Shown here piece after piece: positions 1 to 64,000 of a DNA stretch of 64,000 bases; the first letter of the stretch is position 1; each line of letters opens with the position of its first letter. The position numbers and the translations under genes were made by a program. This DNA comes from a virus. Taxonomy: Duplodnaviria; Heunggongvirae; Uroviricota; Caudoviricetes. The notes beneath the pieces are model-generated. The model was given only the letters and a program-made list of their open reading frames with translations. It was not told where the DNA came from and did not search any database. The stretch lies in the IMG/VR virus record IMGVR_UViG_3300028048_001599. One strand, given 5' to 3'.

Positions 1-3000
1 GGTAGTAATACTTTAAGAGGTTATCCAATATACATGCAAACAGGAGGTAATTGTGGGCATAGTACGGCATATTCTTGTGCTGGTTTCAGTAATACTGAAA
101 AGGCTAAAAATATAGGTTATTTGAAGGCTGAAGCTAAAAACCAGAAGGACAAAAATAAGTATGTACGTTCGATGCAATACGAGATGCTTGATGGTTCTAC
201 TGTGGTAAAGTATAGCCCGGGTGGTGGTAAAAGTAGTACAATTTATTTGGAGGATTGTTTATCACAAGTTGTATCAGAGTTAGATTCCGGTGCATTAACT
301 CAATTTGATGCTATAGCCTTTTGGTATTTTTATACAAGAATGGCATTAGGTGTTGCGAGAGATAAAGTAAACTTAGGTGGTACAAGTACTGGTAATAGTG
401 ATTTGGGTGATGCAATGAATGATGTAATAACAAATGGATATAAAAACCAAAACCATGGTTATCAGGGAGACCAACTAAAACATGAAAAAATGTTACAACA
501 TGGTTATGTCGTAGCTTTGGCATGCATATATGGTCATAAATCTGTACCTGTAAAAAGTATTACAGGTTCAGAATTTAAGAAAGTAAGTAATTATTCTGAT
601 TTGGACATATCCTGGAAGGACGACCTCACTTCTATAGTCATTGATCGTATGGAAGGTTTATGTATAGATTATAAAATTAAAGAAAATGGCATGAATAAAA
701 CAACTTCGGGGTATGTTGCATTTACAGTGCAAGATTTTTTGGCATTGTATCAGAAAGTAGAAACCTTATTAGATAATGATAACACGGCTAAAGAATATAT
801 GACTTCTACGGTTAAGCATATAAACTTAACTAGTGGAAATAGCGGTTCGTTAGGTTGGGTAGCCGGTAAGTCAAAAGATAGAGGAAATAATATGGGTCTT
901 GTACGTATGATAGACTATATATACCCTGTTAGAACTAATGGCAATCAGATAAAAGAACATGCTAAAAGGTTGAATAATGACGGTAGTTACACAGAAGGCG
1001 ATTACCGAGTATTCGGAGGCTGGGGTTACTACCCATTTAAAGCAGAACCTGAGGAAGAAAAATACAAACAAATAAGTGTTGCTGCACCAGATAAAACACA
1101 GATAGCCACGGAAATTACTTATAATGCTTATTTAAGTGACTCAGATAAGTTTGATGCAGGTAACACATCAACATCTAACTCATTGGCAGAACGTGAAAGT
1201 ATGGGTGCTAACTCACACGTAATGACTGACACAGTATACATGTCTGATGTTGTTGACTTATATAAAATTCTTGGCAATGATATAGACATTAATAAAAACA
1301 AGGCATACCTACTAACTATAGTTAATAAGTCAATAAAATTATCTGCGCCCACAAAAAACACTACTTACAACTTAGCAAGATTACAATACCAGATTACAAG
1401 TGCAAACGGTGAGTATTCATCAACAGGTATGGGTACTGACAAGAGTAGTACTAGAACATTAATGCCAAAAAATGCTCCCTATACTGCGAATGACACACAG
1501 CTACGTAATGGTAGTATTGCAGTAAAAGGTTCAGACATACTTTACGCACTCGGTCGAGGTAATGAAGTTAGTTCAGATTACGCAGAACACTGGGTAAATG
1601 GTTTATGGCATCCGGCTGAGTTTAGACTTCGTAAGCGTATAAATAAAACAAATGATGGACTTAAAGAAGGTTATTATAACGTAGCAAAAGGTAAGACTTA
1701 TTATACTGCTAAAAAAAGTTCAGATGGTTCTGCACAGATTGTATCACATACAGCTACCAAGGATGACCAGAAGGTTTATTACCAAATTGCATATTATTCC
1801 AATGGAAAATTCTACTTATATCCAAATAATACTAATAATAACAATGTAAAAAATTCAGGATATAAGGGTGGTAAAACAACTGATGATGCATTGTACACTA
1901 CAGCTAACAGTACTAATTGGGCAAAAGATAACGGACATTGGGGTACTTTTAATGTTGATGATACTTCTATTTATTCCGAGAATGTTGGTTATGTTCTTAT
2001 AAACGGAAAATGGGAGCCATTTGTGTTTGAAAAGGATGGTAGTACTGTAAAATGTTATTATTGCCCTGTTGTGTGCTGCACTAACTTGTTAGTTCAAATC
2101 AAAGCAGATTACTTAGCAACATTTGCAGAAAAACTAAGTAATGGTAATGATAATCCAAATTATAAAAATACTTTCCAATCAGTGCCTATAAAGTCTTATT
2201 TACTGGCACAAAATCATAATACTGATAACTTTGTTCAAAATGGTAAAACATTATATTCTATGTTAGACTTGTATTGTAACAATACTTGGGGTACATTGGT
2301 TTCACGTAACTTCTCTATTCAAAATAATTCAGGTTCTATTGTAAAATTACCTGACAATTCATCGGAAAACTCAGTAGAAAGGTATGAAACAGGTAAGGGT
2401 GCATATAAAGACTGGTTAGCACATAAAACTAGCGATAATACATGGGTAACTGCTTCTACGAATAATTTACTTGGCTCAGATTTGTTAAAATTAAGTTATG
2501 TTTCTGCTATAGATAAGACAAGACCTATTTATGCTGAGACAACTGCTGGTTGTTCTACCTATGTAAATACACAGTTAGCTACAAAAATGAGGATTTATAA
2601 TGCATCTAACGTTAAACAAGGTAGTGACAAAACTGTTTATAAGACTTCTAATTTGTTGTGGACAAAGCAAAATGCAGCATCCACGAGTGATGAAAACCGT
2701 TTTGACTCTATACTGTGGGCGGCTAACGACGAAATAGCACCTGCGGAAGGTGCTATGTATATGGGTGGTAAAGTAAACTATGCAAACTTAACGTCTAATG
2801 CTAGTGATACTGGTATAATTTATACTAGCGACATATCTGCTGATGTACCCAGGTATTTTGGTTTAGAAAATCGGTATATAGAAAACTACTTTACAAAGAT
2901 GTTAGTTCACTATAATGCTATAGTCTACCAATCAAAAGCAGGTACTTCTGCAGCTCCTGTATTAGCATTATGGGTTGGTTCATCAAAAGCTGGTTTTACA

Positions 3001-4902
3001 AGTAGTTATTTACCAAACTCCAGTAAGATGACTAGTACTGGTAACACACCAGTGAATAAGGGCTTTGTTCGTTTTGGTGAGGTTGGTATAAAAAGTATCA
3101 ATGGTACATCAAATATTGAATATAATAAGTATCATTATAAATCACTTGTAAATAATAGAGGGACAAATGGTGTATCTATAGAAAACATTGAGTCAAATAC
3201 AAATGTTTCTAAGTCAGTACTTGGTAGTGGTTTTGACGGTAGAGATTACACATTTGCAGAACCTGTAACACAAAGTGGTTACGACGTTCCACTGAAGTTA
3301 GACTTGAATGTATATAGTACAATAGACAAGGGCAAAGCATCCTACGATACTACATATACCTATGATAGTTCTAATAAGGTTATAACACAGACATATCAGT
3401 ATAAGAATACCACAACTGGTATAGCTTCTGGAGACTTACAAAGAGATAGCAATAATAACGTATATTTAGGGCTTTATCCTGAAGTTGTTATGTGGTCAGA
3501 GAATGATAGAAGTAACGGTGCATCTCTTGCATACACTTCTTCAATAGCTGTTGGTGAAGAAAAACGTTACATTCCTGCAATGACATATACTAAGGCAGAG
3601 TTTAATGAAGGTTCAATCACCGCAAGAGTAACAGGTACAGCTGTAGCTTTTGACACAAGAGCGAAAGCACTTGCAGCACGTTTAGGTTCAGCATCAGCAA
3701 ACACTCAGGTACTCTACAGTGGTTCAGCATTAAAGATGGCTTTCAAAGCAGATACAGCAGGTAAATTAACTGCTTACTCACTTAAATTCAACGGTCGTGT
3801 ATCTAACACGATAGTAGACGATTGGGGTAACTCAGCATACAGTGCAAGTCTTGCAGCTACCGCAGCTATGTCAAAATTGGCAGGCAACCTTGAGGGTTCA
3901 ATTAACAAGAAATTAGGTATTTATAATGGTTCTGCCCTCAAAGTAATAAATATGAATAGTTCAAGTTCCGCAAAAGCACTTACAGTATCATCACCAACAT
4001 ATACGAGTAATTATTACAATTTAATAATTCGTAATGGTCAGGTAACTGAGGTACAGCAACGCAAGTCATTAAGTGATGGTAATTATAGTGAACAAGGTAC
4101 ATACACTATATCACACAACAGAACCAATGCAGCTGGTAACTTAAGTTATGAGAATACTCAGGGTATAACTCGTATAACACTTACTCATAATAATACATCA
4201 TTCTATCTAAACTTCGACTCAAATGGTGCATTTGTAAATAATGCACATTTATCATACCCGTTAAATGACACAACTAAGGATAAAATCAATAAGATATTAA
4301 AAGTTTATGAAATACTCTCAGGTATGCGTTTATTAACTGTGGATGAACGAGAAGTATCAGAATCCAAGCGTTCTGTATTAAATGCTTGTTTTAACAATGG
4401 TGCAGAGAGTGCAGGTGTTACTACAAATACTGCTGAAAAATTACCTGATAATAATGCTTTCCAAACATGGATAAATGGACATAATGCCACATACAATAAT
4501 CGTTATACTAAGAGTGGTAACTCATACTTTGAGGATACATCCGTACTTCAGGTTATAGAGTACACTGCTGACCTTTCTATCAAGGATAGCAGCACAGCAA
4601 CAGAACAACTACCACTCACACTTGGACCTGAAACACCTAGTGATAAGAACAAATACTTCTCTAATGGTTACAAAGGTTTCGTAATGGCATCTCTTGAAAT
4701 CAAAGGTAAGAGCACAGCACCCGCAAGTATTAAAGACAAAGTTGTAGCTAAGGCATCAACAAAGCATACAGATAAAAATAATTCAAGTACAAAGTATGAC
4801 TTGACCTCAGGTACTCAGGCACAAAAGAACTCTTGGGCTTCAAGTGCAATCCCAGACTTCATCATAGCTGACGTAACAATAAACGAGGCAACAACATACT
4901 AA
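1..4902 (+). CDS. Very large Ser/Thr/Asn-rich secreted or surface protein, probably 5'-truncated by the window edge
   Basis: Frame 1 is open from base 1 through the ORF-track ATG at 34 to TAA at 4902 (>=1622 aa). Composition is extracellular-like, no family recognised, and a terminator follows. Confidence 0.75.
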   Translation, partial: GSNTLRGYPIYMQTGGNCGHSTAYSCAGFSNTEKAKNIGYLKAEAKNQKDKNKYVRSMQYEMLDGSTVVKYSPGGGKSSTIYLEDCLSQVVSELDSGALTQFDAIAFWYFYTRMALGVARDKVNLGGTSTGNSDLGDAMNDVITNGYKNQNHGYQGDQLKHEKMLQHGYVVALACIYGHKSVPVKSITGSEFKKVSNYSDLDISWKDDLTSIVIDRMEGLCIDYKIKENGMNKTTSGYVAFTVQDFLALYQKVETLLDNDNTAKEYMTSTVKHINLTSGNSGSLGWVAGKSKDRGNNMGLVRMIDYIYPVRTNGNQIKEHAKRLNNDGSYTEGDYRVFGGWGYYPFKAEPEEEKYKQISVAAPDKTQIATEITYNAYLSDSDKFDAGNTSTSNSLAERESMGANSHVMTDTVYMSDVVDLYKILGNDIDINKNKAYLLTIVNKSIKLSAPTKNTTYNLARLQYQITSANGEYSSTGMGTDKSSTRTLMPKNAPYTANDTQLRNGSIAVKGSDILYALGRGNEVSSDYAEHWVNGLWHPAEFRLRKRINKTNDGLKEGYYNVAKGKTYYTAKKSSDGSAQIVSHTATKDDQKVYYQIAYYSNGKFYLYPNNTNNNNVKNSGYKGGKTTDDALYTTANSTNWAKDNGHWGTFNVDDTSIYSENVGYVLINGKWEPFVFEKDGSTVKCYYCPVVCCTNLLVQIKADYLATFAEKLSNGNDNPNYKNTFQSVPIKSYLLAQNHNTDNFVQNGKTLYSMLDLYCNNTWGTLVSRNFSIQNNSGSIVKLPDNSSENSVERYETGKGAYKDWLAHKTSDNTWVTASTNNLLGSDLLKLSYVSAIDKTRPIYAETTAGCSTYVNTQLATKMRIYNASNVKQGSDKTVYKTSNLLWTKQNAASTSDENRFDSILWAANDEIAPAEGAMYMGGKVNYANLTSNASDTGIIYTSDISADVPRYFGLENRYIENYFTKMLVHYNAIVYQSKAGTSAAPVLALWVGSSKAGFTSSYLPNSSKMTSTGNTPVNKGFVRFGEVGIKSINGTSNIEYNKYHYKSLVNNRGTNGVSIENIESNTNVSKSVLGSGFDGRDYTFAEPVTQSGYDVPLKLDLNVYSTIDKGKASYDTTYTYDSSNKVITQTYQYKNTTTGIASGDLQRDSNNNVYLGLYPEVVMWSENDRSNGASLAYTSSIAVGEEKRYIPAMTYTKAEFNEGSITARVTGTAVAFDTRAKALAARLGSASANTQVLYSGSALKMAFKADTAGKLTAYSLKFNGRVSNTIVDDWGNSAYSASLAATAAMSKLAGNLEGSINKKLGIYNGSALKVINMNSSSSAKALTVSSPTYTSNYYNLIIRNGQVTEVQQRKSLSDGNYSEQGTYTISHNRTNAAGNLSYENTQGITRITLTHNNTSFYLNFDSNGAFVNNAHLSYPLNDTTKDKINKILKVYEILSGMRLLTVDEREVSESKRSVLNACFNNGAESAGVTTNTAEKLPDNNAFQTWINGHNATYNNRYTKSGNSYFEDTSVLQVIEYTADLSIKDSSTATEQLPLTLGPETPSDKNKYFSNGYKGFVMASLEIKGKSTAPASIKDKVVAKASTKHTDKNNSSTKYDLTSGTQAQKNSWASSAIPDFIIADVTINEATTY

Positions 4903-4929
4903 CGAAATGCATCACATTTCATTAAAGGT

Positions 4930-4952
4930 AGCACCCTACATTGTAGGGTGCT
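4930..4952 (+). terminator. Rho-independent terminator
   Basis: Inverted repeat AGCACCCTACA-T-TGTAGGGTGCT followed by a T-rich run, just after the stop at 4902. Confidence 0.8.
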
Positions 4953-4995
4953 CCTTAATTTTTACATAAACCACTGTAGTTTATAATAAGTAGAG

Positions 4996-5211
4996 GTGAT
5001 AAAGATGTTTCATCTATTAGAAATAGCAATAGGGGTAGCCACATGTTTGATAATAGTAGTACTAGTATCGTTCATTTCAGTGCTATGTATAAAGCGTATT
5101 GACAACAAACTTGGTGACAACTTCATTCAGCAAAACCAAAGCGATAATGGTGTGCCTATTGACACAAAGTATTTAAAAATAACAAACAGTAAAGAGGATG
5201 ATAAATTATAG
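4996..5211 (+). CDS. Small single-pass membrane protein
   Basis: 71 aa, N-terminal hydrophobic helix, GAGGTG at the start. Confidence 0.55.
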   Translation: MIKMFHLLEIAIGVATCLIIVVLVSFISVLCIKRIDNKLGDNFIQQNQSDNGVPIDTKYLKITNSKEDDKL

Positions 5212-5421
5212 GTAGTAATAATATCACCTATGAACTTATTGAAATACAAGAAGTCTGGTGAAAAAGTAGTCAATGCAGTTGTTGCAAACAATGGGACTGG
5301 CTATATTATACGTTCAACTTCCACCAGACCCTTCAGAACAATTTAGCTATATGTAATAAATTTTCAACACTTTATCAGATAATTCAAAGATATGAAAAAT
5401 CTGTAGATAAGGAGTGTTAAA

Positions 5422-7221
5422 ATGCAGTGGTGGAAAGACTTAATAAAGTGGTGTAAAGAGCACTGGAAGTTAGTGTTAATAACAACAATAGGGGTAGTCG
5501 CAGCCTATCTTGTCATATTCTTTTGTTTCTTTTACGATAGCACAGAGATTAAGGAAGTGTCATACAATCAGTTTTTAGATTATGTAGAAACTGGAGCTGT
5601 TGACACAGTCTATTATAATAAGAACGTGGAGTATATAACCTTTACAATGTATAATGACGATACAAGGGGGTTATCCAAAGAGGAACGAAAGGATTATAAT
5701 TACAAAAATGAGGATAAGCGTAAGGTATTAAATCCCAACAAAGACACGTTCCGTGAGGACATGCTGTTAAAGGATGTAAACATTGTGAAGACCGATGACA
5801 ACAAGGAACTCATTTCAGCAATTCTGAGTCTTATAACGACAATTGCTATATACATTATAATAATCAAATTAATGATGAGCATAATGGTACCAGGTAGCAA
5901 CATTAATGAAAAAGACATGATACAGAAAACCGATGTCACCTTTGATGATATCATAGGACATGATGAAATCATAAATGACGTCAAATTTATCACGGAATTA
6001 ATCAAGCACCCTGAGAAGGGTGAGAAAATAGGTGCTAAATTGCCACACGGTATCTTATTAGAAGGACCTCCTGGTACTGGTAAGACACTAATAGCAAAAG
6101 CAATTGCACATGAGGCTGATGTACCGTTCATAAATCAAAATGCATCTGGGTTCATTGAGATGTATGTAGGTCTTGGTGCAAAACGTGTAAGGAGTTTGTT
6201 TAAACTTGCAAAGAAAAAAGCACCATGTATCATATTCATCGATGAAATCGATGCAATAGGGGTAGCCCGTGACTCAAAGAATAGTCACAGTGAAAATGAG
6301 CAAACGATAAACGCACTGCTTCAAGAAATGGACGGTTTTGGAACTGCCGATAACATATTTGTAATCGCAGCTACAAATAGAGCTGACGCACTGGATAAAG
6401 CACTTGTTAGGTCAGGTAGATTTGACCGAAGGATAGTTGTTAATCCACCGAGGGATTGGACAGTAAGACGTGACTTGTTTAATCATTACCTTGATAAATA
6501 TAAGGTTGCCGATGATTTGGATATTGATACATTGGCAAAGCAAACATCAGGGTTCACAGGTGCTGATATAGCGATGGTATGTAACGAGGCAAGTATAATA
6601 GCTGTAATGGCAGATAGTGAGGTCATCAATAAGGACGACTTAGAGAGTGCTATTGATAGGAAGATATTCAGGGGTAACCGTTCAAAGGCTGAGACAGACA
6701 CGTCAGATAGGCAAATAGTAGCATATCATGAGGCTGGTCACGCAGTAATGACATGGTTACTTGGTAGACCAATAGCACGTGCAAGTATTCAATCAACAAC
6801 AAGTGGGGTAGGCGGAGCTGTATTCAGAGAAGACACGACATCGAAGTTTACTTCTAATAAAGACTTGAGAGAACTGGTAATGATAGCTTACGCAGGTAGA
6901 GCTTCCGAGGACATCAAGTTCAAATCTCTGTCTGACGGTGCAAGTAATGATATTACAAAGGCAACTGAGATGATGACAGAGTATATTGAGCGTCTTGGGT
7001 TTGATGATGATTTTGGTCTACTGGACATGGGGGTACTCAGCAGAGAACACTTGTTAGACAGCAAAGACATAACTAAAAAATTATCACAGATGTCTAAGGA
7101 ATTGTACACTGAGTGTAAGCAAAAGCTAAACGATAACTATGGTAAGGTCGAGACATTGGCTCAAAGTTTACTTGATTGTAACACATTAAGTGGTGACGAA
7201 ATAGATAAATTACTACAATAA
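5422..7221 (+). CDS. ftsH: ATP-dependent zinc metalloprotease FtsH
   Basis: Two N-terminal TM helices, Walker A GPPGTGKT, Walker B IIFIDEID, pore motif FIEMYVG, SRH TNRADALDKALVRSGRFDR, M41 zinc motif HEAGH. RBS AAGGAG. Confidence 0.95.
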   Translation: MQWWKDLIKWCKEHWKLVLITTIGVVAAYLVIFFCFFYDSTEIKEVSYNQFLDYVETGAVDTVYYNKNVEYITFTMYNDDTRGLSKEERKDYNYKNEDKRKVLNPNKDTFREDMLLKDVNIVKTDDNKELISAILSLITTIAIYIIIIKLMMSIMVPGSNINEKDMIQKTDVTFDDIIGHDEIINDVKFITELIKHPEKGEKIGAKLPHGILLEGPPGTGKTLIAKAIAHEADVPFINQNASGFIEMYVGLGAKRVRSLFKLAKKKAPCIIFIDEIDAIGVARDSKNSHSENEQTINALLQEMDGFGTADNIFVIAATNRADALDKALVRSGRFDRRIVVNPPRDWTVRRDLFNHYLDKYKVADDLDIDTLAKQTSGFTGADIAMVCNEASIIAVMADSEVINKDDLESAIDRKIFRGNRSKAETDTSDRQIVAYHEAGHAVMTWLLGRPIARASIQSTTSGVGGAVFREDTTSKFTSNKDLRELVMIAYAGRASEDIKFKSLSDGASNDITKATEMMTEYIERLGFDDDFGLLDMGVLSREHLLDSKDITKKLSQMSKELYTECKQKLNDNYGKVETLAQSLLDCNTLSGDEIDKLLQ

Positions 7222-7232
7222 TCATCAGTAAT

Positions 7233-7263
7233 AGACCGTCCTTAAATATTTAAGGACGGTTTT
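7233..7263 (+). terminator. Rho-independent terminator after ftsH
   Basis: ACCGTCCTTAAA-TA-TTTAAGGACGGT followed by TTT. Confidence 0.8.
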
Positions 7264-7284
7264 AAATTTAGTTAGCACATGGTA

Positions 7285-7313
7285 TTGACATTTTAAGAAA
7301 AATATGGTATAAT
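7285..7313 (+). promoter_or_regulatory. Consensus sigma-A promoter with extended -10
   Basis: TTGACA(7285)-N17-TATAAT(7308), TG at -15/-14. Confidence 0.85.
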
Positions 7314-7319
7314 TATATG

Positions 7320-7450
7320 TAATAATGGGTAAAATAGAGGGGTATAGCTCGATTTTACGCCTGTGAAGTTAATAGGTTACGAGAACGATGACGTAGGAAG
7401 TTCATTGGCTTTAGACAATGTGTAGTTCACATAGTAGCTATTGTGAGCGT
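7320..7450 (+). ncRNA. Stand-alone IS200/IS605-type TnpB omegaRNA-like scaffold (IS right end) plus putative guide
   Basis: GATTTTACGCCTGTGAAG ... GTAGGAAGTTCATTGGCTTTAGACAATGTGTAGTTCAC resembles the 5' motif and terminal hairpin + GTAGTTCAC end I recall for IS605/IS1341 omegaRNAs. No tnpB is adjacent and it lies directly behind a promoter. Confidence 0.6.
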
Positions 7451-7480
7451 TATAATCAAAATCAAAGAAGGTGATACATA

Positions 7481-9271
7481 ATGTTATCCTATAACAATCT
7501 AAAGAAAATCAATTTACTCAACAAAGAAAACAAAGTACCCTCATGGAGGGTGTCATCATATGGTGTTTCTTTGAGTGTATACTCTGAGTTTTGTTGTATA
7601 ACACGTGGTTCATCTGTGGAACGTATTAAAATCCAGAAATTAATACAAGCTGTGGAGCAAAATAAGATTCATATTCAAAATATAAGTATTCTTAGGAATT
7701 GGATAAATAGTAGAGATGGTCAGGATTCACCTGTTGACAGTGTATCTGTTTACACAGGAAATACTCTTAAAACTCTTGTGGATAACGACTTAAATGATAT
7801 CACGGCAGAACGTGACTTCGTTTCAAGTATATACAAGTATGTAACAAGTAATAGAAATGAAGTTATGGGGGTACATGGACTCCGTGGTGTTGGAAAATCT
7901 ATAGGTCTTATGCAAGTCATAAGGTTGTTAAATGACTTTGATAATACGGTTTACCTTGTAGTAAATCCTGAACAATCATTAGATTACAGCGACTTTTATA
8001 AGTTATTATTTTCAGTTACAAAATATCGAAAATATATTTTTATTGATGAAATCACTTATGTATCAAATTTTATAAATAAGTCAGCAAATCTATATGAAGC
8101 ATTAGTTTTAATGGGTAAACGTGTAGTAATTTGTGGCACTAATTCATTAGCTTTGGTATCTTCTAAATCAGCAGCATTGTACCATAGAATAGGGATATTA
8201 CCTGTTTCTTTTATGTCTTACTTTGAAGCAAAGCGAACTGCTCACATTTCAAATTTTATTGAATATTTGGAGATGGGTGGACTTTATGATAAAGATAGAC
8301 TTGGTAGCTTTTCAGATTTGGAAAATTATATAGATACTTCAGTGGTTGATAATATTGTAGGCACTCTCAGTAAGAACATGGTAACAAGTCATTTGGCGGC
8401 ATTGTATAATTTGTCAATCACTTCTAAAAACATCGGATTAGTCAAGCAGCGAATGAAAACAATTATTTTTAAGATACTATTTGATATTATATTTTCACTC
8501 AGTAAATCCGATATAAAAATAGATATGAATATACTACCGTATTTATTTAATTCATACAGTAGTAGTTCAGACATATATGACACAATAGGGATTGAAAATA
8601 GCTCAATAGGGGTATATGAAACAAGGGTTGTTTTAAAGGCACTTTATGAAATTGGTCTATTAAATAAGGTCGAGAATATAGCAAAATGTGGTGAGTTTAA
8701 GTATTATATTACAAACCAATCTGTTTATAATCAGATGTTATGTCAAATAGTAAACATACCATTTAGAGATGGTTACAGCTTAAACGAGTTTCGTGGTGTT
8801 AAAAGTCGATTGGGTCTACTAATGGAAAGTGCAGTAATAAACCACACGTATGAGATAGTCAGAAAAATGAAGGATATCTCGATATATTATTATCGTGACG
8901 GTAATAAGGAAATTGACTTAATAATTCGTAGACATGTTTATGATTTAGATGACTTAGATAATTATGATAAATACCTATATTATGAAATAAAAATATCATC
9001 AGATACGGCTTATGCATCTATAAAGGCTCAATGGATAACTGATAAATCAATAGGGTCACCTGAAAAGGTTGTAGGTAGGGCAGTAATTTATAACGGTATT
9101 ACAACAGTATATGATGGGGTAACAAAGCCGAAGAAATCAATACCTAATATGTCAACCGAAAAACAAACTCAAATAATGCAAAGAAACAAAGGTTTACAGT
9201 TTATAAATGTCGAGGATTACCTAAGAAATTTACCGTCTTACATTGATGATTTAATGAACGCAAAGTTCTAA
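7481..9271 (+). CDS. AAA+ ATPase (AAA_14/DUF4143-like) with C-terminal nuclease-like motif
   Basis: Walker A GLRGVGKS, Walker B YIFIDEI, C-terminal YYYRD-x3-EIDLI...YEIK typical of DUF4143-type domains. Confidence 0.75.
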   Translation: MLSYNNLKKINLLNKENKVPSWRVSSYGVSLSVYSEFCCITRGSSVERIKIQKLIQAVEQNKIHIQNISILRNWINSRDGQDSPVDSVSVYTGNTLKTLVDNDLNDITAERDFVSSIYKYVTSNRNEVMGVHGLRGVGKSIGLMQVIRLLNDFDNTVYLVVNPEQSLDYSDFYKLLFSVTKYRKYIFIDEITYVSNFINKSANLYEALVLMGKRVVICGTNSLALVSSKSAALYHRIGILPVSFMSYFEAKRTAHISNFIEYLEMGGLYDKDRLGSFSDLENYIDTSVVDNIVGTLSKNMVTSHLAALYNLSITSKNIGLVKQRMKTIIFKILFDIIFSLSKSDIKIDMNILPYLFNSYSSSSDIYDTIGIENSSIGVYETRVVLKALYEIGLLNKVENIAKCGEFKYYITNQSVYNQMLCQIVNIPFRDGYSLNEFRGVKSRLGLLMESAVINHTYEIVRKMKDISIYYYRDGNKEIDLIIRRHVYDLDDLDNYDKYLYYEIKISSDTAYASIKAQWITDKSIGSPEKVVGRAVIYNGITTVYDGVTKPKKSIPNMSTEKQTQIMQRNKGLQFINVEDYLRNLPSYIDDLMNAKF

Positions 9272-9298
9272 TATAGTAAACAAAAAGAAGGAATAAAA

Positions 9299-10177
9299 AT
9301 GACAGAACAGGATGTTAAAACATTAAGGGACACGGTGTTACTGTTAAAAAGTCATTCAGTCACATCGGTTCTGAAATACCTATTAAGTGATATGTGTACA
9401 AACTCAAAGTGTGACCATTGTTATTTTGAGGACGATTGTGATAGTGTAGTTGGGGTATTTGACAAAACAACAAAAATCATGAGTAATTTAGATATGAAGT
9501 TTACATCTGGGGTGTTGTGTCATTCACCCACAGACTTGATAGACTACCCATCAAAGTATAACGCACTTTTAGGAACTACTGTTCAATATATGTGTCAACT
9601 TTATCATTACCAAACAACTAAGGAAATAATTTTTAATGACCTTTTGGCACATGTACCAAGTAAGGTAGATACTCAAGCTGTTATTGAAGCTCTTAGTCAT
9701 GTTACCAACGATATAAACGATTACAGTTCTGTTCGTTGTTTGTTTAAGGCGAGTAGTTTAATACATAGTTTTGATGTTGACAAAATTCCAAATAGTATAA
9801 TATGGGTGGCAATTGAATTAACTAAGCGTTGTGCATCATTCTTAATGTCAAAAGGTTCAATGTACTTTAATAAGCATTTGTTTACCAATTGTAACTATAT
9901 TAATAGTGGGGTAGTTGATTTCAACGGTGATAATGTAGTAATAGACATGAAATGTACCAAATATGAACCTACACTACAAGATAAATGGCAAATCTTAATA
10001 TACGCTGGTATACTTAAGGCATATTATAAGTTTGATATCACTACGGCTTACTTTGTAAATCCTGTTCTTAACAAGTATTATTATTTTGAATGTGAAAAGT
10101 TAAATCATACGGAGGCTATAAAAATTCTTGAAGCATTAACCTTAAACACTGCTGAAAATATTATAGTAAACAGATAA
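9299..10177 (+). CDS. PD-(D/E)XK (RecB/Cas4-like) nuclease-domain protein
   Basis: C-terminal GVVD...VIDMK...QILIY matches RecB-family motifs II/III and QxxxY. N-terminal Cys cluster CxxxxCxxC. Confidence 0.6.
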   Translation: MTEQDVKTLRDTVLLLKSHSVTSVLKYLLSDMCTNSKCDHCYFEDDCDSVVGVFDKTTKIMSNLDMKFTSGVLCHSPTDLIDYPSKYNALLGTTVQYMCQLYHYQTTKEIIFNDLLAHVPSKVDTQAVIEALSHVTNDINDYSSVRCLFKASSLIHSFDVDKIPNSIIWVAIELTKRCASFLMSKGSMYFNKHLFTNCNYINSGVVDFNGDNVVIDMKCTKYEPTLQDKWQILIYAGILKAYYKFDITTAYFVNPVLNKYYYFECEKLNHTEAIKILEALTLNTAENIIVNR

Positions 10178-10195
10178 ATTTTTTATCACATGCTA

Positions 10196-10224
10196 TTGAC
10201 AAAATACGACAAATATGTTATAAT
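10196..10224 (+). promoter_or_regulatory. Consensus sigma-A promoter with extended -10
   Basis: TTGACA(10196)-N17-TATAAT(10219), TGn present. Confidence 0.85.
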
Positions 10225-10258
10225 GGTAATATAAAAATTCAAAGAGGGGATTGATAAA

Positions 10259-11653
10259 ATGGATTGGCAAGTAATAAACAAGGATTTATGTTGTATAGAC
10301 AATGTATATAATGACATTGAGGACTTAACCTACTTTCCGGTTGTAAAGAATGGTGAGTTAGAGATGAAGGGTTTGGCACTACAAATCAGTGACCTTGCCG
10401 TTTCTGAGATGCGTAGGTATTACCCAAATGCTACCGTTGCATGGTCATACCTAATGTTTCTACTCAAGACATCAATGTGTTATGTCGAATATACGGGGTA
10501 TAATGGACAACTCCGAAAAATGATTCTTTGTTCTAATATGAACATTCTTAGAGAATGTAAGGACTTCAATGTGGCGAACCTTAATTATCACGTAACCGAT
10601 GCAACTAACCTAAATAAATATAATGGTACTCACTTGAACGGTGGTATGAATACTGAATTAAAAGCTGTAAAGATAAATAAGAAACTCATTACTGAGTTGA
10701 AAACACCAATACTGCTCAAGGGTACGACAATACGTGTAGCACCCCTATGCTTGATGCTAAGAAACGCAGCGATTGTACTTAGTAGAGATGGTATAACTCG
10801 ATATAATTATTATAAAGATAATGGTTCTCTCCGTTCTCTCGTATCAACGAAAGACAGGGGTATTTTAATAAAGCACTATACATCTGAAAAGGCATCTGAA
10901 ATGCTCGATGGTGCATCACTTACTCTTGATACACTATTTAATCGTGGATATATCCGAATTGTGGAACTTGGGGCTTCAAAATATGATTCTGGTGTTCGTG
11001 CTATCAACGTTGCTAAAATTAAATCTGCGGAGGAAATTTCTGATGATGAGGTTGACTACAGGTTTGTTGATGTAGAGTTCGATACAATAGTAGATACATT
11101 TAAGTATCATCTCGAACGTCAGTCGGATATTGAGTTACTTAATAAAATCAATAGTGATTTTAATGAAAATGCTGAACATTCAGAGAGTAAACCTTATATT
11201 CTTAATGAAATATTCAAAAAGGTTGACAGTAATGTGACTTATGGGTCTACACAGTACCTCAGACAGCTTTACTTGTATATGGCAGACAGACCTGAGATAT
11301 TCGGTGCATCCGTAGCACCGACTTTTGATATTAATATGGGGGTATCGGACATCAACATATCTGATGGTGGTACATTCACCTTTGAGGACATGGCAGATTT
11401 AGGTGTTTTGGAGAACACTGAGATTGTCGGTGGCACTGTGGGCACTGAGGTTGTTAGTGACACCATGGACACTGAGTTTGTTAGTGACGCCGTGGACACT
11501 GAGGTTGTTGGGGACTCATTCAATCTTGACATATCAGACCTTGGTGTAAATATGGGTGTATCCGAATCAGGTTCAGGTGAAAAATGGGTTAGCAAAGCCA
11601 CAGCAGTAGATACTGAAGAACTTCCGGCAAAGAAGAAATTCGTATTTGAATGA
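10259..11653 (+). CDS. Hypothetical protein with possible WYL_2/SH3-like repeats and an acidic repeat tail
   Basis: 464 aa with its own promoter and RBS. Two YxxxNGxLR motifs. Confidence 0.7.
   Translation: MDWQVINKDLCCIDNVYNDIEDLTYFPVVKNGELEMKGLALQISDLAVSEMRRYYPNATVAWSYLMFLLKTSMCYVEYTGYNGQLRKMILCSNMNILRECKDFNVANLNYHVTDATNLNKYNGTHLNGGMNTELKAVKINKKLITELKTPILLKGTTIRVAPLCLMLRNAAIVLSRDGITRYNYYKDNGSLRSLVSTKDRGILIKHYTSEKASEMLDGASLTLDTLFNRGYIRIVELGASKYDSGVRAINVAKIKSAEEISDDEVDYRFVDVEFDTIVDTFKYHLERQSDIELLNKINSDFNENAEHSESKPYILNEIFKKVDSNVTYGSTQYLRQLYLYMADRPEIFGASVAPTFDINMGVSDINISDGGTFTFEDMADLGVLENTEIVGGTVGTEVVSDTMDTEFVSDAVDTEVVGDSFNLDISDLGVNMGVSESGSGEKWVSKATAVDTEELPAKKKFVFE
11414..11516 (+). repeat. 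Imperfect 27-bp coding tandem repeat, about 4 copies (xTEVVSDxx)
   Basis: NTEIVGGTV/GTEVVSDTM/DTEFVSDAV/DTEVVGD; CACTGAG recurs every 27 bp. Confidence 0.8.
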
Positions 11654-11673
11654 TTATAATGACTCTGATTTGA

Positions 11674-12531
11674 ATGGTAGGTGTACTTATGGATATTGAT
11701 AAAATCATTAGAGACGCTGAGCGACATGAAAAAGAAAAACCGCATTACACTCTTTTCACTACCACAATTCCTACTTCAAAAATCCTTTTAGGTGATTTTT
11801 TGAAAATTTCTGGCACTTATAAGGAAAAATCTGAAGTAGTTTTAGGTTATCATTTCGATTTTGCAAAAGGCATTGTAAAATCAAGTTTTTCAAGTAGTAC
11901 AAGTATGATAGTCATAGGTAAATCAAGAAATAGTGTGAACAACGTTCTATATAACATACTGACACAAATAGTTGGTGAATCGACTCCAATAGATACAAAA
12001 CTTACAGTGCTTGCCAAGGATTATGACAATGTGTTATTGACATCTGAATATGTTGAACGTTGTCATGATGGTAAATATGTATCAGAGGTACTTGACAGTA
12101 TTGAAAACATCATAGAATCTCGTATTAAGTTCCTGAATAAAGAGGGGTACCTAAATGCTGAAAGTTATATAAAGGCTGGTAATCAACTTTGTAAATCTTA
12201 CATTATACTTGATAGCCTTAATGACCTATTAAGAAATATGGATTATAATGTAGTTATTGGCATAAGGGAAAAATTAATATCGTTTTTAAAGAGGGGTAGA
12301 CGAGCAGGTGTTTATTTTATAACAACTTACATCGATTCTGACCTACGTTTTGTTGCAGAGGATACACTTGTTCAGAGGTTCAGTGTGAAATTAGTTACAG
12401 TACCATCATATAATCTGATTATTGATGTTGACATTATTCATGACTTCTGCAAAAAGTCTGTATATTTACCTATAACTAACTCAAACACCGAAAAAGAATT
12501 GCTACTTAAATATCTCAAAGTAAAAATCTGA
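11674..12531 (+). CDS. FtsK/SpoIIIE-like P-loop domain protein with degenerate ATPase motifs
   Basis: FtsK-like pattern MIVIG[KSRNSVN]...ESRIKFL...YIILDS...KRGRRAGVYFI. Walker A Lys and Walker B Glu are absent. Start may be ATG 11689. Confidence 0.55.
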   Translation: MVGVLMDIDKIIRDAERHEKEKPHYTLFTTTIPTSKILLGDFLKISGTYKEKSEVVLGYHFDFAKGIVKSSFSSSTSMIVIGKSRNSVNNVLYNILTQIVGESTPIDTKLTVLAKDYDNVLLTSEYVERCHDGKYVSEVLDSIENIIESRIKFLNKEGYLNAESYIKAGNQLCKSYIILDSLNDLLRNMDYNVVIGIREKLISFLKRGRRAGVYFITTYIDSDLRFVAEDTLVQRFSVKLVTVPSYNLIIDVDIIHDFCKKSVYLPITNSNTEKELLLKYLKVKI

Positions 12532-12542
12532 CACGTTGTTAT

Positions 12543-12569
12543 GACTCACGGTACATTATACCGTGAGTC
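12543..12569 (+). terminator. Rho-independent terminator
   Basis: GACTCACGGTA-CATTA-TACCGTGAGTC then TTAATTT. Confidence 0.75.
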
Positions 12570-12692
12570 TTAATTTATATGACAAATTCAGAATATTTTG
12601 TAAATATTGTATAACTTCACTATGAAATTTTTGGTCAAAAAGGAAAATCTCGGAAATTTTCAGAATTTTTTAAAAAATTTTTATACTTGGTA

Positions 12693-12721
12693 TTGACAAA
12701 GTTTGCATTTTATGATATAAT
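12693..12721 (+). promoter_or_regulatory. Consensus sigma-A promoter with upstream A/T tracts
   Basis: TTGACA(12693)-N17-TATAAT(12716), TGn, long A/T tracts upstream. Confidence 0.85.
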
Positions 12722-12779
12722 TGTTATAGTCCAGATTAAGGACGTAAAAAACAAGAATTTAAAAAGTGAGGAACGAAAA

Positions 12780-13232
12780 ATGAATAAGAAAAGACTTGTA
12801 GACATCATCACAACAAGTATTTTGTCGGCTATTGTAGCAATTAGAGGTGGGCTATACGGTACCTCAATATGGCACACAGGTGTGGAAACATGGGGTAAAT
12901 TGTTTATCTCTTTAATAACCTTTGGTGGTGCTTTAGCTTTTGTATACGCTATTCTTCACATCGGTGTATTTGAAAGCTTCGGTACTAAAGTATCAACAAG
13001 ACAGGATTTTATAGGGGTAATGAGGTATTTATCTCTTGGTTTCACAGTAATATTGATGGTACTTGCTCCGATTTATTTCTACAACAGTTTTGTTGAACCG
13101 ATAAAAATGCTTAGTTTCACAACTATTCCTTGTATAGTTGCTTCTCTTGCCGTATACTTTGTATACAGAGTTGTGGAGAATTATGAATATAAGGAACTGG
13201 AGGAAGGAGTTGAATTACATGAAGAAGCATAA
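12780..13232 (+). CDS. Four-TM membrane protein
   Basis: ATG 12780 after GAGG (the ORF-track start 12687 overlaps the promoter). Four hydrophobic segments. Confidence 0.75.
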   Translation: MNKKRLVDIITTSILSAIVAIRGGLYGTSIWHTGVETWGKLFISLITFGGALAFVYAILHIGVFESFGTKVSTRQDFIGVMRYLSLGFTVILMVLAPIYFYNSFVEPIKMLSFTTIPCIVASLAVYFVYRVVENYEYKELEEGVELHEEA

Positions 13233-13797
13233 GAAACTATCTGTGTTAATTTTAACATTGTTTTTATTAGGTTGTGGTGCAGGTTGTCAACAAGCACCAC
13301 AACCTCTTTCCAATGTACCGGATTACGCAGATAACTGGAAGGGTTCATCTTTATCGTTTGATAAATACTCTGTCGATATGCCAGCATACGATGAAGAGAA
13401 TTATGATTACCTTACTAAGTATACATGTACTTATAAGGGTAACGAGTGTAATGTGTATCAGTTCACCTTGACGCCCTATGCATACTCAGGGGGTATAGTA
13501 GACAGTGATATGAGTGTAGCCTCTGCTTATGATGCCATAGAAAAATCCGAATGGCTAATAAATGCATGGTGGGGTAAGGCAGACACTAAAACAGTAAATT
13601 TTAAACTTTCAAACACTGATGATAAACTCGTTGATACAGTTTACACTGCAAAAGTTTCAGCACAGGTAAATGATGCTGAATACACCGGGTTTTGGGTTGA
13701 AAAGTCAAAGCAAGAATCGCACTTGTGGATTACAGAGAAAGATAGTGGTGGAGAATTAATTCAGCAGATTTATGATAGTTTATATGTGGAGAAATAG
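13219..13797 (+). CDS. Lipoprotein
   Basis: ATG 13219 after AGGAG. MKKHKK, hydrophobic core, LLGC/GAGC lipobox. Confidence 0.75.
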   Translation: MKKHKKLSVLILTLFLLGCGAGCQQAPQPLSNVPDYADNWKGSSLSFDKYSVDMPAYDEENYDYLTKYTCTYKGNECNVYQFTLTPYAYSGGIVDSDMSVASAYDAIEKSEWLINAWWGKADTKTVNFKLSNTDDKLVDTVYTAKVSAQVNDAEYTGFWVEKSKQESHLWITEKDSGGELIQQIYDSLYVEK

Positions 13798-13806
13798 TTA
13801 TTGTAG

Positions 13807-13913
13807 TCGTAGAATTGCCCAGAATCGTTTCTAAGGCGATTTTAGGGTCAGAGGGGAGTAGTTTCATAGGTTAGTAAAAAGTGGCTCAGAAAGGCTCTCA
13901 GGCAATTTTACGA
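13807..13913. other. Multi-stem structured intergenic element (RNA or ssDNA)
   Basis: Outer stem TCGTAGAATTGCC/GGCAATTTTACGA encloses inner stem AGAATCGTTT/AGGCGATTTT. Mismatches are G-T(U) wobbles. Confidence 0.55.
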
Positions 13914-13949
13914 ATATTGAAAAAATTTCACAAAAAGGAGTATTATATT

Positions 13950-14483
13950 ATGATTAAAGAATTTTATGATAGGATAGCGGTTAATGGGAGTGTACCTGTA
14001 GAAACTCTCGTAGAAATGACACAAAATGGGGTACTTCAAATAAGAAAAGCTGAAGACGCAGTATTTACTATTGCGGAGGTTGCAAAGATATTTGATAAGG
14101 ATTCTCGTACTGTTGCTCGTTGGGTTGAAGAAGGAAAAATAAAAGCAATAAATGGGGTAACAAGTAAAGTAATACCTGCAAAAGAACTTGAGCGTTTTTA
14201 TGAAACAATGGCAGTTTCAAAGAGTAAGACTTGTATTTATGTTCAGGCTGATACTGTTTCTGAAGTCAATGAAAATGTGAATAGAATAGTTGAAAAAATA
14301 GGGGTAAATAAATACCGCTGTAATATATTTGCTGACATTGACGGTAATGATGGTTTTGAAGCACTTTTAAAGTTCCTTATAAAGTATAAAGGTATCGTAT
14401 ACACTAATGTTTCTCTTGTAGACAAGGGTGAATATATAGGTTTAATTTTATCTGTAACAAATACCACAGTTCAGTTGATATAA
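13950..14483 (+). CDS. MerR/excisionase-type HTH fused to a degenerate serine-recombinase domain (IS607 TnpA-like, catalytic Ser lost)
   Basis: ATG 13950 after AGGAG. HTH FTIAEVAKIFDKDSRTVARWVEEGKIKA, then CIYVQAD (vs YARVS), IFADIDGN (vs IxxDIGSG), DGFEALL, and ends TTVQLI. Confidence 0.6.
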   Translation: MIKEFYDRIAVNGSVPVETLVEMTQNGVLQIRKAEDAVFTIAEVAKIFDKDSRTVARWVEEGKIKAINGVTSKVIPAKELERFYETMAVSKSKTCIYVQADTVSEVNENVNRIVEKIGVNKYRCNIFADIDGNDGFEALLKFLIKYKGIVYTNVSLVDKGEYIGLILSVTNTTVQLI

Positions 14484-14586
14484 TGTCTAATAAGTAAAGA
14501 ACAAAAATGGGGTATTTTGACTTAAATATTTTGTTTTAACATGTTATTTTGTTTTATACTTGAAGTAATAATTAATAAATAAATTT

Positions 14587-16545
14587 TTGGAGTTGATTCA
14601 AATGCTAACAAAGCAAAAATTAAAGCAGTTAACATTGTGTTCTATGACTTCTGAGATTATCAATGATTACAAGCGTGCCGCTATGGAGTTGATTGTAAAT
14701 TGTACTGGCGACCTATCCTTATTTGATTTTTATGGTATGGAAGGTTCTCAAGGTACTATTGCTCAGATGTTAGCAAATTATGGGGCGCAGAGCTTATCTG
14801 CTATGGTAAATCAGAGTGGGTCAGATTTTGTAGTTCAAGGTAGTTCTCAGGCACTTACGGCTCTCGGTGCATTAAACAGTATTGCTGTAGTGTACTATCC
14901 CGATGAAAAGGACATGACAAAGATTAATACTGCTTTATGTACTGCAAACTGTAATTTATTCTCGACACTTACAGGTATGGGTGCAATTCAAGGGGTAACA
15001 AAAGGTGCTGAAGATAGAAAGCTTAATACAACAATAAGTAGGCTTTCAATACCTACGATGAAATCGGTATCAGGAACAAAGGCAAATGTTTTTAAAGATA
15101 TTTTATACGGAAACAAGAATAAACAGTTGGTTTATTCTGGACCTCTGCTCAAGTTTGGTGATGTCGATTCTAACGTTATTGAGTTTTCATACACAAACTG
15201 TAATGGTATTCCGATTGAATCTGCATTGTTTGTACCGTTGGTATTCTACTTTATTCTTGAAGATATTTTCTTTGATGTGTTTACTACCGATGGGCATAAA
15301 GGTATGACTTCAGCTGCCATTGCTACTTCTGTTGAGAAGTCGAAGAAGTTATTGAAGTTGCTTGCAGATGATAAACGAACAACTAATGGGGTATGGAAAT
15401 CACTTCCAGTTGCTCGTGACCGCTCAATAACTCTTTCAGAAAATGTTCTGCGTAAAGTTTATGGTAAGGAAACCGATGAACTTGTTCAGAAGATTAATAG
15501 AATCAAGCCACAACTTGGTTTTACTTTATCTCTGTTGAAGTTCTCATTCTATGATTTGCGTGGTGCTTATGACTCTTATGAGCCACAACGGATTGATCCA
15601 TTAACATTTAGATGTTTATCCGACTATTCAAAGAAACAGTTTACTGAGGATGTTGGCGTAATACGTTCAACATCGAAATATCCGAAGTTTGTTCTTGTAA
15701 GTATATACCGTGAAAGCGTAGATAATTTAATGACAAAGAAGATTGATGCACCTTCATTCTGGCAGACATTACACATCCCTGAAGATGTACTTGCAAATGC
15801 GAAATTTGGAGATGAGCATAAAAAATATGTTTATGGTGCATTTAAGTTCACTTCTTCCGATTTATATATGTTGATGTCAAAGAACGCTGCAATATTTGGT
15901 GATATTGATGGTCGTGCAAAACAGCGTTTAGCACAATTTAATATGAGCAACTTTAAAAGAGTAAAGATATCACTTTCAGAAGATTGTACTAAGCGTCTTG
16001 TAGAAGTAAAGAAGGCTCTTAACGCAGGCGTATGTTTTGTAGATTATCAAAACAAAAAAGGTGGGGTAAATAGACATACTCTCACCACCAATGAAACAAT
16101 CATTAAAAAGATATACGGTGATGACTATGTAGGAAAATACGGTTCATTGAAGAAACGTATTGAAACTATGCGTTACGGTATTGAAAATGCAAAATCTCTC
16201 GCAGATATCAACTACTATATCAATAAAACAGGCATAATGGATTTAGCAGGTATTGAGGTTAAAGATAAGTACGGTAAAGTAATCGGAACTAATCCGAATT
16301 TCCCAGTGATATCTGAGGATTTTGAAGCATACAAACGTGAGTTGAATAGTTACCTTGATAATCTTTGTGGTCAATCAGGGGTATCTCGTTCAAAACCTGA
16401 TGATATTCCACCTGAAAAACAAACAGTATTCGGGGTATCTCTTGCTGCAACACCTAAAAACAAATCCGCCGACATCGAGGGTAGTAAGGATTTTTATTCG
16501 TTCCTTGAAATCGGAGGCATAGTTGGTTTGTATGTATTACGTTAA
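14587..16545 (+). CDS. Large hypothetical protein with possible C-terminal WYL_2/SH3-like motif
   Basis: 652 aa ORF (likely ATG 14602 after GGAG). Motif GVCFVDYQNKKGGVNRHTLTTN. Terminator follows. Confidence 0.75.
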   Translation: MELIQMLTKQKLKQLTLCSMTSEIINDYKRAAMELIVNCTGDLSLFDFYGMEGSQGTIAQMLANYGAQSLSAMVNQSGSDFVVQGSSQALTALGALNSIAVVYYPDEKDMTKINTALCTANCNLFSTLTGMGAIQGVTKGAEDRKLNTTISRLSIPTMKSVSGTKANVFKDILYGNKNKQLVYSGPLLKFGDVDSNVIEFSYTNCNGIPIESALFVPLVFYFILEDIFFDVFTTDGHKGMTSAAIATSVEKSKKLLKLLADDKRTTNGVWKSLPVARDRSITLSENVLRKVYGKETDELVQKINRIKPQLGFTLSLLKFSFYDLRGAYDSYEPQRIDPLTFRCLSDYSKKQFTEDVGVIRSTSKYPKFVLVSIYRESVDNLMTKKIDAPSFWQTLHIPEDVLANAKFGDEHKKYVYGAFKFTSSDLYMLMSKNAAIFGDIDGRAKQRLAQFNMSNFKRVKISLSEDCTKRLVEVKKALNAGVCFVDYQNKKGGVNRHTLTTNETIIKKIYGDDYVGKYGSLKKRIETMRYGIENAKSLADINYYINKTGIMDLAGIEVKDKYGKVIGTNPNFPVISEDFEAYKRELNSYLDNLCGQSGVSRSKPDDIPPEKQTVFGVSLAATPKNKSADIEGSKDFYSFLEIGGIVGLYVLR

Positions 16546-16580
16546 GTATAAGGACTTTCATTTGTGTCTTTCTCCTTTCT

Positions 16581-16607
16581 GGGCTTACCTTGTGATTTGG
16601 TAAGCCC
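16581..16607 (+). terminator. Rho-independent terminator
   Basis: GGGCTTACC-N9-GGTAAGCCC then ATTTGTTTTTT. Confidence 0.75.
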
Positions 16608-16690
16608 ATTTGTTTTTTATTTTATAGAAATATTAAAAAAATATATAACTTATTGTTATAATATAGTAATAATGAAAGGTGGTAAAACCA

Positions 16691-18448
16691 ATGAAAAAAT
16701 TTATAAGTTCAGCACTCGCAATATCAATGTTACTTGGGGTAGTTTCATTGACAGGTTGTCAAAAAGAACCTGACCCATTGGAGCCTGTTAAGTATAAGAC
16801 TGTTCCAATGAAATACAGTAATGAAATTGCTCAAAAATCAAGCGTGGATACTGTTGTACGTTATTTCTATCTTATAAACAACGGTAAATTTGAGGAAGCA
16901 AATAAAATGATTGATAGGACAGATTTGTCTATATGCACTCCTGAAATTCTTGAATCACTTTATTCAAGAGTTGAAAATTATCAGCTTGGTGATTATAACC
17001 GAATTGTAGATGTAACCGTTGATGAAAATGTTGCTCATGTTACATTTATAAATCAAACTGATGACGACCATTCATTTGATGTATCATATGAGGAAGAAGA
17101 AATACCCGTATGGCTTGGTTCAACTACACCGTATGTTTCGGATGTGGGGTATGCATCGACTTACGAGATATCTGATTTGAATGAAGATGGGATAATTGAT
17201 GAAACCGATATGATGTGGGAAGATAACCCAGAGTTAAATCCTGATTATGAACCGCCTGAGTCTGTTGAATCATCATTATCAAGTGGACAAACAACATCTT
17301 CTGGGGCAAGAGTACCTTATTACTCTACAGGTATTGTTGAAGCACAACCCATGGCTATTGATATAGAAGATATTAAGAAAACGAGTAACTCTGAAACTTC
17401 GGGTGACAAAAAATCAAGTGAGAGTTCTACGGGTGATAAAAAGGGTGAAAAATCTGAAGTTTCCAAAAACTCAGAGGGGTCTAATGTATCAAAAGATAGA
17501 AAGACAAGTAAGACATCTAATGATAAAAATTCAAGTCAAGCATCGAATGATGAGGACTCAAAAAATTCATCTGTTTCAACTGCGGATAGTGAAGTAACTT
17601 CAAATGTAGAGCCATCAGAGGACGAAAATGGGCTTATTGATGGTATGCCCGCAGACATTTTTAAAGAAGAAACATTAACGGGGTATAAGACTTATACTAT
17701 GGATATTAACATTAATGTTGTTGATAACAATTATAAAGTAAAATTACCAGAATCAATGACAACTGACACTCGTTTAATGATAAAAGTTCCCGAAGATATG
17801 TACATCAAAGTAGGTGATCTTGAGTTAGATAAAACAATGATGAACCTTGAGGACTTTTATGTAATCAATAAGTTACCAAAGGTTGAAAAATTTGATTTAA
17901 CACTTGAAAACCTTATTTTGGGTTCTTCTAAGAAAACAATAGACTTGACAGAGCGTGTATATTACATATATTCAAACCTTGTTCCTACAAGAGAAATGAA
18001 AGACGCAGTATTGGGGTATATAAAACCTGCGATGCAATCTTTATATAATAATATGCTAAAAGGTACTGACTTTTCAAGTTCTTCATTTGCAAAAGATTAC
18101 GTATCAAACAATGGTAATATAAAGGGCATTAAGTTATATTACGATATGTATATAAATAGTAATATTAACTCAACAGTAAATAAGTCATACGAGGTAATAA
18201 GTGCAAAATTTCCACCTACTGATGATGAAGAAAAAGACAATTATGAAGTAAAGGCTGACCAATTTAGAGTAACTTCATACTATTATGTCGATGTTCCTGT
18301 TATTCTTCAAGTTCGTTCTAATACAGAGGATGCTGGTGATAAAGAAATAACAATGACAGAGATTTGTGGTATGGTTAGGCTTACAAAGCAGGATGGTAAA
18401 TGGTACATATGGGATATTTCTAAAGAACTAATGTTGTCAGATTATTAA
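16691..18448 (+). CDS. Large lipoprotein with Ser/Lys/Glu-rich linker
   Basis: MKKFISSALAISMLLGVVSLTGC lipobox; ATG 16691 after AAGGTGG. Confidence 0.8.
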   Translation: MKKFISSALAISMLLGVVSLTGCQKEPDPLEPVKYKTVPMKYSNEIAQKSSVDTVVRYFYLINNGKFEEANKMIDRTDLSICTPEILESLYSRVENYQLGDYNRIVDVTVDENVAHVTFINQTDDDHSFDVSYEEEEIPVWLGSTTPYVSDVGYASTYEISDLNEDGIIDETDMMWEDNPELNPDYEPPESVESSLSSGQTTSSGARVPYYSTGIVEAQPMAIDIEDIKKTSNSETSGDKKSSESSTGDKKGEKSEVSKNSEGSNVSKDRKTSKTSNDKNSSQASNDEDSKNSSVSTADSEVTSNVEPSEDENGLIDGMPADIFKEETLTGYKTYTMDININVVDNNYKVKLPESMTTDTRLMIKVPEDMYIKVGDLELDKTMMNLEDFYVINKLPKVEKFDLTLENLILGSSKKTIDLTERVYYIYSNLVPTREMKDAVLGYIKPAMQSLYNNMLKGTDFSSSSFAKDYVSNNGNIKGIKLYYDMYINSNINSTVNKSYEVISAKFPPTDDEEKDNYEVKADQFRVTSYYYVDVPVILQVRSNTEDAGDKEITMTEICGMVRLTKQDGKWYIWDISKELMLSDY

Positions 18449-18469
18449 TAAATAAGGAGGCAGGTATCG

Positions 18470-19855
18470 GTGGAGAAAGACTATGTTAATTTCTTGGAGA
18501 GTTGTTTAAACAAGTATGATACCGACTCTTGGAATGGTGATGGACTTACAATATTAGATACTTTAGGTTCTTTATCAGAACCAGTTCGTAAAGGTAATAT
18601 TCAAGTTTTTCGTAATCAATCAATTGATATATTTGGTAATGACCGTTTAGTAGCAACACCCGACTCATTGGGGGTATCTGAAGAAGAATATGAATCACTA
18701 AAACAAAGTATGTCATTTTTAATGGGATATGACCCCTGTTGTGGAGATGATACAAAATTAGAAATTGCTGACACTTCACAGTTTGATTCTTACTCAGAAA
18801 GAGACCTTGAGGAAGAACCATATACAATTGAAGAAATGATGGAAGATGAATCTGAGTTTCCAAATACATATGAGGAATATGACGAGGACGATGAAGATGA
18901 TGAAGATAGAGAAGAGTCCGATTATAACTTTTCTAATGATGAGGACGATGAAGATGATATTGTCGATGATGAAGACTTTTTAGATGTTGAAAGTACAGAT
19001 GATGATTTTCCAGACAACTATGAGGAACTCGATGACGATGACTTTGATGATTCTGATGATGACATCTCTGAGGATGAGGACTTTTTAGATGTTGAAGACA
19101 CTGACGATGATTTTTCAGATAACTATGAGGAAATTGATGACGACAGTGAGGAATCTGAGGATAGTGAAGAATACGATGATACTGATGAATTTCCTGACAA
19201 CTATGAGGAAATAGACGAAGACGAGGAAGATGAAGATGACTTCGACTTCCCAGATGAGGACTACGAGGAATCCGATGATGAGGACTCGGAGGAAGATGAA
19301 GATGACTTCGACTTCCCAGATGAGGACTACGAGGAATCCGATGATGAGGAGGAAGAATTTGACGACTTTGATTTTCCAGATGAATACGAGGAGTTAGACG
19401 AAGAAGATGAGGAAGAGGACGATGACTTTAAGTCACCAGATGAGGACTATGAGGAATTGGATGATTTTGAGGATGAAGAGGATGAGGACTTTGATTTTCC
19501 TGACGAGGACTACGAGGAGTCTGATGATGACGAGGAGTCTGAGGAGGATGACGAGTTCAGGTCACCTGATGAAGACTTGGATGATTTTGAGGACGAAGAT
19601 GACGAGGACGATATTCCTCGAAATCAACATTCCAGTGACTTAGGCGAATTTGATGGACGTCCACAAAATAATATTAATACAAACGGTTTAAATAGGAATA
19701 CGGGTGGTATAAATTTATCACCATCTCCTATAATTAATAAAGAAAGTAGTTCAGATAAATTAGCAAATAGTCTTGTAAAGGTTCTGAAAGTACCTGGGGC
19801 AACCAAAAGTTTCTTTGGTAGGTTTATTATTTCGGACGATGATACAGAAGATTGA
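18470..19855 (+). CDS. Extremely acidic Asp/Glu repeat protein
   Basis: GTG start after AAGGAGG. About 270 residues almost entirely D/E with a recurring (F)DFPD(E/N)xYEE unit. Confidence 0.8.
   Translation: MEKDYVNFLESCLNKYDTDSWNGDGLTILDTLGSLSEPVRKGNIQVFRNQSIDIFGNDRLVATPDSLGVSEEEYESLKQSMSFLMGYDPCCGDDTKLEIADTSQFDSYSERDLEEEPYTIEEMMEDESEFPNTYEEYDEDDEDDEDREESDYNFSNDEDDEDDIVDDEDFLDVESTDDDFPDNYEELDDDDFDDSDDDISEDEDFLDVEDTDDDFSDNYEEIDDDSEESEDSEEYDDTDEFPDNYEEIDEDEEDEDDFDFPDEDYEESDDEDSEEDEDDFDFPDEDYEESDDEEEEFDDFDFPDEYEELDEEDEEEDDDFKSPDEDYEELDDFEDEEDEDFDFPDEDYEESDDDEESEEDDEFRSPDEDLDDFEDEDDEDDIPRNQHSSDLGEFDGRPQNNINTNGLNRNTGGINLSPSPIINKESSSDKLANSLVKVLKVPGATKSFFGRFIISDDDTED
19223..19350 (+). repeat. Exact 62-bp direct repeat (66-bp period) within the acidic repeat array
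   Basis: GAGGAAGATGAAGATGACTTCGACTTCCCAGATGAGGACTACGAGGAATCCGATGATGAGGA at 19223 and 19289. Confidence 0.9.
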
Positions 19856-19916
19856 TAACTACATTCTTGGTACATAAACCAACAAAAAATAAATAAAAAG
19901 TAAAGGTGGATAACAA

Positions 19917-20909
19917 ATGTTTACAGCAAAAGAAATGTTCGGGGTAACTGTTAAGGGTGCCCTCGAAAAGCGTGTTCAGACAATTGACTTTAATGGTGCA
20001 GACGCTGACGGTGTTGTTGAGAAAACAAACGCTGTTATAGGTGAAAGTAGACTTATGGCAGATGTTCCGGATTACCTTTCTGTAATCACACTTCATTATG
20101 ATACAGATGGTACTTCTGTTGATTCTGTTAAGCTTACTCTCAAAACTCGTGTAAGAGATGCAATTAATGACGACAATCTTAAGATTTCTACAATTATTCC
20201 TTATAATGATAGTTATAAGGAGACACTTGTTAACTTTGTCGCAAGATGGGTTGACGGTTACTTTGTAGCATTTAAGGCTCAGTCTAATGCTGAAGCACTT
20301 AATGAAGTTATTGCTCCGCTTTGTGGAGAAATTAAGGTATCTTTCGCATACAGTGACCTTGTAATTGTTTCTATGACAAACGATTCTGTAGTTCTCGGTC
20401 TTTCCGCTGAGGCACTTGCATACGCTACTGAACTTGATATTTTTAGTTCTATTGCATATGTAAGTTCTAAGGCACGTGAGGTTCTTGGTGCTTCACTTCA
20501 GACTCTCACAACTCCGTATGAGGTACTTACAACAAAGAATCGTATTCTTAAACAGCTTGGTGTATATACAAGAGTTGGGGTATCAAAACTCCTTAAGAAA
20601 ACATATAAGAAGAATATCAGCACAGCTGCAGCAGCACTTGAAGCACTCAATGCTAAGAGGGCTAAGGAGTTCCCGAATACCGACCCGATTGTTGAGTCAC
20701 CTGTTAGTAGATTTGAGTACACAGATGAAGCAGGTTCATTCTTTGGTCTTGTTAAGTGTGTCAAGTCTGAGGCAGTAAAGGAAGGTACACCTGTTGCACT
20801 TGACAAGGATGGTTACTCATATATAATTATTCTGTCACCGTTCGATAAGAAGATGCAGGTTCTTTCTGATGAGGACACAGCAGTTCTTCTTGAGTCACAG
20901 ATTGCATAA
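19917..20909 (+). CDS. Hypothetical protein with biased (highly expressed-like) codon usage
   Basis: 330 aa, RBS AAGGTGG, terminator downstream. Confidence 0.8.
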   Translation: MFTAKEMFGVTVKGALEKRVQTIDFNGADADGVVEKTNAVIGESRLMADVPDYLSVITLHYDTDGTSVDSVKLTLKTRVRDAINDDNLKISTIIPYNDSYKETLVNFVARWVDGYFVAFKAQSNAEALNEVIAPLCGEIKVSFAYSDLVIVSMTNDSVVLGLSAEALAYATELDIFSSIAYVSSKAREVLGASLQTLTTPYEVLTTKNRILKQLGVYTRVGVSKLLKKTYKKNISTAAAALEALNAKRAKEFPNTDPIVESPVSRFEYTDEAGSFFGLVKCVKSEAVKEGTPVALDKDGYSYIIILSPFDKKMQVLSDEDTAVLLESQIA

Positions 20910-20937
20910 AAATAAAATTCCTCATAAGTGGGGTATC

Positions 20938-20963
20938 AAGCACCACCTTTATTGGTGGTGCTT
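20938..20963 (+). terminator. Rho-independent terminator
   Basis: AAGCACCACC-TTTATT-GGTGGTGCTT then TT. Confidence 0.8.
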
Positions 20964-20992
20964 TTATTAGGTATAAGGTGGTGTTATAAAAA

Positions 20993-22855
20993 ATGGCTAT
21001 TGATACTAATATTGATTTTGATTTTGTTGATACTGAATATTCAGAAAAATCAAGTGTTTCAAATAATTGTTCTTATTACACAGTAAGGAGTGATAGAACT
21101 CATTCAATAGAAATGTATAAATCCATGAGTAATATACTTGTATATAAAATACCATACGAAGTAATTAAAAATAAAACAATGGAATTAAAGATAGAGAATA
21201 GATTTATTGTTTACATTTTATATGGAGAGAACAACTCAGGTAAACCTGTAATATATGTAGGAAAATCCAAGAATGGGGTATCAAATAGACCACAATCTCA
21301 TGAAGATAAGTATAGTAATTGGTCAGTTTGTTACATTTTAACTTCTCAAGAATTACGTTCATTTTTTAATGATGGAACAATTCATTATATTGAGGATAAA
21401 GTAAAGATGAAAGTTACCGAAACAAATCGGTTTATAAATACAACAGAAAAAACAACAAAAGGAACAGCAAATCGTAGAGATATGTTTAATTGCGATGAAT
21501 ACTTAAGAGAAGTATATGATATGTTATATATTTTAGGGCTTGATTTAATTACAGTCGATAGTCTATCTGATACAAATGTATCATTTAAAAAAGATTCTTT
21601 GTATGATGAGATTTTAACTAGTATTATGAACTATAATCAGGACTTTGTATCTATGAAGAAGCAAAAAGATAATATATCATATCATCTAATTTACTTTAAT
21701 AAGAAAATTGTTTGTAAATTAGTTCAATACGATATTGATATTAGGGTTTATTTTACGATTGATAATAATGAATATTTTATTCCCATAAATGAAAATGTTA
21801 ATGTACTTGAAAATAAAACAAAGTTTAACATAGAATTAGTATTAAATAATGAAGTCGATGTTGATTCACTTTATCATTTAATAGATACAGTAGTGTTGAT
21901 AATTCAGGGTAAAACTGTAGATTTAGATTCATTATTACTATCGAAAAATAATAAACAATCGAGTGTTTCAGATTCTACAGTGGGATGTTTATCTGAATAT
22001 TTAGTTGAAGCTACTACTAACGATTCAATTGAAGCCAAATCAGGTAAATTGAAAACAATAGAACAAGGTTCAATTTTAAAAGTACCTGATAAAATAAAAA
22101 GTGTTTATAATATGGTTATAGCTTACTTGTATAATTTTCAACCTAATTTTGTATTTGTTGAGCGTTCTACTTTTGTAATTGTATACTACAAAGATTCAAA
22201 GTTATGTATAATAACTCCACGCTCGGATAAAATAAAGTTTAATTTTTACATACAAGAATCAGACATTGATGATAGATTCATGGATAGAATTAAGTTCATA
22301 TTATTTGATGGTCGAAATACTGCGGAAATAAACGTGAAATCCATGGTAGATTTACCACTACTTGATTATTGTTTACAAGTTACCGCAAGATTAGAGAACT
22401 TTATACAGCATAGTGGTATCGCTGATGGTAAACCGACATTTGTTTCCAATGTATTATTTGATAGGTCTGGGTCAAAATTTGAGTCGGTACCTGAGCACAA
22501 GCGTATGGCAATAAGAGATGGCGTAAAAGAACTTTATGATTTTGTTGTAACCTACATTATGGAATTATCAAGTAGTATAATGAAGGTCGAAAAACAAGTT
22601 TCAACCAATTTTTACTATGACAAAATAAGCGTATGTTGTATTATAGCACAGTCAACACGTTTAAAAATGTACTTTGATATAAAATATTCAGATGTTCCTG
22701 AATCATTACTTACTGATAGCATCAAAGACGTAGTTGGTATAGGTCATAACGGCACAGGTGATGTCATGCTAACCGTGGAAACGATGACAGATTTACCTGT
22801 GTTAAATGATTTATTAAAGATAAGTATAAGCAAGAATTGTGGGGTAGTACTTTAA
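20993..22855 (+). CDS. GIY-YIG nuclease domain fused to repeated DUF5655-like domains
   Basis: N-terminal VYILYG...IYVGKS...RPQSH...YIE. The C-terminal module ends IKDVVGIGHNGTGDV (DUF5655-like), with two more degenerate copies upstream. Confidence 0.6.
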   Translation: MAIDTNIDFDFVDTEYSEKSSVSNNCSYYTVRSDRTHSIEMYKSMSNILVYKIPYEVIKNKTMELKIENRFIVYILYGENNSGKPVIYVGKSKNGVSNRPQSHEDKYSNWSVCYILTSQELRSFFNDGTIHYIEDKVKMKVTETNRFINTTEKTTKGTANRRDMFNCDEYLREVYDMLYILGLDLITVDSLSDTNVSFKKDSLYDEILTSIMNYNQDFVSMKKQKDNISYHLIYFNKKIVCKLVQYDIDIRVYFTIDNNEYFIPINENVNVLENKTKFNIELVLNNEVDVDSLYHLIDTVVLIIQGKTVDLDSLLLSKNNKQSSVSDSTVGCLSEYLVEATTNDSIEAKSGKLKTIEQGSILKVPDKIKSVYNMVIAYLYNFQPNFVFVERSTFVIVYYKDSKLCIITPRSDKIKFNFYIQESDIDDRFMDRIKFILFDGRNTAEINVKSMVDLPLLDYCLQVTARLENFIQHSGIADGKPTFVSNVLFDRSGSKFESVPEHKRMAIRDGVKELYDFVVTYIMELSSSIMKVEKQVSTNFYYDKISVCCIIAQSTRLKMYFDIKYSDVPESLLTDSIKDVVGIGHNGTGDVMLTVETMTDLPVLNDLLKISISKNCGVVL

Positions 22856-22973
22856 TTATCATTTATGAAATATTATAAATTTGGTCACATTTAGTTTTCA
22901 ATTTACTTAATTTATTTTATTGGAATTATTATGTGAAAATGACTACATTTAAATTCTGTAAAGGATGGTCTTT

Positions 22974-23150
22974 ATGTACATCAGAGCAATTCAGGGGGAC
23001 GACTTCCGTTACCCTTGAAATACTCAGGTAGTTTTCGACACAGGTAATAAAGCCATTGTTTGTGGTGTTAGTTCAGCTGCAAGTTCTACCGAAAAAAGAG
23101 TTGGTAATGAATTGTATGCTGAACGTACAATAGTATTAATAACTGATTGA
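22974..23150 (+). pseudogene. Small ORF interrupted by an in-frame TGA
   Basis: AAAGGA RBS, ATG 22974, MYIRAIQGDDFRYP*NTQVVFDTGNKAIVCG...LITD*; TGA at 23016; hairpin at 23182-23209. Confidence 0.35.
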
Positions 23151-23181
23151 TAAATGATACTTGTTTATGTACTTAAAGATT

Positions 23182-23209
23182 ATATCCCGATATGAAAATA
23201 TCGGGATAT
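23182..23209 (+). terminator. Rho-independent terminator
   Basis: ATATCCCGATAT-GAAA-ATATCGGGATAT then TTTT. Confidence 0.75.
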
Positions 23210-23242
23210 TTTTATTTATAATAGAAGTTAGACAATTCAGAG

Positions 23243-26200
23243 GTGTTCAAAGACATGAGTAAATTAATTAAGGACTTTATGGAAAAGTGGTCTACACGTG
23301 GTAGTGAAAAATCAGAGTCACAATCGTATTGGATTGAGTTATTACAAACATTGGGGGTACAGAAACCCACTAACTTTATTCAATTTGAGAAGACTGTTAA
23401 GGATGGTAGGAACACAATTTATATTGATGGTTATATTCCAAAAACGAAGGTTCTAATTGAAATGAAGTCATCAACAATAAATCTTGACGATAAACTTGTA
23501 CAGTCTAATGGGGACAAACTCACTCCATTTGAACAAGCACAGAAGTATATTGTGCATCTTCCTCGTTCAGAGCATCCACGTTATGTTGTAACATGTAATT
23601 TTAAGGAAATTCGTGTATATGACATGGAGAATCCTAATAATGCACCAGTAAGTATATTTATCAACGAGTTGAATACACAGTCTTACCGTCTTTCATTTTT
23701 AATCAAAGAGGACAATGTACACCTTGAGCGTCAGGTCAAGGTATCAAAGGAGGCTGTTCAGCTTATTTCTAAATTATACGATGCATTTTCGAAGCAATAT
23801 AAGACGATTAACGAGGAGACATCAAGAAATCTCAATATTCTTTGTGTACGTATAGTATTTTGTTTATTTGCAGACGACAGTGGATTGTTTGAAAAGAACC
23901 AGTTCATCAACTTTATTCAAAATAGCAACGTAGGTCTTGCGCGTCAAAACCTTATAAACTTATTTAAGGTACTTGATACAGATGAAAAAGACCGTGACCC
24001 GTATGACACATCAGGTATAAATAGTTTTCCATACGTAAATGGTGGACTTTTCAAAGAAGTTATAACAATACCAACTATTACCGAGGACATGTTAGAAACC
24101 CTTGTCACAGTAGCTGAGTTTGACTGGTCACAGATTAGTCCTACGATATTCGGTTCTATTTTTGAGAGTACATTGTCTGCAAAGCGTAGACACGAAAATG
24201 GTATGCACTACACGTCGGTAGTCAACATTCATAAGGTAATTGACAATTTGTTCCTTGACGAGTTCTACGCTGAGTTTGACCGAATAAGGGGTATAGAGCG
24301 TAAGACACTTCGTAGTTTGGAGTTAAGGAAATTTCAGATGAAGCTTGCTACATACAAGTTTCTTGACCCTGCCTGTGGTTCAGGTAACTTCTTGACTGAA
24401 ACTTATACATGTATTCGTAGACTTGAAAATGAAATTATACGTGAAATCCGTAAGTGTGACACATCACTTTTTCCATCCACCGAGTCACCTATTAAGGTCA
24501 ACATTCATCAATTCTATGGTATCGAGATAGATGATTTTGCAGTATCCGTAGCAAGAACAGCACTATGGATAGCTGAGGCACAAATGTTTGAAGAAACAAA
24601 GGACATTGGTTTTGATATTGACTTTTTCCCACTGAAGTCAAACAATAACATTGTAGAAGGTAACGCACTGCGTATTGATTGGGCGGAAGTCGTAGGAGGG
24701 GTAGACACATTAAATTACATTATAGGTAACCCACCGTTCTTAGGTTCTAAGAAAATGTCAAAAGAGCAGCATAGTGAAGTTAATTCTATTTTTGATAAAA
24801 AAGAATGGAGCAGATCGGGAAATTTTGATTATGTACTTTGTTGGTTTAAGAAAGCTGTCGATATGATGTTAAAGAATAATAAGATAAAGGCGGCACTTGT
24901 AGCAACTAATTCAATATGTCAAGGTGAGCCAGTAGGGACTTTTTGGAAAAGGGCAATAGGTTTAGGTATTAATATCAATTTTGCATATACATCATTTTTG
25001 TGGGATAACGGGGCAGATTTGGAGGCGTCAGTTTTTGTTGTTATTGTAGGGTTTGATACTAATAATGAAAGTAACAAATATATAATAGACAGTAATGGTT
25101 TTGTTTCAGAAGCTAACAACATAAGTCCATATTTAATAGATGCTGACGATGCAATAGTTGAAACTACAAATGTTCCATTATGTAATGTACCTAAGATGTC
25201 GTTTGGTTGTATGGCTTATGACGATGGATATTTGTCAAAAATCAGTGTAGAAGATAAAAAGGATATATGTAATAAATATCCTGAGTCAGAGAAATATTTT
25301 AGACGTATATTAAGTGGTTTAGAATATTTGCATAATAAGGAAAGATGGTGTTTATGGTTAGAAGATGTGGAAATTGATGAATTAAAAGGTATACCTCCCA
25401 TATATGAGCGTGTGGAGAGTGTTAGAAGTTATAGATTAAGTAGTAAAAGCAAAGCAACATTTGAAGCAGCTCATACACCTACGTTATTTTTAATACGTAA
25501 GCAGCCAAGGAGTAATTATTTAGCTGTTCCTATGGTGTCATCTGAGAAAAGAAAATATATACCAGTAGAGTATATGACAAATGATGAAATTGTATTAAAT
25601 ACGATTTATTATATTGAGGATGCACCAAAATGGTTATTTAGTATAATGACAGCTGACTTACATACAATTTGGGTTCACTTGGTATGTGCAAGGATGAAAA
25701 AAGATATTCATTATTCAAGCACAATATGTTATAATGCATTTCCATTTATCACACCAACACCTGAAGAAGAAAACAAACTTACAGAACTTGCAAATAACAT
25801 ATTACAAGCTCGTGCAAATCATCCTAATAAATCACTTGCAGACTTGTACGACCCTGAAAATATGCCTGACGACTTGCGTAAAGCACATAAAGAAAATGAT
25901 ATCTACGTGCGTAGTCTGTATGGTTTTAAACCCGACGATACAAAGGAGCACATTCTTGCAGGACTTCTCACTTGTTATAAAGCACTGTCTACAGGTCAAA
26001 TTCCCGAAGGTTGGATAAATGTTAAGAAAACAAACTTTGTCAATAAGGAACTTGAGAAACCTGTGACACGTGCAATTAGTATAATAAGTAAGGCTAAATC
26101 TATTGTAGACCATAGAATATCTGAACTAAAACCTACAGATAATACATATGGTATGTTATCTTTTATATCGAATAAACTTAAAAACTTTTACAGTATTCTC

Positions 26201-26806
26201 ACAACTGTAGATTTCACTCCGAAAAATATGAGGAAAATAGTAACAGGGGTAGAAAAGATAGTATCACTTGCTGTTCCATCTAACTCAAAGTCACTTCAGG
26301 ATACTGCTAAGTCCTTTGAAGACATCTTGAATAATTATGAAGCCGACATTGATTATGATTACAGTACTCGTCTACTTAAACTTGTGTCTATGTTGGACTC
26401 ACTTGTTCAGATAGATACACCTGTATCGATGTCTGACTTGCGTTCAATATTAGGTATCGAATCGGAGGATGGTATAACAAATAAGTACTTCCTTAGTGAC
26501 GGGGTATCGGGTTTATTACTTGAAGATATTCAGACAGACCTTAACACTATAACACTTACCGTATCTGATGGTAGTCCTGTTCATGATTATTTATCACAGT
26601 TAATTCAAGGTAAAGCTCTTAATATGTCAACATCAACTATTTTATATGTAGCTCAGGACACCGGTTCTCTTGATTGCTTAGCTTCAAAATACGGGGTAAC
26701 AATAGTTATAACCGAAGAAAAAGGCAATAAAATCACAGCAACTATAGTAATAAATGGCAAAATCAGTGATGTATTGTTTTACTTAGACAATAATAAAGAA
26801 ATGTAA
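23243..26806 (+). CDS. MmeI-family type IIL/IIG restriction endonuclease-m6A methyltransferase with extra C-terminal extension
   Basis: N-terminal nuclease IDGYI...LIEMK, MTase motif I FLDPACGSGNFL, motif IV NPPF, GMHYTS, TRD and MmeI-type SLADLYDP...LRKAH, then about 260 extra residues. Likely ATG 23255. Confidence 0.9.
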   Translation: MFKDMSKLIKDFMEKWSTRGSEKSESQSYWIELLQTLGVQKPTNFIQFEKTVKDGRNTIYIDGYIPKTKVLIEMKSSTINLDDKLVQSNGDKLTPFEQAQKYIVHLPRSEHPRYVVTCNFKEIRVYDMENPNNAPVSIFINELNTQSYRLSFLIKEDNVHLERQVKVSKEAVQLISKLYDAFSKQYKTINEETSRNLNILCVRIVFCLFADDSGLFEKNQFINFIQNSNVGLARQNLINLFKVLDTDEKDRDPYDTSGINSFPYVNGGLFKEVITIPTITEDMLETLVTVAEFDWSQISPTIFGSIFESTLSAKRRHENGMHYTSVVNIHKVIDNLFLDEFYAEFDRIRGIERKTLRSLELRKFQMKLATYKFLDPACGSGNFLTETYTCIRRLENEIIREIRKCDTSLFPSTESPIKVNIHQFYGIEIDDFAVSVARTALWIAEAQMFEETKDIGFDIDFFPLKSNNNIVEGNALRIDWAEVVGGVDTLNYIIGNPPFLGSKKMSKEQHSEVNSIFDKKEWSRSGNFDYVLCWFKKAVDMMLKNNKIKAALVATNSICQGEPVGTFWKRAIGLGININFAYTSFLWDNGADLEASVFVVIVGFDTNNESNKYIIDSNGFVSEANNISPYLIDADDAIVETTNVPLCNVPKMSFGCMAYDDGYLSKISVEDKKDICNKYPESEKYFRRILSGLEYLHNKERWCLWLEDVEIDELKGIPPIYERVESVRSYRLSSKSKATFEAAHTPTLFLIRKQPRSNYLAVPMVSSEKRKYIPVEYMTNDEIVLNTIYYIEDAPKWLFSIMTADLHTIWVHLVCARMKKDIHYSSTICYNAFPFITPTPEEENKLTELANNILQARANHPNKSLADLYDPENMPDDLRKAHKENDIYVRSLYGFKPDDTKEHILAGLLTCYKALSTGQIPEGWINVKKTNFVNKELEKPVTRAISIISKAKSIVDHRISELKPTDNTYGMLSFISNKLKNFYSILTTVDFTPKNMRKIVTGVEKIVSLAVPSNSKSLQDTAKSFEDILNNYEADIDYDYSTRLLKLVSMLDSLVQIDTPVSMSDLRSILGIESEDGITNKYFLSDGVSGLLLEDIQTDLNTITLTVSDGSPVHDYLSQLIQGKALNMSTSTILYVAQDTGSLDCLASKYGVTIVITEEKGNKITATIVINGKISDVLFYLDNNKEM

Positions 26807-26815
26807 TATCAATAG

Positions 26816-26846
26816 AAGGTATATTTGACTTGTTCAGGTATACCTT
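26816..26846 (+). terminator. Terminator hairpin after the RM gene
   Basis: AAGGTATATTTGA-CTTGT-TCAGGTATACCTT then TTT. Confidence 0.7.
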
Positions 26847-26862
26847 TTTAAACTGATAAATC

Positions 26863-26910
26863 TCAAACACTCAAACACTCAAACATTCAAGCACTCAAAC
26901 ATTCAAGCAC
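26863..26910 (+). repeat. Six tandem 8-mers TCAA(A/G)CA(C/T)
   Basis: TCAAACAC TCAAACAC TCAAACAT TCAAGCAC TCAAACAT TCAAGCAC, intergenic. Confidence 0.9.
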
Positions 26911-27064
26911 TGTGCCAAATTCTCAGGTATGTTTATATAAGTGAAGAAAAAGAAATAAATGGGTATACTTGATAAATTCAGGTATACCTCTATTCATTTT
27001 TCAACATGAGTTATTTTGTCATCACTCACGTTCATAATTAACAATAATTTCAAGGAGTGATAAT

Positions 27065-27373
27065 ATGAATTACTTATCTCCAATAATAGGATTGAACAGA
27101 AATCAGATATCAGCACTAAATCCTAATGATTGGTGTATATTTCAAGATTTAAGTTTCAACGGTTACAGTTATCTTTATCTTATGGTTTGTGCTCCAACAC
27201 TTCAAGGTTTTAAATCGAGACGTGAAGCTTTGGCAGTACTTACAAAGTATGGCGTTCGTAACACACGTGAGAACTCACAGCAAGTAAGAGTTGGTGTATT
27301 TACAATAAGAGAAGTAGCGAACATGTTCATGAATAAGGCATACCAAGTAGTTGGGGTTGATTTGCAGATTTAG
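27065..27373 (+). CDS. Hypothetical protein
   Basis: 102 aa, RBS AAGGAG. Confidence 0.7.
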   Translation: MNYLSPIIGLNRNQISALNPNDWCIFQDLSFNGYSYLYLMVCAPTLQGFKSRREALAVLTKYGVRNTRENSQQVRVGVFTIREVANMFMNKAYQVVGVDLQI

Positions 27374-27486
27374 GATTCTGAAAATACTTGAAAGGTGTTT
27401 ACAGAATTTTCAATTTTAGGTTTTTACGTTGTCGAAACTAACAAAATTTTGTATGTCAATTTGTTGCTATTTTTATTATTTAACTG

Positions 27487-27515
27487 TTGATTTTTTCTAT
27501 TTTTTGTTGTATAAT
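27487..27515 (+). promoter_or_regulatory. Sigma-A-like promoter of the HTH-tnpB operon
   Basis: TTGATT-N17-TATAAT. Confidence 0.6.
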
Positions 27516-27547
27516 AGAATAAATTGAAAGAAAGTGGTGAGTGGTTT

Positions 27548-27817
27548 ATGAAAAAACCTACAAAATTGCAATACTATAGGAAATTTGTGAATGGGTTTAC
27601 AGTAAACGAATTATCAGCTATAACAGGTATAACAGTAAGTTCAATAAATAAGTACGAAACAGGGGTAATGGATTTGAATAATGCATCTATTACTATTGTT
27701 AAAAGACTTGCAAGAGCATTAAATTGTACAACAGATGATTTAACAGACTCACTTGATGACATAGACAAGGGGTTGAATAGTTATGATAAGAACAGTAACA
27801 ATAAGGTTAAGACCTGA
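27548..27817 (+). CDS. XRE/Cro-C1 helix-turn-helix regulator
   Basis: LQYYRK...FTVNELSAITGITVSSINKYETG...RLARALNCTTDDL. Overlaps the tnpB start. Confidence 0.85.
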   Translation: MKKPTKLQYYRKFVNGFTVNELSAITGITVSSINKYETGVMDLNNASITIVKRLARALNCTTDDLTDSLDDIDKGLNSYDKNSNNKVKT

Positions 27818-28898
27818 TAAACTACAAAGTAATAAAATGATGCGAATAGCTGGTTGTAGTAGGTTTTGTTATAATGAACTCCTTAAATATTGGGATTCAT
27901 ATTATACTGAAGTAGATTGTAGTCCATCTGTATATGAATTGCGCGATTATGTAACAATGTTAAAACAACAATACGTGTGGTTAAATGAGTTACCATATCA
28001 CACGATGAATGGAGTAATAAAGAACTTACAGACTGCATTTAGTAAATTCTTCAAAAATAAAATTGACCATCCTTCTATACATAAGAGGAATAGTAACCAT
28101 ATATCCTTTCCCATTAGGACAGATAGGATAAAATTTTGTGGTAATGTTATAGTAATTCCGAGCATAGGAAGAATGAGATTCAAGAACATATCTAAGTATG
28201 AATTAAATGGTATAAAAACCGCGTCACTTGTGTATGATGGTTTATGTTGGTACTTAAAAATAGCAACATGTGTATATACTAACACATGTTGTCAAAAACA
28301 AGGTAAGATAGGTATAGACTTGGGGTATCGAACACTTGCAAGTGCCTACGATGGAACTGATACTTACACCTATGAAAACATAATGAATGAAGATGAGACT
28401 GAGGGTTCTGACCATATACAAAAGTTAGAAAAAAGACTACAAGTCATAGATAAAATAATCTCAGATAAAAAGAAACTCAATAAAACATCAAATAACATAA
28501 ATAAGTTATATTATAAACGTGCGAAACTAAAAAGACGTATGGCAAATATACAAAGAACATATCAGCATATTATATCAAAGTATATTATAAGTAGACGACC
28601 TATGAAGATTATATTTGAAACATTAGATATATCAGAACAAAAAGCAAAGGATAATATACTACCCAATAGATATAAATTGACTGCATTGTACCAATTCTAC
28701 ACATTTATAATATACAAGGCTGAGGAATTAGGTATACAGATTATTCGTGTTGATAAATATTATCCATCAACAAAGCGATGTTGTAAATGTGGTGCAATAA
28801 ATGAAGTTGGTGTAAGTAAGGTATATACATGTAAAAATTGTAATCTGAAGATAGATAGGGATATAAATGCTTCAATAAACTTATATAATTATGTTTAA
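27783..28898 (+). CDS. tnpB: TnpB-family RNA-guided endonuclease (IS200/IS605/IS607 OrfB)
   Basis: HTH_OrfB N-terminus (IRLRP...GCSRFCYN), RuvC-I GIDLG, RuvC-II IIFETL, zinc ribbon CCKCG...CKNC, RuvC-III DRDINASINL. Confidence 0.9.
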   Translation: MIRTVTIRLRPDKLQSNKMMRIAGCSRFCYNELLKYWDSYYTEVDCSPSVYELRDYVTMLKQQYVWLNELPYHTMNGVIKNLQTAFSKFFKNKIDHPSIHKRNSNHISFPIRTDRIKFCGNVIVIPSIGRMRFKNISKYELNGIKTASLVYDGLCWYLKIATCVYTNTCCQKQGKIGIDLGYRTLASAYDGTDTYTYENIMNEDETEGSDHIQKLEKRLQVIDKIISDKKKLNKTSNNINKLYYKRAKLKRRMANIQRTYQHIISKYIISRRPMKIIFETLDISEQKAKDNILPNRYKLTALYQFYTFIIYKAEELGIQIIRVDKYYPSTKRCCKCGAINEVGVSKVYTCKNCNLKIDRDINASINLYNYV

Positions 28899-29015
28899 TG
28901 TCTAAATAACACAGATAATAGCAATAAACAGTCGTTTCCGTAACACGACTGTATAAATTAGCCTATAACATAGGTAGGTTGCTTTCACGCAACGGTAAAG
29001 TTGATTTTTCAATAT
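28899..29015 (+). ncRNA. Candidate cis omegaRNA of tnpB (three hairpins ending ...GCAACGG)
   Basis: ACAGTCGT/ACGACTGT (28928-28952), CCTAT/ATAGG (28962-28974) and GTTGC/GCAAC (28978-28993) directly downstream of tnpB. Confidence 0.45.
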
Positions 29016-29042
29016 TTTCAATTTTATTTTACGGTGATTTAG

Positions 29043-29384
29043 ATGGATATTAAGACTGAAGTTAGAAAAAATATCGTCATAACCAATAAGTTATCTACAC
29101 ACCTTATGAAATTGTACGGTAGAGAACTACCAAACGGTACTACGGAATATTACTACATAGATCGAAAATGGTACTATCACAAGTTAGTTATTGTATCATC
29201 AACAATCAAAGAAAATGGGGTAAATAGACACTACATCATGGATATAAAATGTAATAATGCAGTAGGTTTCGCCGAAATGTCAGGTGAAATATATTACGGT
29301 ATTGAAAGAATAGCAACATTAAGTAATTGTATTCAATACTTAAGAATGAATTACGGAAAACTAGTCAAAAAGGAAACAATATAA
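29043..29384 (+). CDS. Hypothetical protein
   Basis: 113 aa ORF in a co-oriented array. Confidence 0.65.
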   Translation: MDIKTEVRKNIVITNKLSTHLMKLYGRELPNGTTEYYYIDRKWYYHKLVIVSSTIKENGVNRHYIMDIKCNNAVGFAEMSGEIYYGIERIATLSNCIQYLRMNYGKLVKKETI

Positions 29385-29388
29385 AGGA

Positions 29389-29853
29389 GTGAAAACAATG
29401 ACAAAGGAAGAACGTATAAGTTTAGCATGTAACATAATAAATAAAAACGAGAGTGTTGGCAAATCTACGATACTGAATTATAAGTTCACTAATTCAAAGT
29501 CCCATGGATTACCTGTATGTACATTAAGACTCGGAGATTCTTGGGTTGTGACCCATAGTGGTACAGGTTGTGACTTGTTAGGTGGTTGTCTTGGTGATAT
29601 AATTGCGGAGTTAGGACGTAAACAACTTAAGGCTATAGCGATTAAAAATGGTACTTACGGTTATGGCTCAGTAAACGGGGTATATGGTCTGTCATACTAC
29701 AATGATAAAGTCGAAATAAACGGTCGAGCAGGGGTATCTGTCGTTGCAAATATAGCATCTCTTATCGGTTACACGATAGATATTAATAATTTCACTTCTA
29801 ACGGAAGACCAATAAAAAATGGTGGTATGATTCGCATTAAAAAGCAAGGTTAA
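29389..29853 (+). CDS. Hypothetical protein (paralog of 39268..39759)
   Basis: AAGGAG RBS. Shares KSxGLPV motif with the 39268 ORF. Confidence 0.7.
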   Translation: MKTMTKEERISLACNIINKNESVGKSTILNYKFTNSKSHGLPVCTLRLGDSWVVTHSGTGCDLLGGCLGDIIAELGRKQLKAIAIKNGTYGYGSVNGVYGLSYYNDKVEINGRAGVSVVANIASLIGYTIDINNFTSNGRPIKNGGMIRIKKQG

Positions 29854-30027
29854 TTTTTCAAAAGTTTTCTTAACTTCTGAAAAATCAGATTACATGAAGA
29901 ATTTACAAGTTTAAAAACCTATCAACTTTTATAGTTTAAACTATTGTAACTTTTTCTAATTTTAACCTCGTTCGTCTGATGTTGAATTGATGGTATCAAA
30001 TAATTTACAGTAGAATTATTTTAATAA

Positions 30028-30417
30028 TTGTTATTTTTCAAACTACATGGGGAGATGATTATTTTGGACATTAAGATTGTAGAAGTAACCACAAAAAGAG
30101 ACTTGGACAGTTTATATGACGACTGGGCTCTAACACTTGAAGGTTTGGATTTAGCAAGTATCCCCGAATTTGTAAACTGGGTCATGCAATATACAACATT
30201 TAAAAGTGCTACAGTTAGAGTATATGTAACAAGAGGTGCTACAATGAATAAGTATTATGGTTTAAGTGGTAACAATCGTTATCCCGATGATTTAAACATA
30301 GTTTCAATCAAGAACTCATCAATGGTCAACAGTAATGCTGTTGCTATACCCAGATTTCAAGTAGGAGGACGTTGGTTCACGGATATAGTTGATAATAACG
30401 CAGTTCGCAATAATTAA
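30028..30417 (+). CDS. Hypothetical phage/plasmid-type protein
   Basis: ORF with a plausible internal start after GGAG. C-terminal GGRWFTDIVDNN. Confidence 0.7.
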   Translation: MLFFKLHGEMIILDIKIVEVTTKRDLDSLYDDWALTLEGLDLASIPEFVNWVMQYTTFKSATVRVYVTRGATMNKYYGLSGNNRYPDDLNIVSIKNSSMVNSNAVAIPRFQVGGRWFTDIVDNNAVRNN

Positions 30418-30470
30418 TACGTTATCTTATTATAATAAAAAGGTTTTTTCCAAATAATTTTAAGAAAGGG

Positions 30471-31409
30471 ATGTTTTATATGACTAAAATGAAATCAAGA
30501 ATCTGTGCAGGGTTACTGGCAGTATTAACTCTTGTAGGTACATCAGCAGCATTAGGGGTAGTACCTGGTATTACTACAGAAAACAGTTTATCAATCACAG
30601 CTGATGCAGCCACAGTGCTTCCTACAAAGAAACTTACGAACAATGCATATCTTGCTATTTATGACACAAATACATCGAATGTTCTTAGGGGGTACATTGA
30701 TGGAAAGTTCACACTCAAATCTGTAACTGGTGCAACGAGTATAATTAAAAGCAAACAGATTAAGTACGACTCAAAAACCAACAGAACAAATGTCACTGTT
30801 ACTTTAAATGTAAAACCTTATAATAATTACAAGGCTTATTTTAATGGAACAGTAACAAAAGGTGGTAAGACATCTAATATGAAGTTTATTGTAGAGAACC
30901 ATCTTCATTGGACTGATAATGTAGTGCAATATTACGGGGTAGGTTATAAAAATGGTAAACCTGAATCTCAGTTTATACCTGAAGGTATTTGCGATTACCC
31001 ATCAGAAATATCACCGTTAAAATCATCAGTTGTTAGGTTATGCACAATGACGGACAGTAAAGGTAAAATAACTGACGTTAGTGTAACTGCACTCAAGGCT
31101 GGAACAGTAAACATTAATAAGGTATATTCAAGTGCAGGGGTACTTTATACACAAACTATAAAGGTTGTTTCAGGCAAAGTTTACAAGTCAAACAAAACCT
31201 TAAACGTAAAGAAATCTTGGACAAACAAGGCTAGTATGGATATTAGGAGCATTAAAGTTTCCAATAAACACGTATTTGCAGTTCAGGACTTCGACTTTAG
31301 TAAAGACTTGAAAACTTACATAGTAAGGGGAGTATCAAAAGGTACTGCAAAGGTAACTGTATGGTATATGAACGGTAGTAGGTCTGAAATAACTGTCACT
31401 GTTAAATAA
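30471..31409 (+). CDS. Secreted basic protein with Ig-like repeats
   Basis: Signal peptide ending SITADAA. Ig-like motifs ALKAGTVNI and GVSKGTAKVTV. Terminator at 31433-31464. Confidence 0.75.
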   Translation: MFYMTKMKSRICAGLLAVLTLVGTSAALGVVPGITTENSLSITADAATVLPTKKLTNNAYLAIYDTNTSNVLRGYIDGKFTLKSVTGATSIIKSKQIKYDSKTNRTNVTVTLNVKPYNNYKAYFNGTVTKGGKTSNMKFIVENHLHWTDNVVQYYGVGYKNGKPESQFIPEGICDYPSEISPLKSSVVRLCTMTDSKGKITDVSVTALKAGTVNINKVYSSAGVLYTQTIKVVSGKVYKSNKTLNVKKSWTNKASMDIRSIKVSNKHVFAVQDFDFSKDLKTYIVRGVSKGTAKVTVWYMNGSRSEITVTVK

Positions 31410-31432
31410 CAAATAATTACACGTATAGTATC

Positions 31433-31464
31433 AAGAAAACCAACGAGATAACTCGTTGGTTTTC
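31433..31464 (+). terminator. Terminator hairpin
   Basis: AGAAAACCAACGAG-ATAA-CTCGTTGGTTTTCT. Confidence 0.75.
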
Positions 31465-31481
31465 TTGGGGTATGACTGGAG

Positions 31482-32420
31482 GTGTTATCTATGTACTTTA
31501 TTGTGGGAAAGAACATAGACTCGCATGGTGATTTACTTTCATATATTGTATCAGACGGTAATAATATAGCTATTGCACATATTAACGAAATATGTTCTCA
31601 ATTCAAATGTGGTAATTTACCTATGGTTGATAGTATAGATATGTATACAGGTGAAGTACATTTTAAAAACATAGATAACAAATTGTTGCCAACATATGAC
31701 TATGATAAATTGACCACAAATACATTGTCTGTACTAAAAATATACCATATGGGAGAAAAGCAAATAGGAGTAAAAATCTTAACACCTAAGTTGACTTTAT
31801 CAAACATTCGCATATTCGTATTAAAACGATTATTAGACACTCATAATATCAAGCTATTCAATGTAAAGATAGTGGACGGGGTAGTAATTCCTAAATTCGG
31901 TAAACTACCAGTTGAGGACGTGCTAAAATTACCTGAATGTATTACCTTTGAGTTTCATGAAATAACAGATGAAATAGTTACGGTGAAAGTAAACTCAGAA
32001 ACAAGTAAGTATCAATACATGACCGTAACACGTGGTGGATACTCTGACAGTCGGTATAACACGGTGTCAAGAACCTATACGGTATTGTGTAAGGATGGTA
32101 GTACGCAAATATTCAACGAATCCGACAATGTTAGTTCTGATTTACTTAAATTAAAGAAACTAGTCGTAAAATTTATAAATAAGAATATAATGCTTGAATA
32201 CACGGGGTTCATTCCTCGTGGAGCATATATTTATGAAAATAAACCTGGTTTGTGGACTTTACAAATCGGACCTGCACGACATCAGGTAGAGTCTGATAAT
32301 ATACAACATACTGTAAAGCAGTGTGAGAAGTTTGTAACAGCTGACGCGTGGAAAAGGGGTAGCACTCAGGTGGGTTCTCCCTGTTGGGAAGCAATAAATC
32401 CAAAGTTTACATTAAGGTAG
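31482..32420 (+). CDS. Hypothetical protein (N-terminal repeat domain similar to 38828..39271)
   Basis: 312 aa, GGAGGTG RBS. Shared N(V/A)K(I/V)xxGx(V/I)xP(K/R)(F/Y)G motif. Confidence 0.7.
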   Translation: MLSMYFIVGKNIDSHGDLLSYIVSDGNNIAIAHINEICSQFKCGNLPMVDSIDMYTGEVHFKNIDNKLLPTYDYDKLTTNTLSVLKIYHMGEKQIGVKILTPKLTLSNIRIFVLKRLLDTHNIKLFNVKIVDGVVIPKFGKLPVEDVLKLPECITFEFHEITDEIVTVKVNSETSKYQYMTVTRGGYSDSRYNTVSRTYTVLCKDGSTQIFNESDNVSSDLLKLKKLVVKFINKNIMLEYTGFIPRGAYIYENKPGLWTLQIGPARHQVESDNIQHTVKQCEKFVTADAWKRGSTQVGSPCWEAINPKFTLR

Positions 32421-32427
32421 TGATAAA

Positions 32428-32670
32428 ATGACCGAGTGTCAGAAAAAATACGTGTTTTGTTTAACACTTTTTTCTGTGTTGTTATGTTTGACATTCACAT
32501 CATTAGTACTTTGCATGATAGCTGAGTTTACGATAGGAATAGTAATAACATCTGTTCTTCTTATGAATAATATAGGTTTAATAGTCTACTTTTTATGTTC
32601 TTCATATAAGAAAGAGCGAATGTACCTAAAGGTTCATAATAACAGGGGTGGTAGCGATGAAGGACATTAA
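32428..32670 (+). CDS. Small two-TM membrane protein
   Basis: 80 aa, two hydrophobic segments. Confidence 0.6.
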   Translation: MTECQKKYVFCLTLFSVLLCLTFTSLVLCMIAEFTIGIVITSVLLMNNIGLIVYFLCSSYKKERMYLKVHNNRGGSDEGH

Positions 32671-32725
32671 TTATTGAAAGTCTTTAGATGTAAAGAACTA
32701 TAAGAAAGATTTCCGAATAACTATC

Positions 32726-33034
32726 ATGCTTGAAATATGTGTCTTACTAATAGGTTTGATACTTATTGTTTTTACTGCGATATGGCAATCAGCATATAAT
32801 GACTTTATTAAGTCAGCAGACCAAGTACAGGCTTTGTGTACTAAGTCATGGAAAACTTATGAATTAAGGGGTTCTGGTGATGGGTATATAGACGATGTGT
32901 ACCACGTGAACCTTGAATATGAGTACAATGGAGTAAAATATACAAAGCTTGACTATAAAGACCACATGATAGATGGTAAAATTTACACGATATATGTAGA
33001 CAAAAACAATCCTGAGTATATAATAGCTGAGTGA
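32726..33034 (+). CDS. DUF3592-like membrane protein, possibly 5'-interrupted (upstream ATG 32657 with in-frame TGA)
   Basis: TM helix then YEYNGVKY...IYVDKNNPE. Confidence 0.55.
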   Translation: MLEICVLLIGLILIVFTAIWQSAYNDFIKSADQVQALCTKSWKTYELRGSGDGYIDDVYHVNLEYEYNGVKYTKLDYKDHMIDGKIYTIYVDKNNPEYIIAE

Positions 33035-33099
33035 GATGGACTATTTTTTGGTGATATAGACGCACCTTTACATGGTGACGTTTATAAATAAATTATGAG

Positions 33100-34047
33100 G
33101 TGATAAATATGAAAATTGTAAAAAGAGCAGGTATAGTTTTGTTAGCAATGTTATTAGTAGGTGGGGTAGCACCAATAGCTGGTGTTGATACATTACCGCA
33201 GTATGGTATAACAGCAGATGCAGCCGTTTCTACCAAAAATATCAAGCTTAACATGGACACTTTTAAATCGTACAAATATTCAGGTAAATGTACAGCATCG
33301 TCAAGTAACTCAAAAGTTACAGTGTGTACTTCCTATGATAATTACAGTAAATCGACATGGGTTAGTATCTTTCCTGGATCATACAATGCTGGAACAGCAA
33401 CTGTAACTGTAAAGAGAAATGGTACTGTAATTGAAAAGTTGAACGTTACAACAGTACTTGTTCGTAAATACGCTAATAATGTATCGTCATTAATAGCTAA
33501 ATCAACAATGTCTAAACCTGATGTAACTGCAAAACTGACTTCAGCAGCAAAATCAAAGATTGATAGTATAAAGAAGAAATGTAAAGGGGTACAAAGACTA
33601 TCTAATATTTACTGGGTTCTTCGTAACTATGACTTAACATCTTCTGATGGCATATTTATAGGTGATCGTCAACTCGTAAATATGGCAGTATACTATGCTG
33701 GGTTATCGGGAAAGATTCCGTATATACCAAAGGGTAATGCTGATTTACCTAAAGGTTTAAAGAGCTATACTGCATTTAAAGGCACTAATTACCCATCAGT
33801 AGGAAGTTTATTACTATATAAGGATGGATCATCTGGTGTTAATAAATTATGCTATGTAAAAGCCGTTGACAAATCTAAAGGTACTATTACAACCTATGGA
33901 AACATAGCTGGACCTGAAGGTAGGATTTGGGTTTCTATAGATACATTCAAGATAGCAAATAAGTGTATGTATTTATACGAAAGTGTTGATGGTAAACCAA
34001 GATATCAAATAGTCGACAATGTAGTATATGGAACACCTAAATGGTAA
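33100..34047 (+). CDS. Secreted basic protein
   Basis: Signal peptide ending GITADAA. Terminator at 34058-34087. Confidence 0.75.
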   Translation: MINMKIVKRAGIVLLAMLLVGGVAPIAGVDTLPQYGITADAAVSTKNIKLNMDTFKSYKYSGKCTASSSNSKVTVCTSYDNYSKSTWVSIFPGSYNAGTATVTVKRNGTVIEKLNVTTVLVRKYANNVSSLIAKSTMSKPDVTAKLTSAAKSKIDSIKKKCKGVQRLSNIYWVLRNYDLTSSDGIFIGDRQLVNMAVYYAGLSGKIPYIPKGNADLPKGLKSYTAFKGTNYPSVGSLLLYKDGSSGVNKLCYVKAVDKSKGTITTYGNIAGPEGRIWVSIDTFKIANKCMYLYESVDGKPRYQIVDNVVYGTPKW

Positions 34048-34057
34048 TTATAACACA

Positions 34058-34087
34058 AATATCGGGCATCTTACGGTGTCCGATATT
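34058..34087 (+). terminator. Rho-independent terminator
   Basis: AATATCGGGCATC-TTAC-GGTGTCCGATATT then TTT. Confidence 0.75.
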
Positions 34088-34130
34088 TTTATATTGTTTC
34101 TGTCGAGAGTAATAGAAAGGTGGTCATTTT

Positions 34131-34427
34131 ATGATTGGTTCAAGAAAAACAGGTTTACAAAAACTTGAGGAAATAATTTTAACATTGAAAAATGGTGGCA
34201 CATATAGATGGATTGACTGGAGATTCAATAATGTAGACATGCAGTGGCTTGAAGATGTATATCAAGGTTTATGTACTAAAGGTTGGGCTACTTATGGTGG
34301 TTTAGGAGACATTGATAAAATTTTTGACAAATGTAAATTACCACATAGTGGGTATTATATGGGGCACATCGTGTTTTTAAACAAAGATGTTGAGAAACAA
34401 GTAAGAGCACAATTAAGTAATCAGTAA
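34131..34427 (+). CDS. Hypothetical protein
   Basis: 98 aa, AAAGGTGG RBS. Confidence 0.7.
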   Translation: MIGSRKTGLQKLEEIILTLKNGGTYRWIDWRFNNVDMQWLEDVYQGLCTKGWATYGGLGDIDKIFDKCKLPHSGYYMGHIVFLNKDVEKQVRAQLSNQ

Positions 34428-34444
34428 AACAACGGGGTGGTAGT

Positions 34445-34900
34445 ATGTATGCATCACAATTAGTAGAAAAATACAAAAGAATAGTACCATATTATAATGG
34501 TGGTAAGGACTTGTGTGTTTTAGCACATAAGAAAAAACTCATCACATTGGGAGAAATAAGGAAAACTGGATTTTATACTTGTTTAACTTTTTATAAATTA
34601 TTTACTGAATATTTAAATGACGGTTACTTATTTACTGATAACATGATTCTAACGAGGGACTACGTATTTGAGATGTATGATAAATTTGTAAATAGTTTAT
34701 CAATTCAGCAACTCAGAAAACAGATGTTAATAATTGATACTGATGATATGTTTAGAGTATGGAAGCAGATAGATATAATAGACATATGCGGAGCGGGGTA
34801 TCACTTCAATTATATTGATTTTGATATGCCTGATTATGATTATTTAAGTGTGGTAAATAAGATAGCGTGTGCAAATGAATATAATTTTAATTACTTTTAA
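34445..34900 (+). CDS. Hypothetical protein
   Basis: 151 aa, GGGGTGG RBS. Confidence 0.7.
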   Translation: MYASQLVEKYKRIVPYYNGGKDLCVLAHKKKLITLGEIRKTGFYTCLTFYKLFTEYLNDGYLFTDNMILTRDYVFEMYDKFVNSLSIQQLRKQMLIIDTDDMFRVWKQIDIIDICGAGYHFNYIDFDMPDYDYLSVVNKIACANEYNFNYF

Positions 34901-34962
34901 GTATAATATAACAGAAAAATGGTGTTACAAATTATTGTAACACCATAATAATTTGTGAACTG

Positions 34963-35535
34963 GTGATTAAGTTGATACTTAAAAGGGATGATATAGCACT
35001 TTATAAAAACGGAAAAACTATTTTAGATGGTTTTAACGAAATACGTGCTAATTTGAATGAAAAAACACTAAGACAGTATGTAGAACAGTACATAGAGCCT
35101 ACAGGTGTGAAAGACTTTAATAGATTCTTAAGACACTTCGCAAAGACTATTGTTGTAGAATATCTACACGGTTATACGAGTGTAGAAATGTCATATTATT
35201 TATATAATACAGGATGGGGTAGGACGGATGACTATTCTTTATTTTGTACAGTGTTTAAAGTTTTAATGACAAAAAGGCATTTAGATAAGTTTAATGTTTA
35301 TTTAAAGCACTTTGGTAAATCAGCATGCTACATATATCAATATAACACAGAAACAGGTGTTCAACTATACATTGATGTATTTGAAAACAAATTTTTATCA
35401 AGTTATTTATTAAGACATATAAAATCGCCCTCAATTGTTTATCAAGATTTATTGAGAGATTATTCATTTGAGTACTCACGTATAGAGATTCATAGATATC
35501 TTAATAGAGTATATGAAAGTATAAAGCATATTTAA
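34963..35535 (+). CDS. Hypothetical protein
   Basis: 190 aa ORF between two hairpins. Confidence 0.65.
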   Translation: MIKLILKRDDIALYKNGKTILDGFNEIRANLNEKTLRQYVEQYIEPTGVKDFNRFLRHFAKTIVVEYLHGYTSVEMSYYLYNTGWGRTDDYSLFCTVFKVLMTKRHLDKFNVYLKHFGKSACYIYQYNTETGVQLYIDVFENKFLSSYLLRHIKSPSIVYQDLLRDYSFEYSRIEIHRYLNRVYESIKHI

Positions 35536-35693
35536 CTTTAGCACAATGATTTATTGTGCTTATTTTTATGTGATGACTTATATCAAAACATTATCACTGT
35601 TATTAAGCTTATTTATTTTTATTTTTTAATAACTTGAATAGTAATTTGAAGGTTTTTATCTATAATACAATATAATCATAAAAAAAGTAAGAG

Positions 35694-36269
35694 GTGATAA
35701 ATATGGGTTGGACTTCATATAGACCTACAAAGTATAAAACAGTAAATGGTAGATTTACAGTAGACAAGTATGCTGAAGCAAGGGAAGTTGTAAACAGTTT
35801 TGGTGATAGGTTTGAGTTGTTAAAGGACTCAATGAGGGGTAATGTTTACTATGCAGCAATTAAAAATAAGGAAACAAATCTTACATTTGCAATTGTAATG
35901 CTGACTCGCTTAGATGATGGTTGGTTTGCTTATAAAGAGATGGACGAATGTGAACATCCTTATTACTATGATTGTCCTAAGTCAATACTAAATCTATTAT
36001 CCCCCACAGACCATGAAGGTGCTAAAGCATGGCGTCAAGCTTGTATTGACAAAGCAAGTGCAAAAAAGAACAAACAGACAATGTCGTCATTACCTGTTGG
36101 AACTGTTGTAAAAATTAAATTTTGTGGTGAGGATACATTAGTCAAAAAGATGCCGCCAGCATATCAGTTTAGTCGTAACTGGTGGTTAATCATAGGACAA
36201 AATAGGTATTTGTCAAAACCTTATAGGTTTGATAACGCTTTTGAGATTGTAGAAATGCCAAATAGCTAA
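35694..36269 (+). CDS. DUF6927-like protein typical of conjugative elements
   Basis: MGWT...YYAA...YKEMDECEHPYYYDCPKSILNLLSPTD...WRQAC. Confidence 0.65.
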   Translation: MINMGWTSYRPTKYKTVNGRFTVDKYAEAREVVNSFGDRFELLKDSMRGNVYYAAIKNKETNLTFAIVMLTRLDDGWFAYKEMDECEHPYYYDCPKSILNLLSPTDHEGAKAWRQACIDKASAKKNKQTMSSLPVGTVVKIKFCGEDTLVKKMPPAYQFSRNWWLIIGQNRYLSKPYRFDNAFEIVEMPNS

Positions 36270-36285
36270 GATAGGGGGTACTTGA

Positions 36286-36567
36286 ATGAATTATAGAATA
36301 ACACGTTCTTTTCCGGAACCACATTCAAGTGATGAAATTGAGAAGTTTGCTGAATCACGTGGTATATCAGTATTTTACATGATGTTTGATGATTGTCCTT
36401 TGGCAATATTTTCAGACACAGATATTAAACACGGTGATACAATAACCGCATTAGTACCAAAGCAAATATTTAATAGAATTGAACAAATATGGGAGTCACG
36501 TATATTCAAGGCTATTGACCCAGCAAGTACAAAGACTACAATGTTTGAAGTATTTGAGATATGCTAA
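36286..36567 (+). CDS. Hypothetical protein
   Basis: 93 aa, GGGGG RBS. Confidence 0.65.
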   Translation: MNYRITRSFPEPHSSDEIEKFAESRGISVFYMMFDDCPLAIFSDTDIKHGDTITALVPKQIFNRIEQIWESRIFKAIDPASTKTTMFEVFEIC

Positions 36568-36725
36568 ATTTTCTCAATAAAAACATCAATTTTGGTATAT
36601 TACACGATAACTAATTGTGACGATTTCAGCGGTTAAAATCAAGTAAGTGCTATCGTTATTAATGGTAACGGCAATGATGGCACAAAGTTATTCCTTATAA
36701 CTAAAAAAGACATGAGGTGAATTAA

Positions 36726-37139
36726 ATGAAAAATATAGTTTCTCTTGCACTTGTGACATTAATAGCTGGTAGTTGTTTAAGCATGGCAGCATGTGATAAA
36801 GCTAAAGATGTACCTGGCGTAGATAGTGTAACAAGTGCTGCTCAAGGTTTAGGTGATACAGTCAATAAATGGGGTAGCACAGCAAAGGATTGGGTTGACG
36901 CTGGTATAAGTAATATTAAGGACTCAGCATTAAGTCAAATCAATAGTGAAGTTGATAAATTCATGGAAGAAAACAATATACCCAAAGATAAAGCTGACGA
37001 AGTCATGGGGCTTGCTAAAGACTGGGCTAAAACAGCACTTACAGCAAGTGGTGAAATAGATAAAGCTAAGGGGTCACTGAAGGAATATTTAGCTGAGCAT
37101 CTTGATGACCTTGACGTATCAAGTAGTAGCAAGAAGTAA
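36726..37139 (+). CDS. Small helical lipoprotein
   Basis: MKNIVSLALVTLIAGSCLSMAAC lipobox, GAGGTG RBS. Confidence 0.75.
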   Translation: MKNIVSLALVTLIAGSCLSMAACDKAKDVPGVDSVTSAAQGLGDTVNKWGSTAKDWVDAGISNIKDSALSQINSEVDKFMEENNIPKDKADEVMGLAKDWAKTALTASGEIDKAKGSLKEYLAEHLDDLDVSSSSKK

Positions 37140-37165
37140 CTATAAGAAAGGGGGTAGATGTACTT

Positions 37166-37612
37166 ATGTATTATATAAAAAACGATAGCTTTCAAACATA
37201 TGACGCAGCAATTGAGGAGTTCAACAAACAATGTCATAATGGTGCTATAATGATGCAGAGAACCAAAGGTTCAAGAATTGTAGACATTGTGGCATATTTG
37301 GGCTATTCTTTTTCATACAAGGTATTCTTCAATGACACATCTTCCCCACTCCGTAAATACTTTAACGAGAATATGGGTCAAACTGACTTTGTGGGGTACT
37401 ATGAGATTTTTTATAAGAACGGTAAAAGAGAGGTTACTGAGGATTTTAACTATGTGAAACATTGCTTATCTTCACATAGTATAGACTCAGTTGCATTAAG
37501 TAATAAACATAATGGTATGATGGTAGCATCTTATATTGTTACGTCTAAATGTGTGACATCAGAGATTAATACCAAATATGTTCCGTTATTCAGTTTGCTA
37601 AGAGAGGTGTAA
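37166..37612 (+). CDS. Hypothetical protein
   Basis: 148 aa in an operon-like array. Confidence 0.7.
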   Translation: MYYIKNDSFQTYDAAIEEFNKQCHNGAIMMQRTKGSRIVDIVAYLGYSFSYKVFFNDTSSPLRKYFNENMGQTDFVGYYEIFYKNGKREVTEDFNYVKHCLSSHSIDSVALSNKHNGMMVASYIVTSKCVTSEINTKYVPLFSLLREV

Positions 37613-37614
37613 CA

Positions 37615-38301
37615 ATGGAATTAAGAAACTATTTACCAGTTATATCATATATACAATCGTGTGTTCAGGGTGACACAGTTATAAATGCTAATAACTTTAA
37701 AGGAAATATTCTTGACATTAATTATGTAACGATGTTAGTTGAAGAATTAGACGGTTATGGTAATTCTATGAACGTATTCACGACTAAACTAACCATAGAC
37801 GAATATTTTTCACTCCACACATATAAGTATCGAATAACAAGTGGGGTAATAGAGCAACCCATAGTTATTAGGTGTTCTGAATCTGCACGTAAACCTATTG
37901 TAAAGGCATTAAGGGAAAAATATAGGAATGTAGGGGAACTAAAGAGTGTAAGACCAAACCTTGAAGATTACCAGCCTATTTTAGTAGATGGTAAAGTTAC
38001 AAAGATTTATCAGTTAAATAATAAACAATTGGTATTGTGTTTAAATGACTTCACCTATGAGGTTTATCATTTAAACGGTTCTAAGGTTGTTTCGATGATA
38101 CTAAAAATGATATCCGAGGACTTGCACAATTTGGGGTACACTCATTGTGGTTTTGTAGTTTTTTCAGACAATGGAAAAGCTGATAGAAAAGCTGCATACA
38201 GATATAAAAATTATACAGTATTAATAGGTAAAAAAGAACTTCAAAAGTTGTTGGATACGAATGAAATTTATTTAAGTTTAATAGAAGGTGACATATTATG
38301 A
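37615..38301 (+). CDS. Hypothetical protein
   Basis: 228 aa, GAGGTG RBS, coupled to the next gene. Confidence 0.7.
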   Translation: MELRNYLPVISYIQSCVQGDTVINANNFKGNILDINYVTMLVEELDGYGNSMNVFTTKLTIDEYFSLHTYKYRITSGVIEQPIVIRCSESARKPIVKALREKYRNVGELKSVRPNLEDYQPILVDGKVTKIYQLNNKQLVLCLNDFTYEVYHLNGSKVVSMILKMISEDLHNLGYTHCGFVVFSDNGKADRKAAYRYKNYTVLIGKKELQKLLDTNEIYLSLIEGDIL

Positions 38302-38819
38302 ACAACATCGACTTTGTTAGTACGCTATTTATGGACATATATGATGAGATAACCGAAATAATTGGTTCTGACCACATGCCAGAATTATTTGATTATGAAG
38401 GGGTAGTCATAAACCAAAGATTAAAAAGAGCTCTTGCAAGGTGTATTCAAAGACCTATGACTTATGGACCTCCTACATATAGATTTGATGTTTCACCTTT
38501 ATTTTTTAAGTTGGACTATGAGAATCAAAGAAATGTTGTAGCACATGAGTGGATTCATGCGATGTGTCGATATGGTGAACGTCACCGTGCACAGTTTAAG
38601 TATTATATGAATATACTTAATAAACATGGTTTTAATGTTTCTGTAACTGAGTCTTACTCAAATTTGGGTTTAGAATCACCTAATGAAGAACCTAAATATA
38701 TTTTAAAGTGTATCAAATGTGGTCGTCAATTTACAAGAAATCGTATGTGTGATGTAATAAAATATAGTAATAGATACCAACACACAGGTTGTGGTGGTTC
38801 ACTGCAAAGGGTAAAGTAG
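38298..38819 (+). CDS. SprT-like zinc metalloprotease
   Basis: HEWIH (HExxH), downstream H..F, C-terminal CxxC...HxxCGG zinc ribbon. Confidence 0.85.
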   Translation: MNNIDFVSTLFMDIYDEITEIIGSDHMPELFDYEGVVINQRLKRALARCIQRPMTYGPPTYRFDVSPLFFKLDYENQRNVVAHEWIHAMCRYGERHRAQFKYYMNILNKHGFNVSVTESYSNLGLESPNEEPKYILKCIKCGRQFTRNRMCDVIKYSNRYQHTGCGGSLQRVK

Positions 38820-38827
38820 GTGTTATC

Positions 38828-39271
38828 ATGGATTTACATTATAAGATAATAGCAAGAATAATGGACGGATCAGAAATAAAGGGGTACTTGCTTGAAGATA
38901 AGACCTGGAAGTTTAAGCGTTTCTCTATTACTGATGTATCAAAATTAATAAAAGACGGGGTAGTTGATAATGCTTACAAACGTGGTTCAGAGATAAAAAT
39001 AAGGGGTCAAGCTGAACATTTGATTCCAACTTATGACTCATACATGGTTTGGCGTCCTTGTAATCTTGCAACAATACTTGGTGAAAGAGTTATAGATGGT
39101 CAAAAGTTATTTGAAGTAATGTTTATGAATTTACAGCACTATTTATATACAGAGGAAGACGTAGTTCAGTTGTCATACGCTTATATGTTTTCCAATGCAA
39201 AAGTGATGAATGGTAAGATAGTACCAAGATACGGTGAGTTCTTTAAATACATAGAGGGGGTAGTAAAATGA
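38828..39271 (+). CDS. Hypothetical protein (repeat domain related to 31482 ORF)
   Basis: ATG 38828 after AGGTG. YKIIARIMDGSEIKGYLLED. Confidence 0.7.
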   Translation: MDLHYKIIARIMDGSEIKGYLLEDKTWKFKRFSITDVSKLIKDGVVDNAYKRGSEIKIRGQAEHLIPTYDSYMVWRPCNLATILGERVIDGQKLFEVMFMNLQHYLYTEEDVVQLSYAYMFSNAKVMNGKIVPRYGEFFKYIEGVVK

Positions 39272-39759
39272 CACATAGTAAAATTATGCAACAGCAAAGG
39301 TTTAGCATTATACGTTCTCAGTTATTAAACTATGAGATAGTAGAGTTCAAAATAAATCAGAGGTATAAATCAGACGGTTTACCTGTGTTTTCTTTATTTG
39401 TAGGTCGTTTAAAATTATTCGAGACCTGTGACTTATCAGTAAACGTCAGAACGACACTGATAGCAAGACTGATTAACGAACTGTTTCCGGGAGAACTATC
39501 ATCATTTTATAATTACTGTGCTTATGAATTGAAAAAAGTTCCTGAATGGTTATGTTTAACAAGAGTAGGTAAAGACTTTGTAGAACAAATGGGTTCTGAT
39601 TATCGTTTAGCAACAACAGGTATAAGTTATGTAAATATAAAACCAAAGGGTATCACCGAGTCAGAGCTTCAGATGTTATTAGTAAATCTGGGGTACTCAT
39701 TCAACGGTACATCAGAAAATTCCTTTACATTAAGTAAAAATATGGGTCATATGTTATAA
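39268..39759 (+). CDS. Hypothetical protein (paralog of 29389 ORF)
   Basis: 163 aa, overlaps the previous stop. Confidence 0.7.
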   Translation: MTHSKIMQQQRFSIIRSQLLNYEIVEFKINQRYKSDGLPVFSLFVGRLKLFETCDLSVNVRTTLIARLINELFPGELSSFYNYCAYELKKVPEWLCLTRVGKDFVEQMGSDYRLATTGISYVNIKPKGITESELQMLLVNLGYSFNGTSENSFTLSKNMGHML

Positions 39760-39776
39760 ATGGGGGTGTACTGATA

Positions 39777-40178
39777 ATGACGGGTGATACAAAAGCAAGA
39801 TGTGAACTTGCTATGACTGGACGTGTAGTAAAATGTACTAATTCTGAAGTTGTTGACTGTATTAGGTATATAAGTAAAGTGGTTCAAAAGTGGACTACAG
39901 ATGTTCAAGAAAAAGTAAATTCATTCTTAGAATACCTTAAAACGAGTAGTGACAATTTAAAGGTTCGTTCTATGGTATGTAATACGATATATGAAGATAC
40001 ATGTATAACTTTTTTGATTGAAGCCAAGAGTTTGCCAAAACCTTTTGAAACTGATTATGGTTCGGGTTACCCTTGTTCTTATAGTTATACTCTTAATCTG
40101 TCTTGTCCATATTTTTCAGAGTTTGGGGATACATTCTATGAGAAACGTTCAGATGGTTTTTATCATCGTGTATCATAG
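39777..40178 (+). CDS. Hypothetical protein
   Basis: 133 aa, GGGGGTG RBS. Confidence 0.7.
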   Translation: MTGDTKARCELAMTGRVVKCTNSEVVDCIRYISKVVQKWTTDVQEKVNSFLEYLKTSSDNLKVRSMVCNTIYEDTCITFLIEAKSLPKPFETDYGSGYPCSYSYTLNLSCPYFSEFGDTFYEKRSDGFYHRVS

Positions 40179-40189
40179 GAGGTAGGAAC

Positions 40190-40762
40190 ATGTATTATGA
40201 AATAGCATACAAATTAAATGGTAGATCAGACCTGATAAATACTACAACAAGTAGTATGGAGAAGGTTCAATCACTAATAGGACAACTTCAGGGAAAAGGT
40301 TTCATCACATATATTGGTAAATTTGGTAGTAAAGATGAAATGCTCTCACAGGAATCAATTGTAAGGACAGAGTTAAATGTTTTCTTCTACAATTCAGCTA
40401 AACGTAGTGTGTACTATGATAAAGTAACAGATTTTGAGCAAATGTCCATAGACCTTGTATTTGATGATGTTATTTCCTCAGATTTTATAAGTAACACATA
40501 TAAGAAAATAAAGCAAGACATAGTCACCAAGGGGTACTGTGCAAAAGAAGATGACATAAAAAGAGCCATCGCACGTAGTGCATATTTCATCGGTTTGGGT
40601 GGTTGCATGACTTACATAAATGAAACTGATGTTTATTATGTAATAGAGCGACTGAACTTTGTTTGGAAGATAAGACTTACTAAAGATAGGTCACATCAGC
40701 GTGAGTTCACATACAGCAATAGTAGATATATAGATAGAAATGATTATGATTTTAACAAGTGA
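40190..40762 (+). CDS. Hypothetical protein
   Basis: 190 aa, AGGAGGT RBS. Confidence 0.75.
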   Translation: MYYEIAYKLNGRSDLINTTTSSMEKVQSLIGQLQGKGFITYIGKFGSKDEMLSQESIVRTELNVFFYNSAKRSVYYDKVTDFEQMSIDLVFDDVISSDFISNTYKKIKQDIVTKGYCAKEDDIKRAIARSAYFIGLGGCMTYINETDVYYVIERLNFVWKIRLTKDRSHQREFTYSNSRYIDRNDYDFNK

Positions 40763-40775
40763 GGTAAAGTAAATT

Positions 40776-41231
40776 ATGGATAAATAGATATTAATAGGTA
40801 TACTTGCATGTGTTGTAGTTGCAGGTGGTGTTGTAGCCGTAGTAGCTACCAACTCTGCAAAGCAAGACAGTAATGAAAAAGTAGTCAACAGTAGAGTATC
40901 AGGGGTACTTGACAGTCTTGCTGCTGAAACTGTGTGGAATGATATAATGCACACAAATATGCAATCTTGGTTGTATAGTCAAGTTAAGAACGGAAAAGCA
41001 AAAGTAACATGTGATAAAATTCTCCAAAAGTTAAATAAAATAGCAAACGAGAAGGTTTCTATTGATGACATTGAAGATATTAGATTGTATTGCTCAGTAG
41101 TTGATATAAAGTATAACATAGGGGTAACACAATTTTATGACCACACACTTAATGCTTTGACAACAGCACCCGTAGTTATCTTGAAGTATTACGTGGTACA
41201 ATATATTAAAGAACATATAAGAAACGCATGA
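40776..41231 (+). pseudogene. Secreted/membrane protein gene with a premature TAG at codon 4
   Basis: GAGGT RBS, ATG GAT AAA TAG ATA TTA... gives MDK*ILIGILACVVVAGGVVAVVA, in frame with ORF 40932..41231. Confidence 0.65.
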
Positions 41232-41243
41232 GGATGATGTCAT

Positions 41244-41648
41244 ATGGTATTTAATTTAGTAATGTCAATACTTCTTGTATGTTTCCTCATTGCTGATATG
41301 GTTTTAATTGCAATTAGAATATCTTTAAGACTACGTTGTAATAGGGAAACAAAGGCAATAATAGTAGACAAGGTAGAATTAAGTGTAAACGATTTTGAAG
41401 CACCTTTATATTTTCCAGAAATTCGTTATACTGTAAACAACGAGGTATATAATAAAATAGCAAAAGTGGGGTACTCAAACGATTTATTCTCACGTAAATT
41501 TATATTAGGTCAAGAAATTGATATTCTTTATAACGAGTCTGACCCCGATGATTACTGTATTAAAGACGGTAAGGTACTCAATATCTTAATCGTTAGTTTC
41601 TCAGTAGCTGTCATTATATTATTCACAGTTTGGGCACTCACATTATAA
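41244..41648 (+). CDS. DUF3592-like two-TM membrane protein
   Basis: TM, YFPEIRYTVNNEVY...GQEIDILYNESDPDD, TM. Confidence 0.7.
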   Translation: MVFNLVMSILLVCFLIADMVLIAIRISLRLRCNRETKAIIVDKVELSVNDFEAPLYFPEIRYTVNNEVYNKIAKVGYSNDLFSRKFILGQEIDILYNESDPDDYCIKDGKVLNILIVSFSVAVIILFTVWALTL

Positions 41649-41704
41649 TCTAATACGTCTTTCTATAATATTTAGGTTTAAAATTTAAGCCAAAATAAAA
41701 TGAG

Positions 41705-42736
41705 GTGGTAATAATGAAAACAGTATTTAAGAAATGTATTGCTATTGCCATGACAATAGCATGTCTGGGAGGGGTAGGCACAATCGCTTTTATTGGTGAT
41801 ACTGCTCCTGTTGGTATCACAGCTAACGCTACTCAGGGTGAAAACCCTGTTTTGGGTGATATTCGTAATCCTGGTAAGTTCACAAAAGAACTGAGAACAA
41901 TCAATGGCAATGGTGTATCTAAATTCAAGGCTTACCGTAGTGGTTTAAAGGTGACAAAAATAGTTATTAAGAATACGTCAGGAAAAACTCTCAGTACTAA
42001 AGAAGCTTGTGTTTCTACTTCAATAAAGAAATGGACAAACTCTGCTAAGAGTAACACCTATGCACAGATTTCACTTAAAAGTAATGGTGTCAATATAGTT
42101 CATGTTTACTATAATGATGGTAATTCACAGACAATTAGAGTCGAAGCAAACAAATACACCTATTCTTATAAGGACTCAGGTTTTGCAAGTAATTTTGGTC
42201 TTGTAAATCATGGTTTAGCAGCTGTCAAGCAGAAATGGTGGTATGAGTATGGTGGGAAGAAGATAGGTAGTGTAGATTGTGCTTCTCTCATATACACTTA
42301 CAGAAATGTAGGTGGTCAGAATAAAATGGACTTTTTGAGTAATACTAAAGCAGAAGGTCTAAAGTGGGGGTACGTTAAGAATGGTATTCCGAGGGTTCAT
42401 GGTTTAGGTTTACACCAACCTGGTCATGTTGCAATTTATGCAGGTAATGGTAATACAATTGATGCTAGAAGTTATGATGAGTATTGTGTTAAAAAATATT
42501 ATAATTTTGCAAGTAATTTCAATGAATGGTTTTATATCGTAGGTGTTAAATACCCTGTTACTGGTTGGGTCAAGATTGATGGTAAACCTTATTACTATCA
42601 GAATGGTCAGTACCTTGTAAATTGCACAAAGAAAATCAACGGTGTAACTTATAAGTTTGCATCTAATGGGGTAGCTAATAAGAATCCGGCTGAGAGTGCA
42701 TATAGTAAAACACAGTATAAAGTATATAAAAAGTAA
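41705..42736 (+). CDS. Secreted NlpC/P60-type peptidoglycan hydrolase with cell-wall-binding repeat
   Basis: Signal peptide ending GITANA, DCASLI (catalytic Cys), PGHVAIYAGNG (His), C-terminal GWVKIDGKPYYY. Confidence 0.75.
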   Translation: MVIMKTVFKKCIAIAMTIACLGGVGTIAFIGDTAPVGITANATQGENPVLGDIRNPGKFTKELRTINGNGVSKFKAYRSGLKVTKIVIKNTSGKTLSTKEACVSTSIKKWTNSAKSNTYAQISLKSNGVNIVHVYYNDGNSQTIRVEANKYTYSYKDSGFASNFGLVNHGLAAVKQKWWYEYGGKKIGSVDCASLIYTYRNVGGQNKMDFLSNTKAEGLKWGYVKNGIPRVHGLGLHQPGHVAIYAGNGNTIDARSYDEYCVKKYYNFASNFNEWFYIVGVKYPVTGWVKIDGKPYYYQNGQYLVNCTKKINGVTYKFASNGVANKNPAESAYSKTQYKVYKK

Positions 42737-42897
42737 GATATAACTTTTTGTATATGTTTATACTCATAATATTTACTTATAACTTCAGTCTTTGATTATA
42801 CCGAAAATCACTTACTTTACATTAACTAATATTAAGGACTTTGGTGTATAATTAACTAAAGTCCTTAAATTATTTTATATAGATAAGAGGTGTATTT

Positions 42898-43188
42898 ATG
42901 GTACGATTATACAGTAACGGAAACATAGATTTAAAAAATGATACATTAATTAATTGTTCTGATGACATAGTATTTTCAACATTTTGTAATGAATTAATGC
43001 GTATTCAATGCTTTGATATTGAGTATAGTGCGAAGTACTGGTTATTTATGTGTTCAAACGTTCCTAATAGGGCGTACCGGGTTTCAAGAGCGATATTATC
43101 TGTATATAAGCAAGGCAAGACAGTGAAGTTAAAGGCTGTAAAACCGTCAGATAGTGAATTACAGGCAATAAACATATTCTTTAGTTAA
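42898..43188 (+). CDS. Hypothetical protein
   Basis: 96 aa, GAGGTG RBS. Confidence 0.7.
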   Translation: MVRLYSNGNIDLKNDTLINCSDDIVFSTFCNELMRIQCFDIEYSAKYWLFMCSNVPNRAYRVSRAILSVYKQGKTVKLKAVKPSDSELQAINIFFS

Positions 43189-43247
43189 TCAGAAACGGTA
43201 TCAAAGTAAGATAATAAATTGGTAAACGGATAAATGGGGGTGATTTT

Positions 43248-43538
43248 ATGAAACGTAAGATTAAATTATACACACGTGAACTATTGGATTACCTACACAG
43301 TATAAATAACGATTCCTATGAGGTTGTCAGCAAGAGTATACCTGACATGGACGGAAGGTATATTAGGGGTAATATTTATAAGTTATCACGGTCATTGACA
43401 TATGAAGAAAAGATGTACTTGGATAGTTTTGCAAACATAGTGTTAATGCGATCACGTTCTCAATATGCACCAGAACAAGTCAAGGATTGCGTATGGCTTG
43501 GTGACATTTGTTTAAAAAGTAAAAAGGAGGCTATGTAA
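43248..43538 (+). CDS. Hypothetical protein
   Basis: 96 aa, GGGGGTG RBS. Confidence 0.7.
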   Translation: MKRKIKLYTRELLDYLHSINNDSYEVVSKSIPDMDGRYIRGNIYKLSRSLTYEEKMYLDSFANIVLMRSRSQYAPEQVKDCVWLGDICLKSKKEAM

Positions 43539-43539
43539 G

Positions 43540-43809
43540 ATGACACCTAATATCACAGCTAATAGAAAATGGTCAATATCATCTGTAAGGGCGGCATGTA
43601 TATCAAACAGTCTATATACCAATGGTGATAATGATGCATACAGTAAAATGCTCGATTATGTTAATGAGCACAAACCTACTTATGTTAATATTTATAAAGT
43701 AGCAAAGGATATCTGTAATCACAGTGTGTATCAAACAATAACAAATGTAATGTATATTCTTGAACAACAGGCGGTTATAACTACATTTGAGTTAGACGGT
43801 CAAGAATAA
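43540..43809 (+). CDS. Hypothetical protein
   Basis: 89 aa, AAGGAGG RBS. Confidence 0.75.
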   Translation: MTPNITANRKWSISSVRAACISNSLYTNGDNDAYSKMLDYVNEHKPTYVNIYKVAKDICNHSVYQTITNVMYILEQQAVITTFELDGQE

Positions 43810-43894
43810 TAAAGTAATAAGGACTTTAGTTCAAATTAAGCTAAAGTCTTTAAGAAATAAATAACCATTTAAGATAATAAAGTAGGTTGATGAT

Positions 43895-44122
43895 ATGAGA
43901 ATAAATTTTCAGTATAAAGCAAGACGGGGTAGGGATGGATGTGCCTACAATACTCATGTGTCTATGTTTCCAGAGGAGCGACGGTTGTACGTTTGCAAAT
44001 CTCCCTACATTAACAATTATTGCATAAATGTTGTTTCAAAATCTGAACTGGAAGAAATGATAGATAGTTGCAGACGTAACGGTTGGTTAATAACCGATAC
44101 ACGGGAGGAAAAAGAATCATGA
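43895..44122 (+). CDS. Hypothetical protein
   Basis: 75 aa, AGGT RBS. Confidence 0.6.
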   Translation: MRINFQYKARRGRDGCAYNTHVSMFPEERRLYVCKSPYINNYCINVVSKSELEEMIDSCRRNGWLITDTREEKES

Positions 44123-44349
44123 ATATCGAACAGTTATGGGCACAACTTGTTCAAGAGTATGGTCAGGTTATAATGGAACAGTATCAACTAATGAACAGTG
44201 GTAACAATCCGGATTTATCTATATATCATAATGCAATAGGTGTACTTCAAGGTTATAGTCGTGCTTGTTATGAAACAGGTGTTGTTACTGGAAACGATTA
44301 TAATGTGATGGTTCAGCAAATCGAATGTTTAAGACGTGGTAATTTTTAA
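44119..44349 (+). CDS. Hypothetical protein
   Basis: ATGA overlap with the previous stop, GGAGG RBS. Confidence 0.65.
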   Translation: MNIEQLWAQLVQEYGQVIMEQYQLMNSGNNPDLSIYHNAIGVLQGYSRACYETGVVTGNDYNVMVQQIECLRRGNF

Positions 44350-44374
44350 TAATACTTAAAGTGGTGATGAATAA

Positions 44375-45136
44375 ATGTATAAGAAAGCGGGTATAGTAAT
44401 AGCGGTGATACTTGTAGCTGCAGGTATTCTTGCAATTAGTATATCAAGTTGTAGGGGTGATGACCTTGTAAAAGTCAATAATCTTAACAATACAAGTGCT
44501 GAAGTCACTGAACAACAGAGTGTTAATCAAGACTCAGAAATAGACCAAAATATTGAAGAAGTAGAACAATCTTCAAAGGTTCCTGTAACGACTCAGTCAG
44601 AGTTGCCTGTAGATACTACAAAGGAGTCATCAGTAGAAAGTACAGACAAATCAGGGGGTACTGATACCTCAATAGTTGAATCTAAGTCAGAAGAAAAACC
44701 GAAGGAACAGTCCAAAATTGAATCTTCGACTGAATCTTCGACTTCATCTGAAGATCAGTCATTACTTGAAGAATTGAGTGAATATTCTAAGGAAAATTCA
44801 AACTCTGAATCAAAAGTTGAAGTTACTTCTGAGGTATCAAAGCAACAAGACGAGTTTACAAATGAGTTCATAGAGATTGAGAAAGACAGTCTGAAATATG
44901 AATCTACCGACAAAGAAATGTTAGGTGTTGTAAAAGGTACTAAAATGTTTTATTGCAATGATTGTTTATATACTTCGATTGTAATTCTAGGTGAAGATGG
45001 TACATCCTATACTTATTTCGTACCTCTTGAAACTTATGAGGGACTAAAAACAGGTACTAAGTTAAAAATGAAAGTACGTATCTATTTCGATGAAGGGGTA
45101 TCGATGAGTCAGATATTATCGGTGGAGATAGCATAG
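44375..45136 (+). CDS. Secreted or lipoprotein with Ser/Glu-rich linker
   Basis: N-terminal hydrophobic segment ending ISSC, low-complexity middle, small globular C-terminal domain. Confidence 0.75.
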   Translation: MYKKAGIVIAVILVAAGILAISISSCRGDDLVKVNNLNNTSAEVTEQQSVNQDSEIDQNIEEVEQSSKVPVTTQSELPVDTTKESSVESTDKSGGTDTSIVESKSEEKPKEQSKIESSTESSTSSEDQSLLEELSEYSKENSNSESKVEVTSEVSKQQDEFTNEFIEIEKDSLKYESTDKEMLGVVKGTKMFYCNDCLYTSIVILGEDGTSYTYFVPLETYEGLKTGTKLKMKVRIYFDEGVSMSQILSVEIA

Positions 45137-45239
45137 GACGATTTTGGACATTTCTGTTAAAAAGAAAATGTTTAAAATAGAAAAAATCGGAATATCAAAA
45201 AAATTTTTGAAAATTTTTAAAAAAAGTTTGAAAAAAGGG

Positions 45240-45268
45240 TTGACATTTCGGGTACGGCATGTTATTAT
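45240..45268 (+). promoter_or_regulatory. Strong sigma-A promoter with A-tract UP region
   Basis: TTGACA(45240)-N17-TATTAT(45263), TGn, A/T tracts at 45180-45237. Confidence 0.75.
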
Positions 45269-45428
45269 AGTATTGTCAAAGGGAAAGAGAAAAAATCAGA
45301 TGTCAAATCAATCTGATAAAATCTATTCCAATTATCATAAAGTCGGGGGACTTAAAATCTGCTCAGTAAAGAGGTAAAAATCAAAGAATATAATAAATTT
45401 TTTAATTATGAAAGGAAAAGTGATTTTT

Positions 45429-46217
45429 ATGGCAATTAGTACTGGTTTTGATTTCGACACTGTTGATTCTGCTGATGTAACTCCTGCAGCTGTTGCAACT
45501 GAGAAGAAAGCAGCAACAACTACAAACAAGAAGATGAACGAGTTCCAGAAGATGGGTATGGAGGCTCAGGCTTCTATGTCTGCTGACGAACAGGCAATTG
45601 TTAAGTCCAAGAAGGATTCACTCGTATTCAAGGGCTTTGCTGTACTTCAGTCCAAGATGACAGAGTCTATCGCTCGTGGTAAGGACGCTGAAGGTAAGGT
45701 TATCAGAGTTAAAGCTCCTAAGACTGTTGGTCTTGTATTTAACAGCAAAGAGAGCATCGTTGTACCGCTCATCGATGTTAAGTACGGCTTTAAGGTAGCT
45801 GTTCCTCAGACAGAGATTTCCGAGAGAACAATCCCTGCTGGTCAGGACTTTATCCTTACTAAGCTTGAGGCTATGTACCTGCTTGCAAGAGTTGAGTACT
45901 CTGGTTACTTCACAACCGAAGGCAATGGTGACGGTTACATGAACGTTAATACTGCTAAGTATCAGACAGAGAACGCTCTTCCGACTCCTACATTCAACCT
46001 CATTCAGGGTGGTAGTCATGACATGACAATTCCGATTGACACAACTGATGCAAGTGGTAACGTTGTAATCAGTGGTGAGCCTGAAGCTCAGAGATTCGCT
46101 GCGTTCCTTGTTAAGAAGCCTGCACAGAGAGTTGGCGGTTCTGCAGCTGCTAAGCCGAAGGTTGACAAGCCTGTTGTTGTTACTGCAGCACTTCGTCAGA
46201 TCCTCAACATTAAGTAA
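45429..46217 (+). CDS. Hypothetical protein, probably very highly expressed
   Basis: ATG 45429. Strong AAG/GCT/TTC/AAC codon bias that leaves an open antisense frame. Own promoter and terminator. Confidence 0.85.
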   Translation: MAISTGFDFDTVDSADVTPAAVATEKKAATTTNKKMNEFQKMGMEAQASMSADEQAIVKSKKDSLVFKGFAVLQSKMTESIARGKDAEGKVIRVKAPKTVGLVFNSKESIVVPLIDVKYGFKVAVPQTEISERTIPAGQDFILTKLEAMYLLARVEYSGYFTTEGNGDGYMNVNTAKYQTENALPTPTFNLIQGGSHDMTIPIDTTDASGNVVISGEPEAQRFAAFLVKKPAQRVGGSAAAKPKVDKPVVVTAALRQILNIK

Positions 46218-46247
46218 TCTAAGCTTAATAGGTATGCTTTCAATACA

Positions 46248-46277
46248 AGACCCGGTGGGAAATATCCTATCGGGTCT
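46248..46277 (+). terminator. Rho-independent terminator
   Basis: AGACCCGGTGGGA-AATA-TCCTATCGGGTCT then TTT. Confidence 0.75.
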
Positions 46278-46359
46278 TTTCCTGCACATTATTAGGTTAG
46301 GTAGTACTTAATTTAGTACTTTCATATTATCAAGTATAATATCGAAAGGTGGTAATAGC

Positions 46360-47649
46360 GTGGAATTAGGATTTCACCGTAAGTATAGACCTAATACATT
46401 GGCAGAGTATGTAGGTAACACTAAAAATGTAAAATCAATATTAAAAGTTCTCAGTGGGGGTAATAGACCGCAGGTATACTTGCTTGATGGTCATGCAGGT
46501 TGTGGTAAGACTACATTTGCACGTCTTATAGCAAAGGAGTACGTATGTGAAGAACGTAGTGACGAGCATGGTGCTTGTTGTAACTGTTTCACTTGTCGTG
46601 CTATGGATGAATTTATACTGACTGGTAATTCTGAGGATTTGATGAATGTCCGGGAAATAGATAATTCAGTGTCAGGTAATAAGTCAGACATTGATGAAAT
46701 ACTTAATGATGCAGAAATACCCTCATTTGACGGCGGTTGGAAAGTGTTCATCTTTGATGAATGTCACCTCATATCAAAGGCTGCTCAGGGACGTATGCTT
46801 AAGCTCCTTGAAGAACCTCCAGAAAATGTATTACTTATTCTATGTACAACTGACCCAGATATGTTGCTTGATACAATTCGTTCTCGTTGTCAGCATCATT
46901 ATACAGTAGTAAAACCTAAATTACAAGAATTAGCTGTATTATTGAAGCGTGTGTGTCAGAAAGAAAACGTGGTTGTAGAAGATAAAGCACTAGGGGTAAT
47001 TGCAACATCAGCAGATTTTGTTCCTCGACAGGCTTTAATTCAGCTCGAAACTGTAATAAATGAAAAACACGATGTAACTTATAATAATACAATAGAGGTT
47101 CTTAACGTAATTGCAGATTCATATTATTTTGATTTTTATAAGTATCTCACACAACCTCAGATAGACACATTTTCGTATATTAACTTCTTATCGGAGTTAA
47201 AGGAGAAGCTTGATTTAAAGCAGTTTATATCAGGTCTTATAACATTCACTAATAGGGGTATCTACGTATATAACGGTGTCAATCAGCAAGGTTTAGATAC
47301 ATCAGAAATAAAACGATATCGACAAATATTCTCAAAATTTAAAACAGGTGATATAATTCACATATTAAAGTTATTAAAAACAATTCAAAAAGGTGATATT
47401 GAAACAGAGTTATTACTACTTGGGTATGAAGGTATATTTAGTAGCAATATTGAAACAATAGAAGCGAATAGGGGTACTTTATCAGATAATGGAAATTCTG
47501 ATTTAAAGAGTGAACAAAACGCCGCGGTCGAACATTATGTAGAATCTATAACTTTAACTGAAGAAGAAAAAGAACAAAAGCTTTCTGATGATGACGACAT
47601 GTCTATTGATGACTTGGCTACTATGTTTAGTGGTGAAATTGTAATATAA
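46360..47649 (+). CDS. dnaX: DNA polymerase III clamp-loader subunit gamma/tau
   Basis: KYRP, Walker A GHAGCGKTT, zinc module C...CCNCFTC, DECH, LLKxLEEPP-like MLKLLEEPP, SRC motif. Confidence 0.9.
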   Translation: MELGFHRKYRPNTLAEYVGNTKNVKSILKVLSGGNRPQVYLLDGHAGCGKTTFARLIAKEYVCEERSDEHGACCNCFTCRAMDEFILTGNSEDLMNVREIDNSVSGNKSDIDEILNDAEIPSFDGGWKVFIFDECHLISKAAQGRMLKLLEEPPENVLLILCTTDPDMLLDTIRSRCQHHYTVVKPKLQELAVLLKRVCQKENVVVEDKALGVIATSADFVPRQALIQLETVINEKHDVTYNNTIEVLNVIADSYYFDFYKYLTQPQIDTFSYINFLSELKEKLDLKQFISGLITFTNRGIYVYNGVNQQGLDTSEIKRYRQIFSKFKTGDIIHILKLLKTIQKGDIETELLLLGYEGIFSSNIETIEANRGTLSDNGNSDLKSEQNAAVEHYVESITLTEEEKEQKLSDDDDMSIDDLATMFSGEIVI

Positions 47650-47666
47650 CAAGGTCAAAAATGAGT

Positions 47667-47695
47667 GGGTTATATCAATTTGGGTATAACCCATT
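47667..47695 (+). terminator. Rho-independent terminator
   Basis: TGGGTTATATC...GGTATAACCCA then TTTT. Confidence 0.7.
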
Positions 47696-47864
47696 TTATA
47701 TTATATACTTATATCACTATTTGTTAAAAATTCGTTCAAAAAATAGTACCAATATCTATAATTATATGTAAGGTTAGAATAGATTAAGTGGTTAGATGTA
47801 AACTATTCTAATCTTTTGCTCGAATTGTATAGTTCGGGACTACGGCGAGAAAGGAGGACATACT

Positions 47865-48677
47865 ATGACGAGAATATCAAAGCAAACGTTGATTAAACAG
47901 GCATATTTTGTGTTGATTATGACCGCTATACTATCAATATTCTGTGTATTTACAGGTACAGATGTGTATGCAGCAAAGGATATCAATAGTATAAATGGGG
48001 GTAATAGTACATCACAGTCCTCTCAGTCAACTAATAAGAATGAAACAAAATCTGCAGCAGAAGGTATAGCTGATGCATGGAAAAATGCATCACCTGATAA
48101 TCAAGACATGGCAGAAGCTGCGAAGTTCGCGTCACCTTTTGTTAAGGGTGTAAACTTCTGTATCTGTTGTGTTCTTGCAGTTTTCAGTGTATTACTTGCT
48201 GCCGTTACTACACTTGATTTATTGTATCTTGCTGTTCCACCAGTCCGAAAATTCTTGTGTGCTGAACAACCTGCTGCCACTGGTGGCATGGGCATGGGAA
48301 TGGGCGGAATGGGCATGCGTGGTGGCATGGGTATGGGTGGTGGTGCTCAACCTTCGCAATCAGGTATAGGACGTTTCGTATCAGATGAAGCTGTTGCTGC
48401 ACTCTCAGAAGCTACTGCAAACGCCGGAGGCGGCGGTGGCATGGGTATGGGTGGCATGGGTATGGGTATGGGTATGGGTGGCATGGGAATGGGTGGTGCT
48501 GCACAGGCACAACCTAAAACCAAATCCGTAATATTCACATACCTTAAAAAGAGAGCCTTTGCTTTAATCATGTTCGCACTTTGTGTAGTACTTCTCACCT
48601 CGACATTATTTACAGATATTGGTTTGTATATTGGTCAGTGGGTTATAGATACCGTTGGTGGTTTCTTCTCATTTTAA
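47865..48677 (+). CDS. Signal peptide + two-TM pilin-like membrane protein with Gly/Met-rich loops (family A)
   Basis: AAAGGAGG RBS, signal ending VYA, LDLLYLAVPPVR...VSDEA...YLKKRA module, two GGMGMGM tracts. Confidence 0.75.
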   Translation: MTRISKQTLIKQAYFVLIMTAILSIFCVFTGTDVYAAKDINSINGGNSTSQSSQSTNKNETKSAAEGIADAWKNASPDNQDMAEAAKFASPFVKGVNFCICCVLAVFSVLLAAVTTLDLLYLAVPPVRKFLCAEQPAATGGMGMGMGGMGMRGGMGMGGGAQPSQSGIGRFVSDEAVAALSEATANAGGGGGMGMGGMGMGMGMGGMGMGGAAQAQPKTKSVIFTYLKKRAFALIMFALCVVLLTSTLFTDIGLYIGQWVIDTVGGFFSF

Positions 48678-48692
48678 GTGAGGTGAGTAGTA

Positions 48693-48965
48693 GTGAGGTT
48701 TACAGAAATATTAAAAGGACGTAACATTGCAAAGAAGGGTGTCGTATCTATGAAAGACATGAAAATGTCTAACAAGATAAAGGCAGAGACTTTAACGCAA
48801 TTAAACGCCATTTTAGGTGATAATGATAAGGTAATGTTGGAAATAAGTGAAGACGCTGTGCCATTTTTCTTGGACATCCTTGATGACCCTGCATTTGATA
48901 TTTATATATTTCAACAGGTGGATGAGTATCATTACATATTCCAAAACAAAACCTTAATCATATAA
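48693..48965 (+). CDS. Hypothetical protein
   Basis: 90 aa, GAGGTG RBS. Confidence 0.7.
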   Translation: MRFTEILKGRNIAKKGVVSMKDMKMSNKIKAETLTQLNAILGDNDKVMLEISEDAVPFFLDILDDPAFDIYIFQQVDEYHYIFQNKTLII

Positions 48966-49231
48966 TGAAGGAAGTGGTAATAATGGTTGTAAAAAAGACA
49001 CAATCAGCAAGAATTAAGGAAATAGCAAAAGTTTTAGATTTACCTGAGGTTACGGTTAAACGTGTAATAGATGAGTACATTGCAAGTTTGCAGTATTCTA
49101 TAATTCAAGGCGAGGACATAGAAGTCCGAGGGGTATTTCAAGTAAGTGCAGAAGAAATTGGTGGTAGAATAGTACCACGGGGCACTGTTTCTCCTGCACT
49201 GAAAGAACGGGCAAAAAGGGGTTACATCTAA
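48965..49231 (+). CDS. HU/IHF-like DNA-binding protein with shortened arm
   Basis: IKEIAKVLDLPEVTVKRVIDEY...IIQGEDIEVRGVFQV...SPALKE fits the HU fold. The arm (RNPxTG) is missing. Confidence 0.6.
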   Translation: MKEVVIMVVKKTQSARIKEIAKVLDLPEVTVKRVIDEYIASLQYSIIQGEDIEVRGVFQVSAEEIGGRIVPRGTVSPALKERAKRGYI

Positions 49232-49848
49232 TGTTGTACAAGACCCATAAAGCTGCAGGTCTACTCGGTTGTTTAATTGCATTTGATGTAATGAAAAATA
49301 ACGGGCAGTTAGCACCTAATATTAACGAATTTGTACAGTTAGCTATCATTTACCCTGCTTGTTCTTGGGCTTCTACTGCTCCAGACCTTGACCATGCTAT
49401 ATGCAATGTAAAGGAACAAACTCCTATTAATATAGCAATAAATAAATTATTACATATAGGTAAATGTACCCACAGGTCGGTACAAACTCATAGTGTTTTA
49501 TTCACTGGTGGTTTTTGTTTATTACTGTTTGGTTTACTTCAATTATTAGGGTCACCAAATGTAGGGGTAGACGAAAACAGCATTGGTATAATAAGACTTA
49601 TGCTGTTAGGTATAACTTTCGGTATAGCAAGTCATCTGATAATGGATAGTTTATCTACAGCTGGTATTTGGTTAGTACCTAAATTGAAGTTTCGGTTAGT
49701 TCCGAACAGAAAAACTTTTGCAACGGGTGGTAAATGGGAGGACATTGTTAGATTTTTAGTATGTATTGCTATAGTCTATATGTGTATTCACTTGGTTGTT
49801 CGATGGTGTGGTTTTTCATTAACAATCGGGGGTATCCCAATACTTTAG
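49231..49848 (+). CDS. YdjM/DUF457-type membrane metal-dependent hydrolase
   Basis: TH, PDLDH, HRSxxTHS and SHLIMD motifs with TM helices. Confidence 0.8.
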   Translation: MLYKTHKAAGLLGCLIAFDVMKNNGQLAPNINEFVQLAIIYPACSWASTAPDLDHAICNVKEQTPINIAINKLLHIGKCTHRSVQTHSVLFTGGFCLLLFGLLQLLGSPNVGVDENSIGIIRLMLLGITFGIASHLIMDSLSTAGIWLVPKLKFRLVPNRKTFATGGKWEDIVRFLVCIAIVYMCIHLVVRWCGFSLTIGGIPIL

Positions 49849-49865
49849 TTAAATAATTATGAAAG

Positions 49866-50804
49866 GTGGTAAAACTTATGACAGGTTCTATTAAGTCTGA
49901 TAGACTTGTAACACGTGTTGTTGCTGTAATTTTATCTGCACTTGTAGCGTTGTCGATGATGTTTGCTTTTGGTGGTACTTCAGCTAATGCTGTTACGGTA
50001 CTTACAACAAATGGGGGTAAGAGCCTTAATTCCTTACTAACTGCGGATATCAGCGGTTATAGTTCGCATTTCTCGGAATATAACATAAAAAAATTAGCAC
50101 AGAAATTTGACTTTAAGTCAAAGGGTAAGGGTGGTGAGCTTCGTAATGACCAGGTTTTTATAATCCAAAACAATAAGAAGTTCACATTTAAAGGTGAGGT
50201 TTTTGAGGACATTGACGATAGTTCATTACAGCAAGACTTGATTCGTTGTTTTGCAAAAGAGATGACAAAGAAGTCAGTTTACTCATTTTCTGATTCGGAC
50301 CGTCAGGCAATTTATAATGAAATAAAAGATGGTTGCGGACCTGCTAATGCTGCTATGGTTGCTGCATTATTCAGTGATACTAAGGCTGACATGTTCTCAG
50401 CACTTAATATCTTTGCTCCGTTTAATGGTATCGTAGGTACACTTCTTGGTATTGCTGTACTTGTTATCATTGTTCTTCTTATTGCATCTACTGCTATGGA
50501 TATTGCTTACATCAACTTCCCTGTTGCACGTAACTTTATGTATGGTAAAGATGATAAAGGTGGCGGAGGCGGAGATAGTAAGTCCTCAAAACCTTGGGGT
50601 GTTACTTCGGACGCATGGTCTGTCGTTAATGAATGTGAGGCAGGCGGAGATAAGGGGTATAAAAATGCAAACATTGCTTACTTCAAGAGAAGGGCACTTA
50701 CTTACATTGTTGTATCTATCCTCATTCTCTATCTCCTGAGTGGTCAGATTGCAGGACTTATTGCATGGCTCATGCAGTTGGTTAGTGGCTTTAAGATTAA
50801 CTAA
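49866..50804 (+). CDS. Signal peptide + two-TM pilin-like membrane protein (family A)
   Basis: Signal ending ANA; MDIAYINFPVAR...VTSDA...YFKRRAL module. Confidence 0.75.
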   Translation: MVKLMTGSIKSDRLVTRVVAVILSALVALSMMFAFGGTSANAVTVLTTNGGKSLNSLLTADISGYSSHFSEYNIKKLAQKFDFKSKGKGGELRNDQVFIIQNNKKFTFKGEVFEDIDDSSLQQDLIRCFAKEMTKKSVYSFSDSDRQAIYNEIKDGCGPANAAMVAALFSDTKADMFSALNIFAPFNGIVGTLLGIAVLVIIVLLIASTAMDIAYINFPVARNFMYGKDDKGGGGGDSKSSKPWGVTSDAWSVVNECEAGGDKGYKNANIAYFKRRALTYIVVSILILYLLSGQIAGLIAWLMQLVSGFKIN

Positions 50805-50867
50805 TGCTGATTTGGCACACAGGATGCGAGGAAAACATAAGGTTTTCGTAACCTGTTGAACTTATTG

Positions 50868-50898
50868 ACCTCGTATAACAAAAAGTTGTACGAGGTCT
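50868..50898 (+). terminator. Terminator hairpin (middle of three consecutive hairpins, 50820-50949)
   Basis: GACCTCGTATAAC-AAAAA-GTTGTACGAGGTC then TCTTTATTTT. Confidence 0.7.
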
Positions 50899-50983
50899 CT
50901 TTATTTTATTACTAATTAATCTATTTCGATAAATTAATTAGTAATGAAATAAAGTTTGTAATTAAATTGAAAAGGGTGGTTTT

Positions 50984-51865
50984 ATGTGTAAACATTTAAA
51001 ATATTTAGTTTGCATCGTGGTGATAATGTGTATAACAATGTCGATATCAATGGGGGTATCTGCGACTGAGACAATTTCTGACAGTGATTATACTAAGTTT
51101 GTTGAGATGTTGAAGAAGACTGAATCTGGTTCAGGCGAGGATGATAACTGTAATGCTATTAAACTTCCTGATGGGTCTACATTTGCACTATTCAAGTTTG
51201 AAAAATCATCAGGTAATTTTCATGACATAACATTTAATGCACAGGAGTTTGAGCTTTTAGGTGATTATGAACAAAAGATTACATTGAAAAACTTTGAGGA
51301 GGCTTTAAATGCTTCAAGTATATCAGACCAAGGCAAACAGTATATCTACAATGAGGTTAGATATAGTTACGATTACGATATAAGATTAATACAAGAAAAG
51401 GTAATTGATGACGTTCAGCCAAATATGTTCTTAAGTTATGAATTGTTTCACCCATTCAGTGGGGTAATAAGTACTATTGTTGGCTGTGTTTGTGTTGTTA
51501 CATTGATGTCTTTGGTTGTTACTGTAGTTCTTGATGTAATGTACATGCAATTTCCAGTTTTTCGTGAGAAAACTTTCCAGGCTACACAGCGTGGTGGTGG
51601 CGGACGTTTTAGCTTTATTAAGAATCGTACTCAGATAGAAAGACCATGGTTTATATCATATGAAGCTGCATATGCAAATAAGGTTAATGTTGAAAGTAAC
51701 GGTACTAGAAATGCTTTATTAATTTACCTTAGATATAGAGCATTAACATTTATAGTTGTTGCTTTTTGTGTGGTATATCTTATGAATGGTATGTTTGTTG
51801 GTATTGTAAGTAAAATATGGGATTTGTTCTCACCCATGTTTGCGCCGGAAATATGGGGAGCATAA
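50984..51865 (+). CDS. Signal peptide + two-TM pilin-like membrane protein (family A)
   Basis: Signal ending VSA; LDVMYMQFPVFR...ISYEA...YLRYRAL module. Confidence 0.75.
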   Translation: MCKHLKYLVCIVVIMCITMSISMGVSATETISDSDYTKFVEMLKKTESGSGEDDNCNAIKLPDGSTFALFKFEKSSGNFHDITFNAQEFELLGDYEQKITLKNFEEALNASSISDQGKQYIYNEVRYSYDYDIRLIQEKVIDDVQPNMFLSYELFHPFSGVISTIVGCVCVVTLMSLVVTVVLDVMYMQFPVFREKTFQATQRGGGGRFSFIKNRTQIERPWFISYEAAYANKVNVESNGTRNALLIYLRYRALTFIVVAFCVVYLMNGMFVGIVSKIWDLFSPMFAPEIWGA

Positions 51866-51877
51866 GGGGGTACTTGA

Positions 51878-53695
51878 ATGACGAAAAAAATATTATGTTT
51901 AAGTACTGTTTTATTATTGTTATTTACATACATTACGAGCTTCTCAGTGCTTGGAACGTCAGACCCAGGTTCAATGGCGGACATGAATAATAGAACAGGT
52001 GTTTTGAAGTGGACTTTGTCAATTCAGGAGAGTAATGGTACATATAGAAATTTAGATTCTAATACTTACTATATAGCTTCACCTATAACTCCTACTGGTG
52101 ATAAGTCTTTCGCAACAGGTAGTAATGTTCAGTTAAGCATTAAAAATATAGTTACAAATAACAATAATATAATGGTTAGTGCTACTGTTTTAAAATCCAA
52201 AAAATCGAATGATTACGTTAGATATGCTGACGGTACAATAGTTAAAATAAAGGAGACTAAGAAAGACAAGCACTACAACTATAGTGGCGAGGATATCAAC
52301 AAATATAGCCTAATGTTAGATGGTTCTTCTATTGACGTATATAAAGCTAAGGATAAATATACCAAAACTACAATGACTATTCCGGCAGATGGTTTTCCTG
52401 AACGATATACTGTATATGTAAATAAGCGGACAGCACAGAATAAGTATAAAAATACGGAAATAAATAGTAGTACAGGTATAAGATATGACTTGGATGCGAA
52501 AGTGTTTGACTATTATGTAAGTCTACCTAACATGACAAACTCGGCAAGACGTAATATTGGAACTAATGACCCATTTTCTCAGTATGCAAATGCGTTTAAG
52601 TTATCTACTGTTGTATCTCAATCAAATACAATGATGTATAATTACTTAGCAAGTAGGGCTTGTTTCGATTTAGGAACATGTTTTACACGAGGTCAAGGAT
52701 TTTATGATATAGGTGTTAATTATCAGTTTAACTCTTCTTTTTCGACTTATTTAGAAGATTTTTCTTCTTATAAACGTTGTTGGTCAGTTGGGGTACAATC
52801 ATCGCACTTATCTTCTTCTGTTTCGGTTAAGTTAAATAATACAAGTTCAGTCGGTGGTACAACAACTGCTAAGAATGTAGAATTACCCTATATTATCAGT
52901 GGCACAGGGGTAGCACCTTTTGAATATAAGGTTACTTATGTTAAAGAAGCTGATGTAACTGAAAAAGATGGTAAATATACAGTTAAGGAAGACGCTACTA
53001 TAATTGATGTAGCTCATGAATCGAATGTTCCACTCAAAACAGAAGCAGGTCTAATAAAAGACGGGGTATCGATGGAGTTTACTGAAAATGGAACATATTA
53101 TGTCATAATAGCACTTAAAGACTCAAAATCAGCTTTTATTAGTAAGTACTTCAAGGTCGATGTTGTAGACGCAAATGATTTATTAAACAATGGAGGTTCT
53201 GAAGCATCTGGTGCAAATAATGGTACTGAGGAAGAAAGTGTAATACCTGATAGAACTCAAATTGAGGCTAATAGAGAGCTTACTTTTGATGAACAGAAAA
53301 GGGTAGACGAAATAAATAAAAATAGGCAAAATGCCACGGAAATGGGTTTGTGGTCGTGGGTATACACATTCTCGTTTTTGTGTGGTATTTGTTTATTGAT
53401 TTATAGTTTATTGTTGCTTGTATCATTTTATATAGACGTATTCAATTCGTTTACTGACTTTAGTTTAACCAAAACTCTCACATTCGGTAGAATGTACCCT
53501 GTGGGTTCTAGGAAAAACATGGAAAGTTTGAATTTATCACGTGATAAAGATAGTAAAACATACTATACCACAAATGTTACAATATGGGTTTCGTTCTGTA
53601 TAGGGGTATTAGCGTCGGCACTTTTAATGAACGCTCAGACTATAATTATAGCATTTTTAGACTTGGCTAATTGGTTTAATAACATTTTATCATAG
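51878..53695 (+). CDS. Large extracellular domain + C-terminal two-TM module (family B)
   Basis: Signal peptide. The C-terminal ~140 aa are closely similar to those of the 53716 ORF (RELTFDEQ...EMGLWS...FYIDVFNSFT...LTFG). Confidence 0.8.
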   Translation: MTKKILCLSTVLLLLFTYITSFSVLGTSDPGSMADMNNRTGVLKWTLSIQESNGTYRNLDSNTYYIASPITPTGDKSFATGSNVQLSIKNIVTNNNNIMVSATVLKSKKSNDYVRYADGTIVKIKETKKDKHYNYSGEDINKYSLMLDGSSIDVYKAKDKYTKTTMTIPADGFPERYTVYVNKRTAQNKYKNTEINSSTGIRYDLDAKVFDYYVSLPNMTNSARRNIGTNDPFSQYANAFKLSTVVSQSNTMMYNYLASRACFDLGTCFTRGQGFYDIGVNYQFNSSFSTYLEDFSSYKRCWSVGVQSSHLSSSVSVKLNNTSSVGGTTTAKNVELPYIISGTGVAPFEYKVTYVKEADVTEKDGKYTVKEDATIIDVAHESNVPLKTEAGLIKDGVSMEFTENGTYYVIIALKDSKSAFISKYFKVDVVDANDLLNNGGSEASGANNGTEEESVIPDRTQIEANRELTFDEQKRVDEINKNRQNATEMGLWSWVYTFSFLCGICLLIYSLLLLVSFYIDVFNSFTDFSLTKTLTFGRMYPVGSRKNMESLNLSRDKDSKTYYTTNVTIWVSFCIGVLASALLMNAQTIIIAFLDLANWFNNILS

Positions 53696-53715
53696 TTAAT
53701 AAGAAGGTTGATACA

Positions 53716-55089
53716 ATGGTGAGAAAGAAAATTAAATATATTTTAAGTTTTATTGTGGTCTTAAGTATTGTACTTTCGTCTTGTTTAACTTTGACTGTAT
53801 TTGCAGAAAAAGATGATAAAATAGATAAACTTATAGGCGATGGTGGTACTGCAACCGGTGTAGGTCTTGCTACATGGATGATGCAATGTTACGTGGATGG
53901 TTGGGACTATCAAGAGGGGCAACAAGGATGGGGTGCAGCCGATTGTAGTGGTACAATAGCATATTATAGAAATGCAGGTATTGGTGCTTGCGGGATAACA
54001 GACATGATGGGTTCGGCAAAGGCAAAAAATTTACCTACTGGTGGTGCCGTTAATGGTAGGTTTCTTAAGACTTCTGATATGCCAAGAGTACATGGTATAA
54101 TAATGCATCATCCAGGACATGTAGGTGTGTTTTTAGGTAGTCAGGTAACATTGACTCAAGACGTTAATGGTAAATATGGTAAAGGTAATAGAAAAGGTGT
54201 AACACTTACAGGTAATGAACTTGATAATTCGGATTATGGTGTAGGACTTGTACTTAGAAACATGGATAATGCGGAAGGATCATGGACTGATTGGGGTTTT
54301 GCTGTCGGTTGTAAGTATCCAACTAAAGGGTTTGTTAAATTTAATAATAAAGTATTCTATTACGAACCTACAAACAAGGGGTACAGTGAATATGTAGTAA
54401 ATAAAACTGTGAAAGTAGACGGTAAAGATTATAAATTTAACGACAAGGGTGAATGTACAAGTGACACGAGTAGTGTAAAATTTGAGCAAACAACTTTTGG
54501 AACACCATCGGCATCGAGTGGTTCATCTAATAATAGTTCATCAGGTACTTCCGAAAATTCAGGTGAAACATCTGATTCAGAGTCAAGTGGGGGTACTACA
54601 GCAGTACAACCAGAGGAAGAATCTTACGCTGATAAAGAGCAGTTAGCAGCCGAACGTGATTTAACATACGAGGAGCAAGTAAGGCTTGAAGCAATAAATA
54701 ATGACATTAAGAATAAGCGAGAAATGGGTATATGGTCAGGAATATACACATTTTCAGGTTTATGCGGAATACTTATATTAATTTACAGTTTAATGTTGTT
54801 AGTTGCATTTTACATAGATTTATTTAATTCTTTTACTGAAAAAAGTTTACTACAGCTACTGACATTTGGTAAAATGTACTCAATAGGTAGTAGTAAAAAC
54901 AGGGAGTTTCTTGGTGCTATTGCTGAGGACAAAAAAGGCATTGTATATGCTACGCATGCTACAATATGGGCTTCATTCTGTATAGGGGTAATAGCATCGG
55001 CAGTTTTGATGAATATGCAAACAATTGTAGTGTTGTTCTTAAACATAGCAGATTGGTTTAGTGACCTATTAAATTTTGATATGAATTGA
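53716..55089 (+). CDS. NlpC/P60-type peptidoglycan hydrolase + cell-wall-binding repeat + C-terminal two-TM module (family B)
   Basis: ADCSG and HPGHVGVF catalytic motifs. PRVHG and KYPxxG(F/W)VK shared with the 41705 ORF. Confidence 0.75.
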   Translation: MVRKKIKYILSFIVVLSIVLSSCLTLTVFAEKDDKIDKLIGDGGTATGVGLATWMMQCYVDGWDYQEGQQGWGAADCSGTIAYYRNAGIGACGITDMMGSAKAKNLPTGGAVNGRFLKTSDMPRVHGIIMHHPGHVGVFLGSQVTLTQDVNGKYGKGNRKGVTLTGNELDNSDYGVGLVLRNMDNAEGSWTDWGFAVGCKYPTKGFVKFNNKVFYYEPTNKGYSEYVVNKTVKVDGKDYKFNDKGECTSDTSSVKFEQTTFGTPSASSGSSNNSSSGTSENSGETSDSESSGGTTAVQPEEESYADKEQLAAERDLTYEEQVRLEAINNDIKNKREMGIWSGIYTFSGLCGILILIYSLMLLVAFYIDLFNSFTEKSLLQLLTFGKMYSIGSSKNREFLGAIAEDKKGIVYATHATIWASFCIGVIASAVLMNMQTIVVLFLNIADWFSDLLNFDMN

Positions 55090-58000
55090 TTGGAGTGGTT
55101 TACGTGAGGAAGTTACGAAAAACAATAAAAATAGGGGTATCGCTACTTTTATCTGTAGCGATACTTTTGTGTTCAGGTATCGTTGTATATGCGGATGAAC
55201 CTACAGAAACAGATAGTGGGGGTACAGCTACGAGGGGAAACTATTCCACAATGGCAGGTAACATGCTTAAGAATTTTGCAGACGGTGGTGAAGGTAGTTT
55301 AACTATTGATAAAATATCTGCAACAGAATTTAGAGCTTGGGGTGTATTGGTTTCTAACTATGTAATACCATTTTATACTAACCCAACTGATATAACTAAA
55401 GACTTAGATTTAAAAGACTCATCAGGGGAGAAAAAATTTAATGTATGGAAACATTTATGTAAAATATGGCAAAAGTCAGGTAAAGATGAGGCACCTGATT
55501 CAAGTTTGTTAGCACAGTTAAGGCAGAAATATCAAGCTTGTTTTGCAACCGATAAAATGCAGAAAATATACTTAGATAGTTCTAATGAAGTTGCTAAAGT
55601 AGGCGACCTTATAACTAATGATAATATATTAAGTAACACAGATATGCTTTATTGGAAAGATGGTAGTTCTAAAAAATACATATTCAATATGGGTACTTAT
55701 AATGATAAAGCCGTATGCGCACTTGTTCGTTCAGTAAATTGTAAAACAGCTTTAGATCAAGACATGTTAGGTAAAGATTTATTTATATCTTGTTTTGGCG
55801 ACATATGTGCCTCAAAAGGGGGTAATGATGTAACTGTAATAATTCCAGCTTGCTTAAACCCATATTCTTTTGGTAAAGATGGAACTAAATTTATGATGAA
55901 CAATATGTTTGTGTTGGGTAATTTTTTATCACGAGATAATATAACTACAGATATAAAGTCAAATGACAATGGTGGAAATCTGTTTGACTCAGATGGTAAG
56001 GTAACCGATCATGCAACATGTACTGGTAATGAAACGACTACCTATGGTTCTTATTTTTACGGTAGAAAGATTGGTGCTAGTAGTTGGTTAAGTATATTTT
56101 TACACATTTCTAGTGATTCTATGGTACCTTATTTGCAGAGGGCGAGAGACGGAATTAAAGTCGATAACAGTGATGGTGACGTATTTGTAGCAGGTTTATC
56201 ACGTTATCATCCGAAGGATGGTTGTAGGGATACAGACTTAGCACAGGGGGTAGATTCATATTTAGCGTTTACACAGCCATTATGGTCTATCGGTACATTG
56301 AAATATATCGCAGATGAAACTAGTTATAAAAACGTTATAGGAATAACTGGACGTTCAAAATTAGTTGATAGTGATAAGATATTTTATAATAACAATGATA
56401 AAGGCATATTTACGAGATCTTCAGAATTGGCCTCTAATATTAGTTCTTTAAACTCAACCTTATTTACTTATAATTACACAAAAGAAGGAAATCTTTTTGG
56501 TTGGTCATCTACTGACTCAATAAATCATGAGAAACTTAATGATAAATATGGTATAGTAGATAAAACATATTTTCAAGCACAAATAGGTGGGTTTGGTGTC
56601 GCTAAAGATACAAGTGGAAAAATTAAAGTTTCATATAAGGATAATGGTGCAGATAAAGAGAAACAAATTCATGGGTCAATTAACGACTATACATCGTTAT
56701 TTAATGAAGTAGATAAAAATAGTAATAATGAAGCTCGTTATGTAACTATGTTTTTAGCAGGGCAGTACGTAGATGATGCAGTGGATAGTACGGGTCAGGG
56801 TTTTACAGATAACCGTATTAAATCTGTGGATAGACTGACTTGTTTTCAAATTCCAGTAGACAAAACAATATCAAAGTTAGGTATTTTTAACACTATTGCA
56901 AATTCTGACACTGCAAATTTTAAAACAATTAAAGCTATAAATTATACTGATGTCGGTGAAGGATCACAATTGAAAAAATACCATAGTAAAGCTATAAACT
57001 ACAAATCGCAAGGTAATAACGCAGCAGCTAATAGTGATTATAATAATGCTGTTGCAATGCCTGAGTCTTTATATGCACTAAATTGTCAAGACCTTAAAAG
57101 TTCTAATGCAGTCAAACTTTCTGATGGTGGTTTGTATTTAGCATCTGACCGTAATTTATTTGCTAATATATACTGGGCATATATTGAGGATATAGTAGGT
57201 ATCACAGCAGAAGACATAGAAAAGGCTATTGCGAATGGGTCTGAGGTCAAAGCACAAAAGATATCAACTGAGTTACCACCTGTTCCTGATTCTTCTGACT
57301 TTGCTTCTGATTTGGAAGCTCAGTTATCGAGTTCAGAAGTTGCGGATGAAGTGGCTGAAGCTGCTAACAGTGAACTTGAGAAAAAGCAGGCAAGTATCAT
57401 AGATTGGACATACAAGATTCTTTCAGGTGGTACATCTGGTGCTCTTGCAGACGCTGGTCAATATGTTATTAGTTGGTTAAAATCTCTTGTTGATGGTTTA
57501 TTCTTAGGTATGCATAATGCTATGGTAGGTATTGACGTAACGAATGGTTTGACTGGTACTGTGAAAGGTATAGGTAACACAAATCAGTCAGGTGTATATT
57601 CAACGGCAGTGGGGTATATAACAACACCAACATTTGATAGTCTACCTATAACAAGTTGGGTTACAAATAATTTTACGATAATGTACGTCGCCTTAATGTT
57701 ACTTGTAGTAGTAATATTGATATTTATGGTTGTATCGAAAGCACGACGAATACCGCAAGCAGTAGGGGTATTTATAGTGATGGCATTTGTATTAGTACTT
57801 CCAGCAAATTTACTAAACAATAGTATAAATATATCAAACATGGCTGCTGAAAAGATATATAGTGAAAAGTTTATGTACTGGGCAGTAATGCAACATGCGG
57901 AATATTTAGTTAATCAAGGTAAAGCCGATAATGTAGACCAACAGATTTTAGCAGATAACATGTCAAGACAGGCTGAGGCTACTAAAACAGGTGGTGTAAC

Positions 58001-61000
58001 TGTAAAATGGTTATGTCCTAAAAAGTGGGGTATCACTGAGCAAATAAAATCGGTAACAAAAAATACAAAGGGTTTAGGTTTGTTCTTGTACTTTGCTGGT
58101 GATATACTTGATGGTGAAGATTATAGTTATAATATATCTTCTGACGGAACATATTTATATCGTTCCTACACAGCTATATTTGTTGAAGCTAAGGGTTTGC
58201 AAAAATCACTCGATGAAACAAATAAAAACTATTCCGACAAATTAAGTGCTATATCTCCAAAGATAAGAGCCGAATGGAACGGTTCAAACAAAGCTAAATA
58301 TGGTGCTGTTACATTAACAAAGTCTGACGGTAAAAGTGGTTCGTACACTTTAGCTAATAAGACAACCGAAAATGGTTCTGTAAAAACTGTAACACCAGAT
58401 ACAAATTTGTTTAGATTTAAAACAATTCGTGGTGATACATTCTTTAGAGCAGCACTTGGTCAAAATAGTATTGATAAAGATGGTAAGTCTAAGGTTTATC
58501 CTGATGGTTATTATGACTCATATTACGGTTCTAATGGTATAATGAAGGTAAAAAATAACACGTTTAAATCAAACAATAGGATTTATTCGATGTATTTGGA
58601 TAGTAATTTGACATCGGCGGTATTTAACTTTAACGTCAACAATGTATCTTGGAACCCGATTACAAAAGCTAAGAAGTGCGGTCTTTGGATATCTGACGAT
58701 AATAGAGTCGCAGTTGACGAGGAAGTAGATGCTAATATCTACAAAGAAGGGGTAAGAACATTTCTTGATTATTCTGAGAGTCCTTATTATTATTTTTATA
58801 ATGTATTCTCTGATACAACTATTAAAACAGATAATAACGATACAATAAGTGGCGCTGATGACTTTGTAACTTTGTTATTAAGTGACGAGTTTTTCACTGT
58901 AACTGACCAAAAGAGTAAGGCATATGGTGAAGTTAAAGATTACCTTGATTTGGAAGGTCTATTTACATACATAATACCGTTCTTAGACTACGCTAATCAG
59001 GATGCTGCAAAATATTTTCAAAAGTGGGGGTACGATGTAAAACGTACGGACATTGAAGAAACCTCAGAAACATCAAAGAAAGAAACATCAAAGCAAGAAT
59101 CTTCTAAAAAAGAGACATCAAAACCTGAATCGTCTAAACCTGAGTCATCTACTGAGGAAACTTCCGAGGAAGTTGAGGAAGAAACACCAAAGACACAGGC
59201 AGAGCTTGATTACGAGGAGCATAAATCTCAAAATCAAGCTGTTTGGAACTTGTACTCACCTTGGGTAAATGCACTTATGGACGCTAATAATAAGGTTCAA
59301 ACAGCTAATTCAGGTTATGGTCAGGTAACAATTCTTGAAGCTTGTAACCCCGCTGATTATACCTATAATAATCGCCCAATGGCGTACTCACCAGCAGAAA
59401 AGCAATTGAGGGGTTATGCAGATATCGATCTTACTACGGTTGAATACAAGTTACAAAAAGTATTAAAAGAAACACGTGAAGATTTGATCGAGTTGTTGAA
59501 TTATAAAGACTTAACAGGTGAGGGGGTACCTGAAGGTAACGATATCCTTATAAGTGCTGCAGCAATGATTGCAACATTCCACTTCAATCAAGAATTTAGT
59601 GACACAGGTTTCATGTCAACTAATATTCAAATGTACCCTGTATCATTTGAGTTGAAGAATATGAACTATGACGCATATTTAAGACTTATAATGGGCAATT
59701 CAATGGGGGTAAATCAAGTTAAACTTATGAAGAATAAGAGTACAGCTAATCAAACAATCTATGAAACATTTGTTCATAACACATCAGCTGTTTCTGCTAT
59801 AATTCTTATTCTTGTAGACGCAATGGGTGTATTTGTAATACCAATTATGAAAATATTATTAATAGCTATTATATTCTTCTTAGCATTGGCACTATCCATA
59901 TCGTGTATTATAAATGCTCCTGAAAAATTGTTACCAACGATAATAAACACATTTGTATTACCTGTTTTAGGTATGATATCCATATTTACAATGCATGCAA
60001 TAGTGGTATCGTGGTTCATAGGCGACGGTGCATCAGGGGTAATAGACTCGCATAGTATAGCAATTACAACTGGTGACCCAACAATAACATTGCTACTGTT
60101 ACTAATTGTTGATGTTGTAACATCAATTTTAATGTGGAAACTTTTGAAATATGCTGCTGTATCAACTGTTAAGTATATAAAGGCAACATTTAGTGGTATT
60201 AAGGACATGGCTACAAATCTGTTTGGTAATATTGTTGGTTCTATTGGAGCAGTAGCAGGTGTAGGAACACTAGCTGTAGGTACTGCTGGACTTGTAGGAA
60301 AAGCGGCAACTGCAACTGCAAAAGTAGGGGCAGGGGTAGTCAAAGCAGGTGTTGGGCATCACAGAGCTAAAGTACAAAAAGAGATTGCTAAGAACACTCG
60401 TAATAATGGAAACGGACAAGGTAACAGAACTGAAAATGGTCAAGGTAATGGAAATGGACAAGGTCAAGGTCAGGCTCAGGGTCAAGGACAAGGTCAGGCT
60501 CAGGCTCAAGGACAGGGTTCAGGTCAAAACAATAATTCTTCTGGTAACAATTCTACTGTGTCATCTGATAATAATTCTAATGGTGACAACAATTCCAATG
60601 GTAATTCTACTAATGCTAAAATGTCATCTGAAAATAAGCAACAGATGGAACTTAAGAAAACTAATGAAACACTTAAGGAAATTAGTGGAAAACTTGACAG
60701 AGTTTCATTTAGTCGAAGTGTAGGTGGTTCACCTGCTAATCCTATGACTGGTTCACCATTTAAGGCTGATTTGGAAAACGCTCAAAAGACTGAAAGTGGT
60801 ATTTATGTATCAAATAACTCAGGTAAAAATGGAACTACAAACACTGAGTCTAAGAAAACCAAAATAAATAGTGCATCACCTGCTAGAGCCGCACAAAATT
60901 ACGGTAATTCAAGTACCGCATCAAATTTTGATTTTGGTTTTGGTAATAAAGAGCCATCTGGAAACTCTGCTAAACCTGTGAAATTGTTTGGAGCGGATGG

Positions 61001-61016
61001 AAAACCGTTGTTATAA
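55086..61016 (+). CDS. Giant polytopic membrane protein, VirB6/TraG-like mating-channel candidate
   Basis: 1976 aa with signal peptide, TM clusters near residues 865-910 and 1570-1745, and a Gly/Gln/Asn-rich tail. Flanked by peptidoglycan hydrolases. Start may be GTG 55104. Confidence 0.6.
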   Translation: MIGVVYVRKLRKTIKIGVSLLLSVAILLCSGIVVYADEPTETDSGGTATRGNYSTMAGNMLKNFADGGEGSLTIDKISATEFRAWGVLVSNYVIPFYTNPTDITKDLDLKDSSGEKKFNVWKHLCKIWQKSGKDEAPDSSLLAQLRQKYQACFATDKMQKIYLDSSNEVAKVGDLITNDNILSNTDMLYWKDGSSKKYIFNMGTYNDKAVCALVRSVNCKTALDQDMLGKDLFISCFGDICASKGGNDVTVIIPACLNPYSFGKDGTKFMMNNMFVLGNFLSRDNITTDIKSNDNGGNLFDSDGKVTDHATCTGNETTTYGSYFYGRKIGASSWLSIFLHISSDSMVPYLQRARDGIKVDNSDGDVFVAGLSRYHPKDGCRDTDLAQGVDSYLAFTQPLWSIGTLKYIADETSYKNVIGITGRSKLVDSDKIFYNNNDKGIFTRSSELASNISSLNSTLFTYNYTKEGNLFGWSSTDSINHEKLNDKYGIVDKTYFQAQIGGFGVAKDTSGKIKVSYKDNGADKEKQIHGSINDYTSLFNEVDKNSNNEARYVTMFLAGQYVDDAVDSTGQGFTDNRIKSVDRLTCFQIPVDKTISKLGIFNTIANSDTANFKTIKAINYTDVGEGSQLKKYHSKAINYKSQGNNAAANSDYNNAVAMPESLYALNCQDLKSSNAVKLSDGGLYLASDRNLFANIYWAYIEDIVGITAEDIEKAIANGSEVKAQKISTELPPVPDSSDFASDLEAQLSSSEVADEVAEAANSELEKKQASIIDWTYKILSGGTSGALADAGQYVISWLKSLVDGLFLGMHNAMVGIDVTNGLTGTVKGIGNTNQSGVYSTAVGYITTPTFDSLPITSWVTNNFTIMYVALMLLVVVILIFMVVSKARRIPQAVGVFIVMAFVLVLPANLLNNSINISNMAAEKIYSEKFMYWAVMQHAEYLVNQGKADNVDQQILADNMSRQAEATKTGGVTVKWLCPKKWGITEQIKSVTKNTKGLGLFLYFAGDILDGEDYSYNISSDGTYLYRSYTAIFVEAKGLQKSLDETNKNYSDKLSAISPKIRAEWNGSNKAKYGAVTLTKSDGKSGSYTLANKTTENGSVKTVTPDTNLFRFKTIRGDTFFRAALGQNSIDKDGKSKVYPDGYYDSYYGSNGIMKVKNNTFKSNNRIYSMYLDSNLTSAVFNFNVNNVSWNPITKAKKCGLWISDDNRVAVDEEVDANIYKEGVRTFLDYSESPYYYFYNVFSDTTIKTDNNDTISGADDFVTLLLSDEFFTVTDQKSKAYGEVKDYLDLEGLFTYIIPFLDYANQDAAKYFQKWGYDVKRTDIEETSETSKKETSKQESSKKETSKPESSKPESSTEETSEEVEEETPKTQAELDYEEHKSQNQAVWNLYSPWVNALMDANNKVQTANSGYGQVTILEACNPADYTYNNRPMAYSPAEKQLRGYADIDLTTVEYKLQKVLKETREDLIELLNYKDLTGEGVPEGNDILISAAAMIATFHFNQEFSDTGFMSTNIQMYPVSFELKNMNYDAYLRLIMGNSMGVNQVKLMKNKSTANQTIYETFVHNTSAVSAIILILVDAMGVFVIPIMKILLIAIIFFLALALSISCIINAPEKLLPTIINTFVLPVLGMISIFTMHAIVVSWFIGDGASGVIDSHSIAITTGDPTITLLLLLIVDVVTSILMWKLLKYAAVSTVKYIKATFSGIKDMATNLFGNIVGSIGAVAGVGTLAVGTAGLVGKAATATAKVGAGVVKAGVGHHRAKVQKEIAKNTRNNGNGQGNRTENGQGNGNGQGQGQAQGQGQGQAQAQGQGSGQNNNSSGNNSTVSSDNNSNGDNNSNGNSTNAKMSSENKQQMELKKTNETLKEISGKLDRVSFSRSVGGSPANPMTGSPFKADLENAQKTESGIYVSNNSGKNGTTNTESKKTKINSASPARAAQNYGNSSTASNFDFGFGNKEPSGNSAKPVKLFGADGKPLL

Positions 61017-61029
61017 GGAGGTATTGTAA

Positions 61030-64000
61030 ATGATTTTAAGTACAATACTTCGGGTAACACGAAATGCAGCTAGAGCAGCAGCTAAAAGTGGTAAGAAGTT
61101 AGTAAATGGGGTAGCAAGTACTAGACGTACCGTCAGTGGTGAAACTACTGACGGTAACGTCAAATCTAATGATACTTTAATGAATAAGTTCAAAACAAAG
61201 AATAAGAAGTTAAGAAAACTCAAGTCAATGAAAAAAGTAGGTAAGAGTTCTAAAAAAGTAGCTTCTAATCTTTTTATACTTGCAGTTGGTTTTGTTGAGG
61301 ACATATTATCATTACTTTTTGGTTCTGCATTAATATTTATGCTTATTTTATGTACACTCATTCCAGTTTTGGCTGTTGTAATAATGGGAACAATAGATGG
61401 GGTATCAAGTATATCGACATCAGGTGATAATTTCACTACAACAGGTGGAAGTGGAGGTGTTCAGATAACTGACCCTTCTACATATGATTGGTGGGGTAAT
61501 AAGGAACAAAATATGAGGCTTCTTACAGATGACTATGATAAAGAACTTTACCAGTTAATAATGATGAATATGGACTTAGCACAATACTCGCACAGTGATA
61601 CAAGTGTTGATAATTTATGGAATGGTACATTTGGTGTGGGTATTTTATACGCCGAAATGGGTGGTGGTATATCCTCAAAAATAGTGAATTTTCATGAGGG
61701 TACGGAAGCTGAGAAAAATCAACTTAAATATGAAAAGTGGAACTATGTATTTGCACCGTTCTGTTTGGGTTATTCATCTGACTATCTTGGTGATGGACCT
61801 GTAGGTTTATCATGGGGGTTACCAAAGAAAGATGTAAGTTATGAGTACAGTCATTATGAAATTAAAAATGTTAATAAAAAGTGGTTGGACGATAGTGCTA
61901 CTGGTACAAGTAGTTATCATGGTACTTATAATGATAATCAAAAATACGCTATATGGACGACTCCTGGTAGTTTGAAATGGTCATACTATAATACAATTGC
62001 ATATTCTTATACAGACTGGCGAACAGAAGCGTTCGACAGGTGGGGTGTTGAAAAATCTGATGAAAACTTATATAATATAGCTACATGTGATTATTATGCA
62101 AAACACCATGGACATGCAGCCGGAAATAAAGATGAAAAAGCAGTACTTGAATATATGTTAGCATTGTATAATTATGTAGATAAGGACTTAAATAATGTGT
62201 ATATTGTGGATAGTTCAGGTAAACTAGCAAAAGATGAAGGACACGCAATATATAGGGAAGTGTTAGCTAATGATTTTGGAAAGACTTCATCAAACTACAT
62301 CAAAGTAATACACGATGGCAAGGAACACACATTCAAAGGTTCAGGTGACGATTTATTGGGTAAAGCACTTTTAGATTGGGCTAAAAGTGAAAACCCATCT
62401 GGTTATAAAAAATTAAAAGAGGCTATAGATTATGGTAGCGATGGCGCACCTGGTTTCAATGGTAATACATTGTTCTCATCAAATGTAAGTAACTGTATTG
62501 GTATTTATTTAATAGGTTCAACTCTTGTGAAATATATGGTTGAAAAATTAGGTTTAACATTTGACGTTGCAACAACAGACAACAGTAACTTCCCAGGTGG
62601 TACACAGACAGCGAAGAATGTGGTAGCAGTGATGACTGATTTATATAACAAGCATGGTGCTAAATCTTCGGATAAGTGGACAATGGGATATAATCAATTA
62701 TTAAATTCTAACGGTAGTAAAGCAACTAATTTTAATACTGAGTGGTGTGCAATGTTTGTAAATACAGTACTCAATACGGCAAAGATAAACGGTAGCACAA
62801 AGACAGTAGCTCAAGGATTACACGATGTAACTAATGACCTATTCCCATCTGGTGCATGTGCCGAAATGGGGTATGGTAATTCACGTAAATATGATTCTTT
62901 GTTTACGTCAACAAGTGGACTTTCAAATCGAGCGGAAATCACAAAATCGGGGTATGTGACAGCACACTATGGTGGTCAAGAGCTTAGTGGTAAAAATGCA
63001 ACTAAAGATTATAAAGGTGAAATTAGTAAAGAATCATTATACAAGCCTAAAGCTGGTGATATAATTGTATTTTCTTTTGGAAATCATGAATTTTATGACC
63101 ATGTTGGTATGGTTCGAGAAGATAGTGAATCATTTTATACTGTAAATACAATTGAGGGAAATACAAATGATGATAATGAAAATTACGGTGCTGGTGGTTG
63201 GTTAAATACGCGAGGTTATAGTAATAGCACTAGTATTTGTATGTACCTCGAAATAAACTACCTTGCACTTGAAGAAAAATTCGGTACACCATCAATAAAG
63301 ACTGGTGGCTCTGGTGGAAAATTAGACATTAATAAATATGTTGAAACTCAGGCTAAGACGTTAGGTAACGATTCAACACTTAGTGGTTGTAGTCAGGTTC
63401 TTGATGTAGTTACATCAGGTACATCAGCGAAACTTACAGTTTACAATAAGTCTAACGGTAAATGGACAAAAGGTGGTTTAGTTGACGCTAGTGGATTCAT
63501 AGGAAAAGACGGGGTAGGTTCTAAAGACTCAAACGCTAATGAGAGTTGTTCAAAAACGCCATTTGGTGCATATTATCTTGGCGTAAACTTTGGTGGATTT
63601 GGTATTGCTCAAAGTGGTTTAAAGATTGACTGGAAGAATGTGTCGTCAAAACAATCATATTGGGGTTCGTCTAATAACTCAAAGCATTTAAACAAATTCT
63701 ATCAGGCTTCTTCGGCGGAGACGAGTGCTGATGAAAACTTAACAAGTATATGTAATAGTGGTGCTTATAAGTATTCTATACTTATAGAATATAACTACGG
63801 TAATAATGCTAAAAAAGGTGGCGGTTCAGCGTTCTTCCTACATGTAGGTAGTAACCCAACCGCAGGATGTGTAGCAACATCAGAGTCTAATATGAAGAAA
63901 ATTGTTGATTGGATAGATAAATCAAAGAAAACAAGGATACTTATTCATCCTGAGGACTCAAAAGTAATTGCTGTAGCAACAGTATCTACAGGCGGTAGTT
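61030..64000 (+). CDS. Membrane-anchored multidomain cell-wall enzyme: CHAP amidase + YkuD L,D-transpeptidase (3'-truncated by the window; missing from the ORF track)
   Basis: AAGGAGGT RBS, ATG 61030, frame open to 64000. Basic N-terminus + TM, then WCAMFV (62743)...PKAGDIIVF...HVGMV...TIEGN (CHAP), then KTPFGAY...GSAFFLHVGSNPTAGCVA (YkuD). Confidence 0.85.
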   Translation, partial: MILSTILRVTRNAARAAAKSGKKLVNGVASTRRTVSGETTDGNVKSNDTLMNKFKTKNKKLRKLKSMKKVGKSSKKVASNLFILAVGFVEDILSLLFGSALIFMLILCTLIPVLAVVIMGTIDGVSSISTSGDNFTTTGGSGGVQITDPSTYDWWGNKEQNMRLLTDDYDKELYQLIMMNMDLAQYSHSDTSVDNLWNGTFGVGILYAEMGGGISSKIVNFHEGTEAEKNQLKYEKWNYVFAPFCLGYSSDYLGDGPVGLSWGLPKKDVSYEYSHYEIKNVNKKWLDDSATGTSSYHGTYNDNQKYAIWTTPGSLKWSYYNTIAYSYTDWRTEAFDRWGVEKSDENLYNIATCDYYAKHHGHAAGNKDEKAVLEYMLALYNYVDKDLNNVYIVDSSGKLAKDEGHAIYREVLANDFGKTSSNYIKVIHDGKEHTFKGSGDDLLGKALLDWAKSENPSGYKKLKEAIDYGSDGAPGFNGNTLFSSNVSNCIGIYLIGSTLVKYMVEKLGLTFDVATTDNSNFPGGTQTAKNVVAVMTDLYNKHGAKSSDKWTMGYNQLLNSNGSKATNFNTEWCAMFVNTVLNTAKINGSTKTVAQGLHDVTNDLFPSGACAEMGYGNSRKYDSLFTSTSGLSNRAEITKSGYVTAHYGGQELSGKNATKDYKGEISKESLYKPKAGDIIVFSFGNHEFYDHVGMVREDSESFYTVNTIEGNTNDDNENYGAGGWLNTRGYSNSTSICMYLEINYLALEEKFGTPSIKTGGSGGKLDINKYVETQAKTLGNDSTLSGCSQVLDVVTSGTSAKLTVYNKSNGKWTKGGLVDASGFIGKDGVGSKDSNANESCSKTPFGAYYLGVNFGGFGIAQSGLKIDWKNVSSKQSYWGSSNNSKHLNKFYQASSAETSADENLTSICNSGAYKYSILIEYNYGNNAKKGGGSAFFLHVGSNPTAGCVATSESNMKKIVDWIDKSKKTRILIHPEDSKVIAVATVSTGGS

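Follow-up and report, generated by a model that had tools for sequence, protein, structure and literature searches.

The hexamer GGGGTA is a polar and strongly selected DNA-level word, which is spread over the whole replicon of an uncultured element and is not explained by protein coding. The analysed stretch of this element (the window) comprises 64,000 nt of a 324-kb source contig, with a G+C content of 34%, and by exact count of the whole window contains 128 copies of GGGGTA on the + strand, co-oriented from position 708 to position 63516 (the first copy starting at 708 and the last at 63511), that is about one per 494 bp, and no TACCCC on the same strand, i.e., none of the copies lies on the - strand. 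About 125 copies without TACCCC had been estimated in the earlier note, along with about 10 copies to be predicted from the base composition; every position that it listed was found to be correct, and the computed expectation is 11.5 copies, or 24 under a second-order Markov model. GGGGTA is the most frequent hexamer of the window. The absence of TACCCC does not signify its avoidance, since only about 1.75 copies would be expected in the genes.

The claim that coding does not account for the word was borne out by synonymous-codon shuffling within genes, with the amino-acid sequence and the codon counts of each gene preserved: the shuffled genes contained 23.2 +/- 3.7 copies (maximum 35 in 500 shuffles) versus 118 observed, so that the excess persists in a codon-aware check. 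All three codon phases are in use (69, 27 and 22 copies), and coding and non-coding DNA have an equal density of 2.0 per kb, whereby an artefact of codon or dipeptide usage was ruled out; in a mostly non-coding tRNA region there are still 1.8 copies per kb. As had been noticed earlier, the word occurs between genes, in an omegaRNA-like element and in tnpB. Thus, the copy at 5032..5037 (+) is intergenic, just 3' of a terminator-like hairpin (4930-4952) and 5' of an ftsH-like gene; the non-coding copy at 7339..7344 (+) lies within the omegaRNA-like transcript, which is driven by a perfect TTGACA-17-TATAAT promoter (7285-7313); and the copy at 28322..28327 (+) is within the mobile-element-derived gene tnpB (27783-28898). 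No base preference was found flanking the copies in the window, by which a longer motif was ruled out, and no one-mismatch variant reaches a comparable enrichment there. The spacing is more even than random (coefficient of variation, CV, 0.67 vs 0.99), with the largest gap of 1,566 bp vs 2,911 bp expected and only 11 gaps below 100 bp vs 39 expected; a spacing as regular as this appeared in none of 5,000 randomisations.

The polarity extends beyond the window. Over the portion of the source contig that was read (124 kb), the ratio of + to - copies is 247:3 and all the called genes are on the + strand, and no flip of polarity appeared along the contig as far as 183 kb from its end. Judging by protein homology and gene order, the window comes from an uncultured member of the pXO16-like family of giant plasmids that is only distantly related to pXO16 itself. 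The plasmid pXO16 (pBTHD789-1, NC_018516) of Bacillus thuringiensis sv. israelensis is conjugative, 350 kb in size, and has its genes on one strand, as in this element. It transfers ssDNA without a known relaxase or oriT, and such an aggregation-linked conjugative transfer of ssDNA without a known relaxase is a phenotype recorded for pXO16 only; the plasmids that it mobilises reportedly depend critically on having an intact single-strand origin and on which way this is oriented (PMC6199540, PMC9673590). Around the whole 349.6-kb circle of pXO16 the identical word occurs 658:5, with a density and a polarity equal to those of the element, in line with the whole-element, DNA-level signal suggested earlier. 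The density in pXO16 is uniform (13-26 copies per 10 kb; largest gap 2,071 bp; CV about 0.7), the GC skew is positive in every 10-kb bin, and a map of polarity and skew over the replicon shows no switch at any point round the circle. There are 425 ORFs on the + strand of pXO16, while its minus-strand ORFs are small and doubtful, with few or no copies of GGGGTA.

By tblastn of the element against pXO16, the clamp loader (41% identity), the FtsK-like protein (37%) and the DnaB-like helicase (31%) were found with the gene order kept, and the shared syntenic core also includes YdjM, a giant polytopic protein, a hydrolase, an SNF2 helicase and a GyrB/GyrA-like topoisomerase. The element-specific clamp-loader gene (DnaX/HolB-like; 46360..47649, +), whose product is 41% identical to the pXO16 homologue, was used as the family marker; in its tree pXO16 is sister to a metagenomic clade carrying GGGGTA or GGGTAT. 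The gene for the YdjM-like metal-dependent hydrolase (49231..49848, +) is syntenic with its pXO16 homologue. The transfer cluster of the tip type (T4SS-like), consisting of the giant polytopic protein, the hydrolase and the FtsK-like ATPase in an order identical in both, begins in the window with a 1976-aa polytopic protein (55086..61016, +), which has partial homology to an 1834-aa protein of pXO16, and continues with a cell-wall hydrolase with CHAP and YkuD domains (61030..64000, +), the full gene of which encodes 1134 aa and extends beyond the window. The distance between the two is considerable, as pXO16 homologues are detectable for only 4 of the 61 window ORFs, at 28-41% identity. Moreover, pXO16 favours AGGGGTA and has many copies in ribosome-binding sites, whereas the window lacks a flanking preference, and pXO16 has a gene for a CHC2 zinc-ribbon protein, which was not seen in the 124 kb read of this element. 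No near-identical phage or plasmid records of the window were found, and a search for close relatives in IMG/VR and the GTDB genomes returned only cellular dnaX genes or matches at <=39% identity. The element encodes NrdD, and its metagenome of origin is of the anaerobe type. An identity of the element as an Inocle was not established; Inocles flip their gene orientation at ori and ter, whereas the family of this element does not.

Within the family the word is both conserved and drifting. Sister lineages carry the variants GGGGGTA, GGGGTAG, GGGTAT and SGGTATC, the core GGTA being common to all, and these word classes, together with GGGGTA itself, fit the clamp-loader tree with as few changes as possible; in one lineage GGGTA reaches one copy per 230 bp. 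When the element is compared with an 88%-identical relative, 10 sites of GGGGTA are shared while 14 and 8 are private, at 71% nucleotide identity, and such a turnover of sites at a constant density fits a distributed signal, the exact positions of which are immaterial. The comparison with host-type genomes, which the earlier note had called for, revealed no enrichment of GGGGTA in 707 Bacillota genomes (5 + 401 + 301; ratio to a control word <= about 1.7), nor in pBtoxis, the co-resident plasmid of the pXO16 host (19/15 copies in 128 kb). Since the word drifts with the phylogeny of the elements and is missing from host-type chromosomes and from the co-resident plasmid, its reader is probably an element-encoded protein. 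A more distant relative, the 215-kb plasmid of B. velezensis, is one-directional and without a clear word. A real reverse-strand gene, by which transcription could be separated from replicon polarity, was found neither in L105 nor in pXO16, the sole minus-strand ORF of L105 (408 aa) overlapping plus-strand ORFs. The enrichment, the polarity, the even spacing, the independence of reading frame, the conservation and drift within the family and the absence from the genomes tested are demonstrated. No description of the motif was found in the searchable literature, in agreement with the earlier remark that it is not a described one; an earlier mention in the primary pXO16 papers is possible.

As to the function, we tentatively prefer to regard GGGGTA as a dispersed single-strand initiation (priming) signal, placed on the strand that would be single-stranded in one-way replication or in ssDNA transfer, which is a possible though not yet a probable reading. 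The single polarity and the single sign of GC skew all round the circle suggest one-way replication, as read from the skew alone, and the skew is confounded with the direction of transcription because all genes are on one strand; we infer the direction of replication, the strand becoming single-stranded and the identity of the reader. The + strand would be exposed as ssDNA, be it the template for lagging-strand synthesis or the strand that is displaced or transferred, and the complementary strand would be begun at 5'-GGGGTA-3' by a primase system containing a zinc ribbon of the DnaG type, with the 3' A being cryptic and the primer being pppACCCC. T7 gp4 is known to read 5'-GGGTC-3', giving the primer pppACCC, and the Firmicute DnaG reads 5'-(C/T)TA-3'. 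At 34% G+C such a hexamer would occur by chance only once per 5-6 kb, and, therefore, selection would have to enrich it in order to hold the fragments at <=1.5-2 kb. GGGGTA does sit on the G-rich strand, co-oriented with the genes, and both pXO16 and the element possess replisome parts of their own, namely the clamp loader, the DnaB-like helicase and a type II topoisomerase.

The candidate reader for this priming signal, proposed on circumstantial grounds, is the CHC2 zinc-ribbon protein of pXO16 (PF01807, E 2e-11), which matches the zinc-binding domain of the Geobacillus and Aquifex DnaG and is encoded 8 kb downstream of the DnaB-like helicase. The protein has only 190 aa and is without a catalytic domain; a TOPRIM domain in its 291-aa neighbour was ruled out, as the latter looks RuvC-like, the DNAG_N and Prim-Pol domains are absent from pXO16, and the sole Toprim_4 match is sub-threshold and located elsewhere on the plasmid. 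A CHC2 homologue was not found in the 124 kb read of this element, and the protein upstream of the DnaB-like gene, considered as a primase, gave only weak hints of a PD-(D/E)xK nuclease. The element-encoded primase that the earlier note had put forward gains circumstantial support only, from the absence of the word from host-type genomes, the CHC2 protein of pXO16 and the role of the single-strand origin (sso); no complete primase was recognised on pXO16 or in the part read of this element.

Among the other explanations, a Chi-like signal was considered, the ssDNA form of which would be read at broken forks by a helicase-nuclease, either the host AddAB/RexAB or an unrecognised enzyme of the element, and would turn it from degradation to repair, the element, like Chi-rich phages, having hoarded it in the active (leading-strand) orientation. 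GGGGTA is indeed short, G-rich, over-represented, evenly spread and co-oriented with the presumed replication; its inverted copies are not avoided, as Chi also predicts; a 745-aa helicase of the UvrD family is encoded by pXO16; and there is a precedent for mobile elements that hoard polar Chi in the phages LLS (23 Chi sites, 20 in the active orientation, about one per 1.86 kb) and MD8 (32 Chi sites, all on one strand) (PMC12315714). However, Chi is usually over-represented on the host chromosome, which GGGGTA is not in the 707 Bacillota genomes and pBtoxis; the density of the word, with the extreme of one GGGTA per 230 bp, is far above that of the Chi-rich phages; and the parts read yielded no recognisable nuclease-helicase of the AddAB or RecBCD type. 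The Chi of the B. subtilis AddAB, AGCGG, is unrelated to GGGGTA, and on the whole this explanation appears rather unlikely. Doubtful, too, is a dispersed cis tag by which a relaxase-less T4SS of the tip type would recognise, nick, load or orient its own DNA, the word serving as a distributed substitute for oriT or as a guide for the coupling ATPase of the FtsK/SpoIIIE family. It is favoured by the efficient ssDNA transfer of pXO16, which has neither a known oriT nor a known relaxase (PMC9673590, PMC6199540), by the single polarity that transfer from one strand predicts round a circle and that pXO16 displays, by the synteny of the transfer genes between the element and pXO16, and by the FtsK-like ATPase being among the best-conserved proteins of the family (37-100% identity). 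On the other hand, an ssDNA pump requires no orientation signal, and the small plasmids mobilised by pXO16 would have 0-1 chance copies, which means that the word is not strictly required. The gamma domain of FtsK is disfavoured as the reader, as the FtsK-like protein lacks this winged-helix domain: Pfam FtsK_gamma was not found in it, its PDB match covers the motor domain only, and its C-terminal tail (residues 700-789, 90 residues) is acidic, of low complexity and unconserved in an alignment of 45 sequences. The convergence on a dif-like site that is expected of KOPS/SRS was seen neither on the pXO16 circle nor along 183 kb of the contig here, so the KOPS-type reading through FtsK, one of the alternatives in the earlier note, has lost ground both by the missing domain and by a polarity that never converges on a terminus.

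A signal at the level of transcription or RNA is quite improbable. It would be either a non-template-strand signal (an ops-like pause or the loading of an antiterminator) or an mRNA signal (a Shine-Dalgarno-like GGGGU or the site of an RNA-binding protein), and, with all genes on the strand of the word, every copy lies on the non-template strand as well as in the RNA. The variant SGGTATC is similar to the central part of the ops element of RfaH, GGCGGTAGCGTG, and in pXO16, 84 of the 163 non-coding copies are located 3-12 nt before a start codon, with 19% of the genes using the word in the Shine-Dalgarno position. Nevertheless, 87% of the copies in pXO16 and 97% in the window are outside ribosome-binding sites, the GGTATC variants are not Shine-Dalgarno-like, and internal Shine-Dalgarno-like words are usually avoided in genes. 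The spacing is even irrespective of gene boundaries and operon leaders, while an ops-type use requires one site per operon; a NusG paralogue as the reader is disfavoured by the even spread of sites inside genes and by the lack of any NusG-family domain found on pXO16. Very improbable is a one-strand modification target serving as a self mark, with m6A set by the MmeI-like enzyme or by another methyltransferase. The window does encode an MmeI-like type IIL restriction-modification enzyme (23243..26806, +; with 6 copies of GGGGTA in its gene), and enzymes of this family modify asymmetric sites of 6-8 bp on one strand. However, pXO16 carries the word at an equal density without an MmeI-like homologue, by which the suggestion of this enzyme as the reader was set aside; the position of the adenine in GGGGTA departs from the penultimate-A rule that is usual in the MmeI family; the word drifts slowly with phylogeny, whereas swaps of target-recognition domains would switch it; and target sites of restriction-modification systems are usually avoided, the opposite of a tenfold enrichment. 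DNA uptake sequences (DUS/USS), which are frequent on both strands and often form inverted pairs in terminators, were ruled out by the ratios of 128:0 in the window and 658:5 in pXO16.

Each of the polar over-represented words described before, Chi and KOPS among them, has led to a machine that moves along DNA in a single direction; GGGGTA is far denser and cleaner than these and may bear on the copying or transfer of the plasmids concerned, a large and almost unstudied family of Firmicutes giant plasmids, common in gut and environmental metagenomes, in which the word is conserved and drifts. It may be used as a simple sequence signature for spotting the family members in metagenomes. To our knowledge, neither the transfer origin nor the relaxase nor the mode of replication has been identified for pXO16 since its sequence was termed 'terra incognita'; pXO16 itself is culturable, with established conjugation assays, and carries GGGGTA, which thus offers a concrete and mutable cis-element for the problem of its transfer and replication. 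A further, speculative proposal, to which we give little credence at present, is that GGGGTA and its variants with the GGTA core are the missing cis element of the pXO16-type conjugation and replication, replacing both oriT and the single-strand origin. A signal of several hundred copies on the transferred strand would then be read by a zinc-ribbon or other protein of the element, and a 350-kb single strand could thus be recognised as self, its conversion to duplex starting simultaneously at hundreds of points. If true, it would be a new organisation of conjugative DNA processing.

In comparison with the known systems, the proposed priming signal is akin to the sites of T7 gp4 and DnaG, which have in common with it a G-run followed by T and a cryptic 3' base, the putative primer pppACCCC resembling the pppACCC of T7; GGGGTA is likewise on the presumed lagging-strand template, and a DnaG-type zinc ribbon is found in pXO16. 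Unlike GGGGTA, the T7 primase sites, which are the best studied, are neither enriched nor polar in their own genome, which has 39 copies of GGGTC on the relevant strand vs 55 on the other, near the expectation, and we know of no report of a genome-wide enrichment of a primase site. Single-strand origins are similar in being orientation-dependent, in their location on the displaced or transferred strand and in starting the complementary synthesis; however, in rolling-circle plasmids the sso is one structured element, 150-200 nt long, which the host RNA polymerase or primase recognises, whereas GGGGTA is a hexamer repeated 650 times. With KOPS/SRS and the architecture-imparting sequences it shares the strong strand polarity over the whole replicon, and it differs from these in that its two arms show no convergence on a terminus or dif site, the density is 10-20 times higher and the inverted copies are not measurably avoided. 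Chi of the phages LLS and MD8 and GGGGTA are both short, G-rich words held in one orientation on mobile elements, GGGGTA being 4-8 times denser.

The hexamer GGGGTA was found by exact counting to occur 128 times on the + strand of the whole window and its complement TACCCC not once, which bears out the earlier note's estimate of about 125 copies and no complement, with every position quoted there present in the exact list. It is the most frequent hexamer of this DNA (34.2% G+C), above every A/T-rich word, as compared with 11.5 copies expected from the base composition and 24 from a second-order Markov model, while the absence of TACCCC is not by itself avoidance, because fewer than two copies would be expected. 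In the window, other GGGG-containing words are rare, the one-mismatch variants show no comparable enrichment, and the flanks carry information at no position. The copies are spaced more evenly than by chance (CV of 0.67 versus 0.99), the largest gap measuring 1,566 bp where about 2,900 bp would be expected, and 11 gaps falling below 100 bp where 39 would.

The plausible genes of the window, 59-61 in number, all lie on the + strand, as do the perfect 12/12 sigma-A-type promoters (TTGACA, 16-17 nt spacer, TATAAT) at 7285-7313, 10196-10224, 12693-12721 and 20800-20827; terminator-like hairpins were found at 4930-4952, 12543-12569 and 23182-23209. When the synonymous codons were shuffled per gene, keeping the proteins and the gene codon counts, including the GGG codons of the word itself, 23.2 +/- 3.7 copies (maximum 35) remained within genes versus the 118 observed; all three codon phases are used (69, 27 and 22 copies), and coding and non-coding DNA have the same density of 2.0 copies per kb, so that coding indeed does not explain the word, as had been claimed. 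The protein composition is, in its turn, also shaped by it: the Gly-Val dipeptide is over-represented 1.44 times in the window proteins, GGG-GTA encodes 69 of the 131 Gly-Val pairs despite GGG being a minor codon, and 94 of the 162 GGG codons fall within the word, which thereby more than doubles GGG use. A tRNA cluster of the element (locus L252:15810-15881, on the source contig and about 110 kb downstream of where the window begins) comprises Glu-UUC, Asn, Gly-CCC, Thr, Leu-UAG and one odd tRNA; the tRNA-Gly(CCC), whose own gene holds one GGGGTA copy, reads the GGG codon and may offset the burden that the word imposes.

The window was located, in reverse, on the 323,685-bp metagenome contig k141_446481 (ENA ERZ27252073), parts of which are present in a second sample too, and 123,846 bp of this contig were read by walking with exact-protein look-ups. 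Over this length all called genes except one 31-aa ORF share one strand, the GC skew is about +0.2 throughout, and the word counts 247:3 on the two strands at a steady density of about 2 per kb, unchanged in the largely non-coding tRNA region. Downstream of the window are encoded a VirB4/HerA-like ATPase, the FtsK/SpoIIIE-family ATPase P0121 (L246:13557-15905), Big_2 surface proteins and tRNAs, and, in loci L248/L249, a SNF2 helicase, GyrB-like and GyrA/ParC-like type II topoisomerase, a DnaB-like helicase and the anaerobic ribonucleotide reductase NrdD, most of the other proteins having no Pfam match. P0121 consists of N-terminal Gly/Phe-rich repeats (GGGFG units), at least two TM helices, long acidic linkers and then the motor, preceded by a conserved domain of unknown function (residues 271-400); the repeats, which are conserved across 45 relatives, look like FG repeats.

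A cultured relative, sought by tblastn against PLSDB, was found in the 349.6-kb plasmid pXO16/pBTHD789-1 (NC_018516) of Bacillus thuringiensis sv. israelensis, with 37% identity for the FtsK-like ATPase and 41% for the clamp loader (in the window at 46360-47649, + strand), and with the common gene order clamp loader, YdjM, giant protein, FtsK, SNF2, GyrB, GyrA, DnaB; the relationship is otherwise remote, homologues being detectable for only 4 of the 61 window ORFs. GGGGTA occurs there in 658 copies on the coding strand as against 5 on the opposite strand, at 13-26 copies in all 10-kb bins of the circle (median spacing 436 bp, largest gap 2,071 bp), with both GC and AT skew positive in every bin. 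The preferred form is AGGGGTA (70% of the copies have A at position -1), and the non-coding density is twice the coding one: 84 of the 163 non-coding copies also act as a Shine-Dalgarno element 3-12 nt before a start codon, which concerns about 19% of the pXO16 genes, as compared with only 5-6 genes in the present element.

The clamp-loader gene has hundreds of further relatives, metagenome-only, on contigs up to about 480 kb. In the 20-kb loci surveyed around 45 of them, the genes are all on one strand and every lineage has its own enriched polar word: GGGGTA in L084, L092/93, L108/109, L253 and L254 (up to 74:1 in 21 kb), GGGGTAG in L090/91, GGGGGTA in L098/105, GGGTA(T) in nine loci (up to 111:1; 4.3 per kb) and (C/G)GGTATC(C/T) in 18 loci (about 1.6 per kb), with GGTA as the common core; the cellular dnaX loci that the same query brought up had no comparable word. 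In the clamp-loader tree the elements form a single clade separate from cellular DnaX, and the word classes can be placed on it with as few changes as possible. The metagenomic GGGGTA/GGGTAT clade has pXO16 as its sister; the GGTATC clade branches off next outside these two, and a 215-kb Bacillus velezensis plasmid with no clear word is basal. The 215-kb plasmids of B. velezensis and B. amyloliquefaciens (NZ_CP076292.1, locus L278, and NZ_CP071971.1) are one-directional too but more distantly related (32% identity in the clamp loader, GC skew of +0.35), carrying NrdEF, NrdI and diadenylate cyclase and no clear polar word. Against an 88%-identical relative (71% nucleotide identity), 10 word sites are shared and 22 private; therefore, the density is kept while individual sites turn over.

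Among 5 + 401 + 301 sampled Bacillota genomes, the word reaches at most about 1.1 per kb with the two strands taken together and at most 1.7 times a control word, and the co-resident plasmid pBtoxis holds 19/15 copies in 128 kb, below the control word, versus 2 per kb on one strand, roughly 11 times expectation, in the elements. The evidence that GGGGTA is not a host word is thus strong but indirect, as it comes from sampled Bacillota and pBtoxis. GGGGTA is a real DNA signal, under strong selection and borne on one strand, and a family trait of the pXO16-like giant plasmids, and its reader is probably an element-encoded protein.

As to the reader, the single polarity round the pXO16 circle is incompatible with the two-replichore geometry of KOPS/SRS, and the conserved FtsK-like ATPase of the family lacks a gamma domain, so that the KOPS-type translocase proposed earlier is weakened. 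Since pXO16 has neither a NusG paralogue nor an MmeI-like homologue, ops-like and methylation readings are disfavoured: a transcription- or RNA-level signal is improbable, and a target of the MmeI-like m6A enzyme suggested in the earlier note very improbable. The primase option gains circumstantial support. pXO16 encodes a 190-aa DnaG-type CHC2 zinc-ribbon protein 8 kb downstream of its DnaB-like helicase, but no catalytic primase domain was found there, and no CHC2 homologue in the 123,846 bp read of the present element. At 172218-173711 of the pXO16 record, the stand-alone CHC2 gene is followed by a 291-aa protein, RuvC-like in appearance, with phage RuvC-like nucleases as the nearest look-alikes; the stretch between the DnaB-like gene and the CHC2 gene is taken up by some ten paralogues of about 200 aa. 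The sites of the T7 primase, the classic pentamer-reading one, show neither enrichment nor polarity in T7, but are common enough by chance that they would need no enrichment.

We tentatively prefer, as a possible reading, a priming signal dispersed over the strand that becomes ssDNA in one-way replication or transfer. A Chi-like signal appears unlikely, and a signal for transfer recognition is equally doubtful; that a mobile element may accumulate a polar word does have a genuine precedent in the Chi-rich phages (PMC12315714). Published work reports that the CDS of pXO16 all have one orientation, that ssDNA is transferred by its 25-kb tip locus, with no relaxase or oriT identified, and that it mobilises chromosomal DNA and oriT-less plasmids; the mobilised plasmids of the rolling-circle type are reported to depend crucially on a single-strand origin that is intact, and on its orientation (PMC6199540, PMC9673590).

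A polar over-represented oligomer is a known kind of feature, while GGGGTA, its density, its family-wide drift and the pXO16 link were undescribed in the literature searched, outside which lay the primary 2015/2018 papers on pXO16; through this plasmid the word is open to direct testing. Among known systems, the Inocles, giant extrachromosomal elements of oral Streptococcus whose gene orientation reportedly switches at ori and ter, resemble the pXO16-like family in size, in G+C of about 32% and in the sortase/LPXTG gene load (PMC12340149).

Follow-up and report, generated by a model that had tools for sequence, protein, structure and literature searches.

A TnpB omegaRNA scaffold behind a perfect promoter on a rumen extrachromosomal element is probably a one-ended IS605 remnant

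Among TnpB omegaRNAs of the IS605 group, ISDra2 provides the reference architecture (PMC10097598). PATE-like elements of the IS200/IS605 type carry no protein genes but still encode omegaRNAs, which need TnpB in trans (Meers et al., 10.1101/2023.03.14.532601). In addition, stand-alone trans omegaRNAs have been described as mobilised copies that function with a compatible effector of the genome in which they reside (PMC10691335). ISFba1 represents the IS607 TnpBs with a RAGATH-18-derived RNA (PMC11061315), IS607 IStrons are a further known system (10.1101/2023.11.20.567912), and the targets reported for IS607 elements are G-rich.

Here we analyse a 64,000-nt stretch of DNA (the window) in which an original prediction had placed an orphan omegaRNA-like gene between ftsH and a gene for an AAA protein. 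Our preferred reading is that this locus is probably an ordinary one-ended IS605 remnant (the relic), lying in a deletion hot spot of a ~324-kb rumen extrachromosomal element. The relic shares its scaffold order with IS605 omegaRNAs (ISDra2 and the Lachnospiraceae/Ruminococcus-type copies L014, L084, L146 and L151): a 5' stem with a putative pseudoknot loop is followed by stem 2, stem 3 and a terminal hairpin with a TTTA loop. Like these RNAs it ends in TCAC and takes its guide from flanking DNA. It is unlike them in having no tnpA, no tnpB and no left end, in a stem-1 5' arm that is host sequence, and in three changed bases that are otherwise invariant. With PATEs (family examples L004, L008 and L144) it has in common that it is protein-less, has kept the omegaRNA right end and would need TnpB in trans. 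However, PATEs possess both ends and are mobile, whereas the relic lacks a left end, occurs once in the 64 kb and stands behind a host promoter. A guide scaffold without an adjacent effector is also what defines the likeness to stand-alone trans omegaRNAs, but the relic is only a candidate for this class and the sole TnpB of the window is of the IS607 type. The relic is derived from an IS605 omegaRNA and has the same build. It does not qualify as a PATE, for want of a left end, nor as a dedicated guide gene, for want of its own promoter and a demonstrated partner. Protein-less omegaRNA remnants have been published before and are common; among the loci with enough upstream DNA, 16 of the 55 right ends in our collection are without tnpB.

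The window is part of a 323,685-bp contig (ERZ27252073, k141_446481) found in cattle and sheep gut samples, and nearly all of its long genes lie on one strand. A DnaX-like clamp-loader protein (46360-47649) shares 41% identity with proteins on 350-kb Bacillus thuringiensis plasmids, and because of this similarity we take the replicon to be a giant, probably conjugative, Firmicutes plasmid. The window also encodes an MmeI-like type IIG restriction-modification protein that is extended by ~270 aa at its C terminus (23243-26806) and a 461-aa protein with a very long, repetitive Asp/Glu-rich tract (18470-19855). The interval from ftsH to position 9299 is highly variable between sister elements. 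The cassette after ftsH (window 7222-9298; L039, L044-L062, L191-L195) combines genes for a HipA-like kinase, DUF4869, small AAA proteins, AAA_14-DUF4143 and TnpB in many ways, and weak PADLOC matches suggest a hot spot of defence or toxin-antitoxin genes. Directly behind it, a conserved 292-aa gene (9299-10177) with a C-terminal match to PD-(D/E)XK / Cas4-like nucleases is kept in every strain examined, including those without the AAA gene. The features of the locus are listed in Table 1.

Table 1. Features of the relic locus and of the TnpB cassette in the window (window coordinates).
Feature	Position	Strand	Remark
Probable terminator after ftsH, a perfect hairpin with T tail	7235..7262	+	26-mer, self-complementary in all alleles
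Native sigma-A-type promoter of the variable post-ftsH locus, separate from the transposon relic	7285..7313	+	
Native 5' leader with the G-rich ribosome site of the formerly following gene at its end	7320..7344	+	
GGGGTA motif, deletion junction from leader to relic	7339..7344	+	
IS605 right-end / TnpB omegaRNA scaffold remnant, stem-1 loop to TCAC end	7341..7430	+	
Fold-back hairpin, scaffold end with guide	7426..7446	+	Predicted; displaces stem 4 and pseudoknot strand
Flank in guide position, native to the original insertion site	7431..7450	+	Also in relic-less alleles
Accessory gene for AAA_14 + DUF4143 protein, 596 aa; its leader now contains the relic	7481..9271	+	
Unrelated IS607-type cassette: HTH gene, TnpB (27783-28898), own downstream RNA	27357..29034	+	

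Patterns derived from the 3' part of the scaffold retrieved over a hundred loci, most of which are right ends of IS605 elements with tnpA and a tnpB of 367-369 aa. The left flanks of these copies define TTGAA as the target motif of the family, with a few one-mismatch variants. A covariance model (R1) was built from 32 tnpB-adjacent right-end copies and shows well-supported helices and, joining the 5' loop to the 3' end, a pseudoknot like that of ISDra2, which is 96% paired in the family and includes one covarying pair. R1 matches window positions 7332-7430 with 80.0 bits (E 9.5e-17). This is the one real match in the 64 kb, the next one in the window reaching 17 bits; held-out family copies that are full-length and free of insertions score 103-120 bits and intact rumen copies ~111. 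Covariance-model support for the predicted omegaRNA comes from R1 and not from Rfam, in which no family matched the scaffold either at the gathering level or at E up to 10. The motifs on which the prediction was based are present, and the scaffold terminates in TTCAC at 7430. Among intact elements, rumen copies such as L084, L146 and L151 come nearest, and 79 of 89 core bases (89%) are identical between the window scaffold and L151. At the level of sequence, a genuine IS605-type right end and omegaRNA scaffold is thus confirmed.

The predicted end at 7430 is borne out by alleles without the relic (L039, L195 and run X2), in which the sequence picks up exactly at 7431. In the two of these that are readable on the other side, the preceding bases are TTGGA, one mismatch from the family motif. 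As predicted, no tnpB remnant lies upstream of the relic: a tblastn search of the window with the family TnpB matched only the gene at 27783. A left-end hairpin was found neither in the window nor in 24 sister loci, and the relic is therefore not excisable as a PATE. The term MITE-like, which had been offered along with decay, does not apply for the same lack of a left end, while a decayed remnant, only the fallback of the original prediction, is the best reading of the relic. A blastn echo at 61377, within a long ORF, was judged to be chance, and exact window-specific patterns found no match in viral and metagenome collections. Two-ended, protein-less mini-elements of the same IS605 family do exist (L004, L008, L112, L115, L130, L144); their left end lies within ~100 nt of the omegaRNA, and they are frequent in Clostridia genomes and rumen contigs.

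The perfect promoter is likewise real. It consists of TTGACA and TATAAT at a spacing of 17 with the TG extension (12/12 match), and its position places the start of the transcript, by our inference, near 7320. It is not unique in the window, as equally perfect extended -10 promoters are found at 10196 and 12693; all three lie within 5.5 kb in similar upstream context, suggesting a promoter class specific to the element. Moreover, the promoter belongs to the locus and not to the omegaRNA. The post-ftsH hairpin is conserved in all sister strains, and terminator, promoter and leader up to 7344 are conserved where different genes follow, in at least five allele types. The same promoter precedes other genes in L044, L050, L052-L054, L057 and L059, namely a gene for a HipA-like protein (271 aa; L050, L054), which is the gene that formerly followed the leader, an HTH-TnpB cassette (L057, L059), a 77-aa gene (L044, L052) and another fragment (L053). 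Conversely, eight fetched contigs carry the scaffold away from the promoter. The idea that the omegaRNA has its own promoter is contradicted by these alleles, and the relic lacks the dedicated promoter of a stand-alone omegaRNA gene.

In L044, L046, L047, L052, L191-L194 and run X3 the relic is promoter-distal and follows a truncated HipA-N-like frame, at ~1.8 kb or more from the promoter where the interval is readable (L044, L052, X3). Since the same promoter stands before other genes and the relic is elsewhere distal to it, the arrangement in the window is a derived minority allele. Its junction joins the GGGGTA of the leader to the GGGGTA at the 5' end of the relic. A loose end in an RNA run from another study (X16) points to the same fusion, in which the G run is shorter, and the fusion is hence seen in the window and probably in one other sample.

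The motif at this junction is itself unusual in its distribution. Between 708 and 63516 of the window, GGGGTA occurs 128 times on the + strand, about every 500 bp, and 0 times on the - strand (19 expected). Several deletion junctions of sister alleles in the interval between ftsH and the AAA gene, including the relic fusion, lie on or beside GGGGTA. This suggests a recombination or Chi-like role of the motif, for which our literature search found no report.

The promoter-distal alleles show an 11-nt direct repeat around the relic (L044:9847-9857 and 9951-9961). IS605 produces no target duplication. The upstream copy equals the first 11 nt of the guide and is native to the HipA-N-like frame, and only 5 of 2000 shuffles scored as high as the similarity between this frame and the empty site, which suggests that the IS inserted into a paralogous (HipA-N-like) gene fragment. 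Cleavage of the upstream copy by TnpB was considered and set aside because the copy lacks TTGAA.

The scaffold differs from L151 by ten substitutions, eight of which are changes from G/C to A/T. Three (7372, 7392 and 7394) affect columns that are invariant across the 32 intact copies, which fits neutral placement (P 0.33), whereas among the intact copies only 12 of 148 differences fall in columns of this kind. Seven of the ten changed letters are also found in intact relatives, and because the exact parent element was not found, some of the changes may predate decay. The native 5' arm of stem 1, which was presumably lost at the first deletion, is missing in each allele and with both 5' junctions; only a 3-bp substitute in shifted register remains, provided in the window by the leader. 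In the parent subfamily, stem 1 likewise has only three clean pairs. Stems 2, 3 and 4 are still pairable in the window, with a U-U mismatch in stem 4 at 7421. In the commoner allele, every helix in stems 2-4 pairs, the C-to-T changes yield G-U wobbles and no G-to-A change affects the G side of any G-C pair, while run X3 has three further changes within the terminal 8 nt. Two apparent compensatory changes were discarded, one being a family variant and the other arising from the ribosome site of the fused leader. Across nine haplotypes, 1 of 88 scaffold positions, 3 of 20 guide positions and 29 of 1791 nt of the AAA gene are variable; the diversity of 0.0025 in the scaffold vs 0.0066 in the AAA gene comes from too few sites to judge selection.

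The pseudoknot of the window allele can pair as G-C, U-U, A-U and U-G, no worse than in the parent subfamily, in competition with a fold-back of the scaffold end onto the guide (pseudoknot energies are not included in this comparison). The fold-back had been predicted as a structure that might terminate or cage the guide. It is present and strong in the window allele (-8.6 kcal/mol, the strongest among 83 right-end flanks tested), where pairing between the last six bases of the scaffold and the guide is predicted at ~95% probability, but it is not flagged as a terminator. Sister alleles reach -1.9 and -4.1 kcal/mol, and in the promoter-distal L047 allele stem 4 is predicted to form instead. 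Because the fold-back displaces stem 4 and the pseudoknot strand, the promoter-fused allele looks, in these folding predictions, less and not more competent as a guide.

The allele comparison is consistent with the following history of the relic. An IS605 with tnpA, tnpB and the target motif TTGAA would have inserted just before 7431, a junction that the empty alleles show directly. As judged from the 5' junction, a deletion may then have run from GGGGTA in the upstream HipA-N-like frame into the loop of omegaRNA stem 1, removing the left end, tnpA and tnpB and leaving ~90 nt. As the alleles show on comparison, the remnant diverged by ~11% from the parent family and was inherited together with the AAA gene; many strains have lost both. 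A minority of strains underwent a further deletion, between two GGGGTA motifs, which removed the intervening genes and placed the native post-ftsH promoter directly in front of the relic. Since then, the relic has probably been passively transcribed at the 5' end of the AAA mRNA, as its leader, with no dedicated nuclease or selected target. Two contigs from RNA libraries, which extend from the scaffold into the AAA gene as far as 7498 and 7540, are compatible with such a leader, although contigs show neither ends nor levels. Because of this limit, a drop in depth from 28.9 to 3.2 in RNA run X16 and the contig ends were not used as evidence of expression.

The original prediction offered the TnpB at 27783 as a partner, which the relic would supply with a guide. 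Both lie on the same replicon and strand, and this TnpB has three acidic RuvC motifs and no adjacent transposase. However, we classify it as IS607-type on its closest match, its GG-core ends and its own downstream RNA. Its best match of solved structure is the IS607 TnpB ISFba1 (8IAZ, E 3e-23; ISDra2, E 2e-18), and it shares 26.5% identity with the cognate IS605 TnpB. The clade is small (48-91% identity), an HTH gene precedes all fetched members, and downstream of each TnpB lies a distinct RNA of three hairpins, with ten covarying pairs and GG at its end, which is unrelated to the relic. R1 finds no IS605-type RNA at the cassette. The HTH-TnpB cassette also inserts at GG sites, in agreement with the G-rich targets reported for IS607 (PMC11061315; 10.1101/2023.11.20.567912). 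In L057 and L059, which have no relic, it occupies another GG site at a different locus, for which L053 shows the empty site. The 27783 TnpB is not the partner of the relic because it is IS607-type with its own RNA, and we regard a guide function for it as extremely improbable. The cassette resembles ISFba1 and the IStrons in its best structural match, in a G-rich target with GG core, in an RNA wholly downstream of tnpB and in a CGG end. It is unlike them in that an HTH gene takes the place of the serine recombinase, no serine-recombinase tnpA adjoining the TnpB, and in that the RNA is shorter and has no hit in Rfam, including the RAGATH-18 model. As an observation in its own right, such mobile cassettes of an HTH gene and IS607-type TnpB without recombinase are found at window 27357-29034, at L057:5170-6850 and in L040, L043 and L196; their RuvC motifs look intact, and their RNA is compact, covarying and absent from Rfam. 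Upstream of the HTH-TnpB relatives in L040 (9180-9500) and L043 (9370-9690) lies a conserved structured stretch that the window copy lacks. It may resemble a group I intron core, as in IS607 IStrons.

A partner could also be provided from elsewhere, if an IS605 TnpB of the host chromosome or of another part of the replicon loaded the relic in trans as a working omegaRNA. Such a complex would cut sister elements with an empty site and so favour the relic-bearing allele. Stand-alone omegaRNAs used in trans are published (PMC10691335; 10.1101/2023.03.14.532601), empty-site alleles exist, and most helices and the pseudoknot strand of the relic are as pairable as in its parent subfamily. Furthermore, the rumen samples in question also contain intact parent-type IS605 elements (loose ends in X2, X3 and X4), whose TnpB reading frames are open at 369 aa, and therefore a host TnpB could in principle load the relic RNA. 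Against this, the 5' arm of stem 1, with which TnpB makes contact in ISDra2 (PMC10097598), has been replaced, and in the promoter-fused allele the scaffold end is engaged with the guide and stem 4 is mismatched. The expected targets were not found either. The predicted guide (7431-7450), which is polymorphic at 3 of 20 positions, yielded only matches of E 2-6 away from the seed in plasmid and phage collections, and no match over its full length in the viral collection. It matches only the empty site in sister elements, where the TAM is imperfect (TTGGA instead of TTGAA); beyond this, nothing above chance appeared in the collections searched. A search with TAM plus 15 nt returned a single repeated sequence, shared by three viral contigs of very high AT content, that then diverges (~3 expected per 1e11 sites) and was rejected; a guide-like flank in L080 belongs to a chromosomal locus and was treated as chance. 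We consider loading in trans unlikely. Still less probable, in our estimate, is that the megaplasmid retains an immobilised IS605 scaffold in order to borrow host TnpB and cut empty-site sister plasmids. The same low probability applies to regarding this borrowing as a protein-free allelic drive on a conjugative element, acting in some strains under a strong promoter. The relic might instead act in cis, as a co-opted leader in which the remnant and its fold-back tune the stability or translation of the AAA mRNA. In all strains that carry it, the AAA start follows 50 nt downstream, and the segment 7320-7450 folds better than 200 of 200 shuffles (z -3.5), with the strongest fold-back of all flanks tested. 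This folding score is largely inherited from the omegaRNA, though, the hairpin is weak in most relic-bearing alleles, and three relic-less alleles have an intact AAA gene, and we hold a co-opted leader to be improbable as well. An ordinary one-ended remnant, as set out above, is the reading that we prefer.

Two side results appear to us of more interest than the relic: the strand-polarised GGGGTA motif at deletion junctions, and the clade that combines an HTH gene with an IS607-type TnpB. Should the relic work in trans after all, a mobile element would turn a transposon nuclease of its host on its own kin without encoding any protein for it. For orphan omegaRNAs, a caution follows from this locus. 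A perfect promoter in front of such a scaffold is no evidence of a guide gene; here, the comparison of strains shows the pairing to be a product of deletion.
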